Shown here piece by piece: positions 1 to 64,000 of a stretch of 64,000 nt of DNA (positions within the stretch are counted from its first letter, which is position 1; each line of letters opens with the position of its first letter). The notes under the pieces were generated by a model. It saw nothing but the letters and a program-made list of their open reading frames with translations, made no database searches and had not been told where the DNA came from. Where the stretch lies: the NCBI GenBank assembly GCA_964016885.1, contig OZ024742.1, positions 361,088,001 through 361,152,000 of the forward strand, read 5' to 3'. This stretch comes from Eledone cirrhosa (lineage: Eukaryota). The translations under genes and the position numbers were made by a program.

Positions 1-1026
1 CGCTTTCACAAGCCATTCATCTACTCCTAGTTTTCTAAGAGCCCACCAGATTACTGCACGTGGAACTCTGTCAAAGGCTTTCTCAAGGTCGACAAATGCC
101 AAGTAGAGTGGCTTACTTTTAGCTAGGTACTTTTCCTGTAATTGCCTCACAAGGAAGAGCGCATCAGTGGTGCCTTTCCCTGGTACAAACCCAAATTGCA
201 TCTCGTCTATATTCACCCGGTCCCTAATCAGCTGTGCTATAACTCTTTCTGTTACTTTCATGACCTGATCCATCAACTTTATACCTCTATAGTTTCCTCT
301 ATCTAGTGCATCGCCTTTACCTTTGTAGCAGTTGACAATGATGCTACTGCACCAATCTTTTGGTATGGCCCCCTCTAGTATTACCTGGTTAACGATACGT
401 GTGGTTATAGTGTGACCTACAGACCCAGATGCCTTCAGCATCTCGGCAGCTATACCCGATGGACCGGTTGCCTTCCCTATCTTCATATCTCTGATTGCCT
501 TACTTACTACGCTGCCGCTGACTTGTACTGCTGGTCCCTCTATAGGGTCTACGTGGGGTAGGGTCTCTTCTTCCCATGCATTCTCCTCATTTAGTAATCT
601 ATCATAATGACTCTTCCATGCATCTTTCTTCTCAGCACTTGTGAGGGCAAGCTCACCTTTATCATTCCGGATACACTTCTCTCCAATGACATCACAACTA
701 TCTCTGACACACTGCCTCGCAATCTTGAATACCTCCTGTTTCTGGTCCTCACGTTGTAAAACATGCTTGAATTTTCTATCCTCTGCTTCCCTCCTAGCTA
801 AGTATACTTGTCGCCTAGCTTCCCTCTTGGTCTCTATGTAATGTACCCTGCTCCCCCCGTTCTTCCATTCTTTCCATGCCTGTCTCTTGGCCTTGACTGC
901 TTCATCTACCTTATTGTTCCACCACCAAGTCACTCTCCTCCTGCTTGAGGTCTTACTCCAGCCACAAACCTCATCCGTCGCCTCTAGTAAGTTATTCTTT
1001 AGGAACTCCCAGTTCTCTTCTACGTT
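1..1026 (-). mobile_element. RTE-clade LINE, 5'-truncated ORF fragment (linker + N-terminal RT), runs off window start
   Basis: Manual minus-strand translation reads ...VTWWWNNKV...GKATGPSGIAAEMLK...IPKDW...YKGKGDALDRGNYRGIKLM...EMQFGFVPGKGTTDALFLVRQLQEKYL...AFVDLEKAFDRVPR, typical RTE RT motifs; no stop seen; 5' end abuts a TA/TG microsatellite. Confidence 0.92.
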
Positions 1027-1028
1027 AA

Positions 1029-1150
1029 ATGTGTATATATATATATATGTGTGTATGTGTATATAGATACATATATGTATATGTGTATATGTATGTATAT
1101 ACATACATATATGTGTATATGTATATATATAGAGACATAGGTATATGTAT
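1029..1150. repeat. Compound (TA)n/(TG)n microsatellite
   Basis: Direct reading. Confidence 0.9.
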
Positions 1151-1689
1151 ATTTGTAGTAAATATTACATCAAAAAGAACCTTTGTTTTCTCTATTCAAA
1201 ATAATTTTCTTTGATAAAAAAAACCGTTGATATTTTTATGACAGGTTTACAATAGTTGTATTAATAAACATGCATGTCAACACAAATACTGTGTTTATAA
1301 TCAAAAAGCATTCTCTAATAGTTCATGCTGCAAATAATTATTCTATAATTACAAATATATTTATAACCATGGTAACATAGATATCTCTATGAAATCAAAC
1401 TTCAGCCTACACATTTTTAACATTTATAATATTTGTTTGGAGAAATCTTTACGAGACAAAATTCAGGTTTTCTTTTATGTTTTAAAAACAACAAAACGCT
1501 ATTTTGTCTTGTTAATTAATTAGCTAATATATTATCTATACCAGCTCATGTTTAACAATCTAACCATAATTTCAATTGATAAATTGTACAATTATCTTAA
1601 CTAATACATGAGGATTAAATATAAATTATTTATGTGCTATTCAATAATACTTTTCGTATTTTTCAAATTCACATATATATATATATATG

Positions 1690-2518
1690 ATTCCGTCAGA
1701 GAAATGGCCATGTTCGATATGCAGAAAAGGAACTGGCATAAATTCTATAAAATGCACACAATGCAGATCCTGGGTACACAAGAGATGTAGTGGGATAGCA
1801 GGCAAACTAACAGGTAGGGAGAAATATGTATGCAGTAGATGTACAGGGAAATTAGACAGTAGAAGTCGCATTGATAGACACATTTTTCAAATGCAGGAGG
1901 GCGCTATAGAAGTGGTGGATAGCTTCCGGTAACTAGGAGATCAGATTAGCATGGGAGGAGGGTGTTCCGAGGCCATAGTATCTAGAATAAGGACGGGTTG
2001 GAAGAAGTTTAGGGAGCTGCTTCCTCTGTTGACGAAGAAGGGTTTCTCCCTGCGTACGAAAGGCCGGTTGTATGATGCCTGTGTGAGGAGCGTGATGCTG
2101 CATGGTAGTGAGACATGGGCAGCAACTGCAGAGGATATGCGATGGCTGGAGAGAAATGAGGCAAGCATCCTCCGTTGGATGTGCAGTGTAAATGTGCGTG
2201 AACGACCCAGCATAAATGTGTTGAGAGAGAAACTGTGTCTGAGAGGGATAGAATGTAGTGTACGGGAGAGGAGACTGAGGTGGTATGGACATGTGATGCG
2301 CATGGAGGATGACCGATGGGTGAAGAAGTGCCAGGAAATGCCAGTTGAAGGAAGACGTGGTAGGGGTAGACCACGAAAAACATGGGCGGAGGTGGTGAGC
2401 TCATGGTGAAGATGACGAAGGACCGTGATGAGTGGAGAGATGCTGTGCTGAATAAAACCCGTCCCACCCTTGCAAGCAGGGAAAAGCGGATGTAAAATGA
2501 TGATGATGATGATGATGA
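1690..2518 (+). mobile_element. RTE LINE 3' part (family A), pseudogenised, with PHD finger and (GAT)n tail
   Basis: CSIC..CTQC.SWVHKRC..CSRC, then FR*LGDQIS (TAA at 1930-1932 replacing Y of FRYLG), KGRLYDACVRSVMLHGSETW, RLRWYGHVMRM, RGRGRPRKTW; apparent deletion near 2400; ends GTAAAA(TGA)n. Confidence 0.92.
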
Positions 2519-2929
2519 ATGATGTGGTTAGAGTGGAGGGTTTGCAATGGTAAGTTCAGTTTCTGGACTGTGTGGTGCAGTATGTCCTTAAATATTTTAA
2601 CACATTTTACATTATTCTATTTCACACAGCTGAAAAAGTGTACCACTTGTGTCTCATTCTGTCAAGAGGTTTTTACTCCAAGCTTTTCAACTCCTTGTGT
2701 AGCTGGAACAAGCTCTGGCACTCAGCTGTAGAAATAAGGTGCTAAGTGAGATTTTATAAGCGATCTCTTTGAATGTTTATGATGATTATTAAACAAAAAG
2801 TTCCTTACAAAGACTGAACATCAAATTTCCATTTTCACTGCCTGTGACAATTAGCCATTACATATGAAAACAAATTCTGACATTTATCTGAACAGTAGAA
2901 ATCTAGAATCTTATAAATATAATACAAAA

Positions 2930-3640
2930 ATATTGGTTAATAGTTTTGTTGGTGTTTACCAAGTCAGTTGCCAGACGTCGGAGCTTCAATGTATCCATGC
3001 CCAAGGAAGCAAGGTGTTCAGAGAATGGGAGATGCCTGATGGAGGGTATTCTCTTGGTTGCACGTCTCTGAACAGTTTCCAGGAGGTCAATGTTCTGAGT
3101 AAGATAGGAGTTCCAGACAGGTGATGAAAATTCTAAGTATGGTTGCACCATAGTATATACAGCTTTAAATAGATAGCTGGAGAGCAGCTGACAAAGGTCT
3201 TGCTGAGTGATGCTAAGACACCCTCGGCCTTCTTGACAATTTTAGAGACATGTTTCGTCCAATGCAAATCGCTGCTGACCGTAATGCCCAGGTCACGTTC
3301 ACTAGGAGACTTGTTGATATTAGTGTTGTGGTATGCATGGTGGTACACTTTTCCACAGCCAGCTTGAGTTGCCAGTCCATGATTCATTGCTGCATTGTGT
3401 CCAGGTCTGAAAGATCTATAGTGTTCAGGATCTGTCTTTTTTATCTCACGGTACAGCTTGATGTCATCTGCGTACTTTAATACTGTGGCATTATTTAAGT
3501 TGGCATCTATGTCATTAATATATGCAACAAACGAAAGGGGATCAAGAACATATCCCTGTGGTACACCAGATGACATCTCATAGGGTGAAGAATGCTGTCC
3601 TAGAACGGTGAATACCTCTTTCCGACTGAGAATAAGGATT
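2930..3640 (-). mobile_element. CR1-like LINE RT fragment, degenerate
   Basis: SGVPQG..L.PL.F..YIND, KYADDIKLY, ERDLGI, YLEFSSPVWN, LETVQRRATK spread over two frameshifted ORFs. Confidence 0.88.
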
Positions 3641-3654
3641 GTGTATATATATAC

Positions 3655-4035
3655 GGAGGCACATGGCTTAGTGGTTAGAGCATTGGCCTTGCAATCGAAA
3701 GTTGTGAGTTCAATTCTCAGACCGGGTGATGTGTTGTTTCCTTGAGCAAGACACATTGCTCCAGTTTACTCAGCTGTAGAAATGAGATGATAGGGACTGC
3801 GGTCCCTAGCATTCCACTGCAAAGTGGTCATGGAGGTGCCATGGCAAAAAAGCATCCACCCCACACTGTAAAGTGGTCATGTAGGCGCCACGGAAAATAA
3901 AACACCCACTACTCACTGTAAATGAGGTTGGTGTTAGGAAGGGCATCCAGCTGTAGAAATCAAGCCAGAATCAGTTCCCGTCCCCCCCTTGCAAGCAGGG
4001 AAAAGTGGACGTAAAATGATGATGATGATGATGAT
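3655..4035 (+). mobile_element. tRNA-derived CORE-type SINE (family A), near full length, RTE-A tail
   Basis: A box TGGCTTAGTGG, B box GAGTTCAATTC, CORE-like TTCCTTGAGCAAGACAC, internal AAAGCACCC..CACACTGTAAAGTGG repeats, tail nearly identical to 2458-2518, flanked by (TA)n. Confidence 0.88.
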
Positions 4036-4410
4036 ATATATGATGGCTGCAGACACTGCTAAGAGTATTGCAATCACTTGTGACAGCTCCAGAACAAGCA
4101 ATACCTGTGCTTTAAAGGTTTTTTTAAAGTGAGGAAAGAGGCCTTGCACTCGACCAATTCCACTCTTTGAACATCGAAAACACGACCCGAAAAGGAAAAC
4201 TTGTCAACATCATCGGATGCTTCCGAAGCCGCAGGTTTTTTTCAGAGTTTCCCTCTGTATATATATATATATATAGTGTAGGTGGCACAGTGAATTACTG
4301 GTGTTGGCACCAAATCAAGCACTCCATGCACAGGCAGAGTGTATACTCACACACACAAGAATATCTGAATACACACCTGCAGAGCTTCCCCATCAATTAC
4401 GCTACAGTAC

Positions 4411-4460
4411 ACACATACACCATACACACATACACCATACACACATACACCATACACACA
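4411..4460. repeat. 15-bp minisatellite (ACACATACACCATAC) x3+
   Basis: Direct reading. Confidence 0.85.
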
Positions 4461-4789
4461 AAACAATAGGGCTGATGCCTATATATATACCTTTTCAGCT
4501 CACATACCACAACAAAAATATATTTTTTGTCACATCACCAGTCAGATGAGAAGATTGACACTGGAGCTGGGTCCCTAACTCTTATGGGTTACCTTGAGCC
4601 AATTCTCTTTGAAACATGCGTAACAGCTCGGTACACAAATATTTTTCTTATGTAAATGAAACTTCTTCATCTTTTTCTATTTTATATATATATATATGTA
4701 TAGATATTTGTTGTATATATATATGTATAGATATTGTAGGCGGTATGCCGGTTGAGCACTCTATGCTTCTTCAGAGCAGAGTACAATAT

Positions 4790-5043
4790 TATAGAAAACG
4801 AAGAATCAGTGATGCATCGAAACACAATTTATAACATTACAATTGAATGTCCAGTGAACAGTTCGAGGTACGATCTATTTGTGGGTCGGACCTGACTCTG
4901 GATTCGCAAATTCCTCACATACGTCTAGCGATTTCAAAGCAAATCTTCCGTCTGATGTTATTCTGTCCCTTTGAGTTTTCCCCATCTGTCATCATCCTGT
5001 TTACGCGGCCAATCCATTGGTCACTGATTCTTCATTTTATATA
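4790..5043. repeat. ~23-bp inverted repeats bracketing ~210 bp (MITE-like)
   Basis: TATAGAAAACGAAGAATCAGTGA (4790-4812) vs TCACTGATTCTTCATTTTATATA (5021-5043), 2 mismatches. Confidence 0.5.
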
Positions 5044-5070
5044 ATATATATATATATATATTTATATATA

Positions 5071-5414
5071 TTCAATTCTCAGACCGAGTGATGTGTTGTT
5101 TCCTTGAGCAAGACACTTTATTTCACATTGCTTCAGTTTACTCAGCTGTAGAAATGAGATGATAGGGACTGCAGTCCCTATCATTCCAGTGCAAAGTGGT
5201 CGTGGAGGTGCCATGGCAAAAAAGCACCCAGCCCACACTGTAAAGTGGACGTGTAGGCGCCACGGAATAAAAAGCACCCAGCACTCACTGTAAATGAGGT
5301 TGGTGTTAGGAAGGGCCTCCAGCTGTAGAAATAAAGCCAGAATCAGTTCCCGTCCCACCCTTGCAAGCAGGGAAAGGCGGACGTAAAATGATGATAATGA
5401 TAATAATAATAATA
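5071..5414 (+). mobile_element. SINE family A, 5'-truncated at the B box
   Basis: Closely matches 3709-4035; tail decays into (TAA)n; preceded by (TA)n. Confidence 0.88.
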
Positions 5415-5570
5415 GGTGGTTAATTGGCAGAGATATTAGAATGTCAGATAGAATTCTTTGTGATTTCTTTCCAGCTTGTTGCATTCTGAGTTCAACCCTA
5501 CCAAGATCAGTTTTGTTTTTAATCTTTTGATGTTGATAAATAGAGTACCAGTCTAATACTGTGGTCAATT
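5415..5570 (+). mobile_element. tRNA-derived SINE family B, degenerate
   Basis: TTGGCAGAGATATTAG A box, CTGAGTTCAA B box, GATAAATAGAGTACCAG body. Confidence 0.65.
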
Positions 5571-5813
5571 CTTTCTATATATCTCTTTCTCACTTCCTCT
5601 CTATCACTCATCACTTTCCTTCTCTGGAGGAAATCAGCTATGCTCACACCTGCAAAGAAGATGGTCTCACTACAGTAGGTAGAGGTTAAAAAAAAAAGTG
5701 TGTGTGTGTGTTTGTGTATACACACACACACATATGCATATATATATATATACATACATATAGTGAAAGATTGAATAACATGGTCGGCTGTACAAAAAGG
5801 GTTTTATTTCAAG

Positions 5814-5922
5814 TATTAACAATTGTTTCATTGATCAGGTGAGTCTAAAGACCGCTAATCACTCGAAGTTGCGTCACTCGACCTTAAATACAGTGTTTAC
5901 TTTTGATCAAATCATCAGAATA
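5814..5922 (-). ncRNA. Type I hammerhead-ribozyme-like motif of Penelope-element type, probably decayed
   Basis: Minus strand TATT-CTGATGA-t-TTGATCA...TGATCAA-t-GAAAC-AATT-GTT-AATA, followed by AATAAA. Confidence 0.5.
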
Positions 5923-6398
5923 TATATATATATATATATAAACTATAATAAAGAAAGGACTGCGGGATTGGGTCCAGAATATATTTTTTTACCGTTTGTA
6001 AAATAAGTTGGATTACTTTGAATAAATAATGAATGAATATTACATAATTTATGTGCTAAAGTTCATGGCTGTTGATTAAATATATTTTATAGCTTATTTA
6101 AAGACCTTTAAAATTCACTTCTTTAACATTTTCAAATGTCAACCCTTCCGGTTAGCAGCTGTTATATTATAACACCTATAAAAATATCGCATATATTTCC
6201 GTCGCTAATTTTCTCCTAATACAGTTTATATATAATATTGTCTTTTTTAAATATATCATGGAATACGTTACTGATTACAGAAGACAGTGTAACATAGACT
6301 TCGTTCAATTTCTGTGTATATTGTCAATTACGATTTTATTTGATGTATCATATCTACATGCATATATATTTGTGTATAATATCAATATAGACACTACA

Positions 6399-6560
6399 CA
6401 TGCTAGCAGAAACCACCCATAGGGTGGTTTTCTGCTAGTCATGCTTAATATAGAAATGGTTTCTAAAGAACTAGAAATGTTTTATTCAAAAGAAACTATG
6501 AGGATTTCTTTTGAATGAAACAATTTTAGTCTTATAGAAGCCATTTCTATATTAAACATG
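6399..6560. repeat. Two abutting palindromes (45 bp and ~120 bp) delimited by CATG
   Basis: CTAGCAGAAACCACCC-ATA-GGGTGGTTTTCTGCTAG; the ~57-bp arms starting at 6440 and ending at 6560 are imperfect reverse complements. Confidence 0.75.
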
Positions 6561-6634
6561 ATGTTTACATTCTACTAATGTATTGAGTAGTTTGCTGCGG
6601 TTAACCCCAGTTGAACCCGCGACTCACATCATAT

Positions 6635-7052
6635 ATCATCATCACCGTTTTACGTCTGTTCTTCTACGCTAGCATGGGTTAGACGGGTTGTCCTGTTGTG
6701 GGCAGTGTCCGGTTGGCTGACCTTGTCTTGCTCATATGGAAACTGATTCTGGCTTGATTTCTACAGCTGGATGCCCTTCCTGACACCAACTTCATTTACA
6801 GTGAGTGTTGAGTGCTTTTTTTCCGTGGTGCCTACATGTACACTTGTAGTGGGAGGGTGTGGGAGCATATTGTCTATATGCTTCAGCTTTGGCTTGTACC
6901 CATGGGAAGTCAGGTCTTCTGTATTACTGCGTGATGCCAGAGGTCACAGTCGTGTGTCATCGCCTTTGAGAGGTGCAATTGGGTAAGATCGGCTTTTATC
7001 ACCTCATACCAGGTCTTCTTGGGTCTCCCCACTCAGTGGCTTCCATCGATTT
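6635..7052 (-). mobile_element. RTE LINE 3' end (family B) with SINE-like 3' UTR
   Basis: Translates GRPKKTWYEVIKADLTQLHLSKAMTHD; same sequence as 53937-54392; tail CCCATGCTAGC..GACGTAAAACGG(TGA)n. Confidence 0.85.
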
Positions 7053-7604
7053 CTATATATATATATATGTATATATATTAGTATATAATAGAATAGTCGA
7101 GTATCGGAAAATCAGCTCACGAATTAACGATAAACAAATCCGATATGAGTGGCAGAGGGCTCAATAATTTGGATAAATCAGAGTTATAACTAACGTTAAA
7201 TTACCAACACATAGAGAAAATGCCTAAAATCACCCATATAGCCGAAAAAGAACGACCAGGAAGATTCGGGTCACTCAAATAAAATATCAATAAATCAATA
7301 ATTTAAATGAATGTAAAAAACTTACCCGGACCCGCTAGAAGGGTGTTAAATCTAGCTTCTTGGGTTTCTGCAATTCCTTAATCCGTTCACTATCAGCCCA
7401 CATAAAAGTATATAAGACTTCTAGCGAAGGAGTGGACCGGAAGAGCTTTATCAATGGGTTCCGTCCGAAAATAAAGAAGTGACCTTTAAGAGAGATAATG
7501 AAGTCCGGAGTAAACTTAGAATAAAACAACAAAAAACAGAGAGAGAGAGAATATATATATATGTAAATGTCTGTGTGTGTGTATATGTATGCATATAAAT
7601 ATAT

Positions 7605-7909
7605 ATCATCATCATCATTTTACGTCCGCTTTTCCCTGCTTGCAAGGGTGGGACGGGAACTGATTCTGGCTTGATTTCTACAGCTGGAGGCCCTTCCTAA
7701 CACCAACCTCATTTATAGTGAGTGCTGGGTGCTTTTTATTCCGTGGATTTTTATTGCCGTGGCACCTCCACGACTACTTTGCAGTGGAATGATATGGACC
7801 CCAGTCCCTATCATTTCATTTCTACAGCTGAGTAAACTGGAGCAATGTGAAATAAAGTCTCTTGCTCAAGGAAACAACACATCACCCGGTCTGAGAATTG
7901 AACTCACAA
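7605..7909 (-). mobile_element. SINE family A, 5'-truncated, internal deletion
   Basis: Reverse complement of the 3655-4035 family; (TA)n on both sides. Confidence 0.88.
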
Positions 7910-8449
7910 TATATATATAAATATGTATGTGTCTGCATGTTTAGTATTCTATGAAAAGCTTATTGATTTACCTTTATTACATGCATTAGAAATGAACCCC
8001 CCCCCCCCCAGTTGTCTAAGTGGCTGTCCACAATCTTCATTGGACACAAGAGAGTTGACAGTAGTAGTTGTAGTTGCACCTATGTAGCAGCCACCAAATT
8101 TCTGTTGTTGTTGTACTGCACATTTGTTGCTAAGCTATATTCCCTGTTTATTTCTGCAGGAGACAATATACAGCTTCTGTTGCACAAATAGTTAGTTGTC
8201 TGCCAGTTTGGGAAGAATATTAAATTTGTATTACTTTGTTCAGTGCTTACAACCACTACTACCACCAATATATCCACCTCCATTCAAAAGACAGTATTGA
8301 CAAACTAACATTGAAGCTGCTCATTGCTGCTCTACCTGTCATAAATAACTGACAAATTTTCAAATAAAACTTCAGAGTCTTTACATTGGATAATGAAGTC
8401 CAGAGTAAACTTAGAATAAAACAACAAAAAACACAGAATCATCATGCTT

Positions 8450-8736
8450 CAGATTCTTACCTTTCAGAGTCAATGTCATTCTAGATCTGTGGGGTGACTT
8501 AATTTTCTCTAGATAGGATCGTCAGGGTTCAGATTCTTAACTTTCGAAGTCAGGGTCATTCTAGATCTGTGGGGTGACTTAATTGTCTCTAGATAGGAAT
8601 CTGAACCCTGACGATCCTAACTTTCGAAGTCAAGGTCATTCTAGATCTGTGGGGTGACTTAATTGTCTCTAGATAGGATCGTCAGAGTTCAGATTCTTAA
8701 CTTTCAGAGTCACAGTCATTCTAGATCTGTGGGGTA
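8450..8736. repeat. 80-bp tandem repeat, ~3.6 copies, one with a micro-inversion
   Basis: CTAGATCTGTGGGG at 8481, 8561, 8641 and 8721. Confidence 0.9.
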
Positions 8737-8984
8737 TCTTTCGTTGGATCTAAGTAGCTTTTATCTTGTTAAGATATCCCATTTTGTGTTATGCCAAAGT
8801 TTTCATAATCAAGTGTTTCTTGTAATTTTTCAATGCACTGCCTCTCATCTGTCCCTTCTGAAGTGCACACTTGTCCATGGTAATTTGAGTGAACATGGAC
8901 TTGTGGGGTTCCCTCAAAATCCCTATTTGGAGGTTCCCTTGCAGGAAATGGAACGTTTATAACCACATATAAATATATATATGT

Positions 8985-9306
8985 GCAGGTGCATGGCTTA
9001 GTGGTTAGGTCTTTGGGATTACAATTTAGAGGTTGTGAGTTTCATTCTCAGACCAGGTGATGTGTTGTGTCCTTGAGCAAGACATTTTATATTTTGTTTC
9101 ATGTTGCTCCAATTTACTCAGCTTTAGAAGTAAGTTGGGATGACATTGGTGCCAAGTTGTATTGGCCATTGCCTTTCCCTTGGACAACATCTATGGTATG
9201 GTGAGGGGAGAGTGGTATGCATGGGAGTTCCCTTCCAGGCTTGTGCCTTGGAAGGGAACTTTCTAAGTGCTAAACCATGGTCAATAGTGACTGGTTGGGG
9301 TCTTTA
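8985..9306 (+). mobile_element. CORE-type SINE with family A head but a different 3' half
   Basis: TGGCTTAGTGGTTAG...CTCAGACCAGGTGATGTGTTGTGTCCTTGAGCAAGACA matches family A up to TTTACTCAGCT, then diverges. Confidence 0.75.
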
Positions 9307-9914
9307 AGACACACACGTATATTGCATCAATGTTTATCGTAAGTATATATATATATATAAAAATATATATATTGAGTTAAAAACTTATAATAGTCCTTTA
9401 TAATGAAATTAGCTCAAGGAAAGAATCTTCCAAGTCTTATAACACAGTAACAAGACACAAACACAGATATATAACTATATGCATTCAAATCACAAGAGAC
9501 AGAAACTGCCAGGGTGAAGAAAATACTGACTAATATCCAAACAGGGATATACTGGCTGTGAAGTATCCATTGAAAAGCATCGGACAAGTAAATCTCTTCA
9601 CTGAATTGTGAAACAGTTCTACCCGAAAGCTGTCTGGATGCTTGATAGCAAAATTGTGTAGGACAGAACAAAGACGAGACTCACAAAATAAAAACCTAGT
9701 CACAGAGGAGGTCACAGAATGTGTGACAAAAGAGCTTTGACAATATATAAAAAAACCTTCTGGTTATTGAACCAACTAACCAACCGGTAATTTACAATAA
9801 ATTGAAATGAAAACCTACAGGGGTGTGTGTTGTTATTGGCAGCTTCATCCTCCCAAAGTATAACAATATCTGTTTCAACACATGTTCCCAGATAAGAAAT
9901 CTCACAAAACGAAT

Positions 9915-10054
9915 TTATATATATATACATATATATACATATATATATGTGAGTGTGTGTATGTGTGTGTGTATGTGTGTATGTGTGTGTGTGTATGTGT
10001 GTGCGTGCGTGTGTGTCTGTGTCTGTGTGTGTGTCTGTCTGTCTGTGTGTGTGT
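9915..10054. repeat. (TA)n/(TG)n/(TCTG)n compound microsatellite
   Basis: Direct reading. Confidence 0.9.
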
Positions 10055-10244
10055 AAGGTAATTATGAAGGAAAAACAAACGAAAAAAGAGTGCTCTGTGT
10101 ATAGAATAGAGCTATTTAATTACCAGACGTATATTATTATTAGAACTTTTTAATTATCAGACGTATGTTATTATTATTGTCTGTGATCCAGAAAGCTTTG
10201 GGAATGGAGTAATGGAGTAGTTATATTTTGTGTTGTTCACTTTC

Positions 10245-10247
<3 letters not shown>

Positions 10248-10282
<35 letters not shown>
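10248..10282. repeat. (TA)n microsatellite
   Basis: Direct reading. Confidence 0.9.
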
Positions 10283-10284
<2 letters not shown>

Positions 10285-10416
10285 ATTAAACTAGTATTAA
10301 ACAAGTTAGACCATTATTCAACAGAGTACTTGATATTGTGATAGCAGAGATACTTGGAATTAGCTGATGAAATGGCAAGAGATCAGCCATCGGGCCTAGA
10401 CTCTTTCCAATATATT

Positions 10417-10560
10417 GTGGTTTGCATTAGGGAGGGCATCCAGCCATAGAAACCAGGTACGAAAAAGTTGTGTGTGAGCAAAACACAGTCACCAGACCCA
10501 ACTTTCTTCAAGTGGGACAACCTGTCTAACCCATGCTAGCATGGAAAAATGGATGATAAA
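10417..10560 (+). mobile_element. 3' fragment of SINE/RTE with RTE-B-type tail
   Basis: AGGGAGGGCATCCAGCCATAGAAAC and CAACCTGTCTAACCCATGCTAGCATGG. Confidence 0.7.
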
Positions 10561-10579
10561 TATATATATATATGTATAT

Positions 10580-10990
10580 GGTGGCTGCCAACTCGTTTTC
10601 GAGTACGGCCACTACTTTATATCCATGTAGGAGAACCCCTACTGATGCGCTGAACGAGTGTGACTTTTAGTCCAGCCAGCGACTTGAAAGCTCTGGTACA
10701 AACACTACACTTGTGACAATTATTGACACATAGTGCTGGGCCCATGGTACCATGTGACGACAAATGCAGAGAGATCTCCAGATATAAAGCAATGCCTGTG
10801 CCGTGAAGCTTTTATAGTGAGCAAAGGCACTGCACAAAGCCAGTCCCACTCTCTTAACCAAGATGATATTTACCAAAAAGAAGAACAAGTCAACATCATT
10901 GGATACCATCAGGGTTGCAGGTGTTATATCAGAGTTTTCCTTCTCCTAGAATTCTGCCTTGACAAAGGCTAAGGGGTCATCTCTCCCGGT
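10580..10990 (-). mobile_element. Probable non-autonomous RTE-derived element between (TA)n tracts
   Basis: Minus strand CCCCTTAGCCTTTGTCAAGGCAGAATTCTAGGAGAAGGAAAACTCTGA resembles a conserved RTE 5' UTR motif (from memory). Confidence 0.45.
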
Positions 10991-11116
10991 ATATATATAT
11001 ATATATATATCATCATCGAATTTCTATGTAAACCTGCAGACTTTATGTAATTTGCTTTTGTAATGTCCCCTCATTCAGCACTCCAGTGGTGAACAAAAGA
11101 AATCATTATTATTATC

Positions 11117-11460
11117 TTCGGTAGAGGGTCGGACGCCATGCTTTGACGAATAGAGTTACGGTCCTTTCCATTCGGAGTTCGAATCCCGCCGAGGTTAACT
11201 TTGCCTTTCATCCTTGCGAAGTCGATAAAATAAAGTACCTGTAATGTACTGGGTAATTGCTGGCCTTGTGCCAATAGTAGAAACAATTATTATTATCTTT
11301 ATTATTACTATTATTATTATCATCTTTATTATCATTATTGTTTAACTTTGCCTTTCATCCTGACAGGATAATAAAATACCAGTAATACACTGTGGAAATT
11401 GCTGGCCTTGTGCCAAAAGTAGAAACAATTAGTATTTTTATTATTGTTACTATTATTATT
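11117..11460 (+). mobile_element. SINE family B copy plus a tandem 3' half-copy with (TAT)n tails
   Basis: GGAGTTCGAATCCCGCC B box, AACTTTGCCTTTCATCCTT..GTCGATAAAATAAAGTACC central domain (Meta/MESC-like, from memory), GGCCTTGTGCCAA..GTAGAAACAATT end; repeated at 11342-11430. Confidence 0.85.
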
Positions 11461-14400
11461 ATTATTATATTTTGACAGAATCGTTCAGGCATCAGACAAA
11501 GGCCATGGCAATATTATTATATTTTGACAGAATCATTCAGACATCAGACAAAGTGTATGGCAATATTATTATATTTTGACAGAATCCTTCAGGCATCAGA
11601 CAAAGGCCATGGCAATATTATTATATTTTGACAGAATCATTCAGACATCAGACAAAGTGTTTGGCAATATTATTATATTTTGACAGAATCCTTCAGGCAT
11701 CAGACAAAGGCCATGGCAATATTATTATATTTTGACAGAATCATTCAGACATCAGACAAAGTGTATGGCAATATTATTATATTTTGACAGAATCCTTCAG
11801 GCATCAGACAAAGGCCATGGCAATATTATTATATTTTGACAGAATCATTCAGGCATCAGACAAGGGCCATGGCAATATTATTATATTTTGACAGAATCAT
11901 TCAGACATCAGACAAAGGCCATGGCGATATTATTATATTTTGACAGAATCCTTCAGGCATCAGACAAAGGCCATGGCAATATTATTATATTTTGACAGAA
12001 TCATTCAGACATCAGACAAAGTGTATGGCAATATTATTATATTTTGACAGAATCCTTCAGGCATCAGACAAAGGCATGGCTATATTATTATATTTTGATA
12101 GAATCATTCAGACATCAGACAAAGTGTATGGCAATATTATTATATTTTGAAAGAATCCTTCAGGCATCAGACAAAGGCCATGGCAATATTATTATACTTT
12201 GACAGAATCCTTTAGGCATCAGACAAAGGCTATGGAATATTATTATATTTTGACAGAATCCTTCAGACATCAGACAAAGGCTATGGAATATTATTATATT
12301 TTGACAGAATCGTTCAGACATCAGACAAAGTGTATGGCAATATTATTATATTTTGACAGAATCCTTCAGGCATCAGACAAAGGCCATGGCAATATTATTA
12401 TATTTTGACAGAATCATTCAGACATCAGACAAAGTGTATGGCAATATTATTATATTTTGACAGAATCCTTCAGGCATCAGACAAAGGCATGGCAATATTA
12501 TTATATTTTGATAGAATCATTCAGACATCAGACAAAGTGTATGGCAATATTATTATATTTTGACAGAATCCTTCAGGAATCAGACAAAGGCATGGCAATA
12601 TTATTATATTTTGACAGAATCCTTCAGACAAAGGCCATGGCAATATTATTATATTTTGACAGAATCCTTCAGACATCAGACAAAGGCATGGCAATATTAT
12701 TATATTATGACAGAATCCTTTAGGCATCAGACAAAGGCTATGGAATATTATTATATTTTGACAGAATCCTTCAGACATCAGACAAAGACTATGGCAATAT
12801 TATTATATTATGACAGAATCCTTTAGGCATCAGACAAAGGCTATGGAATATTATTATATTTTGATAGAATCCTTCAGACATCAGACAAAGGCCATGGCAA
12901 TATTATTATATTTTGACAGAATCATTCAGACATCAGACAAAGGCATGGCAATATTATTATATTTTGACAGAATCCTTCAGACATCAGACAAAGGCTATGG
13001 AATATTATTATATTTTGACAGAATCCTTCAGACATCAGACAAAGGCCATGGCAATATTATTATATTTTGACAGAATCCTTCAGACATCAGACAAAGGCAT
13101 GGCAATATTATTATATTTTGACAGAATCCTTCAGACATCAGACAAAGGCATGGCAATATTATTATATTTTGACAGAATCCTTCAGACAAAGGCCATGACA
13201 ATATTATTATATTTTGACAGAATCCTTCAGACAAAGGCCATGGCAATATTATTATATTTTGACAGAATCGTTCAGACATCAGACAAAGGCATGGCAATAT
13301 TATTATATTTTGACAGAATCCTTCAGACAAAGGCCATGGCAATATTATTATATTTTGACAGAATCCTTCAGACAAAGGCCATGGCAATATTATTATATTT
13401 TGACAGAATCCTTCAGACAAAGGCCATGGCAATATTATTATATTTTGACAGAATCCTTCAGATATCAGACAAAGGCTATGGAATATTATCATATTTTGAC
13501 AGAATCCTTCAGACAAAGGCCATGGCAATATTATTATATTTTGACAGAATCATTCAGACATCAGACAAAGGCCATGGCAATATTATTATATTTTGACAGA
13601 ATCCTTCAGACATCAGACAAAGGCCATGGCAATATTATTATATTTTGACAGAATCCTTCAGACATCAAAGACCATGGCAATATTATTATATTTTGACAGA
13701 ATCCTTCAGATATCAGACAAAGGCTATGGAATATTATTATATTTTGACAGAATCCTTCAGACATCAAAGACCATGGCAATATTATTATATTTTGACAGAA
13801 TCCTTCAGACATCAGACAAAGGCATGGAAATATTATTATATTTTGCCAGAATCCTTCAGACATCAGACAAAGGCTATGGAATATTATTATATTTTGACAG
13901 AATCCTTCAGACAAAGGCCATGGCAATATTATTATATTTTGACAGAATCATTCAGACATCAGACAAAGGCATGGAAATATTATTATATTTTGCCAGAATC
14001 CTTCAGACATCAGACAAAGACTATGGCAATATTATTATATTATGACAGAATCCTTTAGGCATCAGACAAAGGCTATGGAATATTATTATATTTTGACAGA
14101 ATCCTTCAGACATCAGACAAAGGCCATGGCAATATTATTGTATTTTGACAGAATCATTCAGACATCAGACAAAGGCATGGCAATATTATTATATTTTGAC
14201 AGAATCCTTCAGACATCAGACAAAGGCTATGGAATATTATTATATTTGACAGAATCCTTCAGACATCAGACAAAGGCCATGGCAATATTATTATATTTTG
14301 ACAGAATCCTTCAGACATCAGACAAAGGCATGGCAATATTATTATATTATGACAGAATCCTTTAGGCATCAGACAAAGGCTATGGAATATTATTATATTT

Positions 14401-17400
14401 TGACAGAATCCTTCAGACATCAGACAAAGACTATGGCAATATTATTATATTATGACAGAATCCTTTAGGCATCAGACAAAGGCTATGGAATATTATTATA
14501 TTTTGACAGAATCCTTCAGACATCAGACAAAGGCCATTGCAATATTATTATATTTTGACAGAATCATTCAGACATCAGACAAAGGCATGGCAATATTATT
14601 ATATTTTGACAGAATCCTTCAGACATCAGACAAAGGCTATGGAATATTATTATATTTTGACAGAATCCTTCAGACATCAGACAAAGGCCATGGCAATATT
14701 ATTATATTTTGACAGAATCCTTCAGACATCAGACAAAGGCATGGCAATATTATTATATTTTGACAGACTCCTTCAGTCATCAGACAAAGGCATGGCAATA
14801 TTATTATATTTTGACAGAATCCTTCAGACAAAGGCCATGGCAATATTATTATATTTTGACAGAATCCTTCAGACAAAGGCCATGGCAATATTATTATATT
14901 TTGACAGAATCGTTCAGACATCAGACAAAGGCATGGCAATATTATTATATTTTGACAGAATCCTTCAGACAAAGGCCATGGCAATATTATTATATTTTGA
15001 CAGAATCCTTCAGATATCAGACAAAGGCTATGGAATATTATCATATTTTGACAGAATCCTTCAGACAAAGGCCATGGCAATATTATTATACTTTGACAGA
15101 ATCATTCAGACATCAGACAAAGGCCATGGCAATATTATTATATTTTGACAGAATCCTTCAGATATCAGACAAAGGCTATGGAATATTATCATATTTTGAC
15201 AGAATCCTTCAGACAAAGGCCATGGCAATATTATTATATTTTGACAGAATCCTTCAGACATCAGACAAAGGCCATGGCAATATTATTATATTTTGACAGA
15301 ATCCTTCAGACATCAAAGACCATGGCAATATTATTATATTTTGACAGAATCCTTCAGATATCAGACAAAGGCTATGGAATATTATTATATTTTGACAGAA
15401 TCCTTCAGACAAAGGCCATGACAATATTATTATATTATGACAGAATCCTTTAGGCATCAGACAAAGGCTATGGAATATTATTATATTTTGACAGAATCCT
15501 TCAGACATCAGACAAAGGCATGGAAATATTATTATATTTTGCCAGAATCCTTCAGACATCAGACAAAGGCTATGGAATATTATTATATTTTGACAGAATC
15601 CTTCAGACAAAGGCCATGGCAATATTATTATATTTTGACAGAATCATTCAGACATCAGACAAAGGCATGGAAATATTATTATATTTTGCCAGAATCCTTC
15701 AGACATCAGACAAAGACTATGGCAATATTATTATATTATGACAGAATCCTTTAGGCATCAGACAAAGGCTATGGAATATTATTATATTTTGACAGAATCA
15801 TTCAGACATCAGACAAAGGCCATGGCAATATTATTGTATTTTGACAGAATCATTCAGACATCAGACAAAGGCATGGCAATATTATTATATTTTGACAGAA
15901 TCCTTCAGACATCAGACAAAGGCTATGGGATATTATTATATTTTGACAGAATCCTTCAGACATCAGACAAAGGCCATGGCAATATTATTATATTTTGACA
16001 GAATCCTTCAGACATCAGACAAAGGCATGGCAATATTATTATATTTTGACAGAATCCTTCAGACATCAGCCAAAGGCATGGCAATATTATTATATTTTGA
16101 CAGAATCCTTCAGACAAAGGCCATGGCAATATTATTATATTTTGACAGAATCCTTCAGACAAAGGCCATGGCAATATTATTATATTTTGACAGAATCCTT
16201 CAGACAAAGGCCATGGCAATATTATTATATTTTGACAGAATCCTTCAGATATCAGACAAAGGCTATGGAATATTATTATATTTTGACAGAATCCTTCAGA
16301 CAAAGGCCATGGCAATATTATTATATTTTGACAGAATCATTCAGACATCAGACAAAGGCCATGGCAATATTATTATATTTTGACAGAATCCTTCAGACAT
16401 CAGACAAAGGCCATGGCAATATTATTATATTTTGACAGAATCCTTCAGATATCAGACAAAGGCTATGGAATATTATTATATTTTGAAAGAATCCTTCAGA
16501 CAAAGGCCATGGCAATATTATTATATTTTGACAGAATCAGTCAGACATCAGACAAAGTGTATGGCAATATTATTATATTTTGACAGAATCCTTCAGGCAT
16601 CAGACAAAGGCATGGCAATATTATTATATTTTGATAGAATCATTCAGACATCAGACAAAGTGTATGGCAATATTATTATATTTTGACAGAATCCTTCAGA
16701 CATCAGACAAAGGCCATGGCAATATTATTATATTTTGACAGAATCCTTCAGACATCAGACAAAGGCATGGCAATATTATTATATTTTGACAGAATCCTTC
16801 AGACATCAGACAAAGGCATGGCACTATTATTATATTTTGACAGAATCCTTCAGACAAAGGCCATGGCAATATTATTATATTTTGACAGAATCCTTCAGAC
16901 AAAGGCCATGGCAATATTATTATATTTTGACAGAATCGTTCAGACATCAGACAAAGGCATGGCAATATTATTATATTTTGACAGAATCCTTCAGACAAAG
17001 GCCATGGCAATATTATTATATTTTGACAGAATCCTTCAGACAAAGGCCATGGCAATATTATTATATTTTGACAGAATCCTTCAGACAAAGGCCATGGCAA
17101 TATTATTATATTTTGACAGAATCCTTCAGATATCAGACAAAGGCTATGGAATATTATTATATTTTGACAGAATCCTTCAGACAAAGGCCATGGCAATATT
17201 ATTATATTTTGACAGAATCATTCAGACATCAGACAAAGGCCATGGCAATATTATTATATTTTGACAGAATCCTTCAGACATCAGACAAAGGCCATGGCAA
17301 TATTATTATATTTTGACAGAATCCTTCAGACATCAAAGACCATGGCAATATTATTATATTTTGACAGAATCCTTCAGATATCAGACAAAGGCTATGGAAT

Positions 17401-20400
17401 ATTATTATATTTTGACAGAATCCTTCAGACAAAGGCCATGGCAATATTATTATATTATGACAGAATCCTTTAGGCATCAGACAAAGGCTATGGAATATTA
17501 TTATATTTTGACAGAATCCTTCAGACATCAGACAAAGGCATGGAAATATTATTATATTTTGCCAGAATCCTTCAGACATCAGACAAAGGCTATGGAATAT
17601 TATTATATTTTGAGAGAATCCTTCAGACAAAGGCCATGGCAATATTATTATATTTTGACAGAATCATTCAGACACCAGACAAAGGCATGGAAATATTATT
17701 ATATTTTGCCAGAATCCTTCAGACATCAGACAAAGACTATGGCAATATTATTATATTATGACAGAATCCTTTAGGCATCAGACAAAGGCTATGGAATATT
17801 ATTATATTTTGACAGAATCCTTCAGACATCAGACAAAGGCCATGGCAATATTATTGTATTTTGACAGAATCATTCAGACATCAGACAAAGGCATGGCAAT
17901 ATTATTATATTTTGACAGAATCCTTCAGACATCAGACAAAGGCTATGGAATATTATTATATTTTGACAGAATCCTTCAGACATCAGACAAAGGCCATGGC
18001 AATATTATTATATTTTGACAGAATCCTTCAGACATCAGACAAAGGCATGGCAATATTATTATATTTTGACAGAATCCTTCAGACAAAGGCCATGGCAATA
18101 TAATTATATTTTGACAGAATCGTTCAGACATCAGACAAAGGCATGGCAATATTATTATATTTTGACAGAATCCTTCAGACAAAGGCCATGGCAATATTAT
18201 TATATTTTGATAGAATCCTTCAGACAAAGGCCATGGCAATATTATTATATTTTGACAGAATCCTTCAGATATCAGACAAAGGCTATGGAATATTATTATA
18301 TTTTGACAGAATCCTTCAGACAAAGGCCATGGCAATATTATTATATTTTGACAGAATCATTCAGACATCAGACAAAGGCCATGGCAATATTATTATATTT
18401 TGACAGAATCCTTCAGACAAAGGCCATGGCAATATTATTATATTTTGACAGAATCCTTCAGACAAAGGCCATGGCAATATTATTATATTTTGACAGAATC
18501 CTTCAGACAAAGGCCATGGCAATATTATTATATTTTGACAGAATCCTTCAGATATCAGACAAAGGCTATGGAATATTATTATATTTTGACAGATTCCTTC
18601 AGACAAAGGCCATGGCAATATTATTATATTTTGACAGAATCATTCAGACATCAGACAAAGGCCATGGCAATATTATTATATTTTGACAGAATCCTTCAGA
18701 CATCAGACAAAGGCCATGGCAATATTATTATATTTTGACAGAATCCTTCAGACATCAGACAAAGTGTATGGCAATATTATTATATTTTGACAGAATCATT
18801 CAGACATCAGACAAAGGCCATGGCAATATTATTATATATTGACAGAATCCTTCAGACATCAGACAAAGGCCATGGCAATATTATTATATTTTGACAGAAT
18901 CCTTCAGACATCAAAGACCATGGCAATATTATTATATTTTGACAGAATCCTTCAGATATCAGACAAAGGCTATGGAATATTATTATATTTTGACAGAATC
19001 CTTCAGACAAAGGCCATGGCAATATTATTATATTTTGACAGAATCATTCAGACATCAGACAAAGTGTATGGCAATATTATTATATTTTGACAGAATCCTT
19101 CAGGCATCAGACAAAGGCATGGCAATATTATTATATTTTGATAGAATCATTCAGACATCAGACAAAGTGTATGGCAATATTATTATATTTTGACAGAATC
19201 CTTCAGACATCAGACAAAGGCCATGGCAATATTATTATATTTTGACAGAATCCTTCAGACATCAAAGACCATGGCAATATTATTATATTTTGACAGAATC
19301 CTTCAGATATCAGACAAAGGCTATGGAATATTATTATATTTTGACAGAATCCTTCAGACAAAGGCCATGGCAATATTATTATATTATGACAGAATCCTTT
19401 AGGCATCAGACAAAGGCTATGGAATATTATTATATTTTGACAGAATCCTTCAGACATCAGACAAAGGCATGGAAATATTATTATATTTTGCCAGAATCCT
19501 TCAGACATCAGACAAAGGCTATGGAATATTATTATATTTTGACAGAATCCTTCAGACAAAGGCCATGGCAATATTATTATATTTTGACAGAATCCTTCAG
19601 ACATCAAAGACCATGGCAATATTATTATATTTTGACAGAATCGTTCAGACATCAGACAAAGGCATGGCAATATTATTATATTTTGACAGAATCCTTCAGA
19701 CAAAGGCCATGGCAATATTATTATATTTTGACAGAATCCTTCAGATATCAGACAAAGGCTATGGAATATTATCATATTTTGACAGAATCCTTCAGACAAA
19801 GGCCATGGCAATATTATTATACTTTGACAGAATCATTCAGACATCAGACAAAGGCCATGGCAATATTATTATATTTTGACAGAATCCTTCAGATATCAGA
19901 CAAAGGCTATGGAATATTATCATATTTTGACAGAATCCTTCAGACAAAGGCCATGGCAATATTATTATATTTTGACAGAATCCTTCAGACATCAGACAAA
20001 GGCCATGGCAATATTATTATATTTTGACAGAATCCTTCAGACATCAAAGACCATGGCAATATTATTATATTTTGACAGAATCCTTCAGATATCAGACAAA
20101 GGCTATGGAATATTATTATATTTTGACAGAATCCTTCAGACAAAGGCCATGACAATATTATTATATTATGACAGAATCCTTTAGGCATCAGACAAAGGCT
20201 ATGGAATATTATTATATTTTGACAGAATCCTTCAGACATCAGACAAAGGCATGGAAATATTATTATATTTTGCCAGAATCCTTCAGACATCAGACAAAGG
20301 CTATGGAATATTATTATATTTTGACAGAATCCTTCAGACAAAGGCCATGGCAATATTATTATATTTTGACAGAATCATTCAGACATCAGACAAAGGCATG

Positions 20401-23400
20401 GAAATATTATTATATTTTGCCAGAATCCTTCAGACATCAGACAAAGACTATGGCAATATTATTATATTATGACAGAATCCTTTAGGCATCAGACAAAGGC
20501 TATGGAATATTATTATATTTTGACAGAATCATTCAGACATCAGACAAAGGCCATGGCAATATTATTGTATTTTGACAGAATCATTCAGACATCAGACAAA
20601 GGCATGGCAATATTATTATATTTTGACAGAATCCTTCAGACATCAGACAAAGGCTATGGGATATTATTATATTTTGACAGAATCCTTCAGACATCAGACA
20701 AAGGCCATGGCAATATTATTATATTTTGACAGAATCCTTCAGACATCAGACAAAGGCATGGCAATATTATTATATTTTGACAGAATCCTTCAGACATCAG
20801 CCAAAGGCATGGCAATATTATTATATTTTGACAGAATCCTTCAGACAAAGGCCATGGCAATATTATTATATTTTGACAGAATCCTTCAGACAAAGGCCAT
20901 GGCAATATTATTATATTTTGACAGAATCCTTCAGACAAAGGCCATGGCAATATTATTATATTTTGACAGAATCCTTCAGATATCAGACAAAGGCTATGGA
21001 ATATTATTATATTTTGACAGAATCCTTCAGACAAAGGCCATGGCAATATTATTATATTTTGACAGAATCATTCAGACATCAGACAAAGGCCATGGCAATA
21101 TTATTATATTTTGACAGAATCCTTCAGACATCAGACAAAGGCCATGGCAATATTATTATATTTTGACAGAATCCTTCAGATATCAGACAAAGGCTATGGA
21201 ATATTATTATATTTTGAAAGAATCCTTCAGACAAAGGCCATGGCAATATTATTATATTTTGACAGAATCAGTCAGACATCAGACAAAGTGTATGGCAATA
21301 TTATTATATTTTGACAGAATCCTTCAGGCATCAGACAAAGGCATGGCAATATTATTATATTTTGATAGAATCATTCAGACATCAGACAAAGTGTATGGCA
21401 ATATTATTATATTTTGACAGAATCCTTCAGACATCAGACAAAGGCCATGGCAATATTATTATATTTTGACAGAATCCTTCAGACATCAGACAAAGGCATG
21501 GCAATATTATTATATTTTGACAGAATCCTTCAGACATCAGACAAAGGCATGGCACTATTATTATATTTTGACAGAATCCTTCAGACAAAGGCCATGGCAA
21601 TATTATTATATTTTGACAGAATCCTTCAGACAAAGGCCATGGCAATATTATTATATTTTGACAGAATCGTTCAGACATCAGACAAAGGCATGGCAATATT
21701 ATTATATTTTGACAGAATCCTTCAGACAAAGGCCATGGCAATATTATTATATTTTGACAGAATCCTTCAGACAAAGGCCATGGCAATATTATTATATTTT
21801 GACAGAATCCTTCAGACAAAGGCCATGGCAATATTATTATATTTTGACAGAATCCTTCAGATATCAGACAAAGGCTATGGAATATTATTATATTTTGACA
21901 GAATCCTTCAGACAAAGGCCATGGCAATATTATTATATTTTGACAGAATCATTCAGACATCAGACAAAGGCCATGGCAATATTATTATATTTTGACAGAA
22001 TCCTTCAGACATCAGACAAAGGCCATGGCAATATTATTATATTTTGACAGAATCCTTCAGACATCAAAGACCATGGCAATATTATTATATTTTGACAGAA
22101 TCCTTCAGATATCAGACAAAGGCTATGGAATATTATTATATTTTGACAGAATCCTTCAGACAAAGGCCATGGCAATATTATTATATTATGACAGAATCCT
22201 TTAGGCATCAGACAAAGGCTATGGAATATTATTATATTTTGACAGAATCCTTCAGACATCAGACAAAGGCATGGAAATATTATTATATTTTGCCAGAATC
22301 CTTCAGACATCAGACAAAGGCTATGGAATATTATTATATTTTGAGAGAATCCTTCAGACAAAGGCCATGGCAATATTATTATATTTTGACAGAATCATTC
22401 AGACACCAGACAAAGGCATGGAAATATTATTATATTTTGCCAGAATCCTTCAGACATCAGACAAAGACTATGGCAATATTATTATATTATGACAGAATCC
22501 TTTAGGCATCAGACAAAGGCTATGGAATATTATTATATTTTGACAGAATCCTTCAGACATCAGACAAAGGCCATGGCAATATTATTGTATTTTGACAGAA
22601 TCATTCAGACATCAGACAAAGGCATGGCAATATTATTATATTTTGACAGAATCCTTCAGACATCAGACAAAGGCTATGGAATATTATTATATTTTGACAG
22701 AATCCTTCAGACATCAGACAAAGGCCATGGCAATATTATTATATTTTGACAGAATCCTTCAGACATCAGACAAAGGCATGGCAATATTATTATATTTTGA
22801 CAGAATCCTTCAGACAAAGGCCATGGCAATATAATTATATTTTGACAGAATCGTTCAGACATCAGACAAAGGCATGGCAATATTATTATATTTTGACAGA
22901 ATCCTTCAGACAAAGGCCATGGCAATATTATTATATTTTGATAGAATCCTTCAGACAAAGGCCATGGCAATATTATTATATTTTGACAGAATCCTTCAGA
23001 TATCAGACAAAGGCTATGGAATATTATTATATTTTGACAGAATCCTTCAGACAAAGGCCATGGCAATATTATTATATTTTGACAGAATCATTCAGACATC
23101 AGACAAAGGCCATGGCAATATTATTATATTTTGACAGAATCCTTCAGACAAAGGCCATGGCAATATTATTATATTTTGACAGAATCCTTCAGACAAAGGC
23201 CATGGCAATATTATTATATTTTGACAGAATCCTTCAGACAAAGGCCATGGCAATATTATTATATTTTGACAGAATCCTTCAGATATCAGACAAAGGCTAT
23301 GGAATATTATTATATTTTGACAGATTCCTTCAGACAAAGGCCATGGCAATATTATTATATTTTGACAGAATCATTCAGACATCAGACAAAGGCCATGGCA

Positions 23401-26400
23401 ATATTATTATATTTTGACAGAATCCTTCAGACATCAGACAAAGGCCATGGCAATATTATTATATTTTGACAGAATCCTTCAGACATCAGACAAAGTGTAT
23501 GGCAATATTATTATATTTTGACAGAATCATTCAGACATCAGACAAAGGCCATGGCAATATTATTATATATTGACAGAATCCTTCAGACATCAGACAAAGG
23601 CCATGGCAATATTATTATATTTTGACAGAATCCTTCAGACATCAAAGACCATGGCAATATTATTATATTTTGACAGAATCCTTCAGATATCAGACAAAGG
23701 CTATGGAATATTATTATATTTTGACAGAATCCTTCAGACAAAGGCCATGGCAATATTATTATATTTTGACAGAATCATTCAGACATCAGACAAAGTGTAT
23801 GGCAATATTATTATATTTTGACAGAATCCTTCAGGCATCAGACAAAGGCATGGCAATATTATTATATTTTGATAGAATCATTCAGACATCAGACAAAGTG
23901 TATGGCAATATTATTATATTTTGACAGAATCCTTCAGACATCAGACAAAGGCCATGGCAATATTATTATATTTTGACAGAATCCTTCAGACATCAAAGAC
24001 CATGGCAATATTATTATATTTTGACAGAATCCTTCAGATATCAGACAAAGGCTATGGAATATTATTATATTTTGACAGAATCCTTCAGACAAAGGCCATG
24101 GCAATATTATTATATTATGACAGAATCCTTTAGGCATCAGACAAAGGCTATGGAATATTATTATATTTTGACAGAATCCTTCAGACATCAGACAAAGGCA
24201 TGGAAATATTATTATATTTTGCCAGAATCCTTCAGACATCAGACAAAGGCTATGGAATATTATTATATTTTGACAGAATCCTTCAGACAAAGGCCATGGC
24301 AATATTATTATATTTTGACAGAATCCTTCAGACATCAAAGACCATGGCAATATTATTATATTTTGACAGAATCCTTCAGATATCAGACAAAGGCTATGGA
24401 ATATTATTATATTTTGACAGAATCCTTCAGACAAAGGCCATGGCAATATTATTATATTTTGACAGAATCATTCAGACATCAGACAAAGTGTATGGCAATA
24501 TTATTATATTTTGACAGAATCCTTCAGGCATCAGACAAAGGCATGGCAATATTATTATATTTTGATAGAATCATTCAGACATCAGACAAAGTGTATGGCA
24601 ATATTATTATATTTTGACAGAATCCTTCAGACATCAGACAAAGGCCATGGCAATATTATTATATTTTGACAGAATCCTTCAGACATCAAAGACCATGGCA
24701 ATATTATTATATTTTGACAGAATCCTTCAGATATCAGACAAAGGCTATGGAATATTATTATATTTTGACAGAATCCTTCAGACAAAGGCCATGGCAATAT
24801 TATTATATTATGACAGAATACTTTAGGCATCAGACAAAGGCTATGGAATATTATTATATTTTGACAGAATCCTTCAGGCATCAGACAAAGGCCATGGCAA
24901 TGTTATTATATTTTGACAGAATCATTCAGACATCAGACAAAGACATGGAAATATTATTATATTTTGCCAGAATCCTTCAGACATCAGACAAAGGCTATGG
25001 AATGTTATTATATTTTGACAGAATCCTTCAGACATCAGACAAAGGCCATGGCAATATTATTATATTTTGACAGAACCATTCAGACATCAGACAAAGTGTA
25101 TGGCAATATTATTATATTTTGACAGAATCCTTCAGGCATCAGAGAAAGGCATGGCAATATTATTATATTTTGACAGAATCCTTTAGGCATCAGACAAAGG
25201 CTATGGAATATTATTATATTTTGACAGAATCCTTCAGACATCAGACAAAGGCTATGGAATATTATTATATATTGACAGAATCGTTCAGGCATCAGACAAA
25301 GGCCATGGCAATATTATTATATTTTGACAGAATCATTCAGACATCAGGCAAAGTGTATGGCAATATTATTATATTTTGACAGAATCCTTCAGGCATCAGA
25401 CAAAGGCATGGCAATATTATTATATTTTGACAGAATCCTTCAGACAAAGGCCATGCCAATATTATTATATTTTGACAGAATCCTTCAGACATCAGACAAA
25501 GGCTATGGAATATTATTATATTTTGACAGAGTCCTTCAGACATCAAAGACCATGGCAATATTATTATATTTTGACAGAATCCTTCAGACATCAGACAAAG
25601 ACTATGGCAATATTATTATATTATGACAGAATCCTTTAGGCATCAGACAAAGGCTATGGAATATTATTATATTTTGACAGAATCCTTCAGACATCAGACA
25701 AAGGCCATGGCAATATTATTATATTTTGACAGAATCATTCAGACATCAGACAAAGGCATGGCAATATTATTATATTTTGACAGAATCCTTCAGACATCAG
25801 ACAAAGGCTATGGAATATTATTATATTTTGACAGAATCCTTCAGACATCAGACAAAGGCCATGGCAATATTATTATATTTTGACAGAATCCTTCAGACAT
25901 CAGACAAAGGCATGGCAATATTATTATATTTTGACAGAATCCTTCAGACATCAGACAAAGGCATGGCAATATTATTATATTTTGACAGAATCCTTCAGAC
26001 AAAGGCCATGGCAATATTATTATATTTTGACAGAATCCTTCAGACGAAGGCCATGGCAATATTATTATATTTTGACAGAATCGTTCAGACATTAGACAAA
26101 AGCATGGCAATATTATTATATTTTGACAGAATCCTTCAGACAAAGGCCATGGCAATATTATTATATTTTGACAGAATGCTTCAGACATCAGACAAAGGCA
26201 TGGCAATATTATTATATTATGACAGAATCCTTTAGGCATCAGACAAAGGCTATGGAATATTATTATATTTTGACAGAATCCTTCAGACATCAGACAAAGA
26301 CTATGGCAATATTATTATATTATGACAGAATCCTTTAGGCATCAGACAAAGGCTATGGAATATTATTATATTTTGACAGAATCCTTCAGACATCAGACAA

Positions 26401-29400
26401 AGACCATGGCAATATTATTATATTTTGACAGAATCATTCAGACATCAGACAAAGGCATGGCAATATTATTATATTTTGACAGAATCCTTCAGACATCAGA
26501 CAAAGGCTATGGAATATTATTATATTTTGACAGAATCCTTCAGACATCAGACAAAGGCCATGGCAATATTATTATATTTTGACAGAATCCTTCAGACATC
26601 AGACAAAGGCATGGCAATATTATTATATTTTGACAGAATCCTTCAGACATCAGACGAAGGCATGGCAATATTATTATATTTTGACAGAATCCTTCAGACA
26701 AAGGCCATGGCAATATTATTATATTTTGACAGAATCCTTCTGACAAAGGCCATGGCAATATTATTATATTTTGACAGAATCGTTCAGACATCAGACAAAG
26801 GCATGGCAATATTATTATATTTTGACAGAATCCTTCAGACAAAGGCCATGGCAATATTATTATATTTTGACAGAATCCTTCAGACAAAGGCCATGGCAAT
26901 ATTATTATATTTTGACAGAATCCTTCAGACATCAAAGACCATGGCAATATTATTATATTTTGACAGAATCCTTCAGATATCAGACAAAGGCTATGGAATA
27001 TTATTATATTGTGACAGAATCCTTCAGACATCAGACAAAGGCATGGAAATATTATTATATTTTGCCAGAATCCTTCAGACATCAGACAAAGGCTATGGAA
27101 TGTTATTATATTTTGACAGAATCCTTCAGACATCAGACAAAGGCCATGGCAATATTATTATATTTTGACAGAATCCTTCAGACAAAGGCCATGGCAATAT
27201 TATTATATTTTGACAGAATCATTCAGACATCAGACAAAGTGTATGGCAATATTATTATATTTTGCCAGAATCCTTCAGCCATCAGACAAAGGCTTTGGAA
27301 TATTATTATATTTTGACAGAATCCTTCAGACAAAGGCCATGGCAATATTATTATATTTTGACAGAATCATTCAGACATCAGACAAAGGCATGGAAATATT
27401 ATTATATTTTGCCAGAATCCTTCAGACATCAGACAAAGGCTATGGAATGTTATTATATTTTGACAGAATCCTTCAGACATCAGACAAAGGCCATGGCAAT
27501 ATTATTATATTTTGACAGAATCCTTCAGACATCAGACAAAGGCATGGCAATATTATTATATTTTGACAGAATCCTTCAGACAAAGGCCATGGCAATATTA
27601 TTATATTTTGACAGAATCATTCAGACATCAGACAAAGTGTATGGCAATATTATTATATTTTGACAGAATCCTTCAGGCATCAGACAAAGGCATGGCAATA
27701 TTATTATATTTTGATAGAATCATTCAGACATCAGACAAAGTGTATGGCAATATTATTATATTTTGACAGAATCCTTCAGGCATCAGACAAAGGCATGGCA
27801 ATATTATTATATTTTGACAGAATCCTTTAGGCATCAGACAAAGGCTATGGAATATTATTATATTTTGACAGAATCCTTCAGACATCAGACAAAGGCTATG
27901 GAATATTATTATATTTTGACAGAATCGTTCAGGCATCAGACAAAGGCCATGGCAATATTATTATATTTTGACAGAATCATTCAGACATCAGACAAAGTGT
28001 ATGGCAATATTATTATATTTTGACAGAATCCTTCAGGCATCAGACAAAGGCCATGGCAATATTATTATATTTTGACAGAATCATTCAGACATCAGACAAA
28101 GTGTATGGCAATATTATTATATTTTGACAGAATCCTTCAGGCATCAGACAAACGCTATGGAATATTATTATATTTTGACAGAATCGTTCAGGCATCAGAC
28201 AAAGGTCATGGCAATATTATTATATTTTGACAGAATCATTCAGACATCAGACAAAGTGTATGGCAATATTATTATATTTTGACAGAATCCTTCAGGCATC
28301 AGACAAAGGCCATGGCAATATTATTATATTTTGACAGAATCATTCAGACATCAGACAAAGTGTATGGCAATATTATTATATTTTGACAGAATCCTTCAGG
28401 CATGGCAATATTATTATATTTTGACAGAATCATTCAGACATCAGACAAAGTGTATGGCAATATTATTATATTTTGACAGAATCCTTCAGGCATCAGACAA
28501 AGGCTATGGAATATTATTATATTTTGACAGAATCGTTCAGGCATCAGACAAAGGCCATGGCAATATTATTATATTTTGACAGAATCATTCAGACATCAGA
28601 CAAAGTGTATGGCAATATTATTATATTTTGACAGAATCCTTCAGGCATCAGACAAAGGCCATGGCAATTTTATTGTATTTTGACAGAATCATTCAGACAT
28701 CAGACAACGTGTATGGCAATATTATTATATTTTGACAGAATCCTTCAGGCATCAGACAAAGGCATGGCAATATTATTATATTTTGACAGAATCCTTCAGA
28801 CAAAGGCCATGGCAATATTATTATATTTTGACAGAATCCTTCAGACATCAGACAAAGGCATGGCAATATTATTATATTATGACAGAATCCTTTAGGCATC
28901 AGACAAAGGCTATGGAATATTATTATATTTTGACAGAATCCTTCAGACATCAGACAAAGGCCATGGCAATATTATTATATTTTGACAGAATCATTCAGAC
29001 ATCAGACAAAGGCATGGCAATATTATTATATTTTGACAGAATCCTTCAGACATCAGACAAAGGCTATGGAATATTATTATATTTTGACAGAATACTTCAG
29101 ACATCAGACAAAGGCCATGGCAATATTATTATATTTTGACAGAATCCTTCAGACATCAGACAAAGGCATGGCAATATTATTATATTCTGACAGAATCCTT
29201 CAGACATCAGACAAAGGCATGGCAATATTATTATATTTTGACAGAATCCTTCAGACAAAGGCCATGGCAATATTATTATATTTTGACAGAATCCTTCAGA
29301 CAAAGGCCATGGCAATATTATTATATTTTGACAGAATCGTTCAGACATCAGACAAAGGCATGGCAATATTATTATATTTTGACAGAATCCTTCAGGCAAA

Positions 29401-32400
29401 GGCCATGGCAATATTATTATATTTTGACAGAATCCTTCAGACAAAGGCCATGGCAATATTATTATATTTTGACAGAATCATTCAGACATCAGACAAAGTG
29501 TATGGCAATATTATTATATTTTGACAGAATCCTTCAGGCATCAGACAAAGGCATGGCAATATTATTATATTTTGATAGAATCATTCAGCCATCAGACAAA
29601 GTGTATGGCAATATTATTATATTTTGACAGAATCCTTCAGACATCAGACAAAGGCCATGGCAATATTATTATATTTTGACAGAATCCTTCAGACATCAAA
29701 GACCATGGCAATATTATTATATTTTGACAGAATCCTTCAGATATCAGACAAAGGCTATGGAATATTATTATATTTTGACAGAATCATTCAGACAAAGGCC
29801 ATAGCAATATTATTATATTATGACAGAATCCTTTAGGCATCAGACAAAGGCTATGGAATATTATTATATTTTGACAGAATCCTTCAGACATCAGACAAAG
29901 GCATGGAAATATTATTATATTTTGCCAGAATCCTTCAGACATCAGACAAATGCTATGGAATATTATTATATTTTGACAGAATCCTTCAGACAAAGGCCAT
30001 GGCAATATTATTATATTTTGACAGCATCATTCAGACATCAGACAAAGGCATGGAAATATTATTATATTTTGCCAGAATCCTTCAGACATCAGACAAAGGC
30101 TATGGAATGTTATTATATTTTGACAGAATCCTTCAGACAAAGGCCATGGCAATATTATTATATTTTGACAGAATCCTTCAGACATCAGACAAAGGCTATG
30201 GAATATTATTATATTTTGACAGAATCCTTCAGACATCAGACAAAGGCCATGGCAATATTATTATATTTTGACAGAATCCTTCAGACATCAGACAAAGGCA
30301 TGGCAATATTATTATATTTTGACAGAATCCTTCAGACATCAGACAAAGGCTATGGAATATTATTATACTTAGACAGAATCCTTCAGACATCAGACAAAGG
30401 CCATGGCAATATTATCATATTTTGACAGAATCCTTCAGACAAAGGCCATGGCAATATTATTATATTTTGACAGAATCCTTTAGACAAAGGCCATGGCAAT
30501 ATTATTATATTTTGACCGAATCCTTCAGATACCAGACAAAGGCTATGGAATATTATTATATTTTGACAGAATCCTTCAGACAAAGGCCATGGCAATATTA
30601 TTATATTATGACAGAATCCTTTAGGCATCAGACAAAGGCATGGAAATATTATTATATTTTGCCAGAATCCTTCAGACATCAGACAAAGGCTTTGGAATAT
30701 TATTATATTTTGACAGAATCCTTCAGACAAAGGCCATGGCAATATTATTATATTATGACAGAATCCTTCAGACTCAGACAAAGGCCATGGCAATATTATT
30801 ATATTTTGACAGAATCCTTCAGACATCAGACAAAGGCATGGCAATATTATTATATTTTGACAGAATCCTTCAGACAAAGGCCATGGCAATATTATTATAT
30901 TTTGACAGAATCATTCAGACATCAGACAAAGTGTATGGCAATATTATTATATTTTGACAGAATCCTTCAGGCATCAGACAAAGGCATGGCAATATTATTA
31001 TATTTTGATAGAATCATTCAGACATCAGACAAAGTGTATGGCAATATTATTATATTTTGACAGAATCCTTCAGGCATCAGACAAAGGCATGGCAATATTA
31101 TTATATTTTGACAGAATCCTTTAGGCATCAGACAAAGGCTATGGAATATTATTATATTTTGACAGAATCCTTCAGACATCAGACAAAGGCTATGGAATAT
31201 TATTATATTTTGACAGAATCGTTCAGGCATCAGACAAAGGCCATGGCAATATTATTATATTTTGACAGAATCATTCAGACATCAGACAAAGTGTATGGCA
31301 ATATTATTATATTTTGACAGAATCCTTCAGGCATCAGACAAAGGCCATGGCAATATTATTATATTTTGACAGAATCATTCAGACATCAGACAAAGTGTAT
31401 GACAATATTATTATATTTTGACAGAATCCTTCAGGCATCAGACAAAGGCCATGGCAATATTATTATATTTTGACAGAATCATTCAGACATCAGACAAAGT
31501 GTATGGCAATATTATTATATTTTGACAGAATCCTTCAGGCATCAGACAAAGGCATGGCAATATTATTATATTTTGACAGAATCCTTCAGACAAAGGCCAT
31601 GGCAATATTATTATATTTTGACAGAATCCTTCAGACATCAGACAAAGGCATGGCAATATTATTATATTATGACAGAATCCTTTAGGCATCAGACAAAGGC
31701 TATGGAATATTATTATATTTTGACAGAATCCTTCAGACATCAGACAAAGACTATGGCAATATTATTATATTATGACAGAATCCTTTAGGCATCAGACAAA
31801 GGCTATGGAATATTATTATATTTTGACAGAATCCTTCAGACATCAGACAAAGGCCATGGCAATATTATTATATTTTGACAGAATCATTCAGACATCAGAC
31901 AAAGGCATGGCAATATTATTATATTTTGACAGAATCCTTAAGACATCAGACAAAGGCTATGGAATATTATTATATTTTGACAGAATCCTTCAGACATCAG
32001 ACAAAGGCCATGGCAATATTATTATATTTTGACAGAATCCTTCAGACATCAGACAAAGGCATGGCAATATTATTATATTTTGACAGAATCCTTCAGACAA
32101 TCGCCATGGCAATATTATTATATTTTGACAGAATCCTTCAGACAAAGGCCATGGCAATATTATTATATTTTGACAGAATCGTTCAGACATCAGACAAAGG
32201 CATGGCAATATTATTATATTTTGACAGAATCCTTCAGACAAAGGCCATGGCAATATAATTATATTTTGACAGAATCCTTCAGACAAAGGCCATGGCAATA
32301 TTATTATATTTTGACAGAATCCTTCAGACAAAGGCCATGGCAATATTATTATATTTTGACGGAATCCTTCAGATATCAGACAAAGGCTATGGAATATTAT

Positions 32401-35400
32401 TATATTTTGACAGAATCCTTCAGACAAAGGCCATGGCAATATTATTATATTTTGACAGAATCATTCAGACATCAGACAAAGGCCATGGCAATATTATTAT
32501 ATTTTGACAGAATCCTTCAGACATCAGACAAAGGCCATGGCAATATTATTATCTTTTGACAGAATCCTTCAGACATCAAAGACCATGGCAATATTATTAT
32601 ATTTTGACAGAATCCTTCAGATATCAGACAAAGGCTATGGAATATTATTATATTTTGACAGAATCCTTCAGACAAAGGCCATGGCAATATTATTATATTT
32701 TGACAGAATCATTCAGACATCAGACAAAGTGTATGGCAATATTATTATATTTTGACAGAATCCTTCAGGCATCAGACAAAGGCTATGGAATATTATTATA
32801 TTTTGACAGAATCGTTCAGGCATCAGACAAAGGCCATGGCAATATTATTATATTTTGACAGAATCATTCAGACATCAGACAAAGTGTATGGCAATATTAT
32901 TATATTTTGACAGAATCCTTCAGGCATCAGACAAAGGCCATGGCAATATTATTATATTTTGACAGAATCATTCAGACATCAGACAAAGTGTATGGCAATA
33001 TTATTATATTTTGACAGAATCCTTCAGGCATCAGACAAAGGCCATGGCAATATTATTATATTTTGACAGAATCATTCAGACATCAGACAAAGTGTATGGC
33101 AATATTATTATATTTTGACAGAATCCTTCAGGCATCAGACAAAGGCATGGCAATATTATTATATTTTGACAGAATCCTTCAGACAAAGGCCATGGCAATA
33201 TTATTATATTTTGACAGAATCCTTCAGACATCAGACAAAGGCATGGCAATATTATTATATTATGACAGAATCCTTTAGGCATCAGACAAAGGCTATGGAA
33301 TATTATTATATTTTGACAGAATCCTTCAGACATCAGACAAAGACTATGGCAATATTATTATATTATGACAGAATCCTTTAGGCATCAGACAAAGGCTATG
33401 GAATATTATTATATTTTGACAGAATCCTTCAGACATCAGATAAAGGCCATGGCAATATTATTATATTTTGACAGAATCATTCAGACATCAGACAAAGGCA
33501 TGGCAATATTATTATATTTTGACAGAATCCTTCAGAGATCAGACAAAGGCTATGGAATATTATTATATTTTGACAGAATCCTTCAGACATCAGACAAAGA
33601 CCATGGCAATATTATTATATTTTGACAGAATCCTTCAGACATCAGACAAAGGCATGGCAATATTATTATATTTTGACAGAATCCTTCAGACATCAGACAA
33701 AGGCATGGCAATATTATTATATTTTGACAGAATCCTTCAGACAATCGCCATGGCAATATTATTATATTTTGACAGAATCCTTCAGACAAAGGCCATGGCA
33801 ATATTATTATATTTTGACAGAATCGTTCAGACATCAGACAAAGGCATGGCAATTTTATTATATTTTGACAGAAACCTTCAGACAAAGGCCATGGCAATAT
33901 TATTATATTTTGACAGAATCCTTCAGACAAAGGCCATGGCAATATTATTATATTTTGACAGAATCCTTCAGACAAAGGCCATGGCAATATTATTATATTT
34001 TGACGGAATCCTTCAGATATCAGACAAAGGCTATGGAATATTATTATATTTTGACAGAATCCTTCAGACAAAGGCCATGGCAATATTATTATATTTTGAC
34101 AGAATCATTCAGACATCAGACAAAGGCCATGGCAATATTATTATATTTTGACAGAATCCTTCAGACATCAGACAAAGGCCATGGCAATATTATTATATTT
34201 TGACAGAATCCTTCAGACATCAAAGACCATGGCAATATTATTATATTTTGACAGAATCCTTCAGATATCAGACAAAGGCTATGGAATATTATTATATTTT
34301 GACAGAATCGTTCAGGCATCAGACAAAGGCCATGGCAATATTATTATATTTTGACAGAATCATTCAGACATCAGACAAAGTGTATGGCAATATTATTATA
34401 TTTTGACAGAATCCTTCAGGCATCAGACAAAGGCCGTGGCAATATTATTATATTTTGACAGAATCATTCAGACATCAGACAATGTGTATGGCAATATTAT
34501 TATATTTTGACAGAATCCTTCAGGCATCAGACAAAGGCCATGGCAATATTATTATATTTTGACAGAATCATTCAGACATCAGACAAAGTGTATGGCAATA
34601 TTATTATATTTTGACAGAATCCTTCAGGCATCAGACAAAGGCATGGCAATATTATTATATTTTGACAGAATCCTTCAGACAAAGGCCATGACAATATTAT
34701 TATATTTTGACAGAATCCTTCAGACATCAGACAAAGGCATGGCAATATTATTATATTATGACAGAATCCTTTAGGCATCAGACAAAGGCTATGGAATATT
34801 ATTATATTTTGACAGAATCCTTCAGACATCAGACAAAGACTATGGCAATATTATTATATTATGACAGAATCCTTTAGGCATCAGACAAAGGCTATGGAAT
34901 ATTATTATATTTTGACAGAATCCTTCAGACATCAGATAAAGGCCATGGCAATATTATTATATTTTGACAGAATCATTCAGACATCAGACAAAGGCATGGC
35001 AATATTATTATATTTTGACAGAATCCTTCAGAGATCAGACAAAGGCTATGGAATATTATTATATTTTGACAGAATCCTTCAGACATCAGACAAAGACCAT
35101 GGCAATATTATTATATTTTGACAGAATCCTTCAGACATCAGACAAAGGCATGGCAATATTATTATATTTTGACAGAATCCTTCAGACATCAGACAAAGGC
35201 ATGGCAATATTATTATATTTTGACAGAATCCTTCAGACAATCGCCATGGCAATATTATTATATTTTGACAGAATCCTTCAGACAAAGGCCATGGCAATAT
35301 TATTATATTTTGACAGAATCGTTCAGACATCAGACAAAGGCATGGCAATTTTATTATATTTTGACAGAAACCTTCAGACAAAGGCCATGGCAATATTATT

Positions 35401-38400
35401 ATATTTTGACAGAATCCTTCAGACAAAGGCCATGGCAATATTATTATATTTTGACAGAATCCTTCAGACAAAGGCCATGGCAATATTATTATATTTTGAC
35501 GGAATCCTTCAGATATCAGACAAAGGCTATGGAATATTATTATATTTTGACAGAATCCTTCAGACAAAGGCCATGGCAATATTATTATATTTTGACAGAA
35601 TCATTCAGACATCAGACAAAGGCCATGGCAATATTATTATATTTTGACAGAATCCTTCAGACAAAGGCCATGGCAATATTATTATATTTTGACAGAATCC
35701 TTCAGACATCAAAGACCATGGCAATATTATTATATTTTGACAGAATCCTTCAGATATCAGAAAAAGGCTATGGAATATTATTATATTTTGACAGAATCCT
35801 TCAGACAAAGGCCATGGCAATATTATTATATTTTGACAGAATCATTCAGGCATCAGACAAAGGCATGGCAATATTATTATATTTTGATAGAATCATTCAG
35901 ACATCAGACAAAGTGTATGGCAATATTATTATATTTTTACAGAATCCTTCAGACATCAGACAAAGGCCATGGCAATATTATTATATTTTGACAGAATCCT
36001 TCAGACATCAAAGACCATGGCAATATTATTATATTTTGACAGAATCCTTCAGATATCAGACAAAGGCTATGGAATATTATTATATTTTGACAGAATCCTT
36101 CAGACAAAGGCCATGGCAATATTATTATATTTTGACAGAATCCTTCAGACATCAGACAAAGGCTATGGAATATTATTATATTTTGACAGAATCCTTCAGA
36201 CATCAGACAAAGGCCATGGCAATATTATTATATTTTGACAGAATCCTTCATACATCAGACAAAGGCATGGCAATATTATTATATTTTGACAGAATCCTTC
36301 AGACAATCGCCATGGCAATATTATTATATTTTGACAGAATCCTTCAGACAAAGGCCATGGCAATATTATTATATTTTGACAGAATCGTTCAGACATCAGA
36401 CAAAGTCATGGCAATATTATTATATTATGACAGAATCCTTTAGGCATCAGACAAAGGCTATGGAATATTATTATATTTTGACAGAATCCTTCAGACATCA
36501 GACAAAGACTATGGCAATATTATTATATTATGACAGAATCCTTTAGGCATCAGACAAAGGCTATGGAATATTATTATATTTTGACAGAATCCTTCAGACA
36601 TCAGATAAAGGCCATGGCAATATTATTATATTTTGACAGAATCATTCAGACATCAGACAAAGGCATGGCAATATTATTATATTTTGACAGAATCCTTCAG
36701 AGATCAGACAAAGGCTATGGAATATTATTATATTTTGACAGAATCCTTCAGACATCAGACAAAGACCATGGCAATATTATTATATTTTGACAGAATCCTT
36801 CAGACATCAGACAAAGGCATGGCAATATTATTATATTTTGACAGAATCCTTCAGACATCAGACAAAGGCATGGCAATATTATTATATTTTGACAGAATCC
36901 TTCAGACAATCGCCATGGCAATATTATTATATTTTGACAGAATCCTTCAGACAAAGGCCATGGCAATATTATTATATTTTGACAGAATCCTTCAGACAAA
37001 GGCCATGGCAATATTATTATATTTTGACGGAATCCTTCAGATATCAGACAAAGGCTATGGAATATTATTATATTTTGACAGAATCCTTCAGACAAAGGCC
37101 ATGGCAATATTATTATATTTTGACAGAATCATTCAGACATCAGACAAAGGCCATGGCAATATTATTATATTTTGACAGAATCCTTCAGACATCAGACAAA
37201 GGCCATGGCAATATTATTATATTTTGACAGAATCCTTCAGACATCAAAGACCATGGCAATATTATTATATTTTGACAGAATCCTTCAGATATCAGACAAA
37301 GGCTATGGAATATTATTATATTTTGACAGAATCCTTCAGACAAAGGCCATGGCAATATTATTATATTTTGACAGAATCATTCAGGCATCAGACAAAGGCA
37401 TGGCAATATTATTATATTTTGATAGAATCATTCAGACATCAGACAAAGTGTATGGCAATATTATTATATTTTGACAGAATCCTTCAGACATCAGACAAAG
37501 GCCATGGCAATATTATTATATTTTGACAGAATCCTTCAGACATCAAAGACCATGGCAATATTATTATATTTTGACAGAATCCTTCAGATATCAGACAAAG
37601 GCTATGGAATATTATTATATTTTGACAGAATCATTCAGACAAAGGCCATAGCAATATTATTATATTATGACAGAATCCTTTAGGCATCAGCAAAGGCTAT
37701 GGAATATTATTATATTTTGACAGAATCCTTCAGACATCAGACAAAGGCATGGAAATATTATTATATTTTGCCAGAATCCTTCAGACATCAGACAAAGGCT
37801 ATGGAATATTATTATATTTTGACAGAATCCTTCAGACAAAGGCCATGGCAATATTATTATATTTTGACAGAATCATTCAGACATCAGACAAAGGCATGGA
37901 AATATATTATATTTTGCCAGAATCCTTCAGACATCAGACAAAGGCTATGGAATGTTATTATATTTTGACAGAATCCTTCAGACATCAGACAAAGGCCATG
38001 GCAATATTATTATATTTTGACAGAATCCTTCAGACATTAGACAAAGGCATGGCAATATTATTATATTTTGACAGAATCCTTCAGACAAAGGCCATGGCAA
38101 TATTATTATATTTTGACAGAATCGTTCAGACATCAGACAAAGGCATGGCAATATTATTATATTTTGACAGAATCCTTCAGACATCAGACAAAGGCCATGG
38201 CAATATTATTATATTTTGACAGAATCCTTCAGACAAAGGCCATGGCAATATTATTATATTTTGACAGAATCCTTCAGACATCAGACAAAGGCTATGGAAT
38301 ATTATTATATTTTGACAGAATCCTTCAGACATCAGACAAAGGCCATGGCAATATTATTATATTTTGACAGAATCCTTCAGACATCAGACAAAGGCATGGC

Positions 38401-41400
38401 AATATTATTATATTTTGACAGAATCCTTCAGACATCAGACAAAGGCTATGGAATATTATTATACTTTGACAGAATCCTTCAGACATCAGACAAAGGCCAT
38501 GACAATATTATCATATTTTGACAGAATCCTTCAGACAAAGGCCATGGCAATATTATTATATTTTGTCAAAATCCTTCAGATATCAGACAAAGGCTATGGA
38601 ATATTATTATATTTTGACAGAATCCTTCAGACAAAGGCCATGGCAATATTATTATATTATGACAGAATCCTTCAGGCATCAGACAAAGGCATGGAAATAT
38701 TATTATATTTTGCCAGAATCCTTCAGACATCAGACAAAGGCTTTGGAATATTATTATATTTTGACAGAATCCTTCAGACAAAGGCCATGGCAATATTATT
38801 ATATTTTGACAGAATCATTCAGACATCAGACAAAGGCATGGAAATATTATTATATTTTGCCAGAATCCTTCAGACATCAGACAATGGCTATGGAATGTTA
38901 TTATATTTTGACAGAATCCTTCAGACATCAGACAAAGGCCATGGCAATATTATTATATTTTGACAGAATCCTTCAGACAAAGGCCATGGCAATATTATTA
39001 TATTTTGACAGAATCATTCAGACATCAGACAAAGTGTATGGCAATATTATTATATTTTGACAGAATCCTTCAGGCATCAGACAAAGGCATGGCAATATTA
39101 TTATATTTTGATAGAATCATTCAGACATCAGACAAAGTGTATGGCAATATTATTATATTTTGACAGAATCCTTCAGGCATCAGACAAAGGCATGGCAATA
39201 TTATTATATTTTGACAGAATCCTTTAGGCATCAGACAAAGGCTATGGAATATTATTATATTTTGACAGAATCCTTCAGACATCAGACAAAGGCTATGGAA
39301 TATTATTATATTTTGACAGAATCGTTCAGGCATCAGACAAAGGCCATGGCAATATTATTATATTTTGACAGAATCATTCAGACATCAGACAAAGTGTATG
39401 GCAATATTATTATATTTTGACAGAATCCTTCAGGCATCAGACAAAGGCCATGGCAATATTATTATATTTTGACAGAATCATTCAGACATCAGACAAAGTG
39501 TATGGCAATATTATTATATTTTGACAGAATCCTTCAGGCATCAGACAAAGGCCATGGCAATATTATTATATTTTGACAGAATCATTCAGACATCAGACAA
39601 AGTGTATGGCAATATTATTGTATTTTGACAGAATCCTTCAGGCATCAGACAAAGGCATGGCAATATTATTATATTTTGACAGAATCCTTCAGACAAAGGC
39701 CATGGCAATATTATTATATTTTGACAGAATCCTTCAGACATCAGACAAAGGCATGGCAATATTATTATATTATGACAGAATCCTTTAGGCATCAGACAAA
39801 GGCTATGGAATATTATTATATTTTGACAGAATCCTTCAGACATCAGACAAAGACTATGGCAATATTATTATATTATGACAGAATCCTTTAGGCATCAGAC
39901 AAAGGCTATGGAATATTATTATATTTTGACAGAATCCTTCAGACATCAGACAAAGGCCATGGCAATATTATTATATTTTGACAGAATCCTTCAGACATCA
40001 GACAAAGGCATGGCAATATTATTATATTTTGACAGAATCCTTCAGACATCAGACAAAGGCATGGCAATATTATTATATTTTGACAGAATCCTTCAGACAA
40101 TCGCCATGGCAATATTATTATATTTTGACAGAATCCTTCAGACAAAGGCCATGGCAATATTATTATATTTTGACAGAATCCTTCAGACAAAGGCCATGGC
40201 AATATTATTATATTTTGACGGAATCCTTCAGATATCAGACAAAGGCTATGGAATATTATTATATTTTGACAGATTCCTTCAGACAAAGGCCATGGCAATA
40301 TTATTATATTTTGACAGAATCATTCAGACAAAGGCCATAGCAATATATATTATATTATGACAGAATCCTTTAGGCATCAGCAAAGGCTATGGAATATTAT
40401 TATATTTTGACAGAATCCTTCAGACATCAGACAAAGGCATGGAAATATTATTATATTTTGCCAGAATCCTTCAGACATCAGACAAAGGCTATGGAATGTT
40501 ATTATATTTTGACAGAATCCTTCAGACATCAGACAAAGGCCATGGCAATATTATTATATTTTGACAGAATCCTTCAGACATCAGACAAAGGCATGGCAAT
40601 ATTATTATATTTTGACAGAATCCTTCAGACAAAGGCCATGGCAATATTATTATATTTTGACAGAATCGTTCAGACATCAGACAAAGGCATGGCAATATTA
40701 TTATATTTTGACAGAATCCTTCAGACATCAGACAAAGGCCATGGCAATATTATTATATTTTGACAGAATCCTTCAGACAAAGGCCATGGCAATATTATTA
40801 TATTTTGACAGAATCCTTCAGACATCAGACAAAGGCTATGGAATATTATTATATTTTGACAGAATCCTTCAGACATCAGACAAAGGCCATGGCAATATTA
40901 TTATATTTTGACAGAATCCTTCAGACATCAGACAAAGGCATGGCAATATTATTATATTTTGACAGAATCCTTCAGACATCAGACAAAGGCTATGGAATAT
41001 TATTATACTTTGACAGAATCCTTCAGACATCAGACAAAGGCCATGGCAATATTATCATATTTTGACAGAATCCTTCAGACAAAGGCCATGGCAATATTAT
41101 TATATTTTGACAGAATCCTTCAGACAAAGGCCATGGCAATATTATTATATTTTGACAGAATCCTTCAGATATCAGACAAAGGCTATGGAATATTATTATA
41201 TTTTGACAGAATCCTTCAGACAAAGGCCATGGCAATATTATTATATTATGACAGAATCCTTCAGGCATCAGACAAAGGCATGGAAATATTATTATATTTT
41301 GCCAGAATCCTTCAGACATCAGACAAAGGCTTTGGAATATTATTATATTTTGACAGAATCCTTCGGACAAAGGCCATGGCAATATTATTATATTTCGACA

Positions 41401-44400
41401 GAATCATTCAGACATCAGACAAAGGCATGGAAATATTATTATATTTTGCCAGAATCCTTCAGACATCAGACAATGGCTATGGAATGTTATTATATTTTGA
41501 CAGAATCCTTCAGACATCAGACAAAGGCCATGGCAATATTATTATATTTTGACAGAATCCTTCAGACATCAGACAAAGGCATGGCAATATTATTATATTT
41601 TGACAGAATCCTTCAGACAAAGGCCATGGCAATATTATTATATTTTGACAGAATCATTCAGACATCAGACAAAGTGTATGGCAATATTATTATATTTTGA
41701 CAGAATCCTTCAGGCATCAGACAAAGGCATGGCAATATTATTATATTTTGATAGAATCATTCAGACATCAGACAAAGTGTATGGCAATATTATTATATTT
41801 TGACAGAATCCTTCAGGCATCAGACAAAGGCATGGCAATATTATTATATTTTGACAGAATCATTCAGACATCAGACAAAGTGTATGGCAATATTATTGTA
41901 TTTTGACAGAATCCTTCAGGCATCAGACAAAGACATGGCAATATTATTATATTTTGACAGAATCCTTCAGACATCAGACAAAGGCATGGCAATATTATTA
42001 TATTATGACAGAATCCTTTAGGCATCAGACAAAGGCTATGGAATATTATTATATTTTGACAGAATCCTTCAGACATCAGACAAAGGCTATGGAATATTAT
42101 TATATTTTGACAGAATCGTTCAGGCATCAGACAAAGGCCATGGCAATATTATTATATTTTGACAGAATCATTCAGACATCAGACAAAGTGTATGGCAATA
42201 TTATTATATTTTGACAGAATCCTTCAGGCATCAGACAAAGGCCATGGCAATATTATTATATTTTGACAGAATCATTCAGACATCAGACAAAGTGTATGGC
42301 AATATTATTATATTTTGACAGAATCCTTCAGGCATCAGACAAAGGCGATGGCAATATTATTATATTTTGACAGAATCATTCAGACATCAGACAAAGGCAT
42401 GGAAATATATTATATTTTGCCAGAATCCTTCAGACATCAGACAAAGGCTATGGAATGTTATTATATTTTGACGGAATCCTTCAGACATCAGACAAAGGCC
42501 ATGGCAATATTATTATATTTTGACAGAATCCTTCAGACATCAGACAAAGGCATGGCAATATTATTATATTTTGACAGAATCCTTCAGACAAAGGCCATGG
42601 CAATATTATTATATTTTGACAGAATCGTTCAGACATCAGACAAAGGCATGGCAATATTATTATATTTTGACAGAATCCTTCAGACATCAGACAAAGGCCA
42701 TGGCAATATTATTATATTTTGACAGAATCCTTCAGACAAAGGCCATGGCAATATTATTATATTTTGACAGAATCCTTCAGACATCAGACAAAGGCTATGG
42801 AATATTATTATATTTTGACAGAATCCTTCAGACATCAGACAAAGGCCATGGCAATATTATTATATTTTGACAGAATCCTTCAGACATCAGACAAAGGCAT
42901 GGCAATATTATTATATTTTGACAGAATCCTTCAGACATCAGACAAAGGCTATGGAATATTATTATACTTTGACAGAATCCTTCAGACATCAGACAAAGGC
43001 CATGGCAATATTATCATATTTTGACAGAATCCTTCAGACAAAGGCCATGGCAATATTATTATATTTTGACAGAATCCTTCAGACAAAGGCCATGGCAATA
43101 TTATTATATTTTGACAGAATCCTTCAGATATCAGACAAAGGCTATGGAATATTATTATATTTTGACAGAATCCTTCAGACAAAGGCCATGGCAATATTAT
43201 TATATTATGACAGAATCCTTCAGGCATCAGACAAAGGCATGGAAATATTATTATATTTTGCCAGAATCCTTCAGACATCAGACAAAGGCTTTGGAATATT
43301 ATTATATTTTGACAGAATCCTTCAGACAAAGGCCATGGCAATATTATTATATTTCGACAGAATCATTCAGACATCAGACAAAGGCATGGAAATATTATTA
43401 TATTTTGCCAGAATCCTTCAGACATCAGACAATGGCTATGGAATGTTATTATATTTTGACAGAATCCTTCAGACATCAGACAAAGGCCATGGCAATATTA
43501 TTATATTTTGACAGAATCCTTCAGACATCAGACAAAGGCATGGCAATATTATTATATTTTGACAGAATCCTTCAGACAAAGGCCATGGCAATATTATTAT
43601 ATTTTGACAGAATCATTCAGACATCAGACAAAGTGTATGGCAATATTATTATATTTTGACAGAATCCTTCAGGCATCAGACAAAGGCATGGCAATATTAT
43701 TATATTTTGATAGAATCATTCAGACATCAGACAAAGTGTATGGCAATATTATTATATTTTGACAGAATCCTTCAGGCATCAGACAAAGGCATGGCAATAT
43801 TATTATATTTTGACAGAATCATTCAGACATCAGACAAAGTGTATGGCAATATTATTGTATTTTGACAGAATCCTTCAGGCATCAGACAAAGACATGGCAA
43901 TATTATTATATTTTGACAGAATCCTTCAGACATCAGACAAAGGCATGGCAATATTATTATATTATGACAGAATCCTTTAGGCATCAGACAAAGGCTATGG
44001 AATATTATTATATTTTGACAGAATCCTTCAGACATCAGACAAAGGCTATGGAATATTATTATATTTTGACAGAATCGTTCAGGCATCAGACAAAGGCCAT
44101 GGCAATATTATTATATTTTGACAGAATCATTCAGACATCAGACAAAGTGTATGGCAATATTATTATATTTTGACAGAATCCTTCAGGCATCAGACAAAGG
44201 CCATGGCAATATTATTATATTTTGACAGAATCATTCAGACATCAGACAAAGTGTATGGCAATATTATTATATTTTGACAGAATCCTTCAGGCATCAGACA
44301 AAGGCGATGGCAATATTATTATATTTTGACAGAATCATTCAGACATCAGACAAAGTGTATGGCAATATTATTGTATTTTGACAGAATCCTTCAGGCATCA

Positions 44401-47400
44401 GACAAAGACATGGCAATATTATTATATTTTGACAGAATCCTTCAGACAAAGGCCATGGCAATATTATTATATTTTGACAGAATCCTTCAGACATCAGACA
44501 AAGGCATGGCAATATTATTATATTATGACAGAATCCTTTAGGCATCAGACAAAGGCTATGGAATATTATTATATTTTGACAGAATCCTTCAGACATCAGA
44601 CAAAGACTATGGCAATATTATTATATTATGACAGAATCCTTTAGGCATCAGACAAAGGCTATGGAATATTATTATATTTTGACAGAATCCTTCAGACATC
44701 AGACAAAGGCCATGGCAATATTATTATATTTTGACAGAATCATTCAGACATCAGACAAAGGCATGGCAATATTATTATATTTTGACAGAATCCTTCAGAC
44801 ATCAGACAAAGGCTATGGAATATTATTATATTTTGACAGAATCCTTCAGACATCAGACAAAAACCATGGCAATATTATTATATTTTGACAGAATCCTTCA
44901 GACATCAGACAAAGGCATGGCAATATTATTATATTTTGACAGAATCCTTCAGACATCAGACAAAGGCATGGCAATATTATTATATTTTGACAGAATCCTT
45001 CAGACAATCGCCATGGCAATATTATTATATTTTGACAGAATCCTTCAGACAAAGGCCATGGCAATATTATTATATTTTGACAGAATCCTTCAGACAAAGG
45101 CCATGGCAATATTATTATATTTTGACGGAATCCTTCAGATATCAGACAAAGGCTATGAAATATTATTATATTTTGACAGAATCCTTCAGACAAAGGCCAT
45201 AGCAATATTATTATATTTTGACAGAATCATTCAGACATCAGACAAAGGCCATGGCAATATTATTATATTTTGACAGAATCCTTCAGACATCAGACAAAGG
45301 CCATGGCAATATTATTATATTTTGACAGAATCCTTCAGACATCAAAGACCATGGCAATATTATTATATTTTGACAGAATCCTTCAGATATCAGACAAAGG
45401 CTATGGAATATTATTATATTTTGACAGAATCCTTTAGACAAAGGCCATGGCAATATTATTATATTTTGACAGAATCATTCAGACATCAAAGACCATGGCA
45501 ATATTATTATATTTTGACAGAATCCTTCAGATATCGGACAAAGGCTATGGAATATTATTATATTTTGACAGAATCCTTCAGACAAAGGCCATAGCAATAT
45601 TATTATATTATGACAGAATCCTTTAGGCATCAGACAAACGCTATGGAATATTATTATATTTTGACAGAATCCTTCAGACATCAGACAAAGGCATGGAAAT
45701 ATTATTATATTTTGCCAGAATCCATCAGACATCAGACAAAGGCTATGGAATATTATTATATTTTGACAGAATCCTTCAGACAAAGGCCATGGCAATATTA
45801 TTATATTTTGACGGAATCCTTCAGATATCAGACAAAGGCTATGGAATATTATTATATTTTGACAGAATCCTTTAGACAAAGGCCATGGCAATATTATTAT
45901 ATTTTGACAGAATCATTCAGACATCAGAGAAAGGCCATGGCAATATTATTATATTTTGACAGAATCCTTCAGACATCAGACAAAGGCCATGGCAATATTA
46001 TTATATTTTGACAGAATCCTTCAGACATCAAAGACCATGGCAATATTATTATATTTTGACAGAATCCTTCAGATATCAGACAAAGGCTATGGAATATTAT
46101 TATATTTTGACAGAATCCTTCAGACAAAGGCCATGGCAATATTATTATATTTTGACAGAATCATTCAGGCATCAGACAAAGGCATGGCAATATTATTATA
46201 TTTTTATAGAATCATTCAGACATCAGACAAAGTGTATGGCAATATTATTATATTTTTACAGAATCCTTCAGACATCAGACAAAGGCCATGGCAATATTAT
46301 TATATTTTGACAGAATCCTTCAGACATCAAAGACCATGTCAATATTATTATATTTTGACAGAATCCTTCAGATATCAGACAAAGGCTATGGAATATTATT
46401 ATATTTTGACAGAATCATTCAGACAAAGGCCATAGCAATATTATTATATTATGACAGAATCCTTTAGGCATCAGACAAAGGCTATGGAATATTATTATAC
46501 TTTGACAGAATCCTTCAGACACCAGACAAAGGCATGGAAATATTATTATATTTTGCCAGAATCCTTCAGACATCAGACAAAGGCTATGGAATATTATTAT
46601 ATTTTGACAGAATCCTTCAGACAAAGGCCATGGCAATATTATTATATTTTGACAGAATCATTCAGACATCAGACAAAGGCATGGAAATATATTATATTTT
46701 GCCAGAATCCTTCAGACATCAGACAAAGGCTATGGAATGTTATTATATTTTGACAGAATCCTTCAGACATCAGACAAAGGCCATGGCAATATTATTATAT
46801 TTTGACAGAATCCTTCAGACATCAGACAAAGGCATGGCAATATTATTATATTTTGACAGAATCCTTCAGACAAAGGCCATGGCAATATTATTATATTTTG
46901 ACAGAATCGTTCAGACATCAGACAAAGGCATGGCAATATTATTATATTTTGACAGAATCCTTCAGACATCAGACAAAGGCCATGGCAATATTATTATATT
47001 TTGACAGAATCCTTCAGACATCAGACAAAGGCTATGGAATATTATTATATTTTGACAGAATCCTTCAGACATCAGACAAAGGCATGGCAATATTATTATA
47101 TTTTGACAGAATCCTTCAGACATCAGACAAAGGCTATGGAATATTATTATACTTTGACAGAATCCTTCAGACATCAGACAAAGGCCATGGCAATATTATC
47201 ATATTTTGACAGAATCCTTCAGACAAAGGCCATGGCAATATTATTATATTTTGACAGAATCCTTCAGACAAAGGCCATGGCAATATTATTATATTTTGAC
47301 AGAATCCTTCAGATATCAGACAAAGGCTATGGAATATTATTATATTTTGACAGAATCCTTCAGACAAAGGCCATGGCAATATTATTATATTATGACAGAA

Positions 47401-50400
47401 TCCTTTAGGCATCAGACAAAGGCATGGAAATATTATTATATCTTGCCAGAATCCTTCAGACATCAGACAAAGGCTTTGGAATATTATTATATTTTGACAG
47501 AATCCTTCAGACAAAGGCCATGGCAATATTATTATATTTTGACAGAATCATTCAGACATCAGACAAAGGCATGGAAATATTATTATATTTTGCCAGAATC
47601 CTTCAGACATCAGACAAAGGCTATGGAATGTTATTATATTTTGACAGAATCCTTCAGACATCAGACAAAGGCCATGGCAATATTATTATATTTTGACAGA
47701 ATCCTTCAGACATCAGACAAAGGCATGGCAATATTATTATATTTTGACAGAATCCTTCAGACAAAGGCCATGGCAATATTATTATATTTTGACAGAATCA
47801 TTCAGACATCAGACAAAGTGTATGGCAATATTATTATATTTTGACAGAATCCTTCAGGCATCAGACAAAGGCATGGCAATATTATCATATTTTGATAGAA
47901 TCATTCAGACATCAGACAAAGTGTATGGCAATATTATTATATTTTGACAGAATCCTTCAGGCATCAGACAAAGGCATGGCAATATTATTATATTTTGACA
48001 GAATCATTCAGACATCAGACAAAGTGTATGGCAATATTATTATATTTTGACAGAATCCTTTAGGCATCAGCCAAAGGCCATGGCAATATTATTATATTTT
48101 GACAGAATCATTCAGACATCAGACAAAGTGTATGGCAATATTATTATATTTTGACAGAATCCTTCAGGCATCAGACAAAGGCATGGCAATATTATTATAT
48201 TTTGACAGAATCCTTCAGACAAAGGCCATGGCAATATTATTATATTTTGACAGAATCCTTCAGACATCAGACAAAGACTATGGCAATATTATTATATTAT
48301 GACAGAATCCTTTAGGCATCAGACAAAGGCTATGGAATATTATTATATTTTGACAGAATCCTTCAGACATCAGACAAAGGCCATGGCAATATTATTATAT
48401 TTTGACAGAATCATTCAGACATCAGACAAAGGCATGGCAATATTATTATATTTTGACAGAATCCTTCAGACATCAGACAAAGGCTATGGAATATTATTAT
48501 ATTTTGACAGAATCCTTCAGACATCAGACAAAGGCCATGGCAATATTATTATATTTTGACAGAATCCTTCAGACATCAGACAAAGGCATGGCAATATTAT
48601 TATATTTTGACAGAATCCTTCAGACATCAGACAAAGGCATGGCAATATTATTATATTTTGACAGAATCCTTCAGACAATCGCCATGGCAATATTATTATA
48701 TTTTGACAGAATCCTTCAGACAAAGGCCATGGCAATATTATTATATTTTGACAGAATCCTTCAGACAAAGGCCATGGCAATATTATTATATTTTGACGGA
48801 ATCCTTCAGATATCAGACAAAGGCTATGGAATATTATTATATTTTGACAGAATCCTTCAGACAAAGGCCATAGCAATATTATTATTTTTTGACAGAATCA
48901 TTCAGACATCAGACAAAGGCCATGGCAATATTATTATATTTTGACAGAATCCTTCAGACATCAGACAAAGGCCATGGCAATATTATTATATTTTGACAGA
49001 ATCCTTCAGACATCAAAGACCATGGCAATATTATTATATTTTGACAGAATCCTTCAGATATCAGACAAAGGCTATGGAATATTATTATATTTTGACAGAA
49101 ACCTTTAGACAAAGGCCATGGCAATATTATTATATTTTGACAGAATCATTCAGACATCAGACAAAGTGTATGGCAATATTATTATATTTTGACAGAATCC
49201 TTCAGGCATCAGACAAAGGCCATGGCAATATTATTATATTTTGACAGAATCCTTCAGGCATCAGACAAAGGCCATGGCAATATTATTATATTTTGACAGA
49301 ATCCTTCAGACATCAAAGACCATGGCAATATTATTATATTTTGACAGAATCCTTCAGATATCAGACAAAGGCTATGGAATATTATTATATTTTGACAGAA
49401 TCCTTCAGACAAAGGCCATAGCAATATTATTATATTATGACAGAATCCTTTAGGCATCAGACAAACGCTATGGAATATTATTATATTTTGACAGAATCCT
49501 TCAGACATCAGACAAAGGCATGGAAATATTATTATATTTTGCCAGAATCCTTCAGACATCAGACAAAGGCTATGGAATATTATTATATTTTGACAGAATC
49601 CTTCAGACAAAGGCCATGGCAATATTATTATATTTTGACAGAATCATTCAGACATCAGACAAAGTGTATGGCAATATTATTATATTTTGACAGAATCCTT
49701 CAGACATCAGACAAAGGCCATGGCAATATTATTATATTTTGACAGAATCCTTCAGACATCAGACAAAGGCATGGCAATATTATTATATTTTGACAGAATC
49801 CTTCAGAGAAAGGCCATGGCAATATTATTATATTTTGACAGAATCGTTCAGACATCAGACAAAGGCATGGCAATATTATTACATTTTGACAGAATCCTTC
49901 AGACATCAGACAAAGGCCATGGCAATATTATTATATTTTGACAGAATCCTTCAGACAAAGACCATGGCAATATTATTATATTTTGACAGAATCCTTCAGA
50001 CATCAGACAAAGGCTATGGAATATTATTATATTTTGACAGAATCCTTCAGACATCAGACAAAGGCCATGGCAATATTATTATATTTTGACAGAATCCTTC
50101 AGACATCAGACAAAGGCATGGCAATATTATTATATTTTGACAGAATCCTTCAGACATCAGACAAAGGCTATGGAATATTATTATACTTTGACAGAATCCT
50201 TCAGACATCAGACAAAGGCCATAGCAATATTATCATATTTTTACAGAATCCTTCAGACAAAGGCCATGGCAATATTATTATATTTTGACAGAATCCTTCA
50301 GACAAAGGCCATGGCAATATTATTATATTTTGACAGAATCCTTCAGATATCAGACAAAGGCTATGGAATATTATTATATTTTGACAGAATCCTTCAGACA

Positions 50401-50854
50401 AAGGCCATGGCAATATTATTATATTTTGACAGAATCATTCAGACATCAGACAAAGGCCATGGCAATATTATTATATTTTGACAGAATCCTCCAGACATCA
50501 GACAAAGGCCATGGCAATATTATTATATTTTGACAGAATTCTTCAGACATCAAAGACCATGGCAATATTATTATATTTTGACAGAATCGTTCAGACAAAG
50601 GCCATGGCAATATTATTATATTTTGACAGAATCGTTCAGACATCAGACAAAGGCTATGGAATATTATTATACTTTGACAGAATTCTTCAGACATCAAAGA
50701 CCATGGCAATATTATTATATTTTGACAGAATCCTTCAGATATCAGACAAAGGCTATGGAATATTATTATATTTTGACAGAATCCTTCAGACAAAGGCCAT
50801 GGCAATATTATTATATTTTGACAGAATCCTTCAGATATCAGACAAAGGCCATGG
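11461..50854 (+). repeat. 39.4-kb satellite; 52-bp consensus ATTATTATATTTTGACAGAATCCTTCAGACATCAGACAAAGGCCATGGCAAT with 51, 48 and 45-bp variants (roughly 790 monomers, estimated from length)
   Basis: Uninterrupted head-to-tail monomers in one orientation; variants GGCATGG (51), CATCAAAGACC (48), loss of a 7-bp CATCAGA (45). Confidence 0.98.
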
Positions 50855-51025
50855 TGATAGTAATAGCTCTTTACATTCTGTATTTAAATAGCATTAATGT
50901 CAACTGTGCTTTTCATATTTCCAAGGTCAATAAACTAAAGGACCAATCAAGGACTGGGTTTGTAATAATCAACATTCCCCTCCTCACAAATTTCTAGTCT
51001 GCTACTAATGTTAGAAATCATTATT
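50855..51025 (+). mobile_element. Degenerate body and tail of a family B SINE, continuous with the last satellite monomer
   Basis: GCTCTTTACATTCTG..TCAACTGTGCTTTTCAT..GGTCAATAAACTAAAGGACCA..TTAGAAATCATTAT aligns with family B copies. Confidence 0.75.
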
Positions 51026-51030
51026 TAACT

Positions 51031-51400
51031 GATTGGCAGTATCGGTAGAGGGTCGGACGCCATGCTTTCCAGCGTAGTTACGTCCCTTTACGATCTCAGT
51101 TCAAATCCTGCCGAGGTTGACTTTGCCTTTCATCCTTACGGGGTCGATAAAATAAAGTACCAGTAATGCACTGGGTAATTGCTGGCCTTGTGCCTAAAGT
51201 AGAAACAATTATTTAACTGAAAGTTCAGTATGGTATTTAGTTACAGACCTTTACATTCAAATTCTGCAATAGTCAAACTGACCTTTTATCTTCTCGGTTT
51301 CAATAAAATATAATGCTATTGTGATAATGGAGTAAGTTTAATAAGCAAACCCTTCCCCTCCAAATTTCTAGCCTTGTGTTTATTTGAGAAACAATAATTA
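51031..51400 (+). mobile_element. Two tandem family B SINEs (51031-51212 well preserved, 51220-51400 degenerate)
   Basis: TTGGCAGTATCGGTAGAGGGTCGGAC, CAGTTCAAATCCTGCC, central domain and GTAGAAACAATT end. Confidence 0.85.
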
Positions 51401-51886
51401 TTATGATTATATGAAGTTAATATTCCCAATTGTTCCTTCTATCTAAGCTTGTGATCTTGTGTCTGTGGTAAATATCATATTTTCATTTCTTGGCTCATAT
51501 CAAATGACAGTAATGAGACTGCATAGAATCCTATTTTCCTATGTCTGTATCCAACTTTTCTTAGCTAGTAAAGCCACATACTTCTCAGATTGTCAATGGT
51601 GTCAGGATAAGTAGCTGGGTTATACTTAACATCAATATTTACTATTTTTAATATAACACAGTTGGAGATATTACATAATTTGTAATAAATTTGTGATTGT
51701 ATCTTTAATTTAGCAGCTATGTTCTGACTGGATGTACTTCTTAACTTTAACTATAAGCAGAAGTACAGGAGTTGTTTAATGTATCATTAATAGTAAAGAA
51801 ACAATATCACAGAATTCTAAGCCCTGTTTACTTTGTTTGATCTAAAGTTTCTGAAATCGGTAGGGTTGTCTATTTTGCTATTTAAC

Positions 51887-52193
51887 TCTAGAGCCGCTAC
51901 TTCTGCAAATTGAGAGATCACAGCTCTGATACTATGGGAATGTGGTTAGAATGTCTCAGGAAAGAATCACTGGTCAGATGTTAAGGGCAAAATCAACTGG
52001 TAGGAGACCCAGGGGTAGATACTGAGCAAATTGTTTGGATAACATCCATGATCTTGGCTGGTTTCACTTGGGGATTCAGTCAGATCAGTTGGAGATGGTT
52101 GCTTCTGACAGGACCCGCTGGAAGAAGTGTTTGGGGACACCTGTTCCAGGACCCTCTCAGGAATAAGTGAGCAAAGAAGAAGAAGAAGAAGAA
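51887..52193 (+). mobile_element. RTE (Expander/Rex3-like) LINE 3' end with (GAA)n tail, decayed
   Basis: Translates LEPLLLQIERSQL*YYGNVVRMSQERI...GRRPRGR...DLGWFHLGI...VASDRTRW. Confidence 0.75.
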
Positions 52194-52261
52194 TCTATGG
52201 AGGAAGGCATAATGTTCATGATCATTACTCTAACAACTCTGCCAATTTACATAATAATCGC

Positions 52262-52430
52262 CTGTGGAGACATCTGGTGTCCTTCTCCCTAGGACGATAT
52301 CCCTACTCATCGGTATCGGCATGGAGTTAGCAACCCACATGTGTGAGCCTCGTGAGCTGGAATGGCTCTTCCAATGCCTCTACCTCACCATCCTTTGGGG
52401 AAATACCTTCTCTATTCTGTCCACTGGGGC
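52262..52430 (+). mobile_element. CRE-like non-LTR retrotransposon C-terminal (RLE) remnant
   Basis: VETSGVL.PRT...EPRELEWLFQCLYLTILWGNTFSILST resembles the VETxG...FLxQRxSxAIQRGN ending of CRE-type ORFs. Confidence 0.55.
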
Positions 52431-52974
52431 TGCGGTGTGGCCAGCCCGTGTGCCTCCATTTGCTTATAATAGTGAGAGACGAAAAGAGAGAGATGGAGGT
52501 AATGACTATACCAGCATTGCTGAAGTATTTTGTAGAGTTAAAGGTTAAGTGATTTTGCCATATCTATAATATTAGGAAAGACTGATAAACAAATGTGTGT
52601 ATTTCTTTTCTTTCCATATTTTTCTCTTTTCTCTATTATTTTTCTATTTTCTCCCATCATTGAGACCACTGGCAGTATGTACCCAGCTTCCAACACCAAA
52701 TTTAAGTTAGAAAAGCTACTGGCATCAATAGATTTGTTTTTCTTGTCTGTCTCAAAATGTTGATTATAATGTCTCATGTCTGATTTTCGTTTTTAATATC
52801 ATAATTCTTAAAGATGTCATAAATTTCAAATCTGATGAGATTAAATTCAAAATATGGCACCATTTATTGGTTGATAACAATACAGAAGATGCTAGAGTTG
52901 TCAGAAGACTTAAATAAATAATGATAAACAACAACAAAAGCCATTAATGTTATTTAGCCCCTGGTCAACTCAGA

Positions 52975-53135
52975 GTGATTGGCAGTGAATTAGTAGAGTC
53001 ATTAGAACGTCAGAAAGAATGCTTTATGGTATTTGTTCTGGCTCTCTGAGTTCAAATCCTGCTGAGGTCGACTTTGCACTTCATTTTTCGAGGTTGATAA
53101 AAAAGTACCAGTCTAATACTGGGATCGATTCTTCC
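52975..53135 (+). mobile_element. SINE family B
   Basis: GAGTTCAAATCCTGCTGAGGTCGACTTTGC..GATAAAAAAGTACCAG. Confidence 0.8.
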
Positions 53136-53679
53136 ACTACATATCTTTCTCATTTCCTTTCTCTCACTTTCTATCTTTCTCTGGAAGATATTTGCTGTAC
53201 TCAGGCCAGGACATCATGGGCTCGGCCAGGCTATAACAAATGCCCAACAAACGTTGTATGTCAATATGACTACCAGGAGTTACAGAACCATACATATAAC
53301 TCAGTGTGAGTAAACCCATGTTGAAAACAGAGTGTGATTTCAATGAGAATAGGCTGCTATTTCTAGCAGGCTAAACTGCCACATAGATGCTCCCTTCTTT
53401 GTCTGGCCTGCATTAATATGACTGATTGTGATTTGAGAGTATAGGCTACATTTCCTACCAGGATAAACTGCCACATACATGCTCCCTGGTTTGGTCAAAT
53501 ATATTAATGTCTGCGTTGTCCATTGACAACAAAATGGTTCTCTTTGCAAGAAAGGCTGGCTGTATATTACTGGCATGTGAAGTACTTTGTTGCAAGAAAG
53601 TGACACATAGGCAGAAATAAATACAGAGGATAGGAAAAGGCTGGAGAAGAAATGAGGTGAGCAAGCTTCAATAGATGTG

Positions 53680-54845
53680 TGATTATTTGCCATCTTTTCA
53701 ACAACAACCCTGAGCACCTTTTTTAATTCCATATGTCTAACACCAATGGACATGCTTACAAAATCCAATAAACAACACCACCAATCATTCACACCAGGCA
53801 TAAAGTAAATTCAAATACAAGCTATCTATTTAAAGCTATATATAGCTTGGTGCATCCACACTTAAAAATTGCATTACCAGTTTGCAACCCCTATCTTGCT
53901 TAGAATATTGATCTCCTGGAAATTGTTCAGAGATGTCTAACATTGGAGACCCAAGAAGACCTGGGATGAGGTGATAAAAGCCGACCTTACCCAATTACGC
54001 CTCTCAAAGGCGATGACACACGACCGTGACTTCTGGCGTCATGCAGTAATACAGAGTACCCGGCCCCCCATGGGTACAAGCTGAAGCATATAGACAATAT
54101 GCCCCCACAACCTCCCACTGCAAGGTGGTCGTGGAGGTGCCACGGCAAAAAAGCACCCAGCCCACACTGTAAAGTGGACGTGTAGGCGTCACGGAAAAAG
54201 CACCCACCACTCACTGTAAATGAGGTTGGTGTTAGGAAGAGCATCCAGCTGTAGAAATCAAGCCAAAATCAGTTCCTGTATGAGCAAGACATGGTCAGTC
54301 GACCAGACACTGCCCACGACAGGACAACCTGTCTAACCCATGCTAGCATGGAAGAACGGACGTAAAACGGTGATGGTGATGATGATGATGATGATGTGCA
54401 ACCAAATAAATATACTCCATCAGGCATCTACCATACTCTGAATGCCTTGCTTCCCAGGACATGGATAAATTAAAGCTCCAATGTCTGGTAACTGACACCC
54501 ACAAGATTATTAACCATCTTTCCAACAACAAACCTGGGCTCTTTTTTGAATTCCATGTGTCAAACACCCATGGACATGTTTACAAAATCAGAAAACAGCA
54601 CCGCTCCCAAAACTTTCGGAAACATTTTTTCATGCTCGGAGTTGCTGAAGCATGGAACAAACTACTTGCATCAGTTGTTAACTGTCAGGACACAGCATCC
54701 TTCAAAACTTCCATGCTTCACAAAATTCACCAACACTACACCTGATATCCCCCCTCCATGCACACGCACACACGTATATCATGACTCGTACACTCTTCAC
54801 TTTCCTGATATTTGTACATTATTCTATGTACTATACATGCAGCTT
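53680..54845 (+). mobile_element. CR1-like LINE 3' end, split by an RTE-B insertion
   Basis: Matches the reverse complement of 2930-3180; HGHVYKIRKQ..FRKHFF..VAEAWNKL..VV C-terminus. Confidence 0.8.
53937..54392 (+). mobile_element. RTE family B 3' end nested in CR1 with GATGT target duplication
   Basis: RPKKTWDEVIKADLTQLRLSKAMTHDRDFWRHAV; GATGT at 53932-53936 and 54393-54397. Confidence 0.85.
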
Positions 54846-54880
54846 TGATGATTTTCATTATTATTATTAGTATGTTAATG

Positions 54881-55098
54881 AGGGTGGTGATTGACAGTAT
54901 TGGTAGAGTGTCCGACAATGTTTTGCAGCAAAGAGTTACGGCCCTTTACGTTCTACATTCAAATCCTGCTGGGGTTAACTTTGCCTTTCGTCCTTACGTG
55001 GTCAATAAAATAAGCACCAGTAATGGATAGGGTCGATTTAATCGACTTTCCCCACCCCATAATTGCTGACCTTGTGCCTAAAGTAGAAACAATTATTA
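54881..55098 (+). mobile_element. SINE family B
   Basis: Head, B box TTCAAATCCTGC, central domain, CCTTGTGCCTAAAGTAGAAACAATT end. Confidence 0.85.
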
Positions 55099-55130
55099 TG
55101 TTAATGTATATCTGAGTATAAGTGGAAGCA

Positions 55131-55190
55131 AGCATAGAATGCAAAGCATGGTGTCCGACCCTCTACCGATACTGCCAACCCACCACCCTG
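55131..55190 (-). mobile_element. Isolated family B SINE head, inverted
   Basis: Reverse complement reads GGTTGGCAGTATCGGTAGAGGGTCGGACACCATGCTTTGC. Confidence 0.75.
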
Positions 55191-55358
55191 ATGATGATGT
55201 TATTTTAAAACAAATCAACGAGGAAGAATAAAATAATGGTGATGTAGCTTTTGTTAATATAAATCTTGTGGCTCCAAGTATCATCTAAGTTGTTATAGTA
55301 TATGATAAATTATTGTTCAGTCATAGTGTCTGAATCACCTCCAAGTTATGGGGAAACG

Positions 55359-55661
55359 AAGGCCAAATTTAATGGGGGGTGGGGTGAAGGGTGCAATTGC
55401 TCTAGGCCCCTGCATTGGGGGACCCCACCAGTGATGCCTGTAGCAATTTATTTCTACCCTTAGCTGGGATTTTTAGTTTTAGGATGGTTAGAATTTTTGA
55501 ATATAATACCTGTATGTATAACTTCAATTCCAATTAATTACACCAAACTAACTTTGATATGTAAAATTGGGGCGTTTGCTGTGTATTCTAATATTTTGTG
55601 TATGAGGGGGCTCCCCCAAACTTGAAGTGTCCAAGGCTCCCCAAGGTCAGAATCCAACCTT
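55359..55661. mobile_element. Possible decayed non-autonomous hAT-like DNA transposon
   Basis: AAGGCCAAATTT..GCAATTGCTCTAGGCCCC left end, AATCCAACCTT right end, similar flanks GGGGAAAC/GGGGACAA; related end at 57850-57895. Confidence 0.3.
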
Positions 55662-57159
55662 GGGGACAACAGCCAATAGTTCATTAGTGTAATCTGTAAG
55701 TCCACTGTATAATTAATCTGCATTTATCAAGACCATCCTTTCACATACTCAAGCAGAACTACAGACTTCTCAGATTGATGGAGGCCTACATCTACTCCCA
55801 CACACTAACTCCCATACACTAAAACATACATTTTACCATGGCACCAGGAGTAGGGAAGTTGCCCTATCATTGCCACAGATGAAGAGTCCTCCATACATAG
55901 ATTTTTCTTTTCTTTTTGTGGTGGGGTCGGGGTGTATAATAGTAGTGGACACAGCTCGTTTATTTTAATCACACAAAACATAATAAAATATATGTGAGGA
56001 AGACTGAACATTTCTGGCGTGCATGTCTGATAGTGCACATGTTCATCTCTTCCCCTATCAAGTGACAAACTATTCTACGTTTGTGTGTCTCACGTGTGAT
56101 GACTCACATGCCCACATGGCTTGCATGCTTTGTATTTACTATAATTACTCTGGTTTGTACAAAATAAATGACCTTATGCAATAGGACTCTATTGTACAGT
56201 AGGGTGTCTTGAAAAGAGAATCTAGGATTTAACAGTCCAACTCTCGACAGCAGACCCTTTAAAATAATATTTTTTTACTCAAATATGTTTAAATAAGATT
56301 TAGATTACCAAAGAATCAAGTGCTACTGAAATTAATCCATACCTGCACCATATACTCTGCTTTGTTCAGTCACGGCAATAACTGTATGAAGAATGAGATG
56401 ATGATGAAGATGATGACCGTGTTAGTGTTAGTGAGGAATAAGAAGGAGAAAGAGGAAGAAGAAATGAGTGAAGATATTTGGAAATGAAAGAAAGAAAAGA
56501 AACTGGTTTCCTATAAAGTTGATCATATACAGTTTATTGTTTATAATAAGCTGAATGAAACCACATTTCTCTTCTAGCAGCAGATTTAGTCCCTTTATCA
56601 CAGAATAAAAATAATAGCAATAAGACAGCAGATAGTGAGTTGGAGATGGTTTGTAAAGTTATAATTTTAAATATGGCTGAAGTTGAATGACTAAAAAGTG
56701 GTGAACACAAAGAAATGAAACATCAGCAAAGATATTATTATATCATCATAATGAAAACGGAAATGAGAACGTAAAATTATTGCATGCTATTCAGTTATTA
56801 ATAATTTTATAGTCAGGCTGAAGATATTTTATTTCCTAATTCCATGAAAGGACATTCACATCAATTTTGTTAGTTTGTCACTTATTTCTTTTCACCTACA
56901 AAACAATGTTGTCTTGTTGTTCTTTCTTTTAATTCCTATATTACCTTTATTTTCATAGTAAATTATTTATTATTTTTCTCTTTATTTTTAATATTAATCC
57001 TGTGGTGAATAGTCAGCAGTACACATCCATTAATATCCATATAGTGCAAGACACAGATAGCGCAATGATGGCAGTGGGGTAATTTACAATAGTATTAATA
57101 ACGACAATAACAAGGATGATGATGAAGGTGATGATGATAATCATTATTATGATGATAAA

Positions 57160-57350
57160 GGGCAGTGAATTGGCAGTATTGGTAGAGGGTCAGACATGCT
57201 TTCCAGTGTAGTTACGTCACTTTACGATCTGAGTTCAAATCCTGCCGAGGTTAACTTTGCCTTTCATCCTTACGGGGTCGATAAAATAAAGTACCAGTAA
57301 TACACTGGATATTTGCTGGCCTTGTGCCAAAAGTAGAAAGAATTATTATG
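57160..57350 (+). mobile_element. SINE family B, well preserved
   Basis: GGCAGTGAATTGGCAGTATTGGTAGAGGGTCAGAC, GAGTTCAAATCCTGCC, central domain, tail. Confidence 0.88.
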
Positions 57351-57544
57351 ATGATAAAGGGAAGTATATGCTTTCATAACTCTTTAGTTATAATGGAAAA
57401 GAAGTTTTATTTTGCATGAAATACAGATTGCTGGATTTCTTTGACCTTTCAGCAGAAGTTCAAAAAATGATAATGATTATGTTGGTAGTTACAAATGTCG
57501 TGATATCTGTGACTGTGGTGTTAGCTACAGAGCCAGTAATATAT

Positions 57545-57826
57545 ATGACAGTGGTGATAGCTACAGTGCTAGTGACAGTGATAGCTACAGTGCTAGTTAT
57601 AGCTACGACTGTAACGATAGCAAGAGTGACAAGGATAGCTACAGTGCTAGTGATAGCTACAGTGCTAGTTATAGCTATGACTGTGGTGATAGCTATGACT
57701 GTGGTGATAGCTAGAGTGACAAGGATAGCTACAGTGCTAGTGATAGCTACAGTGCTAGTTATAGCTATGACTGTGGTGATAGCTATGACTGTGGTGATAG
57801 CTAGAGTGACAAGGATAGCTACAGTG
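57545..57826. repeat. 90-bp tandem repeat built from 18-bp GATAGCTAC/TAT subunits
   Basis: AGAGTGACAAGGATAGCTACAGTGC recurs at about 57623, 57713 and 57803. Confidence 0.85.
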
Positions 57827-57971
57827 CCCTCAAATGTCACCCCTCTATAGTTGTTGGCAATTGCTCCCTTTGCACCGCATTAAATCTAGACCTGAGCATT
57901 GAAATGAGTGTGGTGAGTACAACAGCAACAACTAAGGTGGATGGATTGACTGTGGACACAGCAGCAATGAT

Positions 57972-58090
57972 AGTGGTGACAGAGGGGTGACATAGGGGTG
58001 ACATGGGGTGACATGGGGTGACATAGGGGTGACATAGGGGTGAAATAGTGGTGACATAGGTGTGACAGAGGGGTGACAGAGTAGTGACAT
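57972..58090 (+). repeat. 10-11-bp (AGGGGTGACAT)n G-tract repeat
   Basis: Six GGGG tracts within 57984-58040. Confidence 0.85.
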
Positions 58091-58099
58091 TGTGATGAT

Positions 58100-61000
58100 G
58101 TTAGGATGATAGAGTAGTGACATTAGGATGATAGAGTAGTGACATTAAGATGATAGAGTGGGGATATTAGGATGATAGAGAGGTGACATTAGGATGATAG
58201 AGTGGTGATACAGTGGTGATATTAGGGTGATAGAGTGGGATATTAGGATGATAGAGTAGGATATTAGGATGATAGAGTGGTGACATTAGGATGATAGAAT
58301 GGTGATATTAGGATGATAGAGTGGTGATATTAGGGTGATAGAGTGGGATATTAGGATGATAGAGTGAGGATATTAGGCTGATAGGGTGGGGATATGAGGA
58401 TGATAGAGTGGTGACATTAGGCTGATAGAGTGGGGATATTAGGATGATAGAGTGGGGATATTAGGATGATAGAGTGGGGATATTAGGATGATAGAGTGGT
58501 GACATTAGGCTGATAGAGTGGGGATATTAGGATGATAGAGTGGGGATATTAGGATGATAGAGTGGGGATATTAGGATGATAGAGTGGTGACATTAGGCTG
58601 ATAGAGTGGGGATATTAGGATGATAGAGTGGGGATATTAGGATGATAGAGTGGGGATATTAGGCTGATAGGGTGGAGATATTAGGCTGATAGGGTGGAGA
58701 TATTAGGATGATAGAGTGGTGACATTAGGCTGATAGAGTGGGGATATTAGGATGATAGAGTGGGGATATTAGGATGATAGAGTGGGGATATTAGGATGAT
58801 AGAGTGGGGATATTAGGAGATATAGTCGTGATATTAGGATGATAGAGTGGTGACATTAGGGAGATAGAGTGGTGACATTAGGCTGATAGAGTGGGGATAT
58901 TAGGATGATAGAGTGGGGATATTAGGATGATAGAGTGGGGATATTAGGCTGATAGGGTGGAGATATTAGGATAATAGAGGGGTGATATTAGGATGATAGA
59001 GTGGTGATAGTAGGATGATAGAGTGGGGACATTAGGATGATAGAGTGGTGACATTAGGGAGATAGAGTGGTGACATTAGGCTGATAGAGTGGGGATATTA
59101 GGATGATAGAGTGGGGATATTAGGATGATAGAGTGGGGATATTAGGCTGATAGGGTGGAGATATTAGGATAATAGAGGGGTGATATTAGGATGATAGAGT
59201 GGTGATAGTAGGATGATAGAGTGGGGACATTAGGATGATAGAGTGGTGACATTAGGATGATAGAGTGGTGATATTAGGATGATAGAGTGGGGACATTAGG
59301 ATGATAGAGTGGTGACATTAGGATGATAGAGTGGTGATATTAGGATGATAGAGTGGTGATATTAGGATGATAGAGTGGTGATAGTAGGATGATAGGGTGG
59401 TGATATTAGGATGATAGAGTGGTGACATTAGGATGATAGAGTGGTGATATTAGGAGATAGAGTGGTGATATTAGGATGATAGAGTGATGATAGTAGGATG
59501 ATCGAGTGGTGATATTAGGATGATAGAGTGGTGACATTAGGATGATAGAGTGGTGATATTAGGAGATAGAGTGGTGATATTAGGATGATAGAGTGGTGAT
59601 ATTAGGATTATAGAGTGGTGATATTAGGATTATAGAGTGGTGATATTAGGATGATAGTGTGGTGATATTAGGATTATAGAGTGGTGATATTAGGATGATA
59701 GAGTGGTGATATTAGGATTATAGAGTGGTGATATTAGGATGATAGAGTGGTGATATTAGGAGATAGAGTGGTGACATTAGGATGATAGAGTGGTGATATT
59801 ATGATGATAGAGTGGGGATATTAGGATGATAGAGTGGGGATATTTGGATGATAGAGTGAGGATATTAGGGTGATAGAGTGGTGATATTAGGATGATAGAC
59901 TGGGGATATTAGGATGATAGAGTGGGGTTATTAGGAGGATAGAGTGGGGATATTAGGCTGATAGGGTGGTGATATTAGGATGATAGAGTGGTGATATTAG
60001 AAAGATACAGTGGTGATATTAGCGTGATAGAGTGGTGATATTAGGATGATAGAGTGGGGACATTAGGATGATGGAGTGGGGATATTAGGATGATAGAGTG
60101 GGGATATTAAGCTGATAGGGTGGGGATATTAGGATGATAGAATGGTGATATTAAGATGATAGAATGGTGACATTAGGATGATAGAGTGGTGACATTAGGA
60201 TGATAGAGTGGTGATATTAGAAAGATAGAGTGGTGATATTAGCGTGATAGAGTGGTGATATTAGGATGATAGAGTGGGGACATTAGGATGATAGAATGGT
60301 GACATTAGGATGATAGGGTGGTGATATTAGGGTGATAGAGTGGTGAAATTAGAATGATAGAGTGGTCATATTAGGATGATAGAGTGGGGTTATTAGGATC
60401 ATAGAGTGGTGACATTAGGATGATAGAGTGGTGACATTAGGATGATAGAGTGGTGATAGTAGGATGATAGGGTGGTGATATTAGGATGATAGAGTGGTGA
60501 TATTAGCGTATTAGAGTGGTGATATTAGGATGATAGGGTGGTGATATTAGGATGATAGAGTGGTGGTGATATTAGGAGATAGAGTGGTGACATTAGGATG
60601 ATAGAGTGGTGACATTAGGATGATAGAGGGGTGACATTAGGATGATAGAGTGGTAACATTAGGATGATAGAGTGGTGATAGTAGGATGATAGGGTGGTGA
60701 TATTAGGATGATAGTGTGGTGACATTAGGAGATAGAGTGGTGACATTAGGATGATAGAGTGGTAACATTAGGATGATAGAGTGGTGATATTAGGATCATA
60801 GAGTGGTGACATTAGGATGACTGAGTGGTGATAGTAGGATGATAGAGTGGTGACATTAGGATGATAGACTGGGGATATTAGGATGATAGAGTGGTGATAT
60901 TAGGAAGATAGAGTGGTGATATTAGGCTGATAGAGTGGGGACATTAGGATGATAGAATGGTGACATTAGGATGATAGGATGGTAAAATTAGGGTGATAGA

Positions 61001-64000
61001 GTGGTGAAATTAGAATGATAGAGTGGTGATAGTAGGATGATAGAGTCGTGATATTAGGATGATAGAGTCGTGATATTAGGATAATAGAGTCGTGATATTA
61101 GGATAATAGAGTCGTGATATTAGGATGATAGAGTGGGGATATTAGGATGATAGAGTGGGATATTAGAATGATAGAGTGGTGATATTAGGATGATAGAGTC
61201 GTGATATTAGGATGATAGAGTGGGGATATTAGGATGATAGAGTGGTGACATTAGTATGATAGAGTGGTGACATTACGATGATAGAGTGGTGATATTAGGA
61301 TGATAGAGTGGTGATATTAGGATTATAGAGTGGTGATATTACGATGATAGAGTGGAGATATTAGGATGATAGAGTGGTGATATTAGTATGATAGAGTGGG
61401 GATATTTGGATGATAGAGTGGGGATATTAGGGTGATAGAGGGGTCACATTAGGATGATAGAGTGGTGACATTAGGATGATAGAGTGGTGATATTAGGATG
61501 ACAGAGTGGGGATATTAGGCTGATAGGGTGGGGATATTAGGATGATAGAATGGTGATATTAAGATGAAGGAGTGGTGACATTAGGATGATAGAGTGGTGA
61601 CATTAGGAAGATAGAGTGGTGATATTAGCGTGATAGAGTGGTGAAATTAGAATGATAGAGTGGGGACATTAGAATGTTAGAATGGTGACATTAGGATGAT
61701 AGGGTGGTGATATTAGGGTGATAGAGTGGTGAAATTAGACTGATAGAGTGGTGATAGTAGGTTGATAGAGTCGTGATATTAGGATGATAGAGTGGGGATA
61801 TTAGGATGATAGAGTGGTGATATTAGGATAATAGAGTTGTGATATTAGGATGATAGAGTCGGGATATTAGGATGATAGAGTGGGGATATTAGGATGATAG
61901 AGTGGGGATATTAGAATGATAGAGTGGTGATATTAGGATGAAAGAGTCGTGATATTAGGATGATAGAGTGGGGATATTAGGATGATAGAGTGGGGATATT
62001 AGGCTGGTAGGGTGGGGATATTTGGATGATAGAGTGGTGACATTAGGATGATAGAGTGGTGACATTAGTATGATAGAGTGGTGACATTACGATGGTAGAG
62101 TAGTGATATTAGGATGATAGAGTGGTGATATTAGGATTATAGAGTGGTGATATTACGATGATAGAGTGGGGATATTAGGATGATAGAGTGGTGATATTAG
62201 GAGATAGAGTGGTGATATTAGGATGATAGGGTGGTGATAGTAGGATGATAGAGTGGTAACATTAGGATGATAGGGTGGTGATATTAGGATGATAGAGTGG
62301 TGATATTAGGAGATGGAGTGGTGACATTAGGATGATAGAGTGGTGATATTAGGAGTATAGAGTGGTGATATTAGGATGATAGAGTTGTGATATTACGATG
62401 ATAGAGTGGGGATATTAGGATGATAGAGTGGGGATATTTGGATGATAGAGTGGGGATATTAGGATGATAGAGGGGTCACATTAGGATGATAGATCGGTGA
62501 CATTAGGATGATAGAGTGGTGATATTAGGATGATAGACTGGGGATATTCGGATGATAGAGTGTGGATATTAGGCTGATAGGGTGTGGATATTAGGATGAT
62601 AGAATAGTGATATTAAGATGATAGGGTGGTGACATTAGGATGATCGAGTGGTGACATTAGAATGATAGAGTGGTGATATTAGGAAGATAGAGTGGTGATA
62701 TTAGGATGATAGAATGGTGACATTAGGATTATAGGGCGGTGATATTAGGGTGATAGAGTGGTGAAATTAGAATGATAGAGTGGGGACGTTAGGATGATAG
62801 AATGGTGATATTAGGATGATAGGGTGGTGATATTAGGGTGATAGAGTGGGGACATTAGGATGATAGAATGGTGACATTAGGATGATAGGGTGGTGATATT
62901 AGGGTGATAGAGTGGTGAAATTAAAATGATAGAGTGGTGATATTAGGATGATAGAGTGGTAACATTAGGATGATAGAGGGGTGACATTAGGATGACAGGG
63001 TGGTGATATTAGGATGATAGAGTGGTGATATTAGGAGATAGAGTGGTGACATTAGGATGATAGAGTGGTGATAGTAGGATGATAGAGTGGTGATATTAGG
63101 ATGATAGAGTGGGGATATTAGGATGATAGAGTGGGGATATTACGATGATAGAGTGGTGACATTAGGATGATAGAGTGCTGACATTAGGGTGATAGAGTGG
63201 TGATATTAGGATGATAGAGTGGTGATATTAGGATGATAGAGTGGGGATATTAGGATGATAGAGTGGGGATATTTGGATGATAGAGTGGGGATATTAGGGT
63301 GATAGAGGGGTCACATTAGGATGATAGAGTGGTGACATCAGGATGATAGAGTGGTGACATTAGGATGATAGACTGGGGATATTAGGATGATAGAGTGGGG
63401 ATATTAGGGTGATAGAGTGGTGATATTAGGATGATAGAGGGGTGACATTAGGATGATAGAGTGGGGATATTAGGATGACAGAGTAGGGATATTAGTCTGA
63501 TAGGGTGGGGATATTTGGATGATAGAGTGGTGACATTAGGATGATAGAGTGGTGATATTAGGATGACAGGGTGGTGATATTAGGATGATAGAGTGGTGAT
63601 ATTAGGAGATAGAGTGGTGACATTAGGATGGTAGAGTGGTAACATTAGGATAATAGAGGGGTGCCATTAGGATGATAGAGTGGTAACATTAGGATGATAG
63701 AGTGGTGACATTAGGATGATAGAGTGGTGACATTAGGGTGATAGAATGGTGACATTAGGATGATAGAGTGGTGATATTAGGATGATAGAGTGGTGATATT
63801 AGGATGATAGAGTGGGGATATTAGGATGATAGAGTGGGGATATTTGGATGATAGAGTGGGGATATTAGGGTGATAGAGTGGTGATATTAGGATGATAGAG
63901 TGGTGATATTAGGATGATAGAGTGGGGATATTAGGATGATAGAGTGGGGATATTTGGATGATAGAGTGGGGATATTAGGGTGATAGAGGGGTCACATTAG
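58100..64000 (+). repeat. 22-bp G-rich satellite (TTAGGATGATAGAGTGGTGATA), runs off window end
   Basis: Period 22 throughout; variants GGGGATA, GGTGACA, TTAGGGTG; + strand nearly devoid of C. Confidence 0.97.

Follow-up and report, generated by a model that had tools for sequence, protein, structure and literature searches.

A 39-kb satellite of decayed SINE heads at a single locus, likely grown in place from one SINE copy

The array and its SINE surroundings

The window, a 64-kb stretch of the Eledone cirrhosa assembly, contains a tandem array at positions 11460–50854 of the forward strand (period 51, 791.9 copies according to TRF). Splitting the array yielded 792 monomers and 146 variants of 45–52 bp (52 bp, n = 235; 51 bp, n = 332; 45 bp, n = 187; 48 bp, n = 30; other, n = 8), and the monomers consist of positions 22–65 of a family-B SINE and an AT-rich flank. 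The mean pairwise identity of the monomers is 95%, as against 85% for family-B copies compared with their own majority sequence. Subvariants alternate along the array in a non-periodic order, and higher-order blocks of 1.5, 2.0 and 4.7 kb are found within it. A 96-monomer block of 4,731 bp is exactly duplicated in tandem (14899–24360, forward strand), which reflects either a very recent unequal exchange or an effect of the assembly. The original prediction took GTGTATGG as the monomer. This variant exists in 39 exact copies but is just the fourth commonest in the array, and it is not the full unit, as it omits the 7–8 bp of AT-rich flank present in every monomer. Open reading frames within it are a side effect of its repetition. 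The array has 346 NcoI sites and no PstI site, and it lies 4.7% (17.8 Mb) from the end of the contig.

Both sides of the array are occupied by SINEs of two families, A and B, all on the forward strand. Upstream, a 5'-truncated family-A SINE with a (TAT)n tail (11118–11340; nhmmer model positions 31–248 at 11118–11307; 91% identical to the family-A majority) precedes the 3' half of a second, young family-A SINE (11342–11432; model positions 107–242; 83/89, or 93%, to the family-A majority). The left junction is a degenerate (TAT)n run at 11433–11471, whose last 8–12 bases make up the portion of each monomer outside the SINE. As predicted, the array begins in the (TAT)n run behind the preceding SINE. 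The last monomer and the right junction (50816–50866) lead into the body of the parent family-B SINE (50855–51029; 81% to the majority), which comprises a decayed B box, the central domain and the tail. The tail of the parent is interrupted by a young family-A SINE (51031–51214; 96% to the family-A majority) whose target-site duplication (TSD) of 13 bp was read by eye at 51020–51032 and 51208–51220, and an older headless family-B fragment (51230–51410; model positions 58–243; 67% to the majority) closes the stack. Head-to-tail stacking of these SINEs is very frequent. The second family-A SINE upstream matches its family majority at 93%, whereas the parent body matches its own at 81%. This upstream copy may therefore be younger than the array and need not have donated the TAT part of the monomer.

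Family-B identity, single-locus status and promoter decay

As a family-B reference, we used the majority sequence of 27 genomic copies chosen by their SINE body alone. Full-length monomers match 44 of its about 232 positions. All eight full-length monomer types scored 33–40 against the reference, where shuffled sequences averaged about 18 and only 0–2 of 1000 reached the score. The 45- and 48-bp deletion variants, together 217 of the 792 monomers, were not significant by themselves (191/1000 and 117/1000 shuffles, respectively, reached the score). Three monomers scored 36–40 against family-B heads and 14–20 against family-A heads. The first monomer is 73% identical to the family-B majority and the parent body 81% (129/160), the latter value being inflated by the way the majority was made, from copies picked for their likeness to the body. 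The last unit continues collinearly into the B-box region, core and tail, with 50818–51029 corresponding to model positions 22–236. Head and body are both of family-B identity, and the predicted alignment of the monomer with a SINE head and its run into the SINE remainder were both borne out.

The parent SINE is tRNA-derived in that the family majority has A and B boxes (each found with no more than one mismatch to a box consensus) and that a simple-repeat tail, TSDs and dispersed copies (39 scored among 1,154 candidates) are present; we take its putative class to be the Nin/Inv-domain SINE superfamily. Neither ARAGORN nor Rfam called a tRNA, and SINE heads usually give no such call. In the terminal copy, neither the A box nor the B box passes the consensus at one mismatch; the A boxes of the array likewise fail, and T4 runs occur at 724 of the 791 monomer junctions. 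These decayed boxes and T4 runs suggest that Pol III probably does not transcribe the array. An array of Pol III A-box heads before one B box had been envisaged; the decayed boxes are there, and a working promoter array is unlikely. The array probably lacks a function; taken alone, it is a tidy but unremarkable case that gives no hint of one.

Genome-wide counts with exact patterns placed the satellite at a single locus. The junction motif has 459 matches in the genome and 459 in the window, all of them in the array, and 288 of the 289 matches to the 16-mer core motif are in the array in forward orientation, the remaining one lying elsewhere in reverse. Two outcomes named beforehand as contrary to the prediction, monomers aligning no better than shuffled controls and the satellite occurring at many loci without the SINE remainder, did not arise. 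In one short-read run, which may derive from the assembly's own sample, the depth at monomer joints was about 150–165 times that of unique flank, and the assembly predicts 162–226 times. Inflation of a genuine array by the assembly is very improbable: the 4,731-bp block repeated without any difference speaks for it, but the 146 variants follow a non-periodic order and the short-read depth is consistent with tens of kilobases.

An unexpanded allele was not found; run X4, from a related organism, gave neither cover of the monomer at 88% nor any long stretch of the unique flank, in contigs that show presence, not absence. One 75-letter contig in run X6, from another organism, is identical to the cycle of the 45-bp variant (depth 6.9, no unique flank) and represents either trace DNA or a short array, which are indistinguishable, so this run carries no weight here. 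Two RAD-seq runs with the same species label contained zero monomer reads, an absence made uninformative by reduced representation.

Origin of the array

Given that an array at a sole locus matches a SINE head and continues into a SINE body, a single inactive SINE copy that expanded where it lay is its likely source. At a probability of roughly 85%, we read the array as 792 decayed SINE heads at one locus that end in one SINE body; it likely arose from one DNA-level duplication of a 52-bp segment, with unequal exchange as the likely means of its later growth. Homology, the collinear end, the single locus and the family-B identity all support the prediction that one family-B SINE had its head amplified in place, as do the higher-order duplications, the 95% mean identity and the short-read depth. 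The segment duplicated once would consist of 8 bp of AT-rich flank and SINE positions 22–65. This first duplication was probably a template slip between the TA-rich stretch behind the head and the TAT run before it. Later growth may have proceeded by unequal exchange or conversion, which the position 4.7% from the contig end may have helped. The age of the first duplication is unreadable because homogenisation extends into the last unit. Secondary structure as a driver was also considered, and none of the z-scores of six folds (−1.9 to +1.1) was convincing.

The case for microhomology in this duplication is weaker than predicted. The TATT said to bound the unit of about 52 bp is absent from the right junction. 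The terminal copy has GGTGATAGTAATAG where the monomers have GGCAATATTATTAT, so that TA alone is exact at both junctions; the direct repeat there is 2 bp exact and 6/8 imperfect, and TATT is found in the family majority and the monomers only. A TATT microhomology can be proposed from the family majority, and its involvement would require that the terminal copy lost 4 bp, whether ahead of the duplication or later.

The head might instead have been duplicated at or through retrotransposition, when a multi-head SINE RNA or a template jump of reverse transcriptase was inserted and later expanded. The genome may contain a SINE form that moves with several heads, since the family-A head array has one junction common to many unlinked, TSD-bounded insertions. 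That junction is without captured flank, whereas the focal monomer includes 8 bp of sequence from beside the insertion and lacks the first 21 positions of the SINE; captured flank and absent 5' leader favour a post-insertion DNA event over an RNA-level event. Moreover, the focal junction and its private substitutions are found nowhere else in the genome, and no TSD around the whole array was seen by eye at its two ends, which leaves retrotransposition unlikely. Even less credit is due to two adjacent insertions, one a fragment of a SINE head and the other a complete copy, that formed a dimer and then expanded. The frequent stacking is in its favour, as are the CA of 555 monomers where the right junction has TG and the one locus (L076) among the 30 examined in which a new SINE immediately follows an old head that is truncated near the same position. 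However, CA and TG are each one step from CG, which one monomer (11923) retains, and private changes up to CCATGG are common to the monomers and the last unit, although homogenisation could mimic this. In addition, no orphan body in matching register adjoins the array, and the fragment at 51230, which is much older, begins at position 58. A DNA-level duplication within one inserted copy is thus the preferred reading.

Sibling arrays and comparison with known systems

The array is not a singular birth record: it is one of a genome-wide class with siblings, and its kind has been published (PMC10702118). Three further family-B head arrays, each with its own junction, have about 9 units of 40 bp, 17 units of 41 bp (both ends of this array showing 5 bp of clean microhomology), and 2,501 units of 50 bp. 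They are built in the same way as the focal array and speak for its proposed origin, as does the family-A array inside a TSD described below. Sibling arrays are numerous in the genome, and one reaches 126 kb. Two of the three family-B siblings on contigs of known length are far from chromosome ends (28% and 49%), a point against that origin. The family-A head array is multi-locus (8,604 junction matches in the genome), and 28 of 30 family-A loci are near chromosome ends. One 34-kb family-A array sits inside a 14-bp TSD, which implies that a single insertion can reach such a size in place. The head as a special hotspot in family B was not established: head junctions occur at 4 places (3 arrays) and those of the comparison SINE regions at 2 and 4 places (one being a 50 bp × 31 array), in a comparison where the search patterns themselves fix where breakpoints can fall.

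We tentatively suggest, as a possibility short of an even chance, that a SINE subfamily here has a tandem-repeat A-box head, retrotransposes in multi-headed form and seeds satellites that, where recombination is high, expand within their own TSDs to sizes of tens of kilobases, with the 39-kb and 126-kb arrays as independent births in a series from 2 to 2,500 units. If so, the multi-head SINE would be a mobile satellite seed outside vertebrates. Short multi-head copies keep their TSDs, so that retrotransposition and ectopic conversion are separable by comparing orthologous sites. Being confined to one locus, the focal array would be a useful marker of how fast arrays grow.

Related systems share parts of this picture. 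In Alu- and B1-derived minisatellites (Ahmed and Liang 2012, PMC3389668; Jurka and Gentles 2006 and Bois et al. 1998, cited there and in PMC6947457), part of a SINE is duplicated in place, including 5' partial repeats beside a whole Alu. They include a 52-bp × 17 array, and short direct repeats are the proposed trigger; the mean copy number reported for the human cases is about 2.3–2.4, compared with 792 here (PMC3389668). In microhomology-mediated tandem duplication, a single-copy segment between short repeats likewise duplicates and may expand (PMC13167724; Haber and Louis 1998, cited in PMC6947457). Sibling L126 (5 bp) fits this description, whereas 2 bp alone are exact at both junctions of the focal locus. 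Site preference also stacks transposable elements head to tail in the double-insertion model (McGurk and Barbash 2018, PMC5932611), in which the satellite unit, as described there, is the whole element rather than a fifth of a SINE.

The focal array is a SINE-derived satellite, a kind already known from reptiles: sSat1–3 were described in squamates by Vassetzky, Kosushkin and Ryskov (2023, PMC10702118). Its unit is shorter than the SINE and homologous to part of it, its 792 monomers, where four define the kind, are arranged head to tail and are far more alike than dispersed SINE copies, and a longer terminal unit extends to the SINE's end. As in the sSat loci described there, the unit is a piece of a tRNA-related SINE, the terminal unit reaches the SINE end, subvariants alternate and long loci are homogeneous (PMC10702118). 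The same paper describes single giant loci (>1,200 monomers in Sceloporus occidentalis), a gecko variant that, like the focal unit, combines a 5' part with extra bases, and multi-locus forms that lean to chromosome ends, a lean that the family-A loci here may share. In contrast to sSat, the units here are 40–52 bp rather than about 67–290 bp, they have an A box without a B box, the extra bases are traceable to local flank, and sibling arrays keep TSDs and reach 126 kb (PMC10702118). We found no report of SINE-derived satellites in cephalopods in a literature search that covered largely open-access papers. The host is not a reptile, and that paper called the range of sSat beyond squamates uncertain, leaving open both the occurrence beyond scaled reptiles and how one unit occupies many loci (PMC10702118). 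What is new here is a SINE-derived satellite outside reptiles together with a full growth series with TSDs; the focal locus and its siblings answer the question of occurrence for a distant animal, likely an octopod, and that of many loci becomes testable.

Identity and origin of the focal array

Within the window (G000:C3:361088001-361152000, on a 378.9-Mb contig of the 3.0-Gb genome, whose repeats suggest an octopod), TRF found a single array at 11460-50854, which we split into 792 monomers representing 146 variants (51 bp, n=332; 52 bp, n=235; 45 bp, n=187; 48 bp, n=30; others, n=8). Mean pairwise identity among the monomers was 95.1% (20,000 random pairs; gap columns excluded). The array displays higher-order structure: a 96-monomer block of 4,731 bp is repeated exactly, and blocks of 1,959 and 1,496 bp are near-exact. 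In the short-read run X1, possibly from the same sample as the assembly, depth was 1,938 at the monomer-to-monomer joint and 11.6-13 in unique flank contigs, a ratio of ~150-165. The three commonest monomer cycles predict a ratio of 162-226, and the size of the array is therefore not mainly an assembly effect. A 27-letter junction motif had 459 genome matches, on one strand only, which equals the 459 in the window; likewise, the 288 forward genome matches of a 16-letter core motif equal the window count, with one reverse match elsewhere, where ~1.4 matches are expected by chance (arithmetic estimate). Thus, the array occupies a single locus.

The original prediction held that this satellite was amplified in place from the A-box head of one SINE through TATT microhomology, with both parental junctions kept. 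A genome search using the right flank and the final monomers as query gave 39 scored copies, of which 30 were fetched; the family-B majority sequence and profile derive from 27 of these, after removal of a duplicate and of two copies whose hit overlapped with the monomer. Among the 10 monomer types tested, all eight full-length types scored 33-40 (shuffle means ~18; 0-2/1000 shuffles as high) and aligned to SINE positions 22-65 (one from 23), in keeping with homology to the SINE head; the 45- and 48-bp types are internally deleted and did not reach significance (191 and 117/1000 shuffles as high). Collinearity with the SINE remainder was also found: the last unit, 50818-51029, aligns unbroken across the B-box region, core and tail of a family-B SINE. 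Three monomers scored 36-40 against the family-B head versus 14-20 against the family-A head, and identity to the family-B majority was 73% for the first monomer and 81% for the body, the latter figure being inflated by copy selection. By these alignments, the head is assigned to family B, as is the body.

Each monomer consists of SINE positions 22-65 plus ~8 bp from the AT-rich run left of the array. After CCATGG, the right array end reads TGATAGTAATAG and the monomers read CAATATTATTAT; the exact match common to both real junctions is TA only, and TAGTAATA and TATTATTA agree at 6/8 positions. TATT is found in the monomers as well as the family majority but not at the right junction, where it may once have stood before a 4-bp deletion removed it from the terminal copy. 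CA occurs in 555 monomers, TG in the terminal copy and CG in one monomer (11923), a pattern that would fit decay of a single ancestral CpG. The start of the array at the tail of the preceding SINE proved less telling than proposed: the AT-rich run does lie there, but that SINE piece is 93% identical to the family-A majority and far younger than the parent, and therefore may have inserted into an already existing TAT run. SINEs of this family often stack head to tail, so the position at a tail is no special sign. Overall, the array is real, single-locus and very likely born in place (probability about 0.85).

The commonest A-box region in the monomers is TGACAGAATCCT (556/792), compared with TGGCAGAATTGT in the family, and a T4 run occurs at 724/791 monomer junctions. 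The heads are decayed, as anticipated, and in the terminal copy the A box and the B box both fail a consensus with one mismatch allowed. The array is predicted from its sequence to be silent for Pol III and is probably inert; folding of the array sequence gave no notable fold.

Neighboring repeats

A second large array lies 7 kb away (58206-64000, continuing to window-equivalent 83917; 22 bp x 1,175, 25.7 kb). It has extreme G skew, grades on its left out of 11- and 18-bp low-complexity repeats, and showed no likeness to the SINE. Another dispersed element, in which 48-50 bp are duplicated internally, lies at 5193-5294 and 54116-54220, with a sibling of 7.7 units downstream (window-equivalent 110557-110924), and an 80-bp x 3.6 repeat at 8448-8735 has one stretch inverted. 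At 1-1020, 1680-2400 and in fetched loci L054-L055, fragments and long ORFs of 767, 938 and 1,028 aa resemble a non-LTR retrotransposon that encodes an endonuclease and a reverse transcriptase, a possible partner LINE.

Related arrays and their spread

The family-B head junction pattern had 13 genome matches at four places (control 0), three of which are arrays that end in a SINE body and have individual junctions: C2:298.19 Mb (40 bp x about 9), C5:92.41 Mb (41 bp x 17, both junctions carrying AAATG) and G000:C7:47835283-47961759 (L153-L156, L167-L176; 50 bp x 2,501, 126.5 kb), the last sitting mid-contig on a 94-Mb contig.

A tandem of family-A heads was met by chance in locus L059, and its junction pattern had 8,604 genome matches (control 0). 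This 45-bp repeat occurs at multiple loci with one shared junction (L089-L118, L132-L142, L184-L213), which, as we read the sequence, joins the SINE 5' end to a point that would fall directly after the anticodon loop in the tRNA-like head. Family-A arrays with 93, 211 and 366 units likewise end in a SINE body. At the 34-kb array C1:3023990-3058019 (L157, L158), whose two ends were fetched and between which junction matches were listed, the same 14 bases (by eye) stand before the first head and behind the tail; lying within one TSD, it proves in-place growth better than the focal locus does. Among the 15 family-A loci inspected, 14 terminate in a body and six are flanked by a repeat of 10-19 bp, including all five with 2-7 heads; at four of the 15, one end lay beyond the fetched DNA or was not found. 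Further flanking repeats measure 17, 15 and 9 bp. A family-A head array of at least 25 kb at G000:C2:21.853-21.878 Mb and beyond (L133-L137, L182, L183) combines 45- and 50-bp units with two different junctions. At G000:C10:30.558-30.576 Mb, five identical SINE-containing units ~4.4 kb apart form a larger tandem repeat.

Arrays arise from further regions of the SINE as well (2 and 8 matches at 2 and 4 places), so a head-specific hotspot is not supported. Central-domain arrays lie at L149 (G000:C24:24.29 Mb; 50 bp x 31) and L147 (C18:21.42 Mb; 44 bp x 5).

A single junction recurring at many TSD-bounded sites points to a possible mobile multi-head SINE. The extra heads may instead have spread by ectopic conversion into SINEs already in place, which would leave the TSDs intact as well. 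Among the first 100 of 824 CpG-intact junction matches (C1-C3 complete), 28/30 family-A multi-head loci, merged by hand and including two C2 loci 6 kb apart that are possibly one, fall in the outer 12.5% of their contig, versus 4/27 ordinary family-A heads (Fisher p = 8e-10; 4/28 with the omitted interior control C3:124.6 Mb) and 1/25 family-B bodies. In an age-matched single-head control, 2/6 were distal (p = 0.003), or 1/5 without its source locus (p = 0.001). Insertion alone would hardly produce this bias, which suggests a role for recombination in keeping, growing or even spreading the extra heads. The focal array is distal (4.7%), whereas the family-B arrays on C7 (49%) and C2 (28%) are interior.

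Comparison with known SINE-derived satellites

PMC3389668, PMC6947457 and PMC13167724 treat minisatellites derived from Alu and B1 together with microhomology-led duplication, and PMC5932611 treats double insertion. In the parts consulted of the literature searched, including PMC4758252, PMC12988792, PMC12692304 and PMC3531059, we found no report of SINE-derived arrays of this design in cephalopods. PMC10702118 describes squamate satellites built of partial-SINE units, with variants that alternate, a terminal unit that continues to the end of the SINE, a subtelomeric bias and, in one case, a solitary locus of >1,200 monomers; it also questions whether such satellites exist outside squamates. 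The focal array shares the architecture described there and thus belongs to a known kind, the SINE-derived satellites; its value lies in the class to which it points.
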